From positions 40,302,001 to 40,366,000 of the forward strand of contig CM119371.1 of NCBI GenBank assembly GCA_051294905.1: DNA of 64,000 bases. The letters run 5' to 3'. Origin of the DNA: Botryllus schlosseri. Its lineage: Eukaryota. The notes below the pieces were generated by a model, which was given only the letters and a program-made list of their open reading frames with translations, was not told where the DNA came from and did not search any database. The position numbers and the translations under genes were made by a program. This document shows, one piece after another, positions 1 through 64,000 of the stretch (position 1 is the stretch's first letter; each line of letters opens with the position of its first letter).

Positions 1-1017
1 TTGACTTTTTTTGACATATCAGCAATACCGGTTTTGCGTAAATTCCGAACAAAATCCAGAGTGTAAGAGTCTTTAGTGCATCGGAATAGTGTAGTCTTCT
101 ATCTACTTTACAAAATTTATACGATTTTTCTTGCTGCGTTCCGGGATAAAATGTAATTTTTCGCGCTTTTTGTTTATTTTTATTAAAATTAGTATCCATT
201 ATACAAAAACGCCGTGTAAAGGTAAAGTACGAATCTAAGTACAAGTTGAGATTTCAAAGTAAGTAAGTGGTTATGTTCGTAGACTAACCCCACTCCTACG
301 CAACGATTTTTCAGTAAGTAGTTATGTTTCTAGGCTACTTTTACTTCTATTTAACGAGTTTTCATACTAATCTGCTTTCTTTAATAACTTTCATCTTTTT
401 CATCAGTGAGCGAAGGTAATACCGGTGTTAACTCCATGGTCAGATGCGAGATAACAGCGACTCGCAGAGCTCATTTAGATATCTAAGTTACTTTAAAATT
501 AGTACCCGAGTATTTGCTGCAAATATACTGCCAGATAGTTATAGCCAGATGGTTTCGATGGTGACGTACTTGTATAATGCACATTTTGGAGAGAGTAAGT
601 AAAGCAATGATCTCAGATAAATCCATTAAATTAAGGTTGAAGTAACTATTTACGAATAAAAGTTAGTATTCTAGGTCTATATTTCTGTTAATACTGAAAA
701 TGTCATGAAGTTGAAGCAATCTGAAATCATAAACACTTTAGTACTAGGTACATATACGCGAAAAGCTACTTTAGTATTCTGATGGAGTGCAAATACTTGT
801 TTACTTATCAACGTTGAAGGCTTGCGCAGTTTGTGGCGTGATACGCAAAATTAGGGTGTTCCAATCAGAACTGTCGTACACATAGTGATGTCGCATTAGT
901 CCTAAATATAGATGATAGAATATCAAGGAAAAGTATCATCTAACGTATAATGAATGTTATTTCTTTCTCGGAAGCAAGCCATTATCAAAACATAGTGATC
1001 AAAATTATCGCAGAGCT

Positions 1018-1865
1018 GGAAAATGCGTGAGCTGGACTAACTTTTTACGTAGTTCGAAATCGCTACTTCTATAGATTAATTCAAAGTATTTGTCAGTCAT
1101 CGCAGCACAGCTCATATTGCGCACCATCTATTTATATCACGGATAACAAATTACTCCTGCTTTCATCAGAGGATACTTTCCTAGGGTTTGCCTACTAACA
1201 GTACTTAGTTTAGATTAATGAAAAATATAGTGATTGAAAATATATCACTGGATTATAGTTTACAGAAAACTCCACAATTCTATGTGACGTCCTTGCATGA
1301 CAACAGCCTTCGAACTATTCACCACCTCATAAACACTTGAGTAGGCCTACATTTGATACGTGTGGGGAAAACCTAGGTAAATTTTCATATGCATTTAGTT
1401 TCCGGCTCCGAAAGCAAGCTTGGTCTAAGATCAATAGCAAAAATGGAAAATGCGTGATCTCGACTAACTTTTCACGTAGTTCGAAATCGCTATTCTATAC
1501 AATAATTCGAAGTATTTGTCAGTCATCGCAGCACCGGTCATGTTGCGCGCTATCTATTTATTTCACGGATTACGAATTACTTCTGCTTTTATCAGAGGAT
1601 ACTTTCCTATGGTTTGCCTACTAATAGAACTTAGTTTAGATTAATAAAAGTATAGTCATTGAAAATAGATCACTGGATTATAGTTTACAGAAAACACCAC
1701 AATTCTATGGGATATCCTTGCATACCAACAACTTTCGAACTATTCGCCACCTCATAAACACTTGAGTAGGCCTACATTTGATGCATGTGGGGAAAACCTA
1801 CTTAAATTTTCATATGCATTTAGGTTCCGACTCTGAAAGCAAGCTTGGTCTATGATCAGTAGCAA
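1018..1865. repeat. Tandem duplication, ~425-bp unit
   Basis: 1018-1440 aligns with 1444-1865. Also 890-980 recurs at ~3290-3405. Confidence 0.85.
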
Positions 1866-4441
1866 CTTTTGCGTCAAACCCGTTCTATTTCACTTCATAC
1901 CTATACAATGTAGATAGTCTATTCGAATAATTCGATGTATAATTGAACTTTTCCTCTGCATGATCATTAGGGCTTCTATTTTTTTGTTGCAGGGCAACTT
2001 TGTTGTAGCCGAAAGCGTTATTATCTAGCAACAATGTTTAAATGACTCGCTTTGTGGTATTTGATCAACATGGAAATTCGTGCACTTTGCGTTTTGGTCA
2101 TGTTGAAAACATTAGTTACTTAACAACATTTCAACTCATAGGTGTGGATAATTTAAAATTCAGAGTGTTAAAGTCATTAAGAGATATTACCATCTTTAAA
2201 TCATGGCTATCTCATTGAAGTTGACTGAATTTACGGCTTCAGCACGCGTTAATTAGTTCCTGTCGTTATAACGCTGGGGTTCGCGTATATGCAGATAAAG
2301 TGTTTGTATAATTACAGCCCTGAGAATCGCGCGCCTGCGGCTATAGTTCGTTCGATTATTTTCGCCTTGGGATTCGCGTATATGCTACTAAGCTCAGTAA
2401 GCTGTTTCGACTTCCGAACGAGCACAAGCGACTGATTTGTTTCCATAGCTCCGAACTTGAGAATCGCTTACCTGCGTCTAATCAAAATAAGTCGTAAATG
2501 TGGAGACCGCAGAAACCGTAACTTGTACACATAAATCAAGTTTAAAAATATGGACGGATGAGTTATCTGCGACCAATAGAGTAATATAACCCCCTATAGT
2601 TTAGCGGGGTATTGCTAAAATGTATACCCAAACAATCGTTGCAGAATCTGAATGTTACCAAGCTCCTTATCACATAAAATCATTCATCAGAAGCGTAGGG
2701 ATTAATATTTTCAAGTCGCAGCGCTCAAAATCGCACTGCATTAACATGTTGCATTCGCAGAATTCCGTGCGATATCGCAGTCTTCGTGAACATACATACT
2801 CTGACAACATCAAAATCATCACAAAGCAATATCGAATTTTGCGTGAAATCTGTTATGCGTTTTACTACGATAGTATGCGCACCTGCTTACAGGTGTCCAC
2901 CTGGAATTGTACTTATGTCACATAGAACTCGGACACTATCGATGAAATTCACATATAATCAAGCGAAAATATATAGTCCTAAATACACATAATAGGATAT
3001 CTAGCGAATATATTCTTGCATAGACATCATAGTTTTCGAGGAAAGTCACAAACAGCTTAGTATGTCAAGTTTACGCATTACTCAGTTCAAATCCAACAAA
3101 GGCCACTTCGACATGTTGATGATTATTATCTGATTGTGACGTTAACGCTATTACTGATATATTATGCTCTTGTTTCGAAATAAATGAACATAAATTAATT
3201 GTTGATCCGCGAAAATACAAAGTTCTAAATTCACATAAGAATAAGCGAGAATTCATATTCCTAAAATAGCTCAGTACGCGTTTTCGAAGTAGTCGCATTA
3301 GTCCTAAATACACATATTAGAATATTAGTCCTAAATACATATAATAGAATATCTAAGGAAAGTATCATCTAACGTATAATGAATGTTATTTATTTCTCGG
3401 AAGCATGGATCGGGCATAGTCCAACGTTAATTATATTATGAGAGTGTTTACATTCTAAATAGCCCGAGGGGCGGGGCGCCAAACGATTCAATCCTCACTA
3501 CTGTCGTTGGCGGATCGACACTGTTAAATATTTACTATGTGACAACTTCAAACTTTGTAGAGTCAAATTTACGGCGATTCAGAATATAAAACGGCGAAGT
3601 GCAAGCTGCGATTTCCGGATGAAATGTTTCAGAATTATTTAACTGCTAAACCGAGCATCACTGTTTGTCCTGGCGGGGTGGTTGCCTTCACAACTCCCTT
3701 AATTATTCAAATATTAAAACCGATTAATCCGCAGCCTTTGAAGTCTCTTCGATATCATTAGGGATGGGAAAACCATCACCGAAAATCAAACGGAATATCA
3801 TATTGGTAATAATAAGTTTTTCTGTAGATCGTATAAGATCTTCCGCAGATTTCAATTTCTCGGTGTATTCACGCACATTTCTGATTCCAGTATAGAGTTG
3901 GGTAACAGAATCGATATGGCGAGATCTACTCAATGTCACCGGTGCTTGCAATCTTGCTCAGTATGCCAAGAAGGCGGTGGAATATCATAGAGAAAAGTAG
4001 TTTGCCTAACAGTAGCAAAGTATAAAATTTTAAGACATTGTCTGTAAATTAGTTGCTATTAACCCGAGTGTGTCCGAATCTTGGACATTAAATAGACATA
4101 TGTACCTATCAAACAAGATTTCATCTCATTGCTATGACATGCCAGTACAGCAGGGTGGACTAGTTTCGCACTATACAGCTCACCTGTAGCATTTAAAGGA
4201 AAACCGAAATGAGATTAGAATTAAAATAACGATCGCAACAATGTACGAAACATAAGTGCACACACCAAATACTTACTTTTCACAGAAATGTCGCAGAGGT
4301 TAGAAATCGCGAGGCTGGATTTTTGTGTGGATAGCGGGATTTTCCTACAAACATTCAGTGGCGTAGCAGGCACTTGGCGGTTCTGGCTCTACGCCAGGAG
4401 CGGCAGGCTCCAAGGGGGCGGCAAAATGAGGCTACACAGTG

Positions 4442-4757
4442 TACACAGCCGGCTAAAAGCAGCGTAATTGGTAGTCCTATAGCTGGCATCCCGTGAGCTA
4501 AAATTTAATCAAACTGGTCTCAATCAAAAGCTAGTGTCGCGCTGATTCCGAAAACACGAATTAATATCTTAATATGGCAATAGAACCACTCCAAAATAGC
4601 CGTCAAGGCCGATTGTTCCTAACAATTGGAGCGCCGGAATCAGGTCAACAATAGCTTTCGATTAAGATCAGTATTGTTAAATTTGAGCGCTCGGAGGGCC
4701 TGGCCAACTATATGATGACCATGACCAATTACGCTGCTATTAGCTGGCTCAGCTGTA
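4442..4757. mobile_element. MITE nested in the hAT element
   Basis: Long imperfect inverted repeats (GCAGCGTAATTGG / CCAATTACGCTGC). Confidence 0.65.
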
Positions 4758-4978
4758 GGCCTGTCTGGGTATTCAAGTGTGACAACTAAACTTGAAGCTC
4801 AAACTAGGTTTACCGGCATAGCCTTCACCACTTAATGATGTTTGGATTTTTTAATCCCCACGCGCTGCTGCAAAGCGAAAGTCACAATTTATTCACCAGC
4901 GCTTTTAATAGCATCCTATGACGACGAGGTGAACTTTTTGGAGTTAGCTGTGGAAATTGACGGATTTTAGAGGCTGGT

Positions 4979-5276
4979 ATGGAGCAGTGGTTAGTTAATG
5001 CAAAGCTGCTTGATTCGACACCATATTTATGCTCGTGCCTGAAACTTTATCTGACCATTGGTGTTTCAATTGCAAGCTGCGAGAGGAGCTTCTCAAAGTT
5101 CAGACTGATTAAGTCTTATTTACGTTCTACCATGAATGATGATCGGCTATCAGCTCTATCCATTCTGTCTGCAGAAAGTGACTTTATACGTTCAAAATAG
5201 AATTGAAGATAACCTTGAATTCGAGGTTATTATCGCTGATTTTGCTTCAGTGAAAGCACGAAAAGTTAAGCTTTGA
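4979..5276 (+). pseudogene. hAT transposase C-terminal dimerization domain remnant
   Basis: LTIGVSIASCERSFSK..LIKSYLRSTM...RLSALSILS, then IIADFASVKARK after a disruption. Confidence 0.85.
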
Positions 5277-7967
5277 GGCGGCCATTGATTTCTATTTGCA
5301 CAATACATTCGTTCGCTATTTCTTGTCTGTCTTATTTTTGGCCTTATTAACGTTGAGACGGTGAGGCTGAGATGCGGCATATTATTTGTAATTATTTGTA
5401 TTGACAAGATTGCTTGAAAATCAATAGATGATATGTCGAAATTTGCTACTGTCTACTTAGGGAGGGGGCGGCATTTAAGCGAGAGCCAGGGGCGGCAGCA
5501 CATGCTGCTACGCCAGTACAAACATTGAGAATTATTATGCGTTTTCCGATATAGAATTGTAGAGATAAGCGTCACCATCACCGCTACCATTTCTTATGAC
5601 ATGATTGAACTTCCAACTATGCTAAAAAGTCTGCATACAGCACCGCTCTAACCGCGATTGTGACTCTGGACCTATTTATCAACTCCTGGTGGCTAAGCTC
5701 CGGCATACTGACAATTTAATGTACAGACCCTGCGCAGTGTGCGCCATCATGGAAATGAAAGATCGGTAGCTGTCACGCAACAAATATTCGTTCTATGTAT
5801 TCCGACATCAAAATATAATTTGCTAATCATTGGTGAAATATTGAGCAGTACTACTTTCTTGAAAGTTAAAAATTGTCCGGCTTCTTACTGAAATGACTTT
5901 GATAACTGACTAGCCGTGACTTAATCTTCTGATTACTAGCAATCGTATTCGCTGCTGTATAGTGATAATTTGTAAAGGCGCAACAAGAAACATGCTCTGT
6001 AGTAATTGGTTTAACGCAATCAGCAATATAATAGTCGAGTAGTTCATCGGTCGCCTTTTCTATCGCTAGCGGACCGTTATTTATTTACAATTAGCAAACA
6101 TTCCGTACTCCAAACTCCAATAAACCAGAGGAGAGCGACCGAGCATTGATCTCGTATGGACTGCGATATGATACATAATGCTGACCTCCCGTTCTTTTTG
6201 CAAAATATCATCAACGAGTCGACCATTCGAAACTCTATCAACGAGTCGACCATTCTAAATTCTAAAACCCATATTTAAGTATACGTTCCGAACACTTATT
6301 GAACTTCATTTGCAAAACAATCTATTTCGTTCAGTTGATGAAAAATTGGCGATGAATTGCCAAGAATTACGCGTCAACTTTTAAGTCATAAAAGGAGCTC
6401 AGCCGTAAGAATATATAATTGACATTAAGTGATATATGGTTTGTTTGTTGCAGTTGACATTCCAAGATACCATGCGCTTGCACTGTGTACATTGCGTCGC
6501 TATAACTTAACTTGGCGAGTCTGCACTCTTGCAGCGTCTTATGCCAAGTCATTTGGAATTCCTAACGCGCAATATCGAATTCTTACTCAAATTATTACGG
6601 TTTTAAAATGTTTCAGCTCATGTCAAATCTGGTTGGAGTGGAAAAGTTCGTGCGACTATCCTTTGTTCGGCAAGCGATTATTTCATATTGCTAATAATCA
6701 TGAGTTTCTCAGTACTATTCCTGTGTCTGCTTACTTGTCCTCATAAGCTCGCTATGTCCTCTCAAAGTTGCCTCACCAGACGATTAAGATTTGCTTCCGA
6801 TGAGCGTAAGTAGAGACATTTGGGTATATAATAGATTGGGAACAATAAATGTATTTTGCTGCACCGAGAAAACAAGAAAAATAAAACGTTCGAGCAGCAG
6901 AAAAATTGATTTAAATACCTCCGTGTGCCAAAGCGATGATCGTGTAATGATACTGTGTTAGCAAGAAATGTATCGTGAAATGTATCCGAAAATTACTTGC
7001 TGATAGAAATACGGGCACGTTGGTATACACATTGCATATTGGGAACTAATCGTGCGTCAGAGACGTCACAAATGAATTATCTCAGAACAGCGAAAACAAG
7101 ATAAACTAAATACCTTCATATAACGACACAACCTCCGGTGAAGCAAACAAGTATGCCAGTTTCGAAAATGGTAAGATATATATAACGAAGCGCGCGTTCC
7201 ATTGTACATCATTCCGGTGTATACAAATCACCCAATACCAGGTGAATGCCTTTTCGAAAAATCTAATCAGAGTAGTTGCGTTATATTGCATGACAAATCT
7301 GTTTGTATGGCGCGTTCACACAGAATACGTGGTAATATAACGCAACTACTCTGATTAGCTTTTTCGAAAAGGTTATAGGTATAATATATAGTAGTTATAA
7401 TCTGTAGTAGACTATTAGTCCTGTAGAATTTGGTCTAAAAATGGGTCAACCTAGAAAAAATTCTTATAAAGGCTTAATATATACTGTTGGAAAGATAATT
7501 TTATCAGTTTTTCAATGGTATGTTATGTCATTTGTTTACCTCGGGGAAAAAGTTATGACTAAAAACGTGCCAAGGGGTAAAAATTATAATTAGGGAAAAA
7601 ATTTAACATAAAAATATGAACGAAAGGCCATAAACTAATGAATTATCAACAGAAAAGCAGGATGTGGATGCGAAAGGTATAATTAAAAATAGAATTATAT
7701 ATTTGTTTTAGGCAGTAAGAGTGAGCAAGACGTAAAGGGGGGAGGGAGGGGGCGTCAGCAGAGCTGTCGTTGTTCATTATAACTTCATTATGCTACTGTT
7801 TACTTACTATGGTCAGTTTCATTTACTTTGCTTGTTTTTTCTGAGATAATGCTTAGTCAAAAAAAAACAGCAATATGTGTTAAGTGTAGAAAAGGCTATC
7901 GCACTGGTGATTCACTGTGTCATGTTGAAGCTTATTTCTGCGAGAGTGATAGTAACCCTTTGGACTA

Positions 7968-8406
7968 TAGGGTTGCATTTAAAACCAAAATCAATTAAAA
8001 ACGAACATGTTTAAACAAGGCCCTAATTTAAGACATGTTTTTTATTGTTTTTTAAGACATGGCGTCATGAATATTCAATTTGGACGTCATAATGGATTCA
8101 TATTGACAATTGAAAATATAGGGTAAATATAGCTCCTTTGACGAAATATCTGTACTATAACTGCTGAACCGACTATTTTGAGGATTCCAACCATCCCATA
8201 TCGATATACGTCGGCTAAATCGGGTGGTAGGTCTCATTGTCCATGGGTTCATACAACATGTTTTGGAAAGTATTTACACAATTATGGCATAATTTTGCAA
8301 CTTAAAAAAACACGATTTTTTTACAAGGCTTCTGTTCAAAACATTGTTTAAAACATGTTCTGAACAAAGTGTTTTAAAACACCGTTTGTTTTAAATATAA
8401 CCATTA
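7968..8406. mobile_element. MITE-like element
   Basis: Imperfect inverted ends GGTTGCATTTAAAAC / GTTTTAAATATAACC. Confidence 0.4.
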
Positions 8407-10375
8407 GGGCTGTTCAAAAATAAGTTTTTGTTCTGGATTCCAGCCATTCAGTCATTAAATTGTCAGGTAACCCTAATAAACGCTGCACACCAAATTTGGT
8501 TCAATTCTAACAAGTATAGGGCTCCGCAGATCATCTTAATTTTTTTAATTTAAACAGGAAAATTAAAAAAAAAAATTTTTTATGTCAACCCCATGAAATT
8601 GTTGAGCTGTCTTCAGAGACGATGCAAAATAAATTTGACTCAATTCAAACTAGTAGAAGCGGAGTTATTGGAGTTTTTCGTTGTTATTTCTCGGATTATC
8701 CACCAATCAAGGTAGTAAAATATTACGGCAAATCAGAAACCGCCAAAAATGTAAAGCTTTTTGCATTTAGAACTGGCGTTTATTATTGCAATACACAAAC
8801 AAAAAGCTTTGATACCATTTGAAAGCATCGCTAAAAAGTAACCAATGCTCATCTATGGCTATGTTCCAGCATGGTATTTAGTGTGGGCCACAGAATATCT
8901 TATGTCGAGATGGATAGACTGTCCCAGAACCGATGCATATTTATTTCTATTGTGAAGTAACAAGCACTTGAGGTTTCGTAATGAGCTGTTAATAAGCAGT
9001 CTGCATTCATCTGGTTATCTATAATGGACGATGCAAAATAAGCCCTTTTATATTGTGGCAATAAACCAAAGGAAAAACAGTTCAGAAACAGCTTTCATAT
9101 CATTAAATTATATGGCTGAACTTGAATACTAAGCCGAACCACGCCCTTTCATCATAAATTGTACGTATCAAACTTGAATAACAAGAACAGGCTTGATTCA
9201 AATAAAAATCCAATAATTTCACAAGTTAATTGACGAACGTGCTTAAGTGGATAATAATTATTTGCCAAAATGCACTTCCGATTGCAATAGTGCAAAATGT
9301 ATTACAATATCAATATTTAAAATTCATTTCTTTAACTGAATATTGTTCTAAAAGACAAACGCTATTTTTAATACTTGAAGGAAGTCTGATAACTGATCAT
9401 GACGAAACGTGACTTACAAAGGGGCTTTGTTCAATAATACCCATGTTTTACACATATTAACTATATCTTGATTTTCAGGTGTTTTAAAGGCAAGTGAACG
9501 TGGTTCATAATATGGAGTGTCAAATTTTGAAAATTGAAATTATTTGAACCGATTTTATTCCGTTTCAAACAGTCGTGGAACATTCACAGAGCCGTAACTC
9601 TGGTCTTGAGCATGGTGTTATAATAGCGAGTGATGATATCGCTTACTAGGTTGGCATATTCTCCTTATTTAATAAGTCGAAAAATATCTTATTGGTATTG
9701 ACGTTAATTTGGATGAGTTGAAACTCTAAATTGTGAAATTTGAAAATTGAATTGATGGATGGCACGAGCTTGATACCGCTACACTATATACTTCCCCCAT
9801 CCAAACGAATACAACGTAATTGTCTAATAAAGGGGACATCGACCTTTACTTCGTCATACTGAGTAGAGTGCAAACAAATGCTGTGTTTTCAAACTGGAAC
9901 GTTACATTTGGTGTTCGACCACGAAACAATTAAATCGGGATTTGTTTATCTTGTAAGCAATTGACCAACGCCATTTCGTGACAGGTACCACCATTTACAG
10001 ACTAATAGGTTCAAATTATTGTCGAATTTGACAGTTGATATCTCAATTTCACAATAAAAAGTGGGTAAAAGAATAGGACATTATACCTATGGCTATCCTC
10101 TCGGTAAATTATTTGTATGTTTCGGAGTCATTTCAGGATTGGATATAGAAGGCAAGCAGACACACTTACGAACTGTGCGGATCACATACGTAGTAGTCGC
10201 CGCGCGGATCGGATATTTGGTAGCGTTTTACACCAAGATCTTGGCGAACCGTCATCATGTTCGGTAACAATCATAGTAGCTTTACCATTGAAAGATGAAT
10301 CTGAATCTTCGGGATACACGGTAATCTCAACAATCAAAATGATTGAATTTTAAAACCCCATCACTAGCTGTATGC

Positions 10376-13300
10376 CAGACATGGGGTAGTCGCGATTAGT
10401 AATCGTAATCGATTACGACGATTACAGCATTTCCAAGTAATCGTAATCGCAATCGATTACATTCGAAAAAAATCCGAAGTAATCATAATCGTAATCGACT
10501 ATTTGACATATCTAATCGATTTCTTTGTGAAAGAACGATTACTTGTCAGTTCTGCAAGGACGATGGCATAAACTGAACAGTGAACCCTCGTGAACAACAA
10601 AGAGTGCTATTTATAGCAGGCTATTGATACCAGAGACGTCTCGGATTTTCAAACGCGTCCTTATTGCGTCACAACTCACAAGTATATTAGCTTGGTTCGT
10701 CATTGCGTAACAAATTATCCGCACGTAGTAAATAGATGTTCGTTTTACATTGTACATGTAGCACTGTGATTGCAAGAACACCCGCTATATCAATACACTC
10801 CAGAGTCCAGTCGCCTCTGCATCGCTGGATCATAATCACCACTCTGCCTATGGTTTCAAATAGTAACGTATGTATGTGTATGTGCTTAGTTAAACGCACT
10901 TTGACCGTTGCTGCTTGGCAAGCAATAGGCCTGAAGATTTGAAATTTTGTACTCGGCAAATTTAACATTGCCGATTTCTACGTCAAAACATTAAAACCCA
11001 ATGGCTGCTGATAAAAAATCACAACCGAGCCGTTATTTGCCGTTACTTGTATAAAGGCAGCTCGTAACATCTGTATTAAGTAGGTTCTGGGCAGAATTTT
11101 ATGTTTATTTTATCTTATTGTCATACATCACCATTGGAAACGGGCACCAATTGCTATTTCGCAATTCCATAGTCATTATTCAGATCTGCCACCATAGCCA
11201 TCCGCTTGCACACCATGTTAGTGTGGGTTGTAGCCAGCATCGTAACTGCCGCACCCCAAACCCCCCAATTGGGTGGGGCCCGAGCTCGATGGGTGCCCAA
11301 AATTATTTCGTGAATTAGCATAAATCATAGAGTATTTTTTGAAAATTTATACAATTTTTCAAAATTTTTTCGCGCTGCGCACGAATTCACGTAGTCGTTT
11401 ATCTTTCCTGTTGGGTATTGGGCCATTACCGCGCCACGACCCACCAAGACATACAATCAAGTTTTAGGCCATATAACATGCGACTCCAAGAAGTGTGCCA
11501 GAACGATTGGCAGCGAGAAAAGCTTGGCCGAAAAGGTCTATGCCCTTATGCAGATCAAAGACTTCGCTATATATACAAAATACATATAGGTTAAATTGTC
11601 CATAGGCGCCTAAATGACTGGCGCCGAATGTTCCTGTCTTTGCAATCTGAACCTCACAAGACAAATACCATCCCGCTGGGAAAAATTTTATGCCAGTGCA
11701 GAAATACCAATTTTAAATCGTGTGCTTCTCTTAGTTTAGAAGCCTACGTTTGGGCGGTTCTATATTTTTTGATATAGCAGACTTGAAGTCACGAAATAAC
11801 ATCATGTAACGAAGTCATATCAACGGTTCCGCCCGCCCGAAGATGTTTAATCATTATTTACGGACCCTCCCGTTTTCAAGACACTTCACTCAGCTGTACC
11901 GGTAAATCTAATTACGTGAGTAGAGAGGACAATAAATTGATAGCATATTATATATGCAGTCGCCGATCTGATTTACCGATTTTATCATAAATTATCGAAA
12001 ATTTTCGCGCTTAGCGCTGGTTCTCAATACCGTACGGGTAATTTCGTGACAAACGCGAACAACGTGATGGAGGGGGGTCGTTTTATCACCCTATGGGAGC
12101 CCAACACCCACGTTTTGGGGGCCTGACGAGGTGCTGTTTCGTTCCTGCCAACGGGTATACGCCCGAAGATGTTAAATTATTATTGAGTGGTCCTACCTTT
12201 TCAAACACACCTCACTCAGCTCTACCGGCAAATCTGATAACGTGAGTAGAGAGGACAATATATTGATAGCATATTATATATGCAGTCGCCGATCTGATTG
12301 ACCGATTTTATCATAAATTATCGAAAATTTTCGCGCTTCGCGCTTCGCGCTGGCTCACTATACAGTACGGGTAATTTCGTGACAAACGCGAACAACGTGA
12401 TGGAGGGAATCGTTTTATCACCCTATGGAAGCCCAAGACCCACGATTTTGGGGGCCTGACGAGATGCTGTTTTGTTCCTGCCAACGGGTATACGCCCGAA
12501 GAGGTTTAATTATTATTGAGTGGTCCTACCTTTTTTAACACACCTCACTCAGCTCTACCGGCAAATCTGATTACGTGAGCAGAGAGAAGATAAAAATTGA
12601 TAACAATGTATGCAATTCCCGATCATACTGACCGATGAAATCATGAATTCTAGAAATTTTGCGCGCTTCGCGTGCTTAGGCGACAAAAGCTGACTCACTA
12701 AAGAAACTCCCAATGAATATGATGAATAGTGGTAAACAGTGTATCGCCGGAGGGGGGTCTGGGGGGCTTCGCCCCCCAGACATTCGATCTATTACACTAT
12801 GGGGGGCCCAAGACCAAAGTTTGGGGGGGGCCAAAACAGCATTTCGCCGCCTCAGAATGGGTGTCTTGGGCCCCCTCGGGTGATCAATAAAACTTCTGGC
12901 GCGCGATGCCCCCACCATCCCCTTTTTACAGCCGCGATTTTCGCCGCAACTGGAAGAAACGTTTTGATACGATATGGGTTCGCTGCATATCTGATGTCAA
13001 GTCGAGCCGGGTGCGAAAATTAGGGGCACGCAATTTATAACTATAACATCTTCAAGCGGGCCCGTTGTTGTTATTACTTTTGTATGATGTTAATTCGTAC
13101 TATATGTAGTCAAAATATATTGGTGTCGCTCAGACGTAGCAGACTATAAGAAAAATAAACGAAAAAATTTCGTGAGACCCACCCAGAAATGGTTATTTCT
13201 GCACGACGCGCCTTATTTTTCTCAGTGGGTGTCCCTGGTGGCATTTGTATCGTGGGGCTCAGATTGAGAAGACAGGACTATTCATCGCGTTCATCCAGCG

Positions 13301-13673
13301 CGTCTATGGACAATCGACAAATACACAACGTTTCGTCTAAGGTCTTCATTTGGTTGCATGTCTTGATGTGTCGCGGAGTAGTATCGACCTGCCTCGAAAC
13401 TCCTGTTTCTATAAATCATGCAATGAGCACTTATGATATAGACAACAAATGACATCTCGTGTAAAAAAAGATCTTCGCTCACGAGACTTTTTCATCGCAA
13501 TCGTTATAATTGTCTTCAAAAGATAAGTTCAAAGTAGCAATCTAGCAAAATAAATATAATCATGAGTAATCGACTACTTGGTGATTTTACTGTATTCGTA
13601 ATCGTAATCGCGGTATTTATAAGTAATCGTAATCGCAATCGATTACATTCATGAAGTAATCACCCCACGTCTG
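10376..13673. mobile_element. hAT-type non-autonomous element with GTAATC sub-repeats
   Basis: CAGACATGGGG / CCCCACGTCTG ends, GTAATCGTAATCG arrays at both ends, near-TSD GCTGTAT. Confidence 0.65.
11830..12670. repeat. ~330-bp tandem repeat, about 2.5 copies
   Basis: CGCCCGAAGA.GTT at 11835, 12160 and 12493 with colinear downstream sequence. Confidence 0.85.
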
Positions 13674-15146
13674 GCTGTATCACGGTGACGTCAAAGTCGT
13701 AATGCCGTTTTTGTATATAAAAGAATATTCGAGAAAGTTTATGTAGTTCAAGAAGACGTATATTTATACCGTATCTTTGACGACTTCCATTCATTTACAT
13801 GGTACATGCGACACCTGGAAATATATCACCTGTGGCTGCTCGATTGGGCTTTACAAAAATAACTTTTTTTTCCGGACTCCGCGGATTTGTTAAGTTGTAT
13901 ACAAAACGACGCAAAAGAAATTTGACGCAATTCCTGCCCGTAGAAGCGAAGGTATTTTAGTTCTCTTCAATAATTCCGGCATTTCCCACCATCGATGCTA
14001 TGTTTGGGAATCCAAAACTTTCAATTGCAGTAATATCGCTTGTACCGGTTGGAAGTTAGCAAAAATGATTTTTAGTTATACATCTTTCTCTTTTGCAGCC
14101 AAATATTTCATGGGGTTGACAGTAAAATTTGAAGACAATTTTTTTTAAATAAAATTAAAACCGTAAATTGTCTCTGCTGAGGCATCGCATTCGGCTGGTT
14201 TTGTTTTGGTTTTATGCATTCATTTTTGAACAACCCTACTGTACAATGTACCATACGCTCCTAGCTAATACCAAGCAGATTGTGGTTAACAATGGGCATT
14301 CGGATATACATTTGAATTTCATACGGTAAAGTGCGAATGGCAAGACTAGTTTCGGCGGTAAAGTTGACGCGCACAACTCGGGGAGCCAAAGTAAATGCTA
14401 CCAAACAATGTAAAGAATTTTAGTAGAAGTGAGTAAAATATGCACACGACTATGGAACAGCCGAGGATTTTGGTAAGTTAAAGTCTCTAAAATACTCAGG
14501 GTTGAGTTAAACTGTTCGCTTACTGGTCCGTATAGTTATAAAAGTCTAATTCCGACTTCCTCTCGATAGGTATCGTACACAAATATCTGTTTACCTCAAA
14601 CCGACACATTTAGGAAGGTAACTTTAATCATGAGTCAATAAAACTAGCGAGACTTTTTACAGCCACAAAGTTATTACGAACCGATGGATGTTCCAGTAAC
14701 TTCGAATAAATTAGTTGATTCAGTCACCAATTATGTAATGAGTGGTACAGCATCATTTACCATAGAGTGACATTTATTGCTGTTTGCCAACGATCAAGCG
14801 TGTACATATTATTAATGAGGAAGTGTTTTTTTCTTTGTAGTCTCATAGAAGGTACATATTTGAACCTACCTCATCACCAATACTATTCGAGACTGACCGG
14901 TCGCGTATGATTTTGGTAAGTATATTATATCAAGATATGATATTTATTTGGTCACTAAGCTATTTAGTATTTTAGGTTCCCGCTATAACACAATGAGAAG
15001 GTGACGATTGCCTGTTCAAAAACTGCACGTAGGAACGATCGATATTGTGGTGTTAAAGGTAGTTGCACGCAGTGAAACCCAACTTTTTGTTTGAGCACCA
15101 TTTAGCTCAGCCGACTCTAAGTCTAAATCGATGTTTCACCCTAACT

Positions 15147-16043
15147 CAGTGGTTCCTAACCCTTCTCACACTGTTACCCCCAAGAAGAAAATGACAGGAT
15201 GCGATTACCCCTTTTCAAAAAATAACAAGTTAAAGCTGGCACTCAATTAATTGTAAAACAACACAAAGTGACGCCATAATGTACACTGAAATGCCCGTTA
15301 AAAATATCAGGTCAATGGGAAGGCTGATGCTGTTTTTGCGTTATCCAGTGGTCACATATAGGAAAGGGAATGAGGATAATAGAAATCATCTCATGCAACT
15401 GTCAATCGTAAATATAATATTGATATTTCGTTTTGATGGATACCATTGCAGAAATCCTATTTCACAGCAATAAGTTGAAGGAAATTCAAGCAAAAAGTTC
15501 AATGCCATTATGACGAAGATTTGTAATTCATTTTGACGGCGAACCCAAAAGGTTCCAATATCGTCCCTTCGTTTCTTGGAAGGTCTTCTGATGATGTAAG
15601 ACACAATTGTGTGGCCAGACTATACCACTGCACTTTTCAATACTAAAAACTATATTTTTACGATATTGTTACTGTCTTATAGGTGTAAAGCTGAACTTGG
15701 ACGCTCCTTGTTGTCTTCCAATGCGTAAGAATATATGATCCGCACTACAGCAAAATAAATTGGACTTCTAGCACTATACTAAACTACATTTGACCCTGTT
15801 ATTCATAATCACTATTGGTTCTGGTTACTATGATATCACAGCAGGCATGGTGTGTTAAGTGAAACAAAAGATATGTAGCCTACAAGCTCGCAAAAATATA
15901 TGTTGGCCTACATTCATATTTACGTTTGAAAATATTTCATTGCAGCGTTACAATAATTCATAGGAAATGTCAATTTGAATTACCCCGGAAAATTGGTAAA
16001 TTATCTATTTGAGGGTAATTAACCTCAGGTTAAGACACCACTG
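15147..16043. mobile_element. hAT (Charlie-like) MITE
   Basis: CAGTGGTTCCTAACC ... GGTTAAGACACCACTG ends. Confidence 0.55.
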
Positions 16044-16646
16044 CTAACTAGTTGTAGTTAAGATGAGTCGACTATAGACATCCTACACGGAGACTGAGCC
16101 GTCTCGGCGTTTTCAACTTGATAGCGTTTATTTAAAAGGTTCCCCATCTCCGGTTGTTCAACCTCGTCAAACTCTAGTGATCATGCACATGTACAATACC
16201 TGCCCAATTGCAGAACGCTAGCGTATGGAGTTGTAAGTGAAAATATTCTATAAGCATTACGACATGGACGTGCATTTCGCGTATATTTCACGAAATACTG
16301 CTCGTATACCCTCTCTTAAACGATAATAACCACAAGGTTATTAAATGAAGGAAATCCGATAACCAACCAGTCGCTACTCATCTTCTCATTGACTATTATG
16401 CGCCTTCACTAGACTGTAGCTACCGTGTTTGCTGATAAGTACTGTCACCCTGAAATCGATTAACTTAACATACGCTCGTCAAATGCGACGTAATTTCAGG
16501 TTGTAAACCCAATCGACAGTATCTCAATATGATCGTTGAGTACTTCATCTGCAGACTTTTATGTCGGTAGTTCAGCAACTGGTATTTAATATCTAGTAAA
16601 CATTCCCTACTATAATGAGGATACGAGAACGACCAAGTATTGATAA

Positions 16647-17996
16647 CACTGGTCCACACATATTTTTAGGCAGACAAAGTAAGAGTGGTTTTGGGGGTTC
16701 TGAAGGGCACTGATTCCGAATATGACCTTAGTTTTTTTCAAATTGGCTCTTATTGTGGAGATAACCCATGGGGCTATTTTGACCAAAATCTCCCATTTTC
16801 GCGGTAATGACTTGATATAAAATCGGCTTAATCGTACTATAAAGTTTAGAAATTCAATCTACTTGTTATTTTTACACACAGAAGACTATTTTAAATCAAA
16901 ATGCAGCAACAGCACTATATTTAGGAGTAATAGATTTATCATAGTTACAGACTTTCATGGATATCATGTACATAAATAAACTCTAGTCATGTATATAAGT
17001 AGGCTATTTAACTATATACTCAAATAACGTGGCATTAATTCAATCAGTTTTACGTCAACCACCTATTGTAAATTTGAAATAATCAGTTGGAATACAATAT
17101 TATTGATATATTTTAATTCGAAATCGATTTTTGTACGATTTTCACCTGTAAGCTATTTAGTGCAGTTTCTCGAAAGGTTCCGGCAATGGTCTGACATAAT
17201 ATGTTCAATGAATTGTCTCATCTTCCCTGGTATCTTTATTTTGTTGTTCGGATGTCTTGGTAGAACCTCTATACCCTTGCTAATGAACAAGATGATCGGG
17301 AAATATATCAAGATGACTGTTTGTAGTTGGGTGCTTTGTGATCATCTAAAAAGTTTTATTTACTACATCTTAGGAGAAATTATATGCTGTGAACTCTTCC
17401 TAATGTGAAATTGGAATCTTTCATCGGTATTCGAATATACCAGGTACCAGATTTAAGCTTCTCGTTTGATAGAGTTACCCACTTTGTTGACTCAGTGGAA
17501 AATTATCAATTTACCAGTCTAAAGAATGAGACACATATGAGTATTGTAGTTAAGCCTTTCAAGGACAAATTTCATAGTTTTATACTCCTCTTTAATCTTG
17601 GTAGAATGACCAATTGATACAGGAGAATATTAATTTTCGTTGTACAAAAGTAAAATTTGTAGGCTTGACAAACTGCTTTTTTGACAAACAAATATTTCGC
17701 ATCATGCCATGATAATATTGATAGAATGACTAAGAATGACATGGGTGTTCTTCATGGTCAATTAGCCATTTATGCGCTGTATAAAATTAGAAAAAACTAC
17801 GATTTTCGTCCTACCAAGTGAAATATTTAAGGGTAAATAAAGTAATTTTGGGCTTTTTTAGGGGTATAAATATCTTCTGACAGTGAGTCAATCTGACAAA
17901 ACTAATGTGATATTTGTAATCAGCAACCTCAGAAACCCCAGAAACGGCTCTCAGATGTTCTGCCTAAAAAATTGTTTTTCATTTTGTTGACCAGTG
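16647..17996 (-). mobile_element. Decayed Chapaev3-like (CMC) DNA transposon
   Basis: CACTGGTC / GACCAGTG ends with TAA on both sides. Minus-strand remnants IGHSTKIKEEYKTMKFVLERLNY and RFYQDI..RYQGR..MSDHC. Confidence 0.65.
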
Positions 17997-20136
17997 TAAT
18001 TATTCGATATATCTTCCCATATGAACGACCAAAAAATTTCTGTAAGAGACCTCATTCAAGACCGATTAACATACCTCGCGTTTTCGGGAAATGATCACTA
18101 ACAGCCTGGCATGGCAGGATGGCGCGTAGCTTATTCATCAAAGCAATAAACTCATTTTTGTAATGTTTCCACGTGACACTTAGAAGGAATCGTGAGAAAC
18201 ACTTAACAATAGTATACATCAGTTGCGATCCACACAATCATATTGCAACAACTGCGAGGGAAGCGATGATATGTGCTCGTATACTAATTCATATAATTCA
18301 CATTCTGACAGATAAGTTGCTCGATTTATGTTCAGTACACCCTGTCCAAACAAATGTCTCATACCGAGCACATCGCATTTAAGTGCCTCGTAAAAATTAC
18401 GCTGTCAAAAAATCATATGTTTGCAAACTTTGCAGTGACATGTGATGTTTGCGACATCTCCGCACGACACGTAACCAATCACTAGGAATTAACATTGGAA
18501 TTTACTATTCGTGTAAGCGGGTTGGTAACACCATTTCGTGACAGGCACTAACGCTGCAGTAGTTAACGTTCACACAATTCTTGAATATGGCTGATCATAG
18601 CTCATTTTTCACAGCATGCAATACGCAAGAGGAACAGCGATTCAAGCCTTAAAGTAACGTTTATATCATCTCTAAAGCCACTTTCAGGGTGAGGACTAAA
18701 GGTTATTATAAAAGGTTATTGTTCGTGCAAACGCGAGCCTTTTTGTAAGGTTCTGTGTGAATGCTAACGCGAACCTATGACCTCACGTGACGTCATAATG
18801 ATAATTCCAACCCTACATTTTAGTAACGTGATATATTAATGTTCATTGGACACGATACCTAGCGACGAATCAGGCTATATTTTGCCACAATGCTGAAGTA
18901 AATGCTGACTTTAAACGTCATTAAATGTATCACTTGTAGCGATCAAATGCTAAAATAATCCCGTAAAATCAATATCTTCCATCGCTTTGCCAACAATTTC
19001 AACGAGAACTTGTAAAGTTATATAAGCTCACTTGTCAACGGTCTAGACCTGACCTGAAAATGTATTCGGCACTGACAATTGCTACATGGATATTGAGCAG
19101 AGTATAGATCGGGGTTCTATACTCACTACTGAGATCACCCCGTAAATAAGGTATAGAATAGCCGACACCCCAAATGCACGGATTTGGTTGTTATGATAAA
19201 ATAAACATAATAAATCAAGATAGATCCTGTATGCCTGCAAAATTTGTTTACATTAAACAACAATGTATTCATTATATCAATCTCATATAGTGGTTGAACA
19301 GGCATCATTCGCTGACTACCAAGATGTAATAATGTAGGTTATTTCGTTCTTGATGTACCAGTTACCAATAGATTTTGGAACCCAAAGAGGGTTTTTGCAC
19401 GTTTGTGTCTAGATGCGAACCTCGATCATTTACAGATTCGTTTTAACAAAACAATCTGGGTAGCTACTACCCAACGAACATGTTGGTAATGATCCGAATT
19501 TTGGATCAAAATGTTAGGAATTTCAAGTGCCTGTCACCGCCGCTACGTAGCGATGAAAACACGTTTGTGCTAAAGCGAACCGTAAACTTATATATCAGTA
19601 GTAGTTATCCAGGGTATCAACGAACTTCGGGGATTCGCTGAGAAAGTATACGGAGTTGAGCAGGAGTCAAGACACACATCCAACTCACATGATTAGCGAT
19701 GACGCGCCCGCTGGGCCCATCATTGCCTGCAGATAATTAGACGCGATCAGTAGTCGAATTGTTTCCGTTGCGGTGGTACGCGGTTTGTAATGACGAACAC
19801 AAGGAAGACTTGAGTCTAGAATTGAAACCGCGCCCATTTGAAATTCGGGCCTATCCCCGATAGTTATTGATTCATTTGAAATTGAGCACTTTGCACCCCG
19901 TTGATGCAAGGCAATTCCCAGGGTCAATCCTCGATAGAATTCGTTAGAGATTACAGAATTTGTAGAGATACATATTCATATCTCGGCTTTGAAGACTTCA
20001 TCTACATCGCAATGACGTATGCGTCATCTGAATATACATTACACATGACTGCACTTTGTACAGTGTACTCGTCGTTACCTAATACGAAGCAAATTATCCT
20101 TAACAAGAAGAAAACATATATATAGGCCTATGTGTT

Positions 20137-20500
20137 TTATTAATATTAATATTATATTAATTTATAGAGTGCCGAATATAACAATATATCATTACTACAC
20201 TAGGGCGCTTTACCTAAAAGGCAATAAAATATAAAAGTAATCGATATGTATAAAAGACGGAGTGCATAGTTATAGGGCGAAATGAACACTATACTGTAGT
20301 TCGAACGCTCGTGTGAATAAAACGGTCTTGATTTTGGGTTTGAAAACATATAGCGAGTCACATAGTCTGATAGAAAATGGAAGATTATTCCACAGAATGG
20401 CGGCCGAGAAAGAAAAGGTTCTCTCGCCGTACGTCGATATTCTGACTCTTGGAACTGAAAAGAGTGTTTGCGACTGAGAACGTAGCGCTCCTCCGGGATT
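20137..20500 (-). mobile_element. 5'-truncated CR1/L2-clade LINE 3' end
   Basis: LRS...VPRVR...YGERTFSFSAAILWNNLP..IR...FK.KIKT.LF ORF2 tail followed by a 3'UTR and an AAT-rich tail. Confidence 0.85.
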
Positions 20501-21719
20501 ATTCAAGTTTTCAAGTTCGATTTTATTCATAGAATTTTCATCACTTCAAAACATCACAAGACTGCAATACAATGAATGATAGGAATATGCCAAAACGACT
20601 AGGAGTAGTCTTAAGATCAGACACCGACCTGGGCCTAGGCGATGTAAAGAGGAGACATGCACACTGAATTGAAGTAAAAGAAGCTAATATAAAGTGGCAA
20701 GTGTCGAAGGGCGAGATCGATATATGTCAGGTCGTGGTCCGGTGAATTGCGAGGGCTGACTAGTATTATAGATTGTCACTAGCTCACGAAGATACGCTGG
20801 TGCACTTTACTCCATGCATTTGAAGACAGGCCTACAGAAGAAGCTTGTATTCAAACCTGCATTTCACGGGTAACCAATGAACCAGACGCCCCGTGCCATT
20901 TGGTGGAAAAGGTGGGTTGATTTCGGTCGTACAACTCAAGGACCAAAAGGACTACTAGTTGCTGATGATTACCACTGCCATGTGCCATCCGTAAATATTT
21001 TGGAATTATGTAACTATCTTTATATACTATAAAATTGACGAGTGTTTCTGTTTACTACCGCCAAGTTGAAACGAGTCACGGGATATTGGCGTGATTCTGA
21101 TAAAAAACCGTTGCTCCAGTCATAAATTATGCCATAAAGCGTTATTGCAGTGTTGAGATAAGAGTTAAATTTACTGCTATTTATCTAGGATTGCCTTGTA
21201 CGTGTATAGGCCTACAATGTACATATCATGGGCAAGGCAGTGTGCTTAACAGAATTAAACACTGTTTGTGGATAGCAGTCGGACGAATCAGAAATTTAAA
21301 AGAAGCGGCACACCCTCGAATTAAATTGATGTGTAGCAGCTGCAGTCAGCAGATAATAACTTGAAATAATGTGTGACTAGAATTTTTTCCAGTTTATACT
21401 GCGCGATCCTATGATAAATACTTGAGTAAGCTCGGATTTTTCTGCTCAGCTTACTTTCCATAGACTACTGCAGACCTGCGCACAGTGCGGCCCGCGAAAG
21501 GTTGCTTGGAATTCAAAACTTAGAAGTTGCTTTTTGAATGACCTATGCAATAGGCTGTATCAACTGAACAGGAAATTCGTTTACTTTGAAGCCTATTCCT
21601 TAATATATCACGATTACACGGCCTGGGTACCTCGCATACGTAATCCTGATCCCAAATAAAGGAAAGTATGAGTAACATTTGAAGTCACAAGAAATCCCTC
21701 TTTCCATATAGTTTAGTTC

Positions 21720-22290
21720 AAGGGTTTAGTTCACCAACCTTTGGGCAACCACGGGCTACTTTTGGGTACTGATGGAATCGACGGGCTACCATTTACTCCC
21801 GTCGTTTACCCGTTGCCCTACTATCTGTTTTTAAATTGATAGCACTGGGCAGGAAACACATTGTGGTAAGACTTCTAAGAGATTCTTATAAATGACAACA
21901 TCTCATTTCAAATATCTTGCCACCAAGACTTTTTTAGAAATCACGAATTACTTCGCACTATGTTTATATCAATTATTCAACTGTCAGCTCAAATTTTAAA
22001 ATAAATCACATCACACCTTAGACTGGACATCATGCTATCTGTTCTTATATCAGTCAGTGGGAGGCCTGGTATTGCAGGCTATCAACTAGTGCGCTGTACT
22101 CGGGCATGTATAACTGGACACTGCAGCTCCTAGTGAGTGTTCCACATATCCATTAATGAGGCGTGTTCTGTGTTTGTTTTTGATGAAGTTTATGTCCTCA
22201 AAGGCTGATTCACAACGATAATTTGAACCAAATACGCTTGCAACCTTCATAGCTGCTGCGCATTTAACCACTGTACTTTTCCGTGTCAAC
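21720..22290 (-). mobile_element. hAT (Charlie/GTF2IRD2-like) transposon 3' fragment
   Basis: ASVFGSNYRCESAF..INFIKNKHRTRL dimerization-domain remnant. Confidence 0.7.
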
Positions 22291-22967
22291 AAAGCCTCAT
22301 AAGTTTGCTGCAGCTTTGTGGGCTTTGAGCTGGTGGTCATTTTGCGGGGTTACAAATTCAATCTTCAACTATTCACCATCCAGACATAATAGATTTCATT
22401 ATGCCTGACAGCAGCGTGGATTCCAGATTTTCTCATTTTTGGCCGAAGCCGGTTTGAAGCAGGATCAGTACCTTTTCTGATACGGCCGAAGTCGGATCGG
22501 AGCCGGATCAGTATTTTTTACCAATAATACGACGGCCTCAAACTCTTCCACCCTCGAATGAATAGTTAAAGTGAAACCTTCATAGAAATAAACAAATGCT
22601 AAATCCAAGTTTGGCAAAATAACTTCAGATAAGGGCTGGGTTTGATCTTCGAGTTTTTAATGTCCTGTTTGCATTGTTTCAATCAATATTCAATACCATC
22701 CTGTGAGTAGTTAAAAATATTATCGGAGTTTTTCGGGCCGGATCACGGTCATTTCTTGAATTCGGTCAAGGAGTAGGACCAGAGCTTTTAAAACCAGAAG
22801 CAGAGTTGGACCAGAGAATTTGTCGACCCGCTTCCCACTAATGTCTTCCTGAGTTCCTAAGTGGATGTCAAATTTGAATTAAAAAGTTGTACTCGATTTG
22901 TACCGCGGTATAAGTCTGAGATAGGTTCTGGTTGCGACACGATTGTTGATATTTAATGTTTTTACCA

Positions 22968-23058
22968 TTCTCTACTAGTTGCTGACGATTACCCCAGACG
23001 AGTGTCAGCCGAAAATATTCGGGTTCATTTCACTATGAATATATTATTCAATTGTATA
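22968..23058 (+). repeat. Dispersed ~90-bp repeat with minimal hammerhead ribozyme motif (Penelope pLTR-like)
   Basis: Copies at 24366-24411 plus 48738-48771 (-, split), 44154-44229 (+), 52735-52790 (-), 53101-53178 (-) and 53230-53320 (+). Confidence 0.7.
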
Positions 23059-23819
23059 GCGGCAGAGCAGAGCAGTGGTTCCTAACCTTGTCTCCAGCGT
23101 CCCTCAAGCGGAAACGCCCAGGGGTTGATATGGGGGGGGGCTGAGATCAGGGGCACAATATGGGGGACGATAAAGAAAAATGGCTTCGCAGTAGATGGTG
23201 TAGTATTAGGGCACATCCTTAAGGAGTATTCAGAGCAGATTAACAGTCCACAAAATATGTCATATCCTGAAATTTTTGGTCGCGCTATGCGACGATGTTT
23301 GCTAAATATGTTTTCATAAATGTAGTGGATTATTATAATTCATGTAAAATAAATTGGACGTACTTTCAGATCGCCGATTTCCCATTAAAGCACTGCCATC
23401 ACGCTTGCTAGGGTTACTTTCAACAAAATCTGTAGAACTAGGTATTATATCCTGCAGCGCATAACACGTGGAAATCGAAGAAGGAGGCTCTGTACATTAC
23501 TTTTGAGAATGAGAGCCCCTTTGTTGTTTGTCGACTACTATGATCATTTACATCAGGCATATCTTCTTTTTTATTCCGTAGCTGCCGACTTGCAGCACGG
23601 CCAACTTCTAGGCTTTCACAAGACACCGCTTACACGGATGATAACGAGATGGAGCCTAGCTAGATAGGAGTTCTAGAATCGACCGTGGTCGGACTCACAT
23701 CCGCAATCTATTAGTGTTGCAGCTGTGGATTATACCACTACGCTATCTAGCCACAATGGCGCGCAAGCGATGTCTCAACAAAGCCTAAAAACGAAAATGG
23801 AGCCTTGCTATAGCAAAAT

Positions 23820-23915
23820 TTTCCAAATTAGATTAGAATAAGAATTATAGTTACGCAGTATTTTTCAAATTAGATTAGAATAAGAATTATAGTTACGCAG
23901 TATTTTTTAAAATTA
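23820..23915. repeat. ~40-bp tandem duplication
   Basis: AAATTAGATTAGAATAAGAATTATAGTTACGCAGTATTTTT twice. Confidence 0.85.
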
Positions 23916-24667
23916 GACGAGAATTGGAGTATTGAATTAGAATTACTGAATTCGCGAAAAGTTGGACATTGAATGAAGTTCGGTTAATATCAAATCAGAG
24001 TTCATAGGAATAACAAGCGTCTGTACAGAAAGCTTGGCTTTTCGCACTGTTCGGTCCTCCTGTAGCATTTTCAAGAAAACTAGAAACGTGATTGGTAGTC
24101 CAAGCAAAGATACACCTCCCAAATCAGATAAGGATGATAGGACCAGCATTTTGTTCTAATCAGTCCAACTTGACATTAATAATTATCTAGTTGTCCATGT
24201 ATGTGTGCTGTAAATCAACGGACCAGTAATGAAAATCAGAAATATCAGCCTGGTGTAAATGACCACAGTTCGTAACACCATGACTTATTAGCAAATAAAG
24301 GCGTGACTCAGTTTTGACATTCCCATAAATCTTTTGAAGAACGTGTCCAAAGTACAGAACGTCAGTATACAATTAAATAGTATATTCATATTGAAATGAG
24401 ACCCGAATATTCAGCAGCATACCAATACCGAGAAAACCATTACCGAGAATAGACATTAGCGAGAATGTCATTACCGAGAATGGACATTAGCGAGAATGGA
24501 CATTACCGAGAATGGTCATTATCGGGAATGGTCATCACCGAGAATGGCCAATGTCCAGAATATAGCTTACTGGGACTGACCTTGCCGCGAAATTTGTACC
24601 TGAGCATCGGTGCCGAATGTGGCAACGCCGTGATGCACTCACACGACCTGTGCATATGCATAACATG

Positions 24668-24920
24668 AGTAGTAGACTTAGCTGGCTTTATTGCCCGCCA
24701 ATCCCAGAAGGCCACGTCTCCTTAATTGCCACGCCTACATTGCCACATCATCCGCCCATTGCCGCACCTATGGGACGCCTATTGTCACATCATCCACCCA
24801 TTGCCGCACCTTTAGCACACCCATTGCCACATCATCAGCCACATCCATTGCCACATCATCAAGCGCCACGCCCATTGCTACATCATCCACCCATATAACA
24901 CCCATTGCTACATCATCATG
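24668..24920 (+). repeat. Polinton left TIR with CCATTGCCACATCATC sub-repeats
   Basis: First ~50 bp are identical to the reverse complement of the right end; imperfect match thereafter. Inner boundary approximate. Confidence 0.9.
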
Positions 24921-25109
24921 ATTATGCGTACTGAGCTGTTTTTGAGAATATGAATTCTCGTGTAATACACTAAACTTTGAACTAGATTTCATAACGTCAT
25001 CACAGAGGAATCAGCCAACTATCTTGATCTAGGTTGTAGGTTCGAACCCTGTAGTCACCGCATTTCATACGATTCAGCACCTTTCATGTCTCCTAACTTT
25101 TACTCGGTC

Positions 25110-25704
25110 TCATTGAAATAGCATTGTATAGTGTACGATTTTATTTCGAAAAAAGAGCATATCAATGATATCGTTGATCGTTATTGCGCCGATTTGCGTG
25201 CTGAAATCCTCCAGATCGGTTGGTGTTTCGAGGTACACCGCTTTGCTGCCATCCGACGCTGCGATCCGAGTTCTTGCGTTCGATCTGACCGTTTTGTTTG
25301 ATGTAGCGATCGTTGGCTTGTAGTATATACGATACGAGCGGAAGGTCGGGATTAGGAACAACTACGCTGGGCGAATAGATGACGAATTCGTCAGCTGGAT
25401 TCAGAGGTTGATAATGCTCGATCCCGTCGCGAGTATACGTAACGACCAGACCTCCTTCATGCTTCAGAGTGGCTCGATATTTCTGAATGGTCCCGTTTGT
25501 GGAATGTACAAAGAGTTGATCCGAGGTCAATTCTGCTCCATTCGAAGCTTCGATACGTAATTTTGTGATGTCATTAAAAAGATACAAGTCTTTTCTATAG
25601 GGCCCCTGGGCTAGAATAGTATCTCCACGGATTGCTAGACTCATTCTTTGAAAAGAAATATCAAACATAAGTACAACAGTCATCACGCAATTCCACCTCG
25701 CCAT
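25110..25704 (-). CDS. Polinton hypothetical protein, possibly frameshifted near 25260
   Basis: 181-aa ORF (25162-25707) directly downstream of the IAP gene. An overlapping ORF ending at 25110 may be the true C-terminus. Start uncertain. Confidence 0.5.
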
Positions 25705-26242
25705 CAAATTTAGTCGAGTCTCTTCTTATATTAGGTGTCGCATAACAGACATTACGAATATATTGCAACCCCTTGCGCTTTATGAGAAAAGGACACGTAG
25801 GATAAAACTTTGCATGCTCGAGCCAGGGGTCATCGCACGGCAACCAATTTTGAAACAGCCCACCACACGAGAAACACTTTAAATGATCCTTATAGCCCAA
25901 ATAGAGCAATCCGCAGTCTGCAAGCTCGGTTCCAGAGGTATTGATATTATCCGGCCACCGCATAAATGTGCTTAGTCTACGAGCATAGCGTACCATGTTA
26001 TAGAAAACGGGGTCATTCAACGGGGAGACAGTTACATCTCTATGCTTCGCATAGCATTCATAAATCTTTTCTCCTCTGTTATTTATCATAGCTTGGTACT
26101 GTTCAATGGGACCCGTCCGAGTTTCATCTTCGCTTATATCTATGCTACTTGTGGTACCGATGCAAGCGCAGTTTAATGCAGCATAATTTGTAGGATCCAC
26201 ACTACGCTTAGGTAGCGAATCGCTTTGATCAATGTTCGACAT
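25661..26242 (-). CDS. Single-BIR inhibitor-of-apoptosis (IAP)-like protein
   Basis: RRLSTFMRWP...LADCGLLY...DHLKCFSCGG..NW..DDPWLEHAKFYPTCPF is a BIR domain with CX2CX16HX6C ligands. No RING domain visible. Confidence 0.93.
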   Translation of the reverse strand: MSNIDQSDSLPKRSVDPTNYAALNCACIGTTSSIDISEDETRTGPIEQYQAMINNRGEKIYECYAKHRDVTVSPLNDPVFYNMVRYARRLSTFMRWPDNINTSGTELADCGLLYLGYKDHLKCFSCGGLFQNWLPCDDPWLEHAKFYPTCPFLIKRKGLQYIRNVCYATPNIRRDSTKFDGEVELRDDCCTYV

Positions 26243-26279
26243 TGCTATCCAAATTGATATACTCTCATGATTAGTATGC

Positions 26280-26508
26280 TTTATATAGATATTGAGCTAT
26301 GCACCATCGAAAAATGTGCTTGGTGCCGATCGAATGATAGGCCCCGAGGTCATATCACGGAAATTAGAACGTCGACTGCTCACAGAAAAAGACACGTACC
26401 TCATATCCGTTGATGGTACGTATTATCATTAATTAGAATGCTAGTAAGAATGCCACGAGTACAATCACGCGCTCTCCGCATGCAAAGCGCATGTAGTTCA
26501 CTATATAA
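26280..26508. promoter_or_regulatory. Divergent promoter region with two TATA boxes
   Basis: TATATAAA on the minus strand (26287-26280) ~40 bp before the IAP ATG; TATATAA on the plus strand (26502-26508) ~40 bp before the ATG at 26548. Confidence 0.65.
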
Positions 26509-26547
26509 GAGAGGCTCGAATACGAACTAAACTATACTGCAAAAAGG

Positions 26548-27789
26548 ATGTCGACAATGGAGAAAGCAAGCGACGTAGTTAGCGAATCAACAACTATGAT
26601 TCCTGATAATCAAGCAGATACATTACCGATTGGTGATTTCGATTCCGATGTCGATGCAGAATTGATCGAAGTTACGATTGCAGCTGAAAAGAGTAAAGAG
26701 GCGGAAGCTAGTGATGATGACGTAACAATTATTGATGAGGTAGTGGCGCAATCTGATGAGGCTCCCTTAGCTGACGTGGTGACTCCGATCAATATCGGTA
26801 TACCACGACCGGTGATGGGACCAAGTGAACCTAAATCTAAGCGCAGACTCGACTTCGATAAGAGCATACTACCAGTTGGTGCTCAATTTACGCCTCCACA
26901 GAGTACTGATAACTCGACAGCTGTGACCAGTGCCCAAAGCCCACCTCACTCACCGATCATCGCCCCATGGAGAGTTTATTCGTCCCCTTTTCGCAATAAG
27001 CGACGTCGTATCGCTAATAACGTATTGGACGAGGAAAAGTTTGATGGTCTGATTTATAATTTGGATTACCCTCTACTTACGATTGATGATGGTGTATTAT
27101 TTTTCCGTTCTCTTGAGCAGAATATCGAGGAGGTGTTGTTTGTTGATCGAAAACGGAGCCCTAATTTTCTCCGTGCTGTGTTCATTATCACCCTAATGGA
27201 GGCTCATATGCATAAGAAATATTTTGCGCCTCACTTCTTTATAGAAAGCAAAAATCAAACAGGGAAAGAAGTGTTGATCGATTTGTTGCTCTCTGACGAT
27301 ATCGCCAACTTCCTAGATCCTTTTCATCCGAATCTAGAGGCGTTCAAATTTCACAATACCGAGAAATCTATTTCAGTGATGCGCAATTGCGGGTCTCTAT
27401 TTTTCGATAACAAGATGTTGCAGGAAGCCATTATGTACATTCATCGCAGTCCTTTGCAGTCTGCTTACGGACAAGTAAAGCCGTCGTCGTTTTGGCTCGT
27501 TTCTGAAATTCAGAATGGCAGTGATGTTATGTTACGCAATTTGGGAGGGATGTTTCAATCTAGCACAGTGATTATTCGCTTCGGTAATCAGTGTTATCCT
27601 TGCTACTTGCCTGAGATGAATAAGCATGCTCGCCGTAAAATCATACATGATATATTTGCTCGTACATTCATACCGTCAGATTCCGGATTTGAGAGTGATT
27701 CCTCTTATGTTGAAAACGATGTGCATGCACGTGAATTTTATGCCAAATTCGATGAGCTCAAACGACAGTACAATGACTGGTATATTTGA
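26548..27789 (+). CDS. Polinton accessory/early protein, 413 aa (acidic disordered N-terminus, NLS, short linear motifs)
   Basis: Long intact ORF behind a TATA box. Contains KRRLDF, S/T-P clusters, RNKRRR and DSGFES. Confidence 0.8.
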   Translation: MSTMEKASDVVSESTTMIPDNQADTLPIGDFDSDVDAELIEVTIAAEKSKEAEASDDDVTIIDEVVAQSDEAPLADVVTPINIGIPRPVMGPSEPKSKRRLDFDKSILPVGAQFTPPQSTDNSTAVTSAQSPPHSPIIAPWRVYSSPFRNKRRRIANNVLDEEKFDGLIYNLDYPLLTIDDGVLFFRSLEQNIEEVLFVDRKRSPNFLRAVFIITLMEAHMHKKYFAPHFFIESKNQTGKEVLIDLLLSDDIANFLDPFHPNLEAFKFHNTEKSISVMRNCGSLFFDNKMLQEAIMYIHRSPLQSAYGQVKPSSFWLVSEIQNGSDVMLRNLGGMFQSSTVIIRFGNQCYPCYLPEMNKHARRKIIHDIFARTFIPSDSGFESDSSYVENDVHAREFYAKFDELKRQYNDWYI

Positions 27790-28144
27790 TTTGTTTTCTC
27801 AGATTAATATGGAACCTTTTAATTGTGGTAAAGATCTAAATATGTTGGTACAACAATACGGTTCGGGAGACACAAGACGTACGCGAGATGCTACGACTGC
27901 TACCTTTGAAGGTTTTATTGATGACGATATCAAGAGAGTTGCCACTTGGCGAAAAATGGTCTCACTGGAAGGATATGGGGAATGGCAAAAAGATTTTCTC
28001 GTTATAGCAAAAAATGTGCTTAAAGATATCGATAAATTTGCTCCCAATGCCGATGAACTGCGTAACTTGGAAAATATCAAATTTCTATTTCTTTATGAAG
28101 CTTTCAAGTGTAAATTGCGACTGAAATACGGAATAAATTTATGA
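27773..28144 (+). CDS. Polinton hypothetical protein
   Basis: ORF 27626-28144. Likely start is ATG 27773 or 27809, overlapping or abutting the upstream stop. AATAAA at 28132-28137. Confidence 0.6.
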   Translation: MTGIFDLFSQINMEPFNCGKDLNMLVQQYGSGDTRRTRDATTATFEGFIDDDIKRVATWRKMVSLEGYGEWQKDFLVIAKNVLKDIDKFAPNADELRNLENIKFLFLYEAFKCKLRLKYGINL

Positions 28145-28177
28145 ATGTGTATTTTTGCAGAATATAGTTAAAAATAT

Positions 28178-31100
28178 ATGGCTCGTCGAAGACGCTACGA
28201 GGAAGATGCTAGCTTTATCATCGATGAATCGCTCGGTTTTGATAACGACGCAACAGAGGTTTTGCAATCGCACTCCAATTCGAATATCGATTCCGAATGG
28301 ATTAATAGCAGGAGGGTTGCAAGAGGTGCGAGAGAGGCGATCAATGTACGTCTAATCGGGAGAGGTATGAATGATATTCATGGGCGCATGTCATCGATAT
28401 TCCCGAGAAGATTGCGACAATTCAAAGCTAACTATGCATACGGCTTCTTGCTGTATAATCGAGAGACAGAAAGACATAGCTATTTTCATCCGCAATCAAC
28501 CCGTGCTGTTTTGGATCTACCGACACCTATACTTTCACGGGAGGACTTTGATCGTTTCATTAACGAAATCGATTTATCAGCTGCTTACGAGCAAGCGAGA
28601 CAAGCAAGACCGGACACTAAGTTTTACTGCGTTGCTATATTACATATTCAATTTTTCTTGTATGAAATGCCACGAGTTTTACTGGGCTGCCCTAGTGCAT
28701 CGATATCTAAGGAGCTAAAAAACTGTCGTTATATAAGAACATTTATTCGAAATAGACGTGGAGAACTACTGAACGATTCGCTATGCCTCTTCCGTTGCTT
28801 ATCCCAGTTCATCAAGAAAAAACGAGACGAGAAGCACGTCGCACAATTGGCCTCTCAATTTCGTGAACGGTACCGTATCCCTATAGATGACGGTGTACCA
28901 CTCGATGAGTTGAGTAAAGTTGAGGAATGTTTTCACGTAAAGATACTTGTCTATGAAAAACGTGATCATCAAGCATTTTTATTGCGACAGTCCGAAGCGG
29001 ATGACCCAGTGGTTCATATACACATGGAAAGTGCACATTCTTGCCTGATCACAAATATCGAACTTTATTCCCAGACATTCTTTTGTGAATCGTGTAAAGT
29101 TTTCTTTCAGACTAAGGATAATTTAACGCGTCACCTAAAACGCAAATGCACAACGTCCCAAGGGAGGAAATATGCTAGCGGGGTATACCGACCGAAACCC
29201 ACCGTATTCGAGCAAATGGAATCCGAAGGCATTTTCGTTGAGAACCAAAAGAGATTCTTCCCGTACCGTATGTGTTTTGACTTTGAATCCATGCTCGTGA
29301 AGGATGAGCTCAGAGCTAATTCTGCAAAAGTAGAATACGTTAATAGGCACGTCCCCGTCTCCGTGTCCTTATCGAATAACGTAACGAATGAAACTAAAAC
29401 TTTCATATCCGACGGTTGTCCGCAGACGTTAATCGATGAAATGATCGGGTAAATTTATCGCGTACAGGAACTCGCCTCAGCTGAAATGCGAGAATCTTTT
29501 GCCAATGAAATAATCGAACTTGAGAATTTGATTGAAGAACGGAAATTGATCGATCCCTCTAATAGAAGAACCTATTTGGATAATATCTCGCTTCGACTCC
29601 ATACGTGGCTCGATCAAATACCCATAATCGGTTTCAATTCTTCGCGCTACGATCTGAATTTATGCAAAAAATATCTAATCAAATCCTTGCACAAGGAAAG
29701 CGGATTCTTCGTTTTGAAAAGGAACAGCGCCTATTTGACAATCGCAACGCACAGATTAAAATTTCTGGATATTTCGCTATTCCTGAGTCCGGGTTATAGT
29801 TTGGACGCTTACATGAAGCTATACGGGGATGGGGTGAACGCAAAATTTTATTTCCCCTACGAATATCTCGATAGCATCGAGCGCCTCGACGAAACGTCGC
29901 TACCGAGTCATGAATCGTTTTACAACGCGTTCCGCAATTCGAATATAACGGAAGAGCAATACGCAGAATGCGTCGCTGTATGGCAACGCGAGGGTATGAC
30001 CGCATTCCGCGATTTTCTCCGATATTACAACGAAGGTGACGTCATTGGCTTCTTAACCGCGCTGAATAACAATTTCGAATTTTACAAAACGCTCGGCATC
30101 GATATGTTCAAGGGTAACGTGAGCCTTCCGAATATAGCGAGTAGACTGATGTTTCGTGATTGCTACGATATCACTCTTCTGAATAAGGCCAATGCTGACC
30201 TTCACGAAACGATTCTGAACAACTTGGTAGGAGGTTTGTCACAGATTACGTCACGGTACGCTATGGCGGGTGAAACGAAAATACGCAGTCTTCGCTACGG
30301 TGACAGTGCTAAAACCGTCAAGAAAGTAGTAGGATATGACGCAAATGCCCTCTATTTGGGGTGCATAAATCAAAATATGCCAACGGGTTACCCTATAAGG
30401 TGGATTTATGATGAGGAAAAGCAAAAATTCCATAAACAGCGCGTTTGGCCTACTCATGCGGAGCGCGAATGGTTGGAATACGAAAGTCACGTTCGTGACA
30501 TCAAAATTCAGCACGCCTGGAACGGTAGTCAAGTGAGAATCGGAAATAAACGCCTATTTGTCGACGGGAACGCCGGTAAACTCATCTTTCAGTACGATGG
30601 GTGCTATTACCACGCTTGTAGGAGCTGTTTCCCCGATAAAGAGAACACCGAGAGGCGTGAACTCACCAAACAAAACACGGAATATTTGGAAAAATTGGGA
30701 TATACCGTTATCCGTATGAAGGAATGCGTTTGGACGAATATGAAACGAGACCCTGAAATTGCGCAATTTGTCTCAAAGTTCGAGCGTAAAGTCACGAAAG
30801 CTTATTATCTCACTGAGGCGCAGTTGCTCAAGCGCACGCTCGACGGCTCATTTTTCGGTGCAATCGAGTGTGACATTCATTGTCCCGACCATTTAAAATC
30901 GAAATTCGAAGAGTTACCTCCTTTTTTCAAACATATGGAAGTAAACGAGTGCGATATCGGTGAACATATGCGTGAATACGCCAAGGAAAACAATATTAAG
31001 TTTCCGAAAAAATTTCTGGGCTCTAGTTATTTCACGAAAAAACAGTTATTTAATACGGATTTGCTTCAATGGTGCTTGAAAAGCGGCATGATCGTGACTC

Positions 31101-32003
31101 GCGTATTCCAAGCTGTCGAATATGAACCAAAACAAGTTTTCACACCCTTCGTTGAGCGAGTATCCTCTGAGCGTCGCAAAGGCGATGTCCTCCCAAAAGA
31201 TCCGGCCCGTGAAATGGAGGCGTTGACATGGAAGACGATTGGAAATAGTGCTTTTGGCCGCACTATTCAAAACCCTAATAAATATAGGGAACACGAATAC
31301 GTTACGTTGGAAGAATTACCGTCGTGCGTTGAAAAAAGTAGCTACGCGTCCGCTAAACATTTGTGACGAAAACCCAGTCATTGTGGGCTTCTTTATATTC
31401 TGCTGTGCCAAGCTGAGAATGCTCCAGTTTCTATATGACTGCCTACATGTGTATTTGGACGATAGCGATTGGGGTTTTCTCGAAACAGATACTGATTCGG
31501 CGTACATAAGCTTAAGCTCCGATACGATCTATTCTCTCATCAAGCCTTCCATGAAAAAACAATTTTTTGAAAATCACGACAAATGGTTCGTGGCTCGCGC
31601 ATGTGCAGAGCATAAATGTGATTTTGAACGAGATCCCGTTGGTTTTAAAACTGATAAAGCATGCTGCATTGAGGTTCGCAATTACTCGAAGCGTATACCG
31701 GGTTTATTCAAAGAAGAGTGGATCGGAGATGGGTTTATAGGCCTAAATTCCAAGACCTATTATTGCAAAGGCGACACCGATAAATACAGCTCGAAAGGGC
31801 TTCAAAAAACGGCCAAGAAAACTTTCAAAGATTTCAAAGGCATTCTTCAAAATAGATCGATCACGGGTGGCGTCAATAGTGGTTTTCGTTGCTATGGGAG
31901 CGATATGTTTACGTATAAGCAATATCGAAGTGCTTTGAGTTATGGTTATTATAAAAGGATTGTGCTTGATGATGGAATTCATACATTGCCTTTATCTCTG
32001 TAA
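28178..32003 (+). pseudogene. Protein-primed family B DNA polymerase (pPolB), disrupted
   Basis: Exo motifs DFES, GFNSSRYD, YNEGD; polymerase motifs YDANALY, KTIGNSAFG, DTDS, KTY; zinc finger CESC..H..C. ORFs 28178 and 29486 are in the same frame, separated by TAA at 29450-29452. A frameshift at ~31340-31366 leads into the ORF ending at 32003. Confidence 0.92.
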
Positions 32004-32006
32004 TAA

Positions 32007-32624
32007 ATGGATCGAATACGTACATTGCATGCTCCGTTTCGGATGATCGTAATTGGTCCGAGCAGTAGCGGGAAGAGTTATTTTACTTACGAGTTGGTGA
32101 AGAACGCAGAGAAGATGATTAGACCGGCTCCTGAAAAAATTGTATGGCTGTATAATAATTATCAGGCGTTGTACGATAAAATGAAAGGGGTAGAATTTTC
32201 GCAAGGGCTCTCCGAACTCAAAAAGTTACAGAAAGGAAATAGGCACGTTCTCTTGGTGATCGACGACATGATGACGGAAGCGAAAGAGGCTAGAGATCTA
32301 TTCACTCGATACAGCCACCACGCAAAGACTAGTGTCGTGTTCATATGTCAAAATTTGTTCTATAGGGGTCAAGGCTTTCGGGATATGACCTTGAGCGCGA
32401 GCTATATCGTGATATTTAAAAATCCCCGTGATGCGAGTCAAATCAGTTTTCTTTCACGTCAAATGTTCCCGGATAAAGCCGGATTCCTTACGGAGGCTTA
32501 TAAAAAGGCAACTCGAACACCGTTCTCGTACATACTGGTTGACGTGACGCAAGAGACAGACGAAAATTATCGTCTTCGCAGCAAAATATTCCCACATCAA
32601 AAGTTGACGGTATATCAACAATAA
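32007..32624 (+). CDS. A32/FtsK-like DNA packaging ATPase
   Basis: Walker A GPSSSGKS, Walker B LLVIDD, and SHH, QN and FKNPRD motifs typical of Polinton ATPases. Confidence 0.95.
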   Translation: MDRIRTLHAPFRMIVIGPSSSGKSYFTYELVKNAEKMIRPAPEKIVWLYNNYQALYDKMKGVEFSQGLSELKKLQKGNRHVLLVIDDMMTEAKEARDLFTRYSHHAKTSVVFICQNLFYRGQGFRDMTLSASYIVIFKNPRDASQISFLSRQMFPDKAGFLTEAYKKATRTPFSYILVDVTQETDENYRLRSKIFPHQKLTVYQQ

Positions 32625-32659
32625 ATACAGCTCGCGCTGCAGATTTTAGGGCATTCAAC

Positions 32660-33067
32660 ATGTCGAAGAGGGGAAGTAACATATCTCGAAAACGATTGAG
32701 CGACTATCACGTTAAATTAAAACTTTTGAAAAACGCTAAAGGGAAACAACGAAAAGAACTTTTGTCGAACAATCAATTTTTAAGTTGCGTTTGCCAGTGC
32801 GTTCATAACTTGGCTTCAGGGACAGTACGTATCTCCCCGTCTAGAAAGTTGAGGCTTGGAAAACACAAATCCGATATCAGACAATTGCTGGCGCAAAAAA
32901 CTCGCAGAGGTCAACGGAGGGTGCTACAAAAGGGTGGATTCCTCTCAGGTATAAAGATTATGATAAAATAGCAACTTTTTTCTAACTAGTCTGTTTTAGC
33001 TATATTAGGCGCTGCAATCCCCGTCATCGGGAGTCTGTTGGGTAAACTTTTCGGAAAGAATGCGTGA
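32660..33067 (+). CDS. PM/protein-X-like basic virion protein, two exons (32660-32948 + 33000-33067), 118 aa
   Basis: Basic N-terminal domain ending QKGGFLS. Removing the GT..CTAAC..AG intron 32949-32999 adds AILGAAIPVIGSLLGKLFGKNA*. Confidence 0.75.
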
Positions 33068-33398
33068 ACTACAATTCCCCGCATTTCGAAGCAAGGACGA
33101 ATGGGAAAAGAAATTTGATAAACATATATCGAAAATTAAAAGCTCTCCATTGAATGCTTCCGAGAAACTTGCTCTGTATAGGCATGGTATTGCTCAACTG
33201 AGAAACTTGAGAAAAGACGTAGACGCAGCGACCGCCCGCCCTCCCGCCGCACACACGGGGCTCGCGAGCCCCGTAGCGAAAAAAAAGCGCCCGCAAAAGA
33301 AACGCCCGCGCCGGATTCCACAACCTTCGTTTCCCTGGCTTTATAATAGACAGCGTAAGCCTAATCCCCGTATATACGGGAAAGAATGGGAGACGTAG
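33060..33398 (+). CDS. Basic putative core/DNA-binding protein
   Basis: 112-aa K/R-rich ORF overlapping both neighbours in the structural operon-like block. Confidence 0.65.
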   Translation: MRELQFPAFRSKDEWEKKFDKHISKIKSSPLNASEKLALYRHGIAQLRNLRKDVDAATARPPAAHTGLASPVAKKKRPQKKRPRRIPQPSFPWLYNRQRKPNPRIYGKEWET

Positions 33399-34384
33399 AC
33401 TATTTTGATCCGAAACAGCCCAAATCGTATAGGGGCGCTCATTTGCAAAAGGAAAAAGAATGGCTTAAAGGACAAGATACTTATACTTTTCATTTTCCGT
33501 TACGTAAGAAATTTAGGCGTGAACGTGTAGTGGTCTCCGGTATCAATGCTCAGTTTCAGAGCGATTTGATGGATCTGCAATCTATTTCAAAGTACAATAG
33601 CGGTTTTCGTTTTGTGGTGGTGGTGATTGATATTTTTAGCAAATACCTTTGGATGATAGCGATTAAAAATAAAACTGCTTCAAGTATGATTTCTGCTTTC
33701 AAACGTGTGTTTCGTGAACGCGTACCGTTAGTGTTACAAACCGATCAAGGTAGCGAATATACCAATCGCGCTTTCCAGAATTATCGAAAGGAGAACAAAG
33801 TTAGATATTTCTATACGAGGAGCGAATTAAAATCCTCTGTCGTTGAAAGGGTGATTCGTACTATGAAGGCGATTATGTATCGATTTTTCACAAAAAATAA
33901 CACGAGGAATTACGTGAGCGCTCTCGATGACTTAACTTACTCCTACAACAGGACGTACCATCGTAGCATTGCCATGGCCCCAAACCAAGTGAATTCGTCT
34001 AATCAGGAATCGGTTTGGAGAAGACTTTACGGGTTTCAAGAAGCTAAACAACCCGACCTCGCTGTAGGAGTACCCGTCCGTATATCGAAAATTCGAAATC
34101 TTTTTGAGAAAAGCAGCCTACCCAACTGGCAACGGGAAATTTTCTATATCGCAGACGCCCAAAAGGGGGATCCCCCAATGTATCGCTTACGTGATTACGG
34201 TGGTGAAGTCATACAGGGTAGATTTTATAGAGAGGAGCTCCAACGCGTAAAAGAACCGCAAACTTGGCGTGTCGAGAAGATTATAAGAAGGCGTAAACGC
34301 GCGGGACGAGAACAGTATTTAGTGCGCTGGTTGGGATATGGAAGTGGATTCGACAGCTGGGTCGATAAGAAGGATATCGTCTAG
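33386..34384 (+). CDS. Retroviral-like (rve) integrase with C-terminal chromodomain
   Basis: DDE triad in QSDLMD, QTDQGSEY, VVERVIRT. C-terminal VEKII...YLVRWLGY...DSWV chromodomain. Confidence 0.96.
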   Translation: MGDVDYFDPKQPKSYRGAHLQKEKEWLKGQDTYTFHFPLRKKFRRERVVVSGINAQFQSDLMDLQSISKYNSGFRFVVVVIDIFSKYLWMIAIKNKTASSMISAFKRVFRERVPLVLQTDQGSEYTNRAFQNYRKENKVRYFYTRSELKSSVVERVIRTMKAIMYRFFTKNNTRNYVSALDDLTYSYNRTYHRSIAMAPNQVNSSNQESVWRRLYGFQEAKQPDLAVGVPVRISKIRNLFEKSSLPNWQREIFYIADAQKGDPPMYRLRDYGGEVIQGRFYREELQRVKEPQTWRVEKIIRRRKRAGREQYLVRWLGYGSGFDSWVDKKDIV

Positions 34385-34547
34385 TCGGAACCTTTATCAG
34401 TTTTTGGCGCAACTAGTAATCATACTGGTCATCGTATCGTTCTCTCTCTATAATCTTACCATTTCGAATGGGAACAAAGAGCTTTGGATATCACTGCTCT
34501 CCTCTTGCATTGGTTATATGCTCCCGAATCCCAAGCTCAAAATATGA
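34338..34547 (+). CDS. Small two-helix membrane protein
   Basis: FLAQLVIILVIVSFSLYNLT...LWISLLSSCIGYMLPNP. Its stop overlaps the next ATG (ATGA). Confidence 0.65.
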   Translation: MEVDSTAGSIRRISSSRNLYQFLAQLVIILVIVSFSLYNLTISNGNKELWISLLSSCIGYMLPNPKLKI

Positions 34548-35353
34548 GCTACGTCACGCTATTTTCGAACGCTTCCATGGATAAATTTCCTGATAATACA
34601 AGAGCGAGTTATTGCGTTGAATTGGACGTCCCGAAAAACGTGGAAGATACAGAAGTTTCTCTGGCTGAGATCTCCTTCCCTACGGATTATCAAAAACAGT
34701 ATAGGATCACGAAGAATAGGTATGGGATCAGATCGCAAAAGAGAACAAGAAAATTTCATTTTAAATTGGGAGAATACGACTCGTTATATGACATGTATAG
34801 ATCGTTGGAAAGAGACAATCCTGATGCAAAAGTAACATGTTTCCCTGAAAATCATAGTATGTCTATCTCTATACCTCATAACGAGGTAACCGACAAATTG
34901 CGACCAGAGACGGACATAGGGCATAGTAGCTTGCTACGCCTCGGAGAATTGTACGGTGCTCTTATGCATAAGGAAACGAGGGAGGAGTTATTGGTGTTTC
35001 ATTTCCCGAATACTAATTGTACATTGTGGAATTATTTTTTCACCGAGGGTATCATTCATTTGAACTTTCGCATGCGACATGATCCGACTATCGATTTCGT
35101 TTATGTTCATTGTAATATCATTGAGCCACAAGAAGATAGCGGTAGGCTCTTACCGTTGTTACGCGTCGTTCAGGTGAACAATCGTAAATCATTTTCGAAA
35201 TATTACACGAAGCCTTTTTATTTCCCTGGTAATATAAATAGGCTAGAACGCGTCGAAATATCGCTACTTGATGAAAAGGGACAGAAAATACCCTTTCGAA
35301 GTTCTCCTTCGAGTGTTGTATTGCATTTTCGTAGACGGGGAGTTGCATTATGA
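34544..35353 (+). CDS. Minor capsid (penton/PX) protein 1
   Basis: N-terminal YVTLFSNAS..FPDNT...LAEISFP and C-terminal VYVHCNIIE..LLRVV..ISLLDEKG..I.F..VVLHFRR. Probable start is ATG 34544. Confidence 0.85.
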   Translation: MSYVTLFSNASMDKFPDNTRASYCVELDVPKNVEDTEVSLAEISFPTDYQKQYRITKNRYGIRSQKRTRKFHFKLGEYDSLYDMYRSLERDNPDAKVTCFPENHSMSISIPHNEVTDKLRPETDIGHSSLLRLGELYGALMHKETREELLVFHFPNTNCTLWNYFFTEGIIHLNFRMRHDPTIDFVYVHCNIIEPQEDSGRLLPLLRVVQVNNRKSFSKYYTKPFYFPGNINRLERVEISLLDEKGQKIPFRSSPSSVVLHFRRRGVAL

Positions 35354-36072
35354 AATATATTCATATTACGTCACACGAGTCTGATTTTACTCTCGATCTC
35401 GCGAAACCGATAGATTCTGGTGAATGGGAGATAGGGCTTGCCGAGTTGTCTTTTAAAAATAATTTTCAGCCCACGTTCGAGCCTTACGACGGCTTGTTGT
35501 GGTACGTGAATGATGCGGAAGGCGATAATAATTTTTATTATTCCCCGGCTGGTGATTATCATGATAAAATTAGTTTGATGAAGCGTATCAATCACGATCA
35601 GAAAAAAGCACGATTTATTTGGGTAGATGGTTCTGGTCCGGTCTTGATAGCGGGACCCTACAAGAGTTCCAGCGGTCCGAGACTTTTCATGGATAATAGA
35701 AACCCCGTTCTCAGAGGAGGCGCTCGTTCGGAGGTAGAGCTAGATGGTGGATTACATAGACGAAGAAAAATTCACTTTCAAGGGGAACCTGAGTCCGTGA
35801 CCAACGTTTTAGTTTATACGGATGTCATCACACCTCAAATTGTAGGTGATACGAGTGCGCCTCTACTACGCAATATCCGCGTTACGACAGGAATAGATGA
35901 ATATAAGCATATGCTATTCAAAAAAATATATTTCTTTCCTCTGAATACGGAGCGAGTAAGCGAGATACGCGTTATGCTTCGTGATGATAAAGGCGAAGCT
36001 ATAAAGTTTGGGAACGCGCCTCTTCCTCTCACACTTGCTTTGAGACATCATGAGGAGTCATTATTGCTGTGA
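35350..36072 (+). CDS. Minor capsid (penton/PX) protein 2
   Basis: WEIGLAELSF; VYTDVITPQIVGDTSAPLLR; LRDDKGEAIKF. Confidence 0.87.
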   Translation: MKYIHITSHESDFTLDLAKPIDSGEWEIGLAELSFKNNFQPTFEPYDGLLWYVNDAEGDNNFYYSPAGDYHDKISLMKRINHDQKKARFIWVDGSGPVLIAGPYKSSSGPRLFMDNRNPVLRGGARSEVELDGGLHRRRKIHFQGEPESVTNVLVYTDVITPQIVGDTSAPLLRNIRVTTGIDEYKHMLFKKIYFFPLNTERVSEIRVMLRDDKGEAIKFGNAPLPLTLALRHHEESLLL

Positions 36073-36421
36073 TCGGGAGGCGTTCAGAAACTATTATCAC
36101 CAACAGAGCGGTGGTGCTATCAATTTTTTGGGGGGTAAAGTGCAGAGAGGTCATGGACTTGGAAACTTATTTCGTTCGTTCGGAAGAAGCGTTATGCCCT
36201 TAATTTCGAAAGGTGCAAAATCACTCGGGAAGCGTCTACTACATACCGGTGCGCAAGTAGCCTCTGATGTTCTTAATGGAGAGAATGTCGGCGATAGTCT
36301 TAAAATACGCGGAAAGGAAGCCGCTGGGAACGCTCTCTATTCTTTACTGAGAAAAAGAAAAATGCCAAGAGGGGGTCGTAAGATCACGAAAAAGAGCCGT
36401 CGCAAAGATATTTTCGATTAA
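36050..36421 (+). CDS. PW-like basic virion core protein
   Basis: YY.QQSGG...QRGHGLGNLFRSF...PL pattern with a basic C-terminus ending DIFD, located just before the major capsid. Confidence 0.8.
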   Translation: MRSHYCCDREAFRNYYHQQSGGAINFLGGKVQRGHGLGNLFRSFGRSVMPLISKGAKSLGKRLLHTGAQVASDVLNGENVGDSLKIRGKEAAGNALYSLLRKRKMPRGGRKITKKSRRKDIFD

Positions 36422-36470
36422 ATATATATTACACGACGATAAGCATCATTTGTTACTTGAGACTTGATAG

Positions 36471-37748
36471 ATGGCGGAGTTAATTCATGTACAGTCCCCA
36501 GAGGGGGTACATCCCTCATTGGATTTATTTCACATTCCCGCGACTCAGACTAGCGTTGAAAAGAAAAGAATCATCAAGATAGCGCCGATTTCGAACAACT
36601 CTAGTGTGATAACATTCCGCTTCGAAGGCTCAGAAGACTTTATCGATTTGAGCGAGAGCTATTTCTTATTTCATTTACAATTAAAGAAAGGTGGCGAAGC
36701 AATTGGTGCCGATGATGATGTTGGAGTTGTAGAAAATATCTTGGATTCCTTGATTTCTCAACTACAAATTAAAGTCGCTAACGAAACTTTGAAACAAGAT
36801 ATAAAAGTACAGTGTTATTCGTCCTATCTGCACAATTTATTCACTCCGCTTGACGTGCAAAATACCACACTGAGGGCCTCAGGATGGAGAAAGGATACTT
36901 TAGGAAAAATGGATACGATCGGTGGAACTAACGCCTCGGCTAACAAAGGATATTACAACAGGAGTAAAGCCTATAAGGATGATAACGTGGTGGAAATACG
37001 TGCGAAAATCCATCACGGACTATGTCTGCAAGACCGCTACATCCTACATGACGTGCCTCTCGAGTTTGAGCTTACCTTGAATCCGAAAAGCTTTTTCATG
37101 ATGGGAGATGCTACCGGTCAATTCACCTTAACGAAAAAGGAATTACAGTTATGTAGCGTACGAGTCAGCGACGATGTGAAGACAGCGATGATGGTTAATG
37201 CCCAGGCGAAATATCCGTATATCGACATGAAGTTGATCACCCGAACATTTGCGGCTGCTACGACGCAGATAGATATCGGGAATCTATATAGCGGGACTCT
37301 ACCTTCTCGCCTAATCATCGGAATGGTAGCTACGAAAGCCTTTCAAGGAGATGTTACGAAAAATCCTTATAATTTCATACACAATAATATGCAACGACTC
37401 GAACTGAAACTGAACGGATTTCTGATTCCGGAGGGAGGTTATGAGCTAGATTTCGATAAGGGTCATTACACGGAGCTTTACCATAACATGATAGAAGGTA
37501 CGGGTGCAATGGAGAAAAACAGAGGGCTCCTAACGCCCGAAGAGTTCGCTAGTGGTTTCTGTCTACTGGTTTATAATTTGCGCCCTGATGATTTGGATGA
37601 TTGCTTTGAAATACAAAAGAGTGGTACCTTAAGTTTACGGATCACATTTCCTGTTGGCGGGCTAACAGCGGAAACTACTTTGCTCTGTTTCATGGAATTC
37701 CAGAAGCTATTGCAAATCAGTAGCAGTCGTAAAGTGACCGTGCTATGA
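36471..37748 (+). CDS. Major capsid protein (double jelly-roll, PY/hexon-like)
   Basis: 425 aa; LDLF..PATQT, FIDLSES, PSRLIIGMV...F.G...NPYNF.H motifs. Confidence 0.93.
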   Translation: MAELIHVQSPEGVHPSLDLFHIPATQTSVEKKRIIKIAPISNNSSVITFRFEGSEDFIDLSESYFLFHLQLKKGGEAIGADDDVGVVENILDSLISQLQIKVANETLKQDIKVQCYSSYLHNLFTPLDVQNTTLRASGWRKDTLGKMDTIGGTNASANKGYYNRSKAYKDDNVVEIRAKIHHGLCLQDRYILHDVPLEFELTLNPKSFFMMGDATGQFTLTKKELQLCSVRVSDDVKTAMMVNAQAKYPYIDMKLITRTFAAATTQIDIGNLYSGTLPSRLIIGMVATKAFQGDVTKNPYNFIHNNMQRLELKLNGFLIPEGGYELDFDKGHYTELYHNMIEGTGAMEKNRGLLTPEEFASGFCLLVYNLRPDDLDDCFEIQKSGTLSLRITFPVGGLTAETTLLCFMEFQKLLQISSSRKVTVL

Positions 37749-38200
37749 ACGGGGATGAAATAGACCAAATATTGTGGTGCTGCGAGTCAACAAAACATAT
37801 TTTCCTTGGCACATTTCCTATCGATCGACTGCCGAGGCGACCCCCTCCTCCTTATGCTATCGTGATCAATTATGACGAAGCTCGAAAAATCGGAAGTCAC
37901 TGGATATGCATTTACGCGGATGAGGATGAGACACATTTTCACGATAGCTTTGGCTTAATGCCGCTGAAATACGAGATTGCGTGCTTTATAGAACCAGAAA
38001 ATTATACCTGCTCCATAAAGCGTCTGCAGCACAAACGTTCCAGAGCTTGCGGTCATCATTGTCTAAGCTTTATCGTCCATAAGGCGCGTGGATGGAGCAC
38101 GGAACGTTATTTAAATTCCTTCGGCGAAGATCACCGCAAGAATGATTCGGTCGTACGACGCTTCGTCAAGGAGCTGAAGCAAGAAAATGAAATTGTATAA
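37745..38200 (+). CDS. Adenain-like (clan CE) cysteine maturation protease
   Basis: GSHW, DSFG, Q and CG catalytic motifs present; 151 aa. Confidence 0.93.
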   Translation: MNGDEIDQILWCCESTKHIFLGTFPIDRLPRRPPPPYAIVINYDEARKIGSHWICIYADEDETHFHDSFGLMPLKYEIACFIEPENYTCSIKRLQHKRSRACGHHCLSFIVHKARGWSTERYLNSFGEDHRKNDSVVRRFVKELKQENEIV

Positions 38201-38211
38201 ATGTATATGCG

Positions 38212-38217
38212 AATAAA
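38212..38217 (+). terminator. Polyadenylation signal after the structural block
   Basis: AATAAA 11 bp after the protease stop. Confidence 0.55.
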
Positions 38218-38359
38218 ATCAATAGTTTAAAAGTTTGCTTAGTACGTTTAAGGGTGATATTCGCTACGTTCATTATAGCAATCATCTCAAAGTAGTAGAC
38301 TCTAAATCAGCAGTAGCGACTTGCTTTCGGTTAGGTGATAGTGGCTACATATTACCATT

Positions 38360-40743
38360 ATCTAGCAAGAACCAGGAATTTGTATTGAGTGACTTCGCTC
38401 CTACAGCAAACGCAGCTTACATTACGGCGGTACTGAACATCGAGTAATAAGCGGGACTAGGCAGGCTACCCTTAATACGAATTTGCATTTTGCTGGTACA
38501 ATCTATGCTATAGTTGAGCGACTTTGATACGACCTCAGCACACTTCTTTGATATAGCTGCGCAACGATCTAGACTTGAACGTCGGCGTCTGGTACAGATG
38601 TGATGTTATAGCTTCAACACATAGCGTTTTAGGAGGTAAATTATAGCATAGACATAGGTTATAGATTTTATTCACCATCGGAAAAGCATCAGTGCACTAA
38701 CTATTAAAATCACGCATCTATAAGCAGCAGCTTATGGACTAGTGGCTTCATATTATCATCATCTAGCAGGAGCCAGGAATTTGTATTGAGTGACTTCGCT
38801 CCTATAGCCCCAGCAAACGCAGCTTACATTAATACGGCGTTACTGAACATCGAGTAATAAGCGGCGCTAGGCAGGCTACACTTAATACGAATTTGCATTT
38901 TGAGGGCACAATCTATGCTATAGTTGAGCGTAAAGCTAGAATTCATAGACTAACATCCATCTCAAATCCGAAGTGCATACCCGCGCAGAGTAATTATAAC
39001 CAAATTTAGTCCAAATCTATACGGAAATGTAGCCTAACTCGCCTGCGTCATCAGCCGAAGCGTATAGCGCGATAGCAGGAATGTGAAATTTTCTGAGCGT
39101 AAATTGCGAGTGCGATGTCGGTGTTTTGATCTGAAATGAAAAAAATTTAGCTTCCATCCGCGGCGGCGTAGCGCATCTTAGAATAGTCGATAAATTATAT
39201 AGCTATGCTATTCGTGCAGCTATAAGCATAGGTTTATATTGGCTATATATTTTATTCACTATCAGAAATGGTAAGATAAAGCATCACTGCAATAGCTATT
39301 AAATCAGCTCCATTACGTATCTAAAAGCAGCGGCTTATGGGGTTGTAAAATCAGCATAATCTCAGTAGTTAGATGCTTGCTACAGCTTGCAATTTACCAA
39401 CCTTAGGTCGTGAGTAAAGCTAGAATTCATAGACTAACATCCATCTCAAATCCAAGTGCATACCCGCGCGGAGTAATTATAACCAAATTTAGTCCAAATC
39501 TATACGGAAATGTAGCCTAACTCGCCTGCGTCATCAGTTGAAGTGCAGAGCGCGATAGTTGTGATAGAAATGTGAAATTTTCGGAGCGTGAATTGCGTAT
39601 GCAATGTCGGCGTTTCGATCTGAAATGAAATGAGCGAATTTAAATATAGGCGATAAATAATATATATACTGTTGCTGTAGCTAATTAATTAATTCATAAT
39701 ATTGTAATCACACTGCGCGAAACGAGTAATAAGCGGGACTAGGAACTTGCATGTACATACGAATTTATCCGGATTCGAGCATATCCTCGGTTAACATTAT
39801 AGCCGTGCACAGAACTCATTATTACGTTATTTGCTATTTAAAATGATACGGGAAATCTCGGCGTAATTCGATCTGCGCGCATTATCCATTTATGCTCCAA
39901 TGCGTTATGCGACTTTAGTATAGGTATTGGATCTAATATATTATATAAAACTTGTACGTTGCTATATATATCTTAATCTGAAGTGCATTGCTGCATCGAA
40001 AAATTATAGCTATACGCGATACGCTGACGATTTTTCAATATGGTCAAGAAATGAAATAACCCACCTTTAGTGTTGCGTAATCTGCCTTGTCATTATATGC
40101 TTGTAACTAGTTCCGGGCTTGCTTGCGGTGCTAGTCTTCTTGGCTGCATGAAATATGATGTTTTAGCTTCAAACTCAACGCATGAGCATGTCGTATTTGT
40201 AACCGCAGCGAGATTCGAGTAATAAGCGAGGCTAGATAGTCTACCCTTAACAGAGAACTTGCACATACATTCGAATTTATGCGACTTCGGCTATATTGCA
40301 TAGCCGTGCACAGAACTCATTATTACGTTATTAGCTATTTAAAATGATGCGGGAAATCTCGGTGTAATTCGATCTGCGCGCATTATCCATTTATGCTCCA
40401 ATGCGTTATGCGACTTTAGTATAGGTATTGGATCTAATATATTCTATAAACATGTACGTTGCTATATATATCTTAATCTGAAATGCATTGCTGCATCGAA
40501 AAATTATAGCTATACGCGATACGCTGTCGATTTTTCAATATAGTCAAGAAATGAAATAACCCACCTTTAGTGTTGTGTAATCTGCCTTGTCATTATATGC
40601 TTGTAACTAGTTCCGGGCTTGCTTGCAGTGCTAGTCTTCTTGGCTGCATGAAATATGATGTTTTAGCTTCAAACTCAATGCATTAGCATGCCGTATTTGT
40701 AACCGCAGCGAGATTCGAGTAATAAGCGAGGCTAGATAGTCTA
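38360..40743. repeat. Polinton non-coding tandem repeat array (~400-500 bp units), continues at 46864-47480
   Basis: CGAGTAATAAGC motif at 38441, 38851, 39723, 40216, 40716 and 47340. 38935-39150 matches 39415-39630. 500-bp period in 39723-40716. Confidence 0.9.
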
Positions 40744-43700
40744 CACTGTAAATCCGCAAGGTCGTATTGAACACTTCATAACACTTTTTTCTGCGTACAG
40801 ACACACTTTTGGGGCATATAAACGCATTGGGCTATTATCGTCGCAACGCTTCTGCGTATTTCTCCGTTTACATGTAACACTTCGCCACTGCGGCTTATTT
40901 TCGAGAAAATTTATACTTGGTAATTCATCATCAATTTTGCATTCATAAACCATCGGTACGTTTAGAGATCACGTTAAATCATGGTATATGTAAAATAATA
41001 TTACTCACTTGACCCAACACTAAGTTTAAGGGTAATATTTCAATGAAATATGCATATTTCCCTGTGAGGCAGAGGGGTCACCACCTTCGTTACGGTAGAG
41101 GGCGCTCGTTTTCAGTTTGGATTTGAATTGGTGGTTCGTCAGGCTTCAGGCAGAGAGTAGGGTACACGAAAAAACTTGGCGGAATGGATATATTGAAGCA
41201 GTTTCTGCTACCTGATGGCGTAAAGGATCATAACATCCATGTACTGTAAGGTATGGAAATGCGGTAAATGTTATTGAATGTATGTAATGTGAGAATAGTC
41301 ATAAAATGAACTCGTTTTGACATTGCAGTAACGTCGTTTGTTTTAGATGTTTTAGTAGGCTACTGATATCCCTTATACATATGAATGTTCTTTAGATGTT
41401 TTGTAGTATATGATTCGTCTGATATTATTGCTGGATGACCGAGCTTCGAATCTGATAATATACCAGGCTGCGACCAGGTCCAGTACTACGGTACTGATGG
41501 GAAACTGCTATAAAAGTAACTTTTTTGACATATGGATAAAGGGATGTTCTCTCTATCCACACTGAAATATCACTATGCATGTAGGCGATATTGTGGTCCA
41601 TTGTGGACAAGTACTGCAATGTCAGCAATTGAATGCCGACATGACAGTCATGCAACGGTTTTGATTGTTTTTCAACTGCAACACATTTTACACTGTACTG
41701 TTTATCCCAAGTGGTAAGGTGTTAACTAAAGCGATTTTTTGACATGTCAAAATAGGTCAAAATTTTGTCAAAATTGTACCGTTACGTCAAAAATTGCCAA
41801 AATTCTTTACAAAATAAAATTTGGTTGGCAACTTGCATTTCGTTTGTATCATAGATGATTGCACTGTCGGTGAACATATCATTTTACAATTTACATCTTG
41901 TAGCCTACTTTATAGTCCTACCGTTGTAGACGGACCATCGTCTGCTCATTGTGAATCATAAACTGTCAAATGAAACAAATACTCAACGTAGCCTATTGCA
42001 CTATCCTAACTGAAGCAAGACTGCGTGGGCATTGGTTCTTTTATTAGAAACCGTGTGATGAAATATTGCGATGTAGACAACTTTGTCATAATGAGAGAGA
42101 GAGAGTGCAGTGTACGCACAACTTCAGTGTTGCCGGCCAACAACTGCAGCTGGTGAACGTTCTTTCTTCATTCTTGCCAAGCTACTTAGTTAGGACAGAC
42201 ACTTTCTACCCGAATATGTAGGAAAGTATCTTTCGTTGTACTACAACAAATTTTTAATTATTTCTACCATAATACGAGATGTAACTAATACTGAATTATT
42301 CATGGGTCCAGATTTCGATAAAATAAATTCTTTTTCATGTAAAAATTTGTCAATTTTCATGCTAAAAGATTTTTTCAGGTCAAATTACTTCGGAAGAACA
42401 GACAGCTCCAGCCAGAAATAAAGATAAGTTCCGGTAATACAATTCTAACACTATGTGAGAAACACCTAATTTAAGTACATGGGGTCAAAATTAAGTTTTT
42501 CATCATCAAAATATGTGTGAATTTGAATTTTGTAGTCAAAATCTTACCTTTTTAGGTCCAAAAAATCGCCCCAATAATAGCCAAACAAACAATCTTTTCA
42601 ACAAACCATGGATCACAAGGGGTAGTATTTGTTTTGCCCAATCCCCAAATTTGACTTATCTAAGTTTATTGTGATACGGTAACTGAACTAAACTCTATTT
42701 TGCAGGTAGTATGTATTGGACTTGGCACCTGTTTGAAATGCATTTGCTGTATGGAATACTGGTAAGCATCACGGTGTTTTGTAAGTGAACTGGTATATCC
42801 TTAGAGAATGAATTTGATTCTGTTGCAATCGGTTACCTTTGTGATAAAGATTTTTATGAACGTTTGCTGATAAAATTTCACAAAAATTGTTAACAATCCA
42901 GGAAGTATACTAACTGTGCCAGAGTAAAATTGGTGGTAACGTCATGTGCAACTTTCCATTCCATTACTTAATTATTCTACGAAAGACACCCTTCTGTCAC
43001 GCACAACCTATTGCAGAAAAAAAAACTGTATCCAGTATGATATCTGCGTGACTACTGAGCAGTTCATTTGTATTGCAAATTTTGGCAACAAATATTTCTT
43101 TTCAATAGTCTTGGATTGATCCTCAAATTCGTTCAACTGATGTCCACTCTTTAAAAAGAGCCCCCTGGGTGTACCGTGCCTGCGCTATCAGACAATATTG
43201 ACAGTGACGTGAGGAGTCGTTCTTAACGGGTTTTGTGCCGGCACAGTCATCTTATGTGATACAGTCCTTTGTCTCAAGAGCCCATGGATACATGTGATTA
43301 TGTAAGCCTATTTATTCATTTTATATATCACCATTGATTATGTAATTTGCTGGTTTTTGCAGTCCTACTTTTCTCACAAACATTCTCGCAGAGTAACTTA
43401 CGGGCTATTCGATATGAGCTGAAAAAGGCTTCATCTGTGTACACTGAACACTGAACAGAGATGTAGTTGAACGTAATGAGCTCGTGTAACTTGTACTTTA
43501 ACTATTGCTTACTGAACTATATTGGGCTAGGTCAGTGGTTCTCAACCTGGGGGGATGAGCACCTCTCCTGCGCTTCTGTAACCTATCTGTGTGAAATATT
43601 TATATTTACTTCTGCATCAAATTTACAATTTCCTTTGTAATGTTTCGTATTTTCTAGGAGCAGCATTTGGATTTGTCCAGTAAAAAAAGATCCGCCATGG

Positions 43701-46700
43701 CACGCCACAAATCAGGGACTCATCAAGCCTGGGTTGCGGCTGATGGAAAGAATATGAAAAATTCCCCCAAGGTGCAGGTAGTATGTATTGCAATCGGCAC
43801 CTTCTTGAAATGCATTTGTTGTTTAAAATACTGGTAAGCATCGTGATGTTTCTTAAGTAAACTGGTATATCCTTAGATCATGAATTTGATTCTGCTGCAT
43901 TCGGTTATTTTTATGAATGTTTGCTGGTAAAATTCCACTAAAATGATTAACAATCCAGGAAAGCATGCTACTCGTGCTGGAGTAAAATTGATGGTACGGT
44001 CACATGCAACTTTCCATTACAATAATTATTTGTTCTATGAAAGACACCCTTTTGTCACATACAAATGTATCCAGTCTGATATCTGCGTAATACTGAATGC
44101 TGGTGACGTCATATTTTGTGATACGATTTTGATGTACATCGTTCTTTCGAGCTCTCTACTAGTTGCTGACGAGTCTCAGCCGAAAATATTCGGGCTCATT
44201 TCAATATGCATATACTATTCAATTTTATATTGAAGTTTTGCACCTCAAAGAAGCTGTCCGAATATTGAATAGTTCCCTTGTATTGCAAATTTTTGAAACA
44301 AGTATTTTCTTTTCAACAGTCTTGGATTGATCTTCAAATTCATCCAACTGGTGTCGACTCTTCGTAAAGACCCCCTGGTTCTACCGGGCCTGTGCTAACA
44401 GACAATGTTGATAGTGACGTGAGGAGTCATCTGAACGGATTTCGTGCCAGTGCAGTCATCTTTTGCGATAATACTTTTGCCTCAAGAACCCATGGAAACA
44501 TGTGGTTATGTAAGTCTATTTATTCATTTCATATATCACCATTGATTCTGTAATGTGCTGGTTTTTGCAGTCCTAATTCTCTCAATAACTATCTATATAT
44601 GCGATATGAGCTGAAGAGAGGCTTGATCTGTGTACATTGAACAGAGGTGTTCTTGAATGTAAAGAGCTGGGGTAACTTGTATTTAAACTATTGCTTACTG
44701 AACTATACTTGGAACATCAAATTGAGATCATTTCCCATGTCGTGCTAATTCCAAATAATTTCGTTAATTGAATTTAATCAGGAAGGAAGGATTTGAAAGA
44801 TTGAGAACAATTACAATTACTGCAATGAAGGAAAAGTATTCAACACCTTCCATAAGATGTCACGAATTTTTTTGTTCTAAAGACATTCAATGTGTCCTTT
44901 GTCTGGTATATTTTCTCGTCTCAATTCAAAGCAGCTATAAAATCTTAGAATCGAAGTTATATGTAAAGCCTACCGTATGTCAATTATTGTAATGGAAATC
45001 CAAACCCATAGGAATAACGATTCTACTATATTTATTTTCGGATCTTGTTTGCATTCAATTACATTTTCAGTAAAACGAGGTTGATGAAGTCAACTGTCTT
45101 CTTATCCAAGCCAAATTGAGAGACAAGCTAATACAATCCAAGACCCAAGCGCATGTCTTATTGAAACAGGTATCGTAATCTTTCTGTTTTGTGGACCATA
45201 CAAATTTACATAGACCGTTCGTAGACGTACATAGACGTTCTGCTATAAATTTCATTCTGAGCTACAGTTCTGCATTCTCACTGTGGCCTGTGCGTCTGAA
45301 TGTCAATGTAAATGTCAAAATGGCCGAATTGAAAAAAACGCAGACCTAATTCAAGATATTTTTATTAGTCGTTATGCGAATTTTAGTCCTTCTCAGTGAT
45401 AGGATTTCACATTTACCCGAGCGCCTTTCCTGCGCTTGTGTAACCTGCATGTGTGAAATATTTATATTTATTTCTGCATAAAATTTAGAATTTTCATTGA
45501 CATATTCAAAACTTTGGAATTTAATCACATTTTCAAGGAGCGCAACTTGGAGTCGACCAGTAGAAAAGAAGCAAACACCATGGCACGCCACGAATCAGAG
45601 ATTGACCGATCCTGGATCGCAGCTGATGCCAAGAATATAAAACTGCTTCAGTGAAAATGGAGTATTCAGAAACATTGTTGACGTTTTGAGCTACTATGCA
45701 TTGGATTGTCATACCCCGAAGGAGTGGTTCTCAAACAGGAGAAAGCATTTGAAGGGGCGTGAAGCTGCTGTCAACTAAAATCTTTCTCGCACATGGCAGC
45801 TTCTACTTATCTCTCTGTGTATGGTCAGAATTTAATATTTGAATATTCTCTCATCAACAACTATTACCGTCACTGCCATCCAACTATGAGTTGGGATTTC
45901 TAGCGTTCTGGTTGCTTTTTTTAATTTCATGATACGACGATAAGGGGTGTGTGAAATTTTATTGCTATCACAACGGGGCGTGTCCAAAAATGTTCAAGAA
46001 CCAGTGCCCTAATGACTTCCAGATTTCATATTTTGCAGCAGACTGGTAAATAACAACAAAATCTTTTCTGTAAATCTGCAAAATTTGTATGGACTCAAAG
46101 AAACGATTTCTTTGTTATTTAAACAAAAGTGATTGGCATTAACCTGATATAAATACTTGTATTGCACGCCCAAGAATATTTTTGATGCCTGGTTAGCAGG
46201 CCCAAATTCATTAAGAGTAAAAAATACTTTGTTACTTGCTTATCGTGGTAGTGGTAGTGAAACTGATACATTCATTGTTTATTTACAATAAAATTATAAA
46301 TTTACAAGCCATAATTTGATCAATTTTAAATTAGTTTTAATGATTTGTGTTGATCATGTTTCCGTCAACGGACGTAACCAATGAATTTGATTCCATGCCA
46401 TTGTCACGAAAGTTGAAGATACTAAATGATATTTTGTTATCGCTATCCCTAATTCCCTATGCATTCATTTCCATGATTGAACGAGCTGCATGATATTTGT
46501 AGTGAGTTTGCTCTTGATCATTTATGATGTTCGTGATTTCATGGACTATTCCGGAAACGGCTTCAACTGCTGATCTGAAATTATGAAACCCTGTCACAGC
46601 AGCTATTGGAAATTTCAATGTTTGTACGTATTTCATCACCCAGGTTGGGTGTTTTAAGCGTCATCTATTCATGAATCAATAAAATCTGATTTTATTTTGA

Positions 46701-46863
46701 GCCCTGCGTTCCGGTGACTAGTCAACCAGCGACTTTGAGGCTGAACACTTTTTAGGTAAACACTTTTAATTTAAACACTTCGCAACACTTCTAGGCGTTC
46801 AATTTTTGGATCACGTTTCGTGTTCAATTTTCCGGGTTGAGCAACACTTCAGAATTTACAGTG
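40744..46863. mobile_element. Non-autonomous CACTG-ended (EnSpm/CACTA-like) DNA transposon nested in the Polinton
   Basis: Ends CACTGTAAAT / ATTTACAGTG with a TA duplication. The empty site GATAGTC-TA-CCCTTAACAGAG is visible in the sister repeat at ~40235-40255. Confidence 0.85.
42700..44710. repeat. Diverged direct duplication inside the nested transposon
   Basis: 42700-43520 resembles 43775-44710; 43550-43770 resembles 45420-45640. Confidence 0.75.
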
Positions 46864-47480
46864 TACCCTTAACAGAGAACTTGCATATACATTCGAATTT
46901 ATGCGACTTCGGCTATATTGCATAGCCGTGTACAGAACTCATTATTACATTATTAGCTATTTAAAATGATGCGGGAAATCTCGGTGTAATTCGATCTGCG
47001 CGTATTATCCATTTATGCTCCAATGCGTTATGCGACTTTAGTATAGGTATTGAATGTAATATATTCTATAAAACATGTACGTTGCTATTTATATCTTAAT
47101 CTGAAGTGCATTGCTGCATCGAAAAATTATAGACAAAAATTATAGCTATACGCGATACGCTATCGATTTTTCAATATAATCAAGAAATGAATTAGCCAAC
47201 CTTAGTGTTGCGTAATCTGCCTTGTCATTATATGCTAGTTCCGGGCTTGCGGTGCTAGTCTTCTTGGCTGCATGAAATAGGATGTTTTAGCTTCAAACTC
47301 AACGCATTAGCATGCCTAATTTATAACCACAGCGAGATTCGAGTAATAAGCTAGCCTAGATAGTCTACCTTTAACAGAAAACTTACATATACATTCGAAT
47401 TTGTGCGACTTCGGCTATATTGCCGGTTAACATTATAGCCGCGCACAGAACTCACTATTACGTTAGCTATTGGAGAAATC
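46864..47480. repeat. Continuation of the ~500-bp Polinton repeat array
   Basis: Near-identical to 40243-40740. Confidence 0.9.
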
Positions 47481-47704
47481 CCAACGTAAATCAATCTGCG
47501 TTCACAAGTAAGCTAATGCTGTATCGAGAAATTATAGCTAAATTGAGTTTAAATTGGTACGAAAATGCATTGATCTTACCTCGTCTGCGATGCTTGCATC
47601 CCTGCGCACATGGCAATACTTTTAACAGAAGTGTGAAGTTTTCAGAATGCGAATTGCTTTACGTCGGAAGTAAACATTCTAATTCGTATCGCCAGCGCGG
47701 CGTT

Positions 47705-47850
47705 TTCTTGGAAACGCAACTATATTTAGAATGTTCTAATTCCCATTATCGATGTGGTCCGACTTCTTAGAATCGCAACTATATTTAGAATGTTCTAATT
47801 CATATTGTCGATGTGACCCGACTTCTTGGAAATGTAAGCAACTATATTCG
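47705..47850. repeat. ~59-bp tandem repeat, about 2.3 copies
   Basis: CGCAACTATATTTAGAATGTTCTAATTC repeated. Confidence 0.8.
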
Positions 47851-48104
47851 TACCACATTTGCACGCGTCAATTTCTTGGAATAGTATTCAGCAATATGCG
47901 CGGCGCATGAGCTTTGCGTGATCGTAGGCCTTTATGGTTGCGATATCTGTATTATGAAGTTGCATTTGCAGAATTCCCCAAAATCATTGACTAATTAATG
48001 ATGACACAGCTGTTATAGTACACAATAACTCGAAAAAGGTGTTGTCTCGGAATTTAAGAGAGAATCGGTGGTTATATTCTCAAAACAGCTCAATACGGCT
48101 AGTT

Positions 48105-48181
48105 TGCTCAATAGTCTGGTGGTGAGCGACGTGACATTATACCCATCCAAACCAGGTTCGATTCTAGCTAAGGTAAGTTTT
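48105..48181 (+). ncRNA. tRNA-like Pol III unit (A box, B box, T-run)
   Basis: TAGTCTGGTGG (48112) and GGTTCGATTCT (48155) at tRNA spacing, TTTT at 48178-48181. Cloverleaf stems are poor. Confidence 0.4.
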
Positions 48182-48269
48182 GGCGTGGTAATGAGTGTCA
48201 TAGGTGCAGCAATCGACATCGCGCTGGTTGATGCGGCGCTGTGCACCATATAGATGCGGCAATCAATGC

Positions 48270-48499
48270 GGTGATGATGTGGCAATGGATGATGTGGCAC
48301 TATAGGTGTGGCGCTTGATGATGTGGCACAGATGATGTGGCAATGGGTGTGCTATAGGTGCAGCAATGGGTGAATGATGTGACAATAGGTGTGCTATAGG
48401 TGCGGCAATGGGCGGATGATGTGGCAATGTAGGCGTGGCAATGTAGGCGACGTGGCCTTCTGGGATTGGCGGGCAATAAAGCCAGCTAAGTCTACTACT
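48270..48499 (-). repeat. Polinton right TIR
   Basis: Reverse complement of 24668-~24900. Inner boundary approximate. Confidence 0.9.
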
Positions 48500-49064
48500 A
48501 ACATGCCTGCATTGCATATATTGCATTTTCGGTAATGTCCATTCTCGGTGGTGTCCATTCTCGGTAATGTCCATTCTCTGTGGTGTGCATTCTCGGTAAT
48601 GTCCATTCTCGGTGGTGTCCATTCTCGGTAATGTCCATTCTCTGTGGTGTGCATTCTCGGTAATGTCCATTCTCGTTGGTGTCCATTCTCGGTAATGGCA
48701 TTCTCGGTAATGGTTTTCTCGGTATTGACCGGACACCAATATTTTCGGCTGACACTCTTCAGGGGTAATCGCGCGACATCAAGCAATATTTCCTTCATTA
48801 CAACGAATTCAAGCCGACAGACAGAAGACAGAAGATCGCGACCTCGAGCACAAACATTACCGCGTTAGCATTCGTTGAAGGGACATTAAGGAGAAATTAC
48901 ACACTAACACTGGAAATAATATTTGTCCGATGTGATACGGATTTCATCCGATATAAGATCCCGAGACAAATCACGGCGCAAATCTGCGATTGGAGTGAGG
49001 TTTGGCGTTGCTGTGTAAATCGGGCAATATATTGCGTCCTCGTTACGAAATCATTTGTGTAGAT

Positions 49065-49410
49065 CAGTGGTTCCCAACGTGGGCGATTTGGCGGCCTAGG
49101 AGGGCGAAAATGATGAAGGGCGCGATAGGGGCGCGAAAATGGACAAAGGGGGCGACAGGGGGCGATGACGCGTTGAAACGACTATATTGGAGTCAAGTCG
49201 GAGAAATGACCTTTTTTCTTAGTCAACCCACGGAAATTTAGTTGCAAAAGTGTAAAACTCGACAACGAACCGAAAAGTTGACCTTTTTTTAGTCAATCCG
49301 CCGATGATTACAGATTGTATGCCGATTTTTCGGTTCACAGAACTTTGGGGGCGATGATTGACGTTGAGCTTGAAAAGGGGGCGATGAGTCGAAAAGGTTG
49401 GTAACCACTG
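49065..49410. mobile_element. hAT (Charlie-like) MITE
   Basis: CAGTGGTTCCCAAC / GTTGGTAACCACTG ends; TSD GTGTAGAT / GTCTAGAT (7 of 8 match). Confidence 0.85.
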
Positions 49411-50789
49411 GTCTAGATGCTTTACTATGGTCAGAATTCGCCACTATCGCGAGGGGTCCGTGGTCATAGGAGAAATGAACAATTGGGCATGTGACAAATG
49501 GGTGGGTTAAGTTTTAGCTTTAGGGTTGATTTAGGGACTTAGGGTTACGGTCAGAATTGGAATAGATATATATATGAGGGATAATTTCAGGGGTATGCCT
49601 GTGGTTAGGATTAATTTTGGAGTTATATAGTCAAATGCTTAAGTGACGCATGCTCAAGCGTCCATGCCCAGCTGTCGTTTTTCATTGTGTCCCATTCTCA
49701 TATTCTCGGGCAATCATCGAGAGGGTATTACAAAGACACCATAGCCACATAACGTTTGGGGCTGGTTTATTCATTTGCGTTAGATTGTTAGTGCGCAATC
49801 ATTGTTAGTTGCGACAGTATAACTACAATAGGTTTTCTTCTTACTTAATGTCCAAGTGCAAGATGCGATTTGCTATCCCTATCAAAACCACCTCAAGTGC
49901 AGTAGAAAATCAAAGGTCGGAAAAGCACTCGAGTAAGTGGCGCTGAGACAGGATTTTAGTAGACATTCGCAGATATCCCCTTTCCAAATTGCCAGATGCA
50001 TATTCGCGACAAAAGCAAAAGGACTAATAACCTTACACATATTATTTTATGCAGGGGTTATATTGCATGCTTGTTATGACAATTTACCCCGAAACGTGTA
50101 ACCAACATATGCCAAAACCACTCATTGCTTTCAAAATTCCAAGTCTGAAAAGTAGGTAGTTTGGACTTGAAGACTGTGAAATAGAAGTAGTAGTCCAAAG
50201 ACACAACAGCCTGAGTAAATATGAAGTAGAAGTAGGTAATACCTACTTGGGTACACCGACAAAGTATACCTCATTACTGATAATCTAAGTAGTTACGTTA
50301 CACGTAATTGAATAGTATATTCATATTGAATACTATTGAATTGTATATCGAAGTTCTGTAACTCCAAGAAGCTCTTACACGTGATTGTAGACTGAAATCT
50401 ATAAACCTATAAATTCTACTTCGCGGTGCGAATTTTGTGGTAACACCTTGTTTCTTCTGTTCGTCACATATGATTCTATTACAACAATCGATGGGTATGC
50501 TATTTACCCTGGTTGGCGGACGTCATGTGATAAACTCACAATGAGGTCATCCAGCCAGCAAAGCATCGAATATCAGCTTACAAAATACTTGTGGCATCAA
50601 CAATAAATGAAAACCGGTCATTCTTGTACCATAATAGTATAAAGTCAGTTCGGTATCGGATCAAGACGGACGTCTCAAGCATCCAATGACGATTTGCATA
50701 TGGCATATGTGCTTTTGGAAAAGAATTAACTTTCGACTATTTGCGACAATACTTGGGTCTGAAGTGACTTCAGTAGCGATCCGGATATC

Positions 50790-51659
50790 ATGAGCTTGCT
50801 TGGAGCATATTTGTCGGCTGTGCTGTCACTGGTGAACTTTGTGACGGATATCTGCTCGGTTTGGATATACTGGATGCACACGGACGATAGTTTGGACGGT
50901 TTCTATGTAGCGCTAATCTCTACACTGATCTTATTTATAAGTCCCATACCTATTACCATGGGTATAGCGTGTACCTTCACCAAAAGATCCACTAAAGTGG
51001 AAAAAACTTTGCGCAAAGCAAAAACGCTCGAATTGACATTGACAGCTATACCTCAACTATGGATCAGTTTATACGCTTTATCAGTGGGCGCAAATCTACT
51101 TTACGGGGAAAGAACACTATTACTCGTGTCATCAGCTATGTCGTATTTATCAGTATGCGCGATCTTACCGCGTGCCGATAACAAAATGTTAAGTAAAACC
51201 TTTCAAAACGATTCCATGACTGACTTCGACCGTTTCGTGGTTAACGCCTCAAAATGTGCGATGTTTATGGCGCGAATTTTGTTGCTGGTTTACATGACCT
51301 CACAGATCGGATGGTATTATACGGCTATGTTTTTTGGGACACATTGGATTTTGTTATCTGCTCTGTGTTTTTGTGCGATTTCAAGACATTATACCAATCC
51401 GTGTCGAAATGCTGTTGACGCGATCGAATCAGGACTTTTGCATTTCTTCTCGTGGGTATGTCCAGTTAAGCGGTCTTGGTCTCATTTCTTCATAACGGCG
51501 TATTTTATTTTGGAGCACGTTCTAGCGTGGATCTTGTTGCTGTGTTTGCCTAACAACCAATCTACTTTTCTCATCGTCAATGTACTGGCATTTCATGTGT
51601 TGATGAATACTGTCGCTACTTTTTTCATGATTGCGTATGTTATTAAGAAATGGCCGTGA
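50790..51659 (+). CDS. Intronless XK-related (XKR scramblase-family) multi-pass membrane protein
   Basis: 289-aa hydrophobic ORF; TD in TM1, LE....PQL...LY, ARILLL, HW and FILEHV match the XK-family motif order. Confidence 0.72.
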   Translation: MSLLGAYLSAVLSLVNFVTDICSVWIYWMHTDDSLDGFYVALISTLILFISPIPITMGIACTFTKRSTKVEKTLRKAKTLELTLTAIPQLWISLYALSVGANLLYGERTLLLVSSAMSYLSVCAILPRADNKMLSKTFQNDSMTDFDRFVVNASKCAMFMARILLLVYMTSQIGWYYTAMFFGTHWILLSALCFCAISRHYTNPCRNAVDAIESGLLHFFSWVCPVKRSWSHFFITAYFILEHVLAWILLLCLPNNQSTFLIVNVLAFHVLMNTVATFFMIAYVIKKWP

Positions 51660-53100
51660 GTTCGGATATAACTTATCCTGCTGCACTGAAGGGTTTACAA
51701 TTACGCGGGAAGTAATATATAGCCAATTATTGCACGCAGTCTCCTAGTATTGCGCATAGCGAATATTCCTGCTGTGCGTCAACTTATACACCCGTTTCAT
51801 TTAATTTCGTAAACAGCTTTTTCATTTCGATGTCATCAAGGTGATTTATTTATTTTCATTGCAAATCTTAGTTTCTAGTAGGCTATTTGTTTTTACCGAA
51901 TGCGTTAGAAAAATTCAAAAGGGCCAAAATCGACTGTCACCAGACTGTTATTTCATGTCATGTGACGTACGAAAGCAATTACTTTAGTATGGACAAGACA
52001 TTGTAAAAGAGAGGAGTATTCTTCACGGAATGTGTGGCAGTCATACATAGGACTACTCCAGCATACTCAATGTATATCCATTTTTGTGAATATTGGTTGT
52101 AATCACAGCTAAAAGAAAACGTTAGATTCGGTGCGTGCTTCTTCATCATTCGTATCTCCTACTGTGTGACACAGTCACAGTTGCCAACGAATATTATAAC
52201 GAATATTATAGCGCAATGCAACATTGTTCCTAATGACGTCGTGCCATTTGAAAAATATGACCTACATTGCCCCAATGCTCGCATCAGAATCAAAATCAGT
52301 TCAGAATTATTATTCATCAAAAGTTTCGTGGAATAAACGCGAACTGCGATACAATCAAACATGAAGAATACGTCGAAACAGCTTCTTTAATACACTCGAT
52401 CAACTCTTACCTCGGCCTGCATGCTTGATTGGGCTGGACATTATCACAAAAATTAGGAAATTGCACATGATCTGTACAGTATATGTGAGGCATGAGATGT
52501 CGGAATAACTGGACCATTTACGCCTCTCTTTCAAATCACGTAAAACGCACCAGTTTATCCCACACGATAATCTCATAATCGGGGTGTCAAATTTGATTTT
52601 AAATAATTATACGTATTGCAATATAGGATTCCCGAAGCCCCTCGTAAATCACACAGGATGGGGTTTTGGCCTTGGATGAATTCGCAATACAAATAAAATC
52701 GTTTTAATAATATATTCATGACATAAATATATTAAATCCCGAAGCTTTTCGAGCTGACACTATTCAGCGGCAATCGTCAGCGAATGGAGAATTTCAAAAG
52801 CATATTTCTGTCATGAATATATTATTAAAATATATATTATAGTTCTGTACCCCAAAGAGTCTCTTCAAAAATAATCGATTAACACGCGAAATCTTCATAT
52901 CTTGACGTATGGCCGACTACACAATGCACACGATAAGTTGCCAACCCTTGGCCTACGGAAATATCGAAAAATTGGACAAGCAATAAAAATCAAGATACCT
53001 ATTTCAATACGAGGCACAATGGAAGTCAAAGTGTCAGCCAAAACATATACTAGCATTTGAATAGCTTCTGGGGGTACAGAACTTCAATATAACAATGATT

Positions 53101-53320
53101 AGCATATTCATATTGAAATGAACCCGAATATATTAGGCTGACACTCGTCAGGGGTAATCGTCAGCAACTAGTAGAGATCTGGAAAGAACATTGTATTGTA
53201 CCATTGTTGATATAAAATGTTCTCTCCAATTCTCTACTAGTTGCTGACGATTGCCCCTGAAGAGTGTCAGCCGGAAATATTCGGGTTCATTTCAATATGA
53301 TTATACTATTCAATTGTATA
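53101..53320. repeat. Inverted pair of hammerhead-motif repeats
   Basis: 53101-53178 is the reverse complement of the 53230-53320 repeat, with a ~50 bp spacer. Confidence 0.75.
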
Positions 53321-53659
53321 TATTAGCTAGACTGTATTCCAGTTTCACATTCTTCTTTCTCCTTTCTGTGGATGATGTCATATATGAAGTGGCGGAAGCA
53401 CATTGTTTCAAGTCTATTGTTATAGCGTTGCTCCATTCGTTGCCTACAGACCCAGTATAAAAGTACGGTAATGTGACCGTGCCTGTAATAATATATTGCG
53501 TTATAGTCTACGAATTTCACGGCATCATGTTTTCATCACTGGCCGCGTGATGTGATTGTGATACTATCGTCTGTTCCAGGCGAATCACGTTGCAGACCAC
53601 CTGATCTGCGAAGGTGTGAGTAGTTATATAGATCGCTCGCGAATCGCCATTGGTTCCTT

Positions 53660-54500
53660 ATGGGCGGGGTGGCATGGTGCCAAGAAACCGGGGGTGGCAT
53701 GGTGACCCTTATGTCTTATGGCGGGGGTGGCATGGTGCCATTGTGTCTTATGGCGGGGGTGGCATGGTTACCTTTTCGGGTATAGGCTGCGGCGGCATGG
53801 TGCCGTGAAACTCGTGGTGGCATGGTGACCCTTATAACTATAGGCTGCGGTCGCATGGTGCCACTGTGTCTTATGGGTGCGGCGACATGGTTACCTTTTT
53901 CGGGTATAGACGGCGGCGGCATATGCTAACGTGAAAACTCGTGGTGGCATGCTAATGTTTTTTGGTATACGTGCGGTGACATGCTAACGACGATAAATGT
54001 GTCTGTCATGTATTCTTACGGGATCTGTGGTGACTCACCATGAGTTCTTATGGGTGCGGTCGTGAATCGCCCTTTCGGGTATAGGCATCTCTCGCATGTC
54101 GTACTTTCGCGTATAGGCTGTGGTGGTGATTCGCCATGTGTTCTTATGGGTGCGGTCGTGATTCGCACTTTCAGGCATCTCTCGCATGGTGTTGAATAGT
54201 CACCAACAATAACCGCGCAAACGGAAACGTGGCTTGCAAGAGGATTTACGCAGTGCGTGCGACAGACGGCGATTCGAATATCAACAATAGTCGCGTTCGC
54301 AAACGAACACTTCAAAAAGATGTGAAATATTTGCAAAACCCCGCGATCGCTGACAAGATAATGACTCGGGTGACATGATAACGTTACAGGTATAGGCTGT
54401 GGTGGTGATTCGCCATGTGTTCTTATGGGTGCGCTCGCACGTCGTACTTTCAAGTATAGGTATCTCTCGCATGTCGTATTGGAAACTCGTGTTGGCTCGC
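53660..54500. repeat. GC-rich degenerate ~21-bp sub-repeat array (GGCGGGGTGGCATGGTG)
   Basis: Directly visible; follows AGTAGTTATATAG at 53619. Confidence 0.75.
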
Positions 54501-55319
54501 TCACGCGGTGAAATTTTAGTAATCAGTTTGTCGCAGAACTTGATTTCACTCGTAAGATTTAATAAGTAACGAATAACAGACCGCCAGTGTCGGTAACTTG
54601 AATAACGACAAATTGTCACTTATTTCCGCTCTAACCCTAATCCTTTGTGAAGTGAACGCTTATTCAAAAGGTTGTGATATAATTTTAAAATCCAACAACC
54701 ACTCACCGGATAATGCTGCAGACATAGCAATCCCTCATGCCCGCTCACAAGGTAATATTTCGGTAATTAGTTTGTCACAGAACCGTCGCAGACGGTGATT
54801 CAAAACCAACAATTTGTCACTTGCCCGCGATCGCTATATGTTTTGACACTTCAGAAGAGTGGTTGACTTTAGTTGCGTGATACAAATCATGAGAATATTC
54901 AATCAATGCGTCAATTTGTCAACTCGAAATGAAACTCACTACACAAATCAAGTCGATTCGTATCTGAATGTTTTAAATCGGTACAACTCTAATCCTTTGA
55001 CAAATCCCTTAACGCGTTTTTGTTGAATCGAACGTAACCGAATATTACTGACGCCGACTTTCAGCCGCATCGAATTATTCGCACATTCCGCGTCGCTGTT
55101 TTCACACTTATAGAATCAATACCAACTATAACTCTACAAGAATCAAGAATCACAAGTATGTGCATTACACAGTTATTGTCTTTATTAACTTGAAATCAAA
55201 CACTTAACAAAAACACGCAACTAATCATTTGGCAACTCTAGCATTACCAAAAAATTCCAGTATTGTTGATTGAAAATCCTTGAGTCATTATTATCAAAAA
55301 TGTTATAGTACCGCATCGG

Positions 55320-55440
55320 GATCCATTCGCGGGATGTACTAAAGGTAAATCCAAATAATCCACATTCGCGGGATGTACTAAAGGTAAATCCAAATAATCC
55401 ACATTCGCGGTATGTACTAAAGGTAAATCCAAATAATCCA
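55320..55440. repeat. 39-bp tandem repeat, three copies
   Basis: CATTCGCGGGATGTACTAAAGGTAAATCCAAATAATCCA. Confidence 0.9.
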
Positions 55441-58427
55441 GAATGAAATATTTGGACTTTGACATAGTGTGAATTGAAATATATTGACAAACATGACTAC
55501 CAACTTTGATCCAGTCACATTTCAAGATCATACTTTGAAACAATCCTTGAAACTTACAACTCTATTCGCGATCTTGCTTTCCGTTTGCCAAAGAGACATT
55601 TTAACATCTTACCATACTCAAAAGAATTATTCATAACATTAACCGGTGTTAAAAATATAGTTTTTACTTACTTGATTATATCACCACAACTCGCAAACTT
55701 GAATTAATTCATCCTGGTTGTATTCATATGACGATATTACTTCTCAGTGTCGGCGACTTGAGATTAACATAATATGCTTGAGTATACGAGATTTGAAAGT
55801 CCGACCAACGTAGTTGAGAATTCATTTCTTACAATCGAACGATGGTGTTATATTCAAAGTTATCATGCTGTGAACATAAGGATTGACACATTGATTTGAC
55901 ATATGAGATTTTGTAATAGTTGATCATTACTTTATTATTAAATTATTTGCGTTAATTAGACCCGGCGTTGTGGTAAATGTTATGACAGCAACAAACTTTT
56001 CAGTACCAATGTTATTGACATATTAAGCTGTAAAACTATGTGTGTCTGAAATGTTCTTGATAGGAAAATTACTCCACCTTGGTAAAAATCACTCTGCGTA
56101 TCGCGGATATCAGAAAATATTTCCAGTAACCAAGACTAAAGATGAAACGACAATATCGGTCTTATTACATTCAGCAATCAGTACAATTATTAAAATCTAT
56201 CGTTTGCGATAAACAGCACTAAAGATGTAATAATTCCAGTATTCATACATTGAACATCCGATACAAAATGCTTTATTATCCCGATTCCCAACGGGTAATT
56301 GAAACGACTATGTGTAGAATCAGTATATCACAATATCGTTACTATTGAATCCAACGATTTATTGTCGGAATTTGTGACAGAGAATTGAAACATATGCACT
56401 TTACAGAGTGTGAAAATATCACTTTGAGTATCGAGTACCGTTCGAAGCTAGCGATCAATTCTTAATCATTTCAGTAACTCCCCATTGTGTGTGCTAAATG
56501 TAAAATATCGCGAGGTTATACACTCTAAGACTTTGATTATTGTAAAAATAAATTGTGATATGTTTGTTAGATGCATCCAATTCAACTAGAAGTGTCTAGT
56601 GCCCAACACTCGTAATATCAAAAAAGTACTTGCTAGACTGTTATTTGCTAAACGTGTTTTGTATTGTTGTTCATTTCTAGTATTGATTGAAATCATTCTT
56701 GAACCCTCAAATAATAATTCCCGACATGAAACCAAGCCGCTGAAAGTCGTTACCATCGCGAAGATACAATGTGTACGATGTTTGTCAAAATGTGTCCTAC
56801 CTGGCCAACAGAAAACAAATTTCACTAGCTTGGTAATGAAACCGAAGTCTCCATTCGATATTTTGTTTGTGTCAAATACTTTACAATGAACACATTTGCG
56901 TGGTTGAGCTTTACATCATCAAGCTGTTATTTGTAAATCAAGATTTCGGTAAACTTGTAAATGTATCGTTTAACTAACTGACATTTAGTGATTGGGGAAC
57001 ATACCACTTCGAAATACTCCATTGATCTTAATTTCCATCATCGTGATAAGCGAAGTACATTTGTTTTGAATTCATAACAATAGGCTTTTCTATGGCACGA
57101 TAAATTATTGACAAGTTCTGCTCAGAAGATTGGTTGCATATCACTAAAAATAATATACCACACATATTATTACTGTTACTCCATTCATCGGTATTTTTTC
57201 TGTTGTCGATTTTCAAACGAGTAAAATTTATTACTTGAGTTGCTCTGCTTAATGTAAATGTAAACTCACCCGTCTTTCAACAACAAACAATGTTAAAAAA
57301 AGTATGCAATCAAACACAACAAGTTTTACGATACTAATTATTATCCCACATAACCCATTTCTTACCGAAGCCATACGAAATATATTCATGTTACACGAAA
57401 ATATTCGCTCATGCTACAAACCTGTACAATGATTGGTGGTGCGTTCAAACTGTTTCGATACCTCAAGAACTTTATTGTCTGAATGGTTGTTCATGTATCT
57501 TAATAATCAAGTAGTTCAACACATAACTAGTATTACCAGAAACACCAGAGTTGTTTACACAAAAGTTTGTATGTGTACAGTATGCGAATACCATGTGCAA
57601 GTCCAGCACAATTGTGGTATCCATACGAGTTTAGTTAACACAATTTACGACACCGAGGTCGCCTCATCTTTCGTAAGACAACAAACCAAGGCTTCAGGAT
57701 ATGTCCATGTCATAACAATAAATCAGCTACTCCAACAACAGAGTACATATGTTTTCTAGTTACGGTGCTTACATCTTACACACAATTCATCACATGGTTG
57801 TCCTCACAACAAAACAGCTAGAAGATGTTATCATACAAAATGGTCGTTATAGTTTGCACACCAATGGCACATCGTACAAGTAACAAGTCTCGAGAATCCA
57901 GTTATTCAAAAAAACGTGAAAGTGTTTCTACACCAAGTCGTTATGTTGACGAAAGCGTATATTGTAATATCATGATCGATTTGCATTCGTTGGTTACAAA
58001 ATGTCACTACTCAAAATAATTATTTTTCACTCAAACACAAACGCATACTTGTCACCATTCGTTTCATCAAGCACGAGTTCAAGAAACCTGCTACGACATG
58101 AATTGTTATTTTTATGTTGTGTAAATAGGTAATAATTAATTTTAGTAACACTATATCAACATCATCGAGTTGCGCGAATAGATTTACATGTGGTCTTGTG
58201 GTTTTAATCGAAGTATACAGCACGGTCTAATGTAGAGTCATCTCTACTGTACAGCAACTCGGTAATCGAAATGCATTAAAATTTAAACAACGATCTTGTT
58301 TCGTCGCACCAAAAATATGTTTACTATCGCGATACTCTGCACAGGCCGTGTAAATCCTTTTCACACTCGTAATAGTATACCAACAGCTACCGGCGACAAC
58401 GTTTAACAATACCAACAACACTAAACA

Positions 58428-59930
58428 TACGATACCTACCCAAGTAAAATTACCATTTTCACCTGGAGGTCGGTCGTTACCCGAGTAGAAATACCATTAT
58501 CCTTTGGAGATTTATCGTTTACCCAATGTAACAAACCCCTTTTCCTTTGGTAATCTATTTTTTCTCTGGGTAACAATCCTTTTTCACTTGGAAATATATT
58601 TTTCTCTGGTTAACAAACCTTTTTCACTTGGAAATATATTTTTTCTCTGGGTAACAATCCTTTTTCACTTGGAAATATATTTTTTCTCTGGGTAACAATC
58701 CTTTTTCACTTGGAAATATATTTTTCTCTGGTTAACAAACCTTTTTCATTTGGAAATATATTTTTCTCTGGTTAACAAACCTTTTTCACTTGGAAATATA
58801 TTTTTTCTCTGGGTAACAATCCTTTTTCACTTGGAAATATATTTTTTCTCTGGTTAACAAACCTTTTTCATTTGGAAATATATTTTTTCTCTGGTAACAA
58901 ACCTTTTTCACTTGGAAATATATTTTTTCTCTGGGTAACAAACCTTTTTCATTTGGAAATATATTTTTTCTCTGGTTAACAAACATTTTTCACTTGGAAA
59001 TATATTTTTTCTCTGGGTAACAATCCTTTTTCACTTGGAAATATATTTTTTCTCTGGTTAACAAACCTTTTTCACTTGGAAATATAGTAGATAGTACTAT
59101 AGATTAGTAGATAGTAATCTGGGTTAAATCTCGATACAATTATTGTGGCCAGGCCCCATATTTATCTGTGGATATATCACTCTAATGATATGCGTTGCAT
59201 ACTGTACCGTTCGCTGTATCGAGAGCACCAATGGTAGTTGAGTGAATAACCAAGATGGCCAAATATATCCGTTTGTTTGTCTGAATTTTACATTGGATCT
59301 CCAAGCCTTCTGTCGTCCATGCCTCCGATTGATTTTATTGACCTCACGATGCAATAACGAAGTCCTGGAGGGTATGATGATATTGTCTATGGGTTATACC
59401 GATGTGTGCATAAACACCCAACATTGATACACTGATACATTGTATGTAATGTCATAAACCACATTTACGTGAATACTTGGCAGGGTTGAACCATCGTAAA
59501 ATATATATTCGATATGTATTGTCATTTTTCACGAAGAAAAAAAATCAAGGGTTGTGAATCTACATGTTTAATTACATTTGGTCGTTGGTTCTGTTTTATC
59601 GCTTTGCATTGAATATCCGGATCCGGTTATGAACTGACCTGTATTGGGTTTGTAATTCCATACTGAATGGGGCGATATGTATTGACCAAACCGATTACCA
59701 CTACATATCGCTGTACGTATAATCTGTATAGGGTGAGCAAGGAAATTAATCACAAGTAACCTGGAATCGTTAGCACGATGGGTAGTATGCGTTCCTACAT
59801 TTTCCGAAGATTGTTATCCGTGTATCAACCAGTTAACAAAGGCGGGGGATTACAACTTTAGACGGATTGGTTCTGGAAAATCTAAAGCACGAACCCGGAC
59901 ATCGCAGTCATATCGAAATAGCGCATTGGT

Positions 59931-59979
<49 letters not shown>

Positions 59980-61028
59980 CTAACCGTCGATTTTGATGGA
60001 TGCACCAGAACAAGTGAGTATGCGATTACACAAATGTATCGGAGTCGTTGTTGGTGTATATTTTGTCACTGTCCGTTGTAACAATATACAAAAATATCAA
60101 ATTGACCGGTGTGGTTGTCAGTTTTCAAAACGAAAATGATATTGTTACCCAGGGAGAAGATAGATTTCCAAGTGAAAACGGTATTGGTACTCAGGTAAAT
60201 GACAGTTTCCAGACGAAAAGGGTTTGTTACCCAGGAGAAAATGATTAGTTACTCTAGGTAAAAGTATTTTTCCAAGTAAAAATGTATTGTTACACTGGGT
60301 AAACGCCGAATCTCCAAAGGAAAATGATATTTTTACTCGGGTAAACGACGGATCACCAAGTGAAAAAGGTTTGTTGCTCAGGGAAAAAGGTTTGTTACCC
60401 GGGAAAAAATATATTTCCAAGTGAAAAAGGTTTGTTACCCAGAGAAAAAATATATTTCCAAGTGAAAAAGGTTTGTTAACCAGAGAAAAAATATATTTCC
60501 AAGTGAAAAAGGATTGTTACCCAGAGAAAAAATATATTTCCAAGTGAAAAATGTTTGTTAACCAGAGAAAAAATATATTTCCAAATGAAAAAGGTTTGTT
60601 ACCCAGAGAAAAAATATATTTCCAAGTGAAAAAGGTTTGTTACCAGAGAAAAAATATATTTCCAAATGAAAAAGGTTTGTTAACCAGAGAAAAAATATAT
60701 TTCCAAGTGAAAAAGGATTGTTACCCAGAGAAAAAATATATTTCCAAGTGAAAAAGGTTTGTTAACCAGAGAAAAATATATTTCCAAGTGAAAAAGGATT
60801 GTTACCCAGAGAAAAAATATATTTCCAAGTGAAAAAGGTTTGTTAACCAGAGAAAAATATATTTCCAAGTGAAAAAGGATTGTTACCCAGAGAAAAAATA
60901 GATTACCAAAGGAAAAGGGGTTTGTTACATTGGGTAAACGATAAATCTCCAAAGGATAATGGTATTTCTACTCGGGTAACGACCGACCTCCAGGTGAAAA
61001 TGGTAATTTTACTTGGGTAGGTATCGTA
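58428..61028. mobile_element. Foldback element with long TIRs built of ~40-bp tandem units
   Basis: 58428-59085 is the near-exact reverse complement of ~60400-61028. Unit TTTTTCACTTGGAAATATATTTTTTCTCTGG(G/T)TAACAA(T/A)CC. TA at both ends. Confidence 0.9.
59934..59978. repeat. (TG)n microsatellite
   Basis: About 22 TG units. Confidence 0.98.
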
Positions 61029-64000
61029 CACTCTAAATACGAGACAACAGTATCGCCTTTTTTCCCGTTGGCGGCAACGCCGTATCGCGTAAACAACATC
61101 AGGTTCGAAAGAAATTTGGTGTCTGCTCTTTCTTCGCGTCTATTTCTCTATTTTCTCACAACGCGGACATCGTTACGGCGAAAGTTGAAAGTCCGCTGCT
61201 GATTCTATTGCAATACGACATAACGACAGTCACAGAGAGCGCAGATTTGAAGAGATGCTCGGTGAATAGTGGAATTGTATCGCAGCTTATCGACAATTTT
61301 AAAGGTAAATGTTAAATTGTATGCCACCTTGGTTTGTTTGTTCTTTATTTGTACAAGATTCACTTACCATAATCAAGGCTTTAATGTCCTACTGTTACGG
61401 AAAATTACGTAATTGGCCAGCTATTGCATCATTCACTTACTTCATTATGAAACGCGAGAGGGCGGAGGTTGGTTCAAGGTTATTGGTGTCCTTTTCGGGT
61501 AAGGTAAACCAACACCCACAAGTTATTGTATGACCACTACCTTTCAGTGTTCCCCGTGGGAATGTTGTGCATGAAGTGTGGATTAGCAGAAACTTGACAT
61601 GAAAATCCTTGGAATAATTGCTTGATTCTGTCAGCAGTGATGATTTTATTCAAGTGCAGAGCAGCAGCTCTCCGTGGTAAATGTTGAAATCCACATGAAT
61701 CTGTTCGAGTTGAAGTACCTTTTCATATTGCACAGTATAATTATCAGTTTATCTTCTCCGGGATTAAATGTCACCATCTACTGTAGTCTTCAGTTTGTCA
61801 TTTCAAAGTTGTATTCTATTAATGTGGAGATTACTACTTCATAATTTAGTATGTTGTTAGAATAATATTTCGTTAACAATGCACTGTTGGCTCTACCAAT
61901 TTTGATAGACTAGAGCCCAGATCAGCTAGGGAAAACATTTGCTTAAACGACACAAGAATCATGATATTCAACTTCATGCCTGCACGCTTCGTCATTCTAG
62001 AGTTGCAAATCATAATCGGTTTAGAAATTGATGTAAAATGGAGGGTCGTTTTTGTGGTTAAGTCTGCCTGTAAAAACTGAGAAGTGCTTGCATGTCCACC
62101 ACTAATTGGTGTTTCCCATGGTCATGCAGTGTACAAAGGACAACAGGGAATCCTTATGATTGTTGCTTTATGCCACCACTTTGTCAGCAGTGATAATTTC
62201 ATTCATGTGCTCTGTTAGCTCGCCCTGGTGAATGTTGAAATACACTTGCATTTTCTTGCCTTGTGATATCTTCCTACACTGCTGACTCAAATATTCAATG
62301 CATCTTGTGTGGGTCGAATGCTGCTACCAACTGTAATGTTGCGTGGTGACCGGTATATGCTATGCAGAATTGCATTTTTCCCAATCTTATTTACCTTGAT
62401 ATTGTCAGAACGGCTGCAGCCATAGATACAAACTGCAAAATCTACACACTTACAGACAGAACTTGTCATGGGTTTTTGAACAAGTCTAAATGTCAATAAT
62501 GCCCTCGCCTAATGTTATCAGCCACCTGTACTATTGTTTCGTGACGGTTTTACTTTTCGTATCAGGATAGAGAAGATTCCAAGACTATTGTCACAACCAC
62601 AACTGATGATTTGAAAAAGAATTATTAACGAAGGATACATAGATTGGACAGTGGCATTTCAGGTACGTTAGGACTACGAACACATCAGGCTTAATCATTA
62701 GTAATAACTGTTTTATTCAATTGTATCAATCCAGTGATAGTGACAGCAGGATTGACGAAGCTACTGAAATTGCAGTCATTACTTTTGAAAGCCTGAATAA
62801 ACCGCCAATAAAAGACGGGATTGTCTGCTTTGCAAGTCAAAACAGGTACACACAACTGCGAATTCAATGAATATATATGATTGCCCAAATCATGGAATAA
62901 CACTATGAACTATGGCAACCAAGCAGGAAAGATAGACCTATTAACGGGTGTATGTCATGAATGTCCTTACCTTGTAATTAGGGCAATTTTTGTTTCACTG
63001 AAATCCGGTAAAAGTTACATTGAATTTCAACAAAATTTGCAGAACAAAGTTGCATTCATGCATGTATAACCCAGCAGCTCACATATTTATTACTGCGCCC
63101 CTAAAATCTGGTTGCTACAGTTTCATTAGGCTGAAATTCAATGTATCAAATATTCTTACAGTAAAAATGAGAAGCTACCCACACAGAAATCTCATGATGG
63201 AGATCTCTGCCTTAGTCTGTCATTTCAACTTGCGTCAACGTTATCGCTTCTTAGAAAGGAGCGAATGTACTTTTATAAACACACAGTTCGAACTAACTGA
63301 GCTATCTCAAGAAAACATTACTGTTTGTGGTGGTTTGACCAAAATCCAATTGATACTTTCACATCTAATTTAGTTGGGCACTGTCGTGCTTTATTGGGGT
63401 TGTTGAACGTCCAGCTGGCAGGTCAACTGTTGCATCATAGATAACATTGAGGTGCAGCTAATACCGTTACATACCTCTTGGTTATGGAAATCAAAGAGGA
63501 TAGGATGGGAAGCTGCTGGCAGCTGTTGAAAAAATGTTGCAAAGACTTGTCATACCAATCACTTATAAAAATATGTCTGTTTCAGGCTCACAAGATACCA
63601 TAAGTAAGAAGAATGATCCACCGCATCTGGTCGGCGCCAGGCATCAAAATGGAATCAAAGGCTGGATTATTGGACATTCGTTCGTTCATTTACAATGTTT
63701 CATCGTAAACTATGACCATTTTATCCTGTTAAAAGTAGACATGAACAACTAGACAACATGATAATTCTATTTTTTGGTATATTTTCCTGAAAATTCTACA
63801 AAAGAACTACATAGCGTCTATCGAGCTGAGCTTGTACAGATATTTGCCGTTTTCATGTGTTCGAGCATGAACTCTGACGTGATAGGAACTGAACTTCATC
63901 GAATTTCCAAGTTTTCACAAATTCAGTAATTGTAAGTTAATTTTTAAAACATTGTAGTTCTAATTCTAGTTAATTTTGAAAACTAACCTTGTAGCTGTAA

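Follow-up and report, generated by a model that had tools for sequence, protein, structure and literature searches.

A predicted pseudoknotted hammerhead motif in the 3' pseudo-LTR of a Penelope-like element dispersed in Botryllus schlosseri

The analysed stretch of Botryllus schlosseri DNA (the window, 64,000 nt) contains seven copies of a repeat bearing a hammerhead ribozyme motif, all of which are damaged, the core being broken or cut in each. Both the presence of the motif and the core damage of each contiguous copy had been pointed out in an earlier sequence-only reading and were confirmed. A minimal-hammerhead descriptor, composed after the motif had already been seen, gave two matches in the window and none in each of 100 block shuffles. 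A covariance model built from copies A, B, C and E together with a metagenome locus, L152, found exactly the seven copies at E<=1e-4, four of these matches being training sequences of the model, and the next match in the window reached only E 2.6. The copies and related insertions are located as follows.

22932..23058, + strand: copy A, solo pseudo-LTR (pLTR) fragment, short 3' end without tail, TSD not found
22981-23024, + strand: copy A hammerhead, U4 changed to A
22981..22987, + strand: copy A pseudoknot strand, pairs with loop II over 7 bp including a terminal G.U
22991..22994, + strand: copy A helix I 5' strand, partner 23021-23024
22995..23001, + strand: copy A core C3-A9; A at U4 here, T in 95.6-99.6% of the family depth
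23002..23010, + strand: copy A G10.1, 7-nt loop II and C11.1 (one-pair helix II)
23011..23020, + strand: copy A G12-A14, 6-nt palindromic helix III (23014-23019) and C17
Between 23020 and 23021, + strand: copy A predicted cut, from hammerhead numbering
23035..23058, + strand: copy A ATG and first 8 Penelope ORF codons
53243..53286, + strand: copy B hammerhead, A13 changed to G
53122..53165, - strand: copy C hammerhead, G12 and A15.1 changed; ORF start at 53111(-)
53045..53327: C(-)/B(+) head-to-head pair with 10-bp TSD (53045-54 and 53318-27, 1 mismatch)
44089..44270, + strand: copy D; longest piece (44099-44260), tail, 10-bp TSD (1 mismatch)
52781-52737, - strand: copy E hammerhead, palindrome AAGCTT
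52706..52870: E(-)/I(+) head-to-head pair, divergent subfamily, tail on I only, no convincing TSD
48738..48772, - strand: copy G, 5' half, with helix I strand, loop II, GAA and palindrome; pseudoknot strand truncated
24335..24411, - strand: copy F, 3' half, with palindrome, C17, helix I strand, ORF start and tail
50298..50382: J/K, tiny head-to-head insertion of ORF-start sequence only, no hammerhead, exact 8-bp TSD, one-sided tail
20952..21030, + strand: copy H, heavily degenerate

The damage differs from copy to copy. Reading copy B in a shifted register keeps GAAA and loses both G10.1-C11.1 and the palindrome; in its pair with copy C, a 31-nt tail (53055-53085) is confined to the C arm. The motif of copy D (44165-44195, plus strand) has lost 13 nt between its two CTGACGA words, and a paralogous segment (42701-43525) is present without copy D. 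Copy E has a changed G8, one extra base ahead of C11.1 and two of the four helix I pairs broken, and its E/I subfamily is identical to A-C at 68-71 of 99 nt. The core of copy G is intact to U16.1 and is cut at the palindrome; copy F is apparently its other half, and the two flank a Maverick-like element with the palindrome at both junctions. The palindrome reads AATATT in A, B, D and G and AAGCTT in E and L152. The first CUGACGA word was considered as the true core and rejected, as by inspection no helix II closes there; the corresponding descriptor match at 53244 would need a 23-nt spacer and a 13-nt non-palindromic loop. No homolog was found for the ORF at 50763-51659.

The repeat is the 3' pLTR of a Penelope-like element. 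A connection to such elements had been suggested in the earlier reading and was borne out by the anatomy of the insertions, by the match of the ORF start and by the position of L152 beside a GIY-YIG C-terminus. All three inverted pairs (B/C, E/I and J/K) carry a tail of about 30 nt on one side only, and short AT-rich TSDs of 8-10 bp bound three of the six insertions tested (B/C, D and J/K), while none was found for A, E/I and F/G. This anatomy agrees with that of Penelope insertions in the available parts of PMC8557442, which describe inverted 5'-truncated copies and a 30-40-bp tail at one end only, and of PMC3846280, in which the Penelope pLTR takes in the first ORF codons. The frame following the motif matches Penelope ORF N-termini: with an ORF-start profile built from 22 Penelope proteins, the repeat tails were the top four of the 127,888 18-mers of the window, three of them scoring 30.4, 30.0 and 24.9 against 21.1 for the best of 10 shuffles, and L152 scored 37.9. 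RT/GIY-YIG matches were found in none of the 148 window frames outside the Maverick gene block, and no full-length element of the family was seen. The element probably belongs to the Penelope/Poseidon clade, because the RT-EN linker of its relatives is without a Zn-finger-like motif.

Although the window copies are damaged, the core is intact in the family consensus. U4, the position altered in copy A, was present in 95.6%, 99.3% and 99.6% of the depth in the genomic read runs X1, X6 and X14, respectively, and in 1265 of 1389 RNA reads. In X1, where 32,946 contigs were placed, a variant at helix I position 1.1 made up 11.9% of the depth, and about 3% carried a 1-nt deletion in helix I. The excess conservation of core nucleotides whose absence the earlier reading had named as a refutation was not seen, as core positions were 7-10% variable in RNA reads and non-core positions upstream 8-11% among the rows listed; this comparison is uninformative because inserted copies decay neutrally. 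The RNA reads showed no site where many molecules begin or end, and, as regards circular RNA, no RNA joint was seen among the 15 of 68 joints listed (one run, approximately 6% read).

The very high depth of the family and the presence of short pieces only in the window would also fit a self-standing non-autonomous element, SINE-like or a non-LTR retrozyme, that borrows Penelope proteins, and Penelope-derived solo pLTRs and retrozymes have been described (passages of PMC3846280 and bioRxiv 10.64898/2026.07.22.740005). However, the 5' ends of the copies are ragged, reads run on upstream of the longest copy, no tandem units occur in the window, the listed joints that go back are found in one or two contigs each, and in L152 the same motif directly adjoins a GIY-YIG C-terminus, so that an element of this kind is very improbable. 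As far as the available text of PMC7229834 and the same preprint goes, non-LTR retrozymes are short non-coding repeats with type I hammerheads and a proposed origin from Penelope pLTRs; they form tandem arrays with canonical hammerheads, whereas the window copies lie scattered or head-to-head and have a tail, a TSD and an ORF start.

The family fold comprises a 4-bp helix I, G10.1-C11.1 as a one-pair helix II, a 7-nt loop II and a 6-nt palindromic helix III, and the core (CUGANGA, GAAA and UH, with G10.1-C11.1) is present in the family consensus and in L152. In copies A, B, C and E, as in L152, the strand predicted to form the pseudoknot precedes helix I with a gap of 3-4 nt. The pairing of loop II with upstream sequence had been proposed before and is supported by compensatory change in L152, but its length is 7 bp with a terminal G.U rather than 6. 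Covariation of the palindrome, also part of that proposal, amounts in the window to one decayed copy (E), and none of the 40 of 136 read-variant rows listed held a palindrome variant, but L152 independently has AAGCTT. The fold had moreover been taken as the known minimal type, from which it departs by its pseudoknotted helix II. It appears to combine a helix II like that of the PK hammerhead (1 bp plus a 7-bp pseudoknot, without helix IV) with a dimer-type palindromic helix III. The PK hammerhead was reportedly first described by Weinberg in 2015.

Predicted monomer folds were not more stable than shuffles (z -0.2 to 0.7), the ensemble favoured a hairpin in which G12-A14 and the cut site are hidden, and the AAUAUU homoduplex was weak (-0.2 kcal/mol). 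The helix between loop II and the upstream strand dominates this ensemble together with the inactive hairpin and has no helix IV supporting it, unlike in the crystallised PK hammerhead; it might thus be an off-switch, an alternative fold outside the active ribozyme. Without this helix, however, helix II would consist of a lone pair and an open 7-nt loop able to pair with the core, and crossing 6-7 bp with a single nucleotide is usual in pseudoknots. G10.1-C11.1 with a 6-nt-loop pseudoknot is also the active form in PDB 8YDC in the available text of PMC11300833, and the off-switch is considered improbable.

Support for the pairings comes from a single independent relative, the metagenome locus L152. 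Its architecture is the same, and it lies downstream of a GIY-YIG C-terminus; its upstream frame matched RT/GIY-YIG proteins (22 of 25 candidates, best E 2.8e-14). It is the sole one among 116 distinct pattern matches listed to have a helix I of at least 4 bp, a palindrome and a pseudoknot, where about 0.01 would be expected; further relatives may exist beyond the matches listed. Relative to the window family, both sides are changed at 7 of 14 pairs, including five of the seven pseudoknot pairs (none broken) and the palindrome centre, and 95.7% of cells pair in this comparison as against 23-38% in slid controls. All counted compensatory changes come from L152, and its pseudoknot difference could reflect a 2-nt slide rather than five separate events. 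The exact family patterns had no matches in viral contigs and none in metagenomes, and P0019-relative loci were confirmed neither in viral contigs (1 pattern match) nor in prokaryote genome contigs (42 pattern matches). Two scans with more general patterns (39 and 63 loci) gave 88 distinct matches, none with a helix I of at least 4 bp and 5 with one of 3 bp. That an unrelated repeat resembles a hammerhead by chance could be argued from the after-the-fact descriptor and from the Rfam hammerhead families, none of which scored at E<=5 in the window or at E<=10 on copy A and L152, but the motif lies where Penelope hammerheads lie and carries compensatory changes in an independent relative, which leaves coincidence an extremely small chance.

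Several known hammerheads share parts of this design. The min-HHRs of metazoan Penelope-like elements have, in the available parts of Cervera and De la Pena 2014 (PMC4209133), the same type I order, short helix I, G10.1-C11.1, palindromic helix III (6-8-nt palindromes in the Aedes and D. willistoni rows) and pLTR location, with many solo and opposite-strand copies. In Fig. S3 of that study, helix II is a hairpin of 3 bp or more in all 56 representatives, most of which have an extra base after A9, whereas the window family has one pair, no extra base after A9 and a 7-bp pseudoknot; the descriptor used there could not find the pseudoknotted form because stem II was required. The PK hammerhead (Zhan et al. 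2024, PMC11300833, PDB 8YDC) shares G10.1-C11.1 and a pseudoknot with a strand upstream of helix I. According to the parts of that paper at hand, a 5-bp helix IV holds this strand in its loop, an A-minor triplex and a 6-nt linker are present, and the construct has a long stable duplex as helix III, whereas the window family has by inspection no helix IV, a 3-4-nt linker and a palindromic dimer-type helix III, and is found in an animal retroelement. Stem I-II pseudoknots in all three types are reported by Perreault et al. 2011 (PMC3088659), whose active example with a one-pair stem II and a 6-bp pseudoknot is a type II hammerhead from a metagenome, with neither a Penelope link nor a palindromic helix III in the passages available. 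The variants of Lunse, Weinberg and Breaker 2017, as represented by their title and the review PMC6765202, have a Penelope association, a short palindromic stem III and dimer cleavage.

In the reading that we consider likely, the window copies are 5'-truncated dead 3' pLTR insertions of an endonuclease-bearing Penelope-like element, and the RNA of the live element would carry a type I pseudoknotted hammerhead active as a dimer. This hammerhead would lie within the pLTR, with helix II reduced to G10.1-C11.1 and completed by the 7-bp pseudoknot with the strand 3-4 nt upstream of helix I, which would tie helices I and II together and replace the usual loop-loop contact. The active form would most likely be a dimer in which two pLTR copies of one tandem transcript swap strands, because the 6-nt palindrome closes only one pair in a monomer, and the cut is predicted after UC, approximately 15 nt before the ORF start. 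Cleavage as a dimer is suggested by analogy with the literature, and a one-pair stem II with a 6-bp pseudoknot is active in other hammerheads (passages of PMC3088659 and PMC11300833). Any role in transposition would be hypothetical. Against the favoured reading, the anole Penelope hammerhead, in the available text of PMC11167929, cleaved only when protein was present, and insertion in vitro did not depend on it.

The same Penelope origin and fold could also belong to a motif with little or no catalytic activity in vivo, retained because it binds protein or positions the RT, or carried along as a passenger. Such a motif would fit the lack of a pile-up of RNA ends, the competing monomer hairpin, the weak in vitro activity of minimal Penelope hammerheads (PMC4209133, in part) and the anole element, whose cleavage, besides being dispensable, was absent from RNA-seq ends (PMC11167929, in part). 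However, L152, divergent as it is, agrees with the window family at every catalytic position while the helix letters differ, and ribozyme ends are not expected to stand out in standard RNA-seq when most copies are dead; an inert motif is therefore regarded as rather unlikely.

Taken by themselves, the genomic copies are unremarkable fragments of dead retroelement insertions, and the link between Penelope and hammerheads is already well known; the pseudoknot in place of the second stem appears to be the new part. No description of a one-pair pseudoknotted helix II in Penelope pLTRs was found in the literature searched, and the figures or supplements of Lunse 2017 and Weinberg 2015 may contain such a form. 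Rfam gives no score for the pseudoknotted form and descriptors needing a hairpin stem II cannot detect it, which constitutes a blind spot. It is tentatively conceivable, though doubtful, that a whole Penelope clade in more than one animal group uses a dimerisation-gated PK hammerhead without helix IV, missed by descriptors and Rfam, in which the pseudoknot gives the helix I-II contact that minimal forms seem to lack and much faster cleavage. If this is true, the structural diversity of Penelope hammerheads would exceed what has been catalogued, and complete ribozymes would be present in some of the elements now scored as 'core only'. The minimal forms hardly cleave in vitro (PMC4209133, in part), which is part of why it is still asked what Penelope hammerheads do. 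With a natural, built-in contact between helices I and II, one could ask cleanly whether such a contact brings fast cleavage back with the palindrome still imposing the dependence on dimerisation.

The hammerhead motif was confirmed in the sequence where the sequence-only reading had placed it. Profile and covariance-model searches identified seven motif-bearing repeat copies (A-E, G and H) in the window, together with four pieces confined to the downstream part of the repeat (F, I, J and K).

Motif-bearing copies in the window (position, strand, copy)
22981, +, copy A
53243, +, copy B
53165, -, copy C
44165, +, copy D
52781, -, copy E
48772, -, copy G
20959, +, copy H

Seven covariance-model matches reached E<=1e-4, four of them the model's own training sequences, and the next best had an E value of 2.6. 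A hammerhead descriptor, composed only once the motif was known, matched twice in the window and never in 100 shuffles; none of the other short tandem or dispersed duplications with CTGA.GA words (11834-12672, 38339-39630, 1017-1865) fits a hammerhead descriptor. Damage had been claimed for each copy, and all seven are indeed damaged. Copies A, B and C are identical pairwise at 84-88 of 99 nt, and E matches them at 68-71 of 99 nt. The word CTGACGA is common to the pseudoknot strand and the core, 13 nt apart (window 44165-44180). In copy D the sequence separating its two CTGACGA words is missing, and all four read runs aligned to copy A contain loose ends before 22997 (33-133 records each, with low agreement), as expected for a D-like deletion; this suggests recurrent slippage between the words.

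The proposed link to Penelope-like elements was supported by repeat tails, target duplications, an ORF-start profile and the frame neighbouring L152, a metagenome locus with an independent relative of the motif. Each of three head-to-head pairs (B/C, E/I, J/K) carries an extension of about 30 nt on a single arm. Target duplications of 8-10 bp surround B/C, J/K and D, and a search at A, E/I and F/G yielded none; the window also holds a paralogous segment without copy D. Penelope-like elements are described as having truncated copies in inverted orientation, a tail of 30-40 bp at one end only, target duplications of 8-10 bp and pseudo-LTRs (pLTRs) that include the first codons (PMC8557442, PMC3846280, PMC11167929). 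A screen of the 148 window frames of at least 62 aa that lie beyond the Maverick gene block and satellite detected neither an RT nor a GIY-YIG domain. For the ORF start, an 18-column profile was built from 51 relatives of P0019, a protein matching the frame beside L152; 23 apparently reached the N-terminus, and the 22 gap-free sequences were used. The best 4 of 127,888 window peptides were repeat tails.

Repeat tails (position, strand, ORF-start profile score)
52813, +, 30.4
44206, +, 30.0
24389, -, 24.9
53111, -, 16.6

The top score per shuffle was 13.4-21.1 in ten shuffles, and the frame downstream in L152 scored 37.9. From the profile result, the window repeat therefore has the first ~18 codons of a Penelope ORF at its end; in copy A this ORF begins 15 nt past the predicted cut. 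The E/I pair is a separate subfamily with a different encoded N-terminus.

Exact family patterns gave no matches in viral contigs or metagenomes. A looser pattern matched 37 viral and at least 119 metagenome loci; among the 116 distinct matches listed, helix I of at least 4 bp occurred in 3, the palindrome in 36 and a correctly spaced pseudoknot strand in 7, and L152 was the one that combined all three (~0.01 expected). Some 170 nt before its core lies the end of a frame similar to RT/GIY-YIG protein C-termini (22 of 25 candidates matched, best E 2.8e-14); RVT_1 is present in P0019 and GIY-YIG in P0010. Two more pattern scans (88 distinct matches) yielded no helix I of at least 4 bp and no further relatives. 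A bacterial MAG locus, which has the core and the palindrome along with a helix I of 3 bp and a loose upstream complement of 6 nt, is probably a chance match. At L152 249-295 (-), a duplicated ~21-nt stem-loop lies 3' of the hammerhead; its resemblance to Rfam Histone3 (27.7 bits, gathering threshold 34) is probably chance.

In an alignment of A, B, C, E and L152, both sides were changed in 7 of 14 named pairs: five of seven in the pseudoknot, one of the three counted in helix I, and the palindrome centre. Pairing was seen in 95.7% of cells versus 23-38% for slid partners. The suggested pairing of loop II with an upstream strand is supported by the five pseudoknot pairs changed in L152. Because all two-sided changes stem from L152, E is one column out of register and the pseudoknot difference between family and L152 may be a 2-nt slide, the compensatory changes count as a single good independent observation rather than a statistic. 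The pseudoknot duplex was computed at ~-10 kcal/mol in both the window family and L152. The window motif has no helix IV, and its pseudoknot strand is joined to helix I by 3-4 nt. Helix III in the monomer allows one pair (computed +4.9 kcal/mol). A program without pseudoknot folding predicted a 5-bp hairpin across G12-C17 in monomers of A and E and a monomer stability no better than that of shuffles. A pyrimidine tract ending in AG, resembling a 3' splice site, precedes the pseudoknot strand by 2-13 nt at 22960-22978, at 53166-53190(-) and upstream of the L152 motif. An intron whose end is helix I is described for D. virilis Penelope (PMC4209133). No such RNA joint was among the rows listed for the one RNA run.

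Reads from 4 of 24 runs, three genomic (X1, X6, X14) and one RNA, were aligned to copy A at 80% likeness. X1 contained 32,946 contigs matching copy A, and its summed depth, which does not equal copy number, was ~2 million on the motif versus 22-29 on the unique right flank; we infer at least thousands of genomic copies, allowing for overlapping contigs. The family is also present in runs labelled organisms B and C. Position U4, an A only in copy A, is T in 95.6%, 99.3% and 99.6% of depth in the genomic runs and in 1265 of 1389 RNA reads; since the change is private to copy A and T prevails in reads, the family consensus core is intact. Variant frequencies covered 40 of 136 variant rows. The sequence-only reading had proposed excess core conservation across genomic copies as a test, and none was seen: among the covered rows, G8, G10.1, C11.1 and C17 vary at 7.3-10.2% in RNA reads versus 7.7-10.8% at non-core positions 22972-22979. 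Many family variants sit at CpG. This similar variation is neutral decay, which is expected of dead insertions, and therefore the test speaks neither for nor against a ribozyme. Two findings count against the ribozyme reading: helix I position 1.1 is A in 11.9% of X1 depth (at most 1% in X6 and X14), and ~3% of X1 depth has lost 1 nt of helix I. The palindrome, described as covarying, has its centre changed on both sides in L152, and no variant of it occurred among the covered rows. In the RNA run, 2,387 of 12.9 million reads match the family, both directions alike; 99% of these extend into unlike flanks and no pile-up of read ends was seen, a pattern that fits passive read-through of many copies.

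Other features of the window (coordinates, strand where assigned, description)
24412-48737, Maverick/Polinton-like element of ~24.3 kb with Pfam matches to BIR, A32 ATPase and integrase-chromo domains
50763-51659, +, hydrophobic frame of 298 aa without interruption
58428-61028, pair of inverted arrays built from a 41-bp unit, with 99-100% complementarity between the arms and ~1.2 kb enclosed
4961-5197, +, hAT transposase dimerisation-domain remnant (E 2.3e-10)

By resemblance, the Maverick-like element may also carry polB (a polB-like region spans three frames, 28172-32003), capsid and protease. Its ~470-bp inverted ends carry a 16-bp minisatellite, and pLTR copy D is nested inside it. Copy G has an intact core and ends at the palindrome; piece F is its apparent other half, 24.3 kb apart across the element, and the 6-nt palindrome is found at both junctions. 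The element appears to have inserted within the palindrome of the hammerhead and to have duplicated 6 bp there, but its two ends do not agree over their outermost 10-11 bp. The 298-aa frame had no Pfam matches and no homologs among 1,549 candidates; it may resemble XK-related membrane proteins. The inverted arrays are a young foldback-like element.

In 2015 Weinberg reportedly described a variant type I hammerhead whose stem II is a single pair and which has an additional hairpin as well as a pseudoknot. An active example with a one-pair stem II is published (PMC3088659), as is the crystallised, active PK hammerhead (pseudoknot type, PDB 8YDC), in which a lone G10.1-C11.1 pair is capped by a loop engaged in a 6-bp pseudoknot (PMC11300833). 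Minimal hammerheads of Penelope-like elements are likewise already published, and in all 56 Penelope-type representatives of Fig. S3 helix II is a hairpin with 3 bp or more (PMC4209133). The window motif resembles the PK hammerhead in helix II and the minimal hammerhead in helix III, and it lacks one defining feature of each. No published description of a pseudoknotted helix II in Penelope elements was found in a comparison that stopped short of Lunse 2017 and Weinberg 2015. Among the Naiad consensus 3' regions in the PMC8557442 supplement, five records, at least two of them nematode, are possible hammerheads by eye; the paper gives records of this kind the label HHR_core or HHR_half_core. Judged by eye, they have helices I-III and an extra helix, with letters differing between records. 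They seem to hold complete hammerheads in the non-circular order CUGAnGA / cut site / GAAA, which seems to be the type-CSG permutation, known from two metagenome sequences only (PMC10085705).

Dimer cleavage is described for hammerheads with a single pair and a palindromic tetraloop (PMC7229834, PMC6765202), and by analogy a strand-swapped dimer is probable here. In such a model, the two pLTRs of one tandem transcript would provide the dimer, which solo or head-to-head copies in the genome would be unable to form in cis.

Follow-up and report, generated by a model that had tools for sequence, protein, structure and literature searches.

The element and its insertion site

Within the 64,000-nt window analysed from the Botryllus schlosseri genome (contig CM119371.1), positions 24668..48499 are occupied by an inserted element that is 23.8 kb long as it stands. 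Its ends, non-coding regions and surroundings are as follows (strand given where one applies):

24419..24667, left arm of the host's MITE-like fold-back repeat, built of 16/32-bp tandem units, the insertion target, outside the element
24662..24667, left copy of the target-site duplication (TSD) AACATG
24668..24836, + strand, left terminal inverted repeat (TIR) with (AGT)2 end motif
38201..40743, right non-coding region, first part, tandem units of ~400-500 bp, found in 29-33 of 34 siblings
40744..46863, nested non-autonomous transposon, 6,120 bp, with a 10-nt TIR (CACTGTAAAT) and a TA duplication
46864..48330, right non-coding region, second part
48331..48499, - strand, right TIR
48500..48505, right-hand AACATG of the TSD
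48500..48727, right MITE arm, host target DNA

The TIRs are 169 nt each and 95% complementary (5% of positions differ), and both ends of the element start with AGTAGTAG. Such (AGT)2 ends and 6-bp TSDs are known for Mavericks, according to the available part of PMC8097293. In a genome search with the MITE (40 copies scored out of 1,724 candidates), the left-arm match stopped at query position 268 (equal to 24667, the junction) in nearly all scored copies. The flanks were joined by a single AACATG in 10 of the 11 uninterrupted copies of the repeat, with a variant hexamer in its place in the eleventh, and one empty-site paralog is a segmental duplicate (92-94% identical) located 120 kb upstream. 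The AACATG repeat is a true target-site duplication, as a previous reading of the sequence alone (the sequence-only reading) had held together with the TIRs, and the element landed in the centre of the fold-back MITE, of which paralogous empty sites exist.

The nested transposon has no ORF of >100 aa, belongs to a family of at least 40 copies (96-99% identity, each match beginning at the first base) and is missing from 33/34 siblings of the element. Without this insert, the native element measures 17,710 bp, in agreement with the ~17.7 kb estimated earlier and fitting the full-length siblings (17.0-18.1 kb). The high copy number of the family and the tandem arrays at the locus might suggest an assembly artefact, with a repeat collapsed or wrongly joined, but this is next to impossible given the correctly placed TIRs, the perfect TSD, the exact rejoining of the flanks in 10/11 paralogous empty sites, and the exact TA duplication that the nested insert carries inside a tandem unit.

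A multi-copy family

At least 35 copies with ≥96% identity in the major capsid protein (MCP) were detected, this copy among them and all with an open MCP gene (99 matches scored out of 274 candidates), with older subfamilies present besides. The search for sibling copies and empty sites proposed by the sequence-only reading thus yielded at least 34 close siblings, next to the paralogous sites with a single AACATG. Both AGTAGT edges were identified in 13 siblings, of which 11 have perfect 6-bp TSDs, all different; 11/13 are 17.0-18.1 kb long, the other two being 14.2 and 14.9 kb. The termini are hypervariable between copies, and matched within each copy. Depending on the gene, ORFs were open in 19/25 to 34/34 siblings, and dN/dS between copies ranged from 0.055 to 0.42 across 13 genes, values <1 that reflect past constraint on the lineage and not present activity. 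The element is an ordinary, decaying member of this family of at least 35 copies.

Virion module and integrase

The following genes were recognised upstream of the right non-coding region:

32007..32624, + strand, A32/FtsK-type packaging ATPase, 205 aa (Pfam Pox_A32, E 3.2e-9; Walker A/B by eye)
32660..33398, + strand, two small basic ORFs of unassigned family, 103 aa (32660-32971) and 112 aa (33060-33398)
33386..34384, + strand, integrase, 332 aa, C-terminal chromodomain (Pfam rve, E 2.6e-12; Chromo, E 2.6e-8)
34544..36072, + strand, putative penton/minor capsid paralogs, 269 aa (34544-35353) and 240 aa (35350-36072) (mutual BLASTP, E 2e-10)
36050..36421, + strand, basic protein, 123 aa, possibly a core protein
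36471..37748, + strand, MCP, 425 aa (open in 34/34 siblings, dN/dS 0.14)
37745..38200, + strand, ORF of 151 aa, likely adenain/Ulp1-type cysteine protease (His, Asp/Glu and Gln..Cys motifs by eye)

The ATPase (dN/dS 0.055), integrase, capsid and protease ORFs are all open, as had been claimed before, and the D,D-35-E of the integrase is visible by eye. The 103-aa and 112-aa ORFs are open in 30/34 and 32/34 siblings, with dN/dS of 0.06 and 0.18, respectively. The sequence-only reading had staked its interpretation on the capsid ORF modelling as a double jelly-roll, and this fold was indeed predicted for the 425-aa protein by AF2 (pLDDT 68, pTM 0.71). The closest solved capsid folds in the VIA search were the MCPs of Sputnik (3j26; Z 22.1, rmsd 3.5, 353 aligned) and mavirus (6g45; Z 20.2), with PBCV-1 at 21.5; the top 16 matches are all double jelly-roll capsid proteins, the 16th having Z 7.7 and the next, unrelated one 6.2. 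In BFVD, 106 entries matched at E≤1e-3, among them adomavirus LO7, virophage MCPs and an 'Adintovirus sp.' capsid protein, and the MCP family counted 4,573 representatives at E≤1e-3.

The putative pentons and the protease had no significant sequence match in Pfam or PDB, and both assignments are weak. In the Atlas, the 269-aa and 240-aa paralogs, which are probably penton/minor capsid proteins, score 0.98 against unnamed proteins from Preplasmiviricota and from animal elements. For the 151-aa ORF (dN/dS 0.066), PDB yielded a single match, to the ASFV S273R protease around the His motif, with a non-significant E of 0.53. The 123-aa protein, open in 33/34 siblings, is a possible core protein on the basis of its position and composition.

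The family might spread only as an intragenomic transposon, with capsid genes that are relics or otherwise used and no virions formed; the dozens of germline copies with TSDs, the inverted left-end pairs in the genome and the very low expression all fit this. However, MCP is open in every one of the 34 siblings, and the constraint on MCP, ATPase and protease would be hard to keep without selection for particle formation, which makes the transposon-only explanation unlikely.

A broken polymerase

The gene preceding the ATPase is interrupted twice:

28178..32003, + strand, protein-primed family-B DNA polymerase (pPolB), broken here

An in-frame stop is located at 29450-29452, and at ~31332-31345 the gene misses 53 nt that are present in siblings, causing a frameshift. 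Both lesions are private to this copy, as all 24 siblings with full coverage have a sense codon at 29450-29452 and the extra 53 nt; pPolB is open (~1,292 aa) in 16/34 siblings. The Exo I/II and Pol A/B/C motifs are recognisable by eye, and the middle piece found 278 longer proteins (E≤1e-3), of which many are ~39-40% identical (E ~1e-130), with PF03175 and C2H2 fingers. RNA gave no sign of read-through or splicing that restores the full pPolB. The break in pPolB was absent from the sequence-only reading.

Of the earlier description as a full-length adintovirus/Polinton with an intact virion module, the type, the length and the open virion module hold, but the two lesions mean that the element as a whole is not intact. 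The open integrase, ATPase and virion-module ORFs and the intact TIRs and TSD could still suggest a live, autonomous endogenous virus of full length that replicates and makes virions without help, as the title of the sequence-only reading implies, but such a virus is highly improbable at this locus, as pPolB carries a private stop and a private frame-shifting gap, a 6.1-kb foreign transposon lies within the right non-coding region, the TIRs differ from each other, and sense RNA depth is near zero. The copy is full-length and polymerase-defective, likely immobile, and at best complemented by siblings.

The left-end accessory block

Four ORFs precede the polymerase:

25141..25146, - strand, AATAAA poly(A) signal just 3′ of the 180-aa ORF (by eye)
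25162..25704, - strand, ORF of 180 aa without Pfam match, start likely at the second ATG (25614)
25661..26242, - strand, single-BIR inhibitor-of-apoptosis (IAP) homologue, 193 aa, without RING (Pfam BIR, E 3.3e-18)
26280..26509, intergenic, two TATA-like boxes facing outward (by eye)
26548..27789, + strand, 413-aa protein (open in 19/25 siblings, dN/dS 0.25)
27626..28144, + strand, ORF of 172 aa (111 aa from ATG 27809), weak DUF7950 similarity (E 1.6e-4, below cut-off)

The 180-aa and IAP ORFs are each open in 29/32 siblings (dN/dS 0.23 and 0.20), and the 172/111-aa ORF in 21/24 (dN/dS 0.13), so that purifying selection has acted on all accessory ORFs (dN/dS 0.13-0.25). IAP/Bcl2 homologues and accessory genes 5′ of PolB have already been described for adintoviruses (available part of PMC8502044).

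For the 413-aa protein, disorder is predicted over the acidic N-terminal ~170 aa and, over aa 178-407, an SF3-helicase fold in which Walker A and B are degenerate. The model is moderately confident (C-domain pLDDT ~60-86, overall 57) and was built from an 11-sequence alignment from one genome. The top 13 VIA matches are all SF3 helicases, with papillomavirus E1 at Z 12.2 (rmsd 3.4, 178 aligned) and AAV Rep at 11.9, followed by B19 NS1 (10.8), D5 (9.2) and SV40 LT (8.9). The 23 BFVD matches at E≤1e-3 were mainly parvovirus/densovirus NS1, D5-like and other helicase-primases, and the Atlas lead pointed to the same families. In a Foldseek comparison with PDB, even the best match (E 2.5e-3) fell short of the 1e-3 threshold, no relative was found at the sequence level, and the best fold matches are ≤16% identical in sequence (7-12% among VIA matches).

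The predicted domain shares with SF3 helicases (papillomavirus E1, parvovirus NS1/Rep, polyomavirus large T, poxvirus D5) the succession of strand, P-loop with Lys and helix, and an invariant Asn past the fourth strand. In contrast to these helicases, Glu occupies the Walker A Ser/Thr position, and an invariant Asn-Cys is found with no acidic Walker B residue; unlike SF3 replicative helicases, the protein has no origin-binding or nuclease domain beside its acidic N-terminus. By eye, it contains no LXCXE or paired-CXXC 'Oncoid' motifs. The term 'host-manipulation module' used in the sequence-only reading suits the IAP; for the 413-aa protein, a replication-type SF3 fold is predicted instead.

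Transcription

Sense RNA was near-absent in the sampled raw reads (four runs, 3-6% of each read), with a depth of 0-0.6 on the IAP and 413-aa bins. The clearest RNAs were antisense, spliced and terminated at the poly(A) site of the 180-aa gene, where poly(A)-tailed reads of a paralog stop ~13 nt 3′ of AATAAA (loose end at 25138). Assembled RNA contigs span the intergenic region (X1 record 2, 26022-26810).

The left block has been proposed to be an early unit, with two TATA promoters driving IAP and the 180-aa gene leftward and the 413-aa and 111-aa genes rightward, and the polymerase-to-protease genes expressed later, as in small animal DNA viruses. The TATA-like boxes, at 26280-26287 (-) and 26502-26509 (+), each lie ~40 nt 5′ of the first ATG (by eye), an AATAAA follows the 180-aa ORF, all four ORFs are conserved and constrained, and adintovirus accessory genes are typically 5′ of PolB (available part of PMC8502044). 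Against this stand the depth near zero on the left-block genes in all four runs, the contigs running across the intergenic region and the antisense, spliced nature of the clearest transcripts; moreover, steady-state RNA of uninfected tissue cannot reveal temporal classes. The divergent transcription and early/late layout claimed earlier had the two TATA-like boxes as their only basis and were not borne out by the RNA, and we consider the early unit a tentative idea, somewhat less probable than its converse.

Proposed history and replication

We propose, with a probability of roughly 85% for the explanation as a whole, that the locus holds a polymerase-defective, full-length Maverick/Polinton (adintovirus-like) that inserted into the middle of a fold-back MITE with a 6-bp duplication, and that the 6.1-kb TA-transposon arrived after this insertion. 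The family likely replicates as linear DNA, protein-primed at the (AGT)2 ends, where the 3-nt reiteration would permit a jump-back start, as at adenovirus ends; such replication may explain why termini match within each copy. The integrase would insert the element and make the 6-bp duplication, the ATPase probably packages DNA into a capsid of MCP and the two penton-like paralogs, and the protease may mature this capsid. An early role is predicted for the left-end block, in which the IAP would block host cell death, and the 413-aa protein, with its SF3 fold lacking the canonical Walker A Ser/Thr and Walker B acid, would be a non-hydrolysing replication or regulatory factor. The roles in replication and packaging and those of the IAP and 413-aa protein are deduced from known families; neither particles nor free linear DNA nor new insertions were observed.

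Comparison with known systems

Maverick/Polinton elements were reportedly treated by Kapitonov and Jurka in 2006. As far as described in the available part of PMC8097293 (Barreat and Katzourakis 2021, vertebrate Mavericks), they resemble the element in their length (15-20 kb), TIRs, (AGT)2 motif and 6-bp TSD, in having pPolB, rve integrase, A32/FtsK ATPase, double jelly-roll MCP and a protease-like gene, and in the degraded state of most genomic copies. What sets the element apart from Mavericks is a four-gene left block (IAP, 180-aa, 413-aa SF3-fold and 111-aa proteins), a pair of penton-like paralogs and, on the right, a 3-kb non-coding region with tandem units of 400-500 bp; the word 'helicase' does not occur in the main text of PMC8097293.

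Adintoviruses, as presented in the available parts of Starrett et al. 2021 (PMC8502044) and Buck et al. 2024 (bioRxiv 10.1101/2024.03.25.586562), are likewise animal-associated, with a C-terminal chromodomain in the integrase, accessory genes 5′ of PolB, IAP homologues and, in some genomes, duplicate pentons; those parts hold no description of an SF3-fold gene of animal adintoviruses. The MCP fold resembles the 'Adintovirus sp.' capsid protein (E 6e-15) and a Drosophila-associated adintovirus capsid (E 3.7e-9).

Virophages have protist hosts and rely on giant viruses. Mavirus has an rve integrase, pPolB and a separately encoded S3H (available part of PMC11161782). Compared with this S3H, the helicase-fold protein of the element is without canonical ATPase motifs, and whereas mavirus pPolB has no exonuclease domain, the pPolB of the element keeps the Exo I/II motifs.

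Borders, target site and native length

The element at positions 24668..48499 of the window was delineated correctly; it is an ordinary, defective copy from an abundant family of Mavericks/Polintons of the adintovirus type. The locus alone adds little, as adintovirus accessory blocks bearing an IAP have already been described, and its value is that of a clean reference for the complete gene map of the family. It also provides leads which bear on the replication of such elements and on how the host reads or silences them: a constrained protein with a predicted SF3 fold but lacking ATPase motifs, encoded beside the polymerase gene pPolB; termini that are matched within a copy and variable between copies; and spliced antisense RNAs over the virion genes. 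Location of the terminal inverted repeats (TIRs) and the target site duplication (TSD) showed that the borders proposed in the sequence-only reading were exact, and the native length of about 17.7 kb that it had suggested after removal of a nested transposon comes to 17,710 bp, in line with the 17.0–18.1 kb of 11 out of 13 siblings with both ends identified.

Ends, target and non-coding parts of the element (window positions)
24419-24667 and 48500-48727: arms of a fold-back MITE-like repeat of ~480 bp with 16/32-bp tandem units (target, outside the element)
24662-24667 and 48500-48505: TSD AACATG, 6 bp, perfect
24668-24836: left TIR, 169 nt, 95% complementary to the right TIR
48331-48499: right TIR, 169 nt, 95% complementary to the left TIR
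38201-40743 and 46864-48330: right non-coding region, ~3 kb, 400-500-bp tandem units, matches in 29-33 of 34 siblings
40744-46863: nested insert, 6,120 bp, 10-nt TIR CACTGTAAAT, TA duplication

Both ends of the element start with AGTAGTAG, in which AGTAGT represents an (AGT)2 motif, and together with the 6-bp TSD this corresponds to the published Maverick signature of an (AGT)2 or (AG)3 end motif and a TSD of that length (PMC8097293). In 10 of the 11 copies of the target MITE that were fetched, the sequences flanking the element abut with a single AACATG, with a variant hexamer in the eleventh. This establishes the TSD as a genuine duplication and makes it very unlikely that the structure of the element arose from misassembly. 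The match to the left arm of the MITE stops at the element junction in nearly all 40 copies scored among 1,724 candidates. The inverted tandem repeats beyond the TSD could have been taken for extended TIRs, which was ruled out as they are part of a MITE that is found uninterrupted at least 40 times elsewhere in the genome. One of the 11 fetched MITE copies lies on the contig of the element itself, 120 kb upstream (L002, G000:C1:40205216-40208483, where G000 is the source genome); there both flanks are duplicated with 92–94% identity over at least 3 kb, and this duplicate carries a paralogous empty site. Single-cell RNA reads cross uninterrupted copies of the target MITE.

Of the 34 close siblings, 20 have an inverted repeat between their end stretches and only 13 have both AGTAGT edges located; among these 13, a perfect 6-bp TSD was present in 11, all different. 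The 493 nt of the left end, including sequence past the TIR, recur as inverted pairs 14–15 kb apart in the genome, for instance on contigs C6 (10257022/10271627), C16 (15199384/15213940) and C14 (25146094/25160701).

One tandem unit of the right non-coding region is broken at 40743/40744 and continues at 46864. This tandem-unit region is a feature of the family; the insert within it is not present in 33/34 siblings. With its TA duplication and short TIR, the insert is a candidate Tc1/mariner-like non-autonomous element, and a search of it for a transposase ORF, or any ORF >100 aa, found none. It is a member of a young and abundant family with at least 40 copies (40 scored of 189 candidates), which are 96–99% identical and all begin at the first base of the insert. 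Direct repeats of ~1.1-1.9 kb are located inside it.

Virion, packaging and integration genes

Genes with Pfam matches (window positions)
25661-26242, minus strand: IAP, BIR (E 3.3e-18); single BIR, without RING
32007-32624: A32/FtsK-type packaging ATPase, Pox_A32 (E 3.2e-9, over the cut-off)
33386-34384: integrase, rve (E 2.6e-12) and Chromo (E 2.6e-8, aa 294-331)

The model of the 425-aa capsid ORF (MCP; alignment of 11 sequences, pLDDT 68, pTM 0.71) was compared with solved structures using VIA, where the best 16 matches were all double jelly-roll capsid proteins and the next score fell to 6.2. Sputnik ranked first (Z 22.1, rmsd 3.5, 353 aligned residues), and the other matches included PBCV-1 (Z 21.5), faustovirus (20.8), mavirus (20.2), adenovirus hexon (13.8) and PRD1 (13.4). 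A search of BFVD agreed, with 106 matches at E<=1e-3 that include a bracovirus-borne protein (25% identity), adomavirus LO7 and adintovirus-labelled proteins. The capsid ORF thus models as a double jelly-roll, and its failure to do so was one of the outcomes that the sequence-only reading had named as refuting it. At the level of sequence, the Pfam DJR-like_dom match was sub-threshold (E 0.005), the profile search against PDB sequences gave only chance matches to a bacterial effector (E ~0.005), and none of 69 pattern matches of the alignment in IMG/VR was confirmed. The word-indexed protein search returned just two relatives, which reflects its limited sensitivity, since an exhaustive search gave 4,573 representatives at E<=1e-3. 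Ten names of relatives were checked, and these were either 'uncharacterized protein F54H12.2-like' (damselfly) or 'hypothetical protein'. The likeness to adintovirus capsids is at the level of the fold (two adintovirus-labelled proteins), beside an unnamed sequence family of 4,573 members.

The packaging ATPase and the retroviral-type integrase are as expected for Mavericks/Polintons, with the ATPase giving nothing real against PDB sequences. The features listed for the Adintoviridae by Buck et al. (2024) include a C-terminal chromodomain on the integrase, reciprocal BLASTP matches of the hexon with references and an animal host, and the chromodomain is present in the integrase of this element. 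The 269-aa and 240-aa ORFs upstream of the MCP are paralogs (E 2e-10) with a likeness of 0.98 to unnamed Preplasmiviricota and animal-element clusters in Atlas, and gave no Pfam or PDB sequence match; they are putative single jelly-roll penton (minor capsid) proteins. The 151-aa ORF encodes a putative Ulp1/adenain-type maturation protease, with motifs discernible by eye, no Pfam match, and a non-significant PDB sequence match to the ASFV S273R protease (E 0.53). A PHROGs scan of 13 ORFs gave 0 families, and a Pfam search at E<=10 with eight small or unassigned ORFs gave only a sub-threshold match to DUF7950.

Copy number and constraint

A six-frame search of the genome for the MCP gave 99 scored matches out of 274 candidates, and among those scored at least 35 copies, including this one, are >=96% identical and open, with further groups at ~81%, ~70% and ~34% identity. 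All 34 close siblings were taken as 68 stretches, in which most frames of the element are open.

Open frames among the siblings in which each gene was found
180-aa gene: 29/32
IAP gene: 29/32
413-aa gene: 19/25
172-aa gene: 21/24
ATPase gene: 31/34
integrase gene: 30/34
269-aa gene: 31/34
240-aa gene: 28/34
MCP gene: 34/34
protease gene: 31/34

Pooled pairwise dN/dS (Nei-Gojobori, full-length ungapped copies only) was 0.055–0.18 for most core genes, 0.42 for the 269-aa ORF and 0.13–0.25 for the four accessory ORFs. These low values indicate past constraint on all core and accessory genes, and say nothing for present activity. A copy of the 67–69% MCP subfamily, split across two frames, lies ~160 kb downstream of the window (G000:C1:40526019-40527294).

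A broken polymerase gene

In this copy, the pPolB gene is split into three pieces. It contains an in-frame stop at 29450-29452, where 24/24 siblings with full coverage have a sense codon, and is short of 53 nt near 31332-31345 in comparison with the same 24 siblings. The stop was considered as the boundary of a natural, separate terminal-protein gene, but this was ruled out by its location after the Exo I motif and its absence from all 24. The pPolB lesions, the nested transposon and the 5% divergence of the TIRs mark an ageing copy, which is defective and would at best depend on complementation in trans. In the siblings, pPolB is open (~1,292 aa) in 16/34, interrupted in eight, partly covered in two, and reduced to the last 232 nt in eight, in which one internal deletion has removed the genes for the 413-aa and 172-aa proteins as well.

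The middle piece of pPolB matches 278 longer proteins, many of which are ~39–40% identical (E ~1e-130). These homologues carry PF03175 and C2H2 fingers, with named ones in Styela, Branchiostoma and Apostichopus records, and it is via them that the gene is recognised as a protein-primed family-B DNA polymerase as found in Mavericks/Polintons. Exo and Pol motifs are discernible by eye, the pieces themselves have no direct polymerase match in Pfam, and a search of one piece against PDB sequences gave nothing real. With regard to the N-terminal OTU-like domain of adintovirus PolB, motifs resembling a Cys-box and a His-box were seen in the first piece by eye, and Pfam gave only zinc-finger matches. 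A Cys/His-rich insert at ~30623-30772 (aa 380-429 of the middle piece) has a sub-threshold match to the Pfam RAP domain (E 0.0015), and may be an endonuclease-like insertion as mentioned for polinton pPolBs (PMC11161782).

The accessory block and a predicted SF3-fold protein

The accessory block at the left end consists of the IAP and 180-aa genes on the minus strand, and the 413-aa and 172/111-aa genes on the plus strand upstream of pPolB. Two TATA-like boxes face outward, one at 26280-26287 (minus strand) before the IAP gene and one at 26502-26509 (plus strand) before the 413-aa gene, each ~40 nt from the ATG, and an AATAAA directly follows the 180-aa ORF. The spacing of the zinc site in the IAP matches by eye the BIR consensus of CX2CX16HX6C. 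For adintoviruses, the genes described upstream of PolB include 'Oncoid' genes as well as homologues of IAP and Bcl2 (PMC8502044). Elsewhere in the genome, a paralog that is well expressed and polyadenylated shares the 3′ portion of the 180-aa gene (25139-25396, minus strand).

Homologues of the 413-aa protein are present in older Polinton subfamilies of the genome at 72%, ~50% and 33–43% identity, all of them open, and when these are aligned, conservation is seen in a C-terminal domain that bears a GxxxxGK-E motif. A word-indexed search at near lengths found no relative, and the profile had 0 matches among PDB sequences. This domain, at aa ~170-413, is modelled with moderate confidence (pLDDT ~60–86) as an AAA+/SF3 core fold: the top 13 VIA matches are all SF3 helicases (Z 12.2–8.8), with generic AAA+ proteins scoring <=8.7. 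The best match was E1 (Z 12.2, rmsd 3.4, 178 aligned residues), which also ranked first in Foldseek against PDB (E 2.5e-3). Other VIA matches were AAV Rep (Z 11.9, 11.8 and 11.3), B19 NS1 (10.8), NrS-1 (10.7), SaPI5 (10.3), D5 (9.2), ASFV PrimPol (9.1) and SV40 LT (8.9). The 23 BFVD matches at E<=1e-3 were mostly NS1 and D5-like helicases, and the Atlas likeness to these helicase families, a lead only, was 0.89.

The catalytic motifs of SF3 helicases differ from those of the 413-aa protein. Instead of the Walker A GxxxxGK[ST], the motif is SKNQTGKE, which retains the Lys and has Glu (Asp in one) at the Ser/Thr position in all 11 aligned sequences. In place of the Walker B acid, the strand at 275-278 is followed by R-N-C with invariant Asn and Cys, without a conserved Asp/Glu, as placed by the secondary structure of the model. 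An invariant Asn323 follows the strand at 314-319, where motif C (sensor 1) would be, an equivalence by position only. The model and alignment thus suggest an SF3-fold protein that has likely lost ATP hydrolysis. An S3H is mentioned for MELD viruses of non-animal hosts (PMC8502044) and, in maviruses, is described as having a gene of its own (PMC11161782); the word 'helicase' is absent from the main text of the vertebrate Maverick study (PMC8097293).

Termini and replication

At terminal positions 7-30, the two ends of one copy share 97% identity (14 copies), and ends of different copies share only 47% (91 pairs, ungapped), in copies with genes that are ~97% identical. The 3-nt reiteration of the element ends recalls the terminal reiteration of adenovirus ends, and by analogy such ends would allow an adenovirus-like jump-back start of protein-primed replication. 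Termini that are ~50% diverged between copies and matched within a copy would then be the genomic footprint of protein-primed end-copying. The 413-aa protein would be a separately encoded protein resembling E1, NS1 and large T, without canonical ATPase motifs and in an early position upstream of PolB. Taken jointly, a constrained SF3-fold pseudo-helicase beside an exonuclease-bearing pPolB, with the termini as end-copying footprint, is a tentative reading to which we give roughly three chances in ten. If true, it would connect Polintons of a chordate relative with the proteins by which small DNA tumour viruses replicate, and every insertion would derive from a separate replication lineage.

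Transcription

The RNA sample comprised 6% of one bulk run and 3–4% of each of three single-cell runs, and the reads are not assignable to a single copy and may derive from any member of the family. The depth on the IAP and 413-aa bins was 0–0.6 in the four runs, and plus-strand RNA was low and clustered near the 3′ ends of genes, for example 0.7–1.9 at 31607-32145. Abundant reads on 25139-25396 were ruled out as RNA of the element, as they continue into unlike sequence beyond both borders and hence come from a paralog elsewhere; a 20-nt piece taken from that sequence does not occur in the window.

Spliced antisense RNAs on the minus strand (27500-40065) span the polymerase and virion genes, with joints seen in contigs of three runs (type unrecorded) and in a few raw reads. 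The joints read CT..AC on the plus strand, which corresponds to GT..AG introns of a minus-strand RNA, and the mostly canonical introns are 29321>31146, 32129>34459, 34588>37075, 37124>38006 and 39619>40065. Antisense exons were placed at 29203-29321, 31146-31225, 32022-32129, 34459-34588, 37075-37124 and 39526-39619. Each of the three single-cell runs (1, 2 and 4 reads) also has a joint, 34460>25366, by which an antisense exon is connected to the 3′ portion of the 180-aa gene, and this RNA ends at the poly(A) site of that gene; a fusion ORF was ruled out, as no ATG-led frame joins the two. Given the near-zero depth on the IAP and 413-aa genes and the spliced minus-strand RNAs, the divergent early unit of the sequence-only reading therefore stays an inference, and antisense transcription of the family is better supported. 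The antisense RNAs appear to begin in or past the right tandem-unit region.
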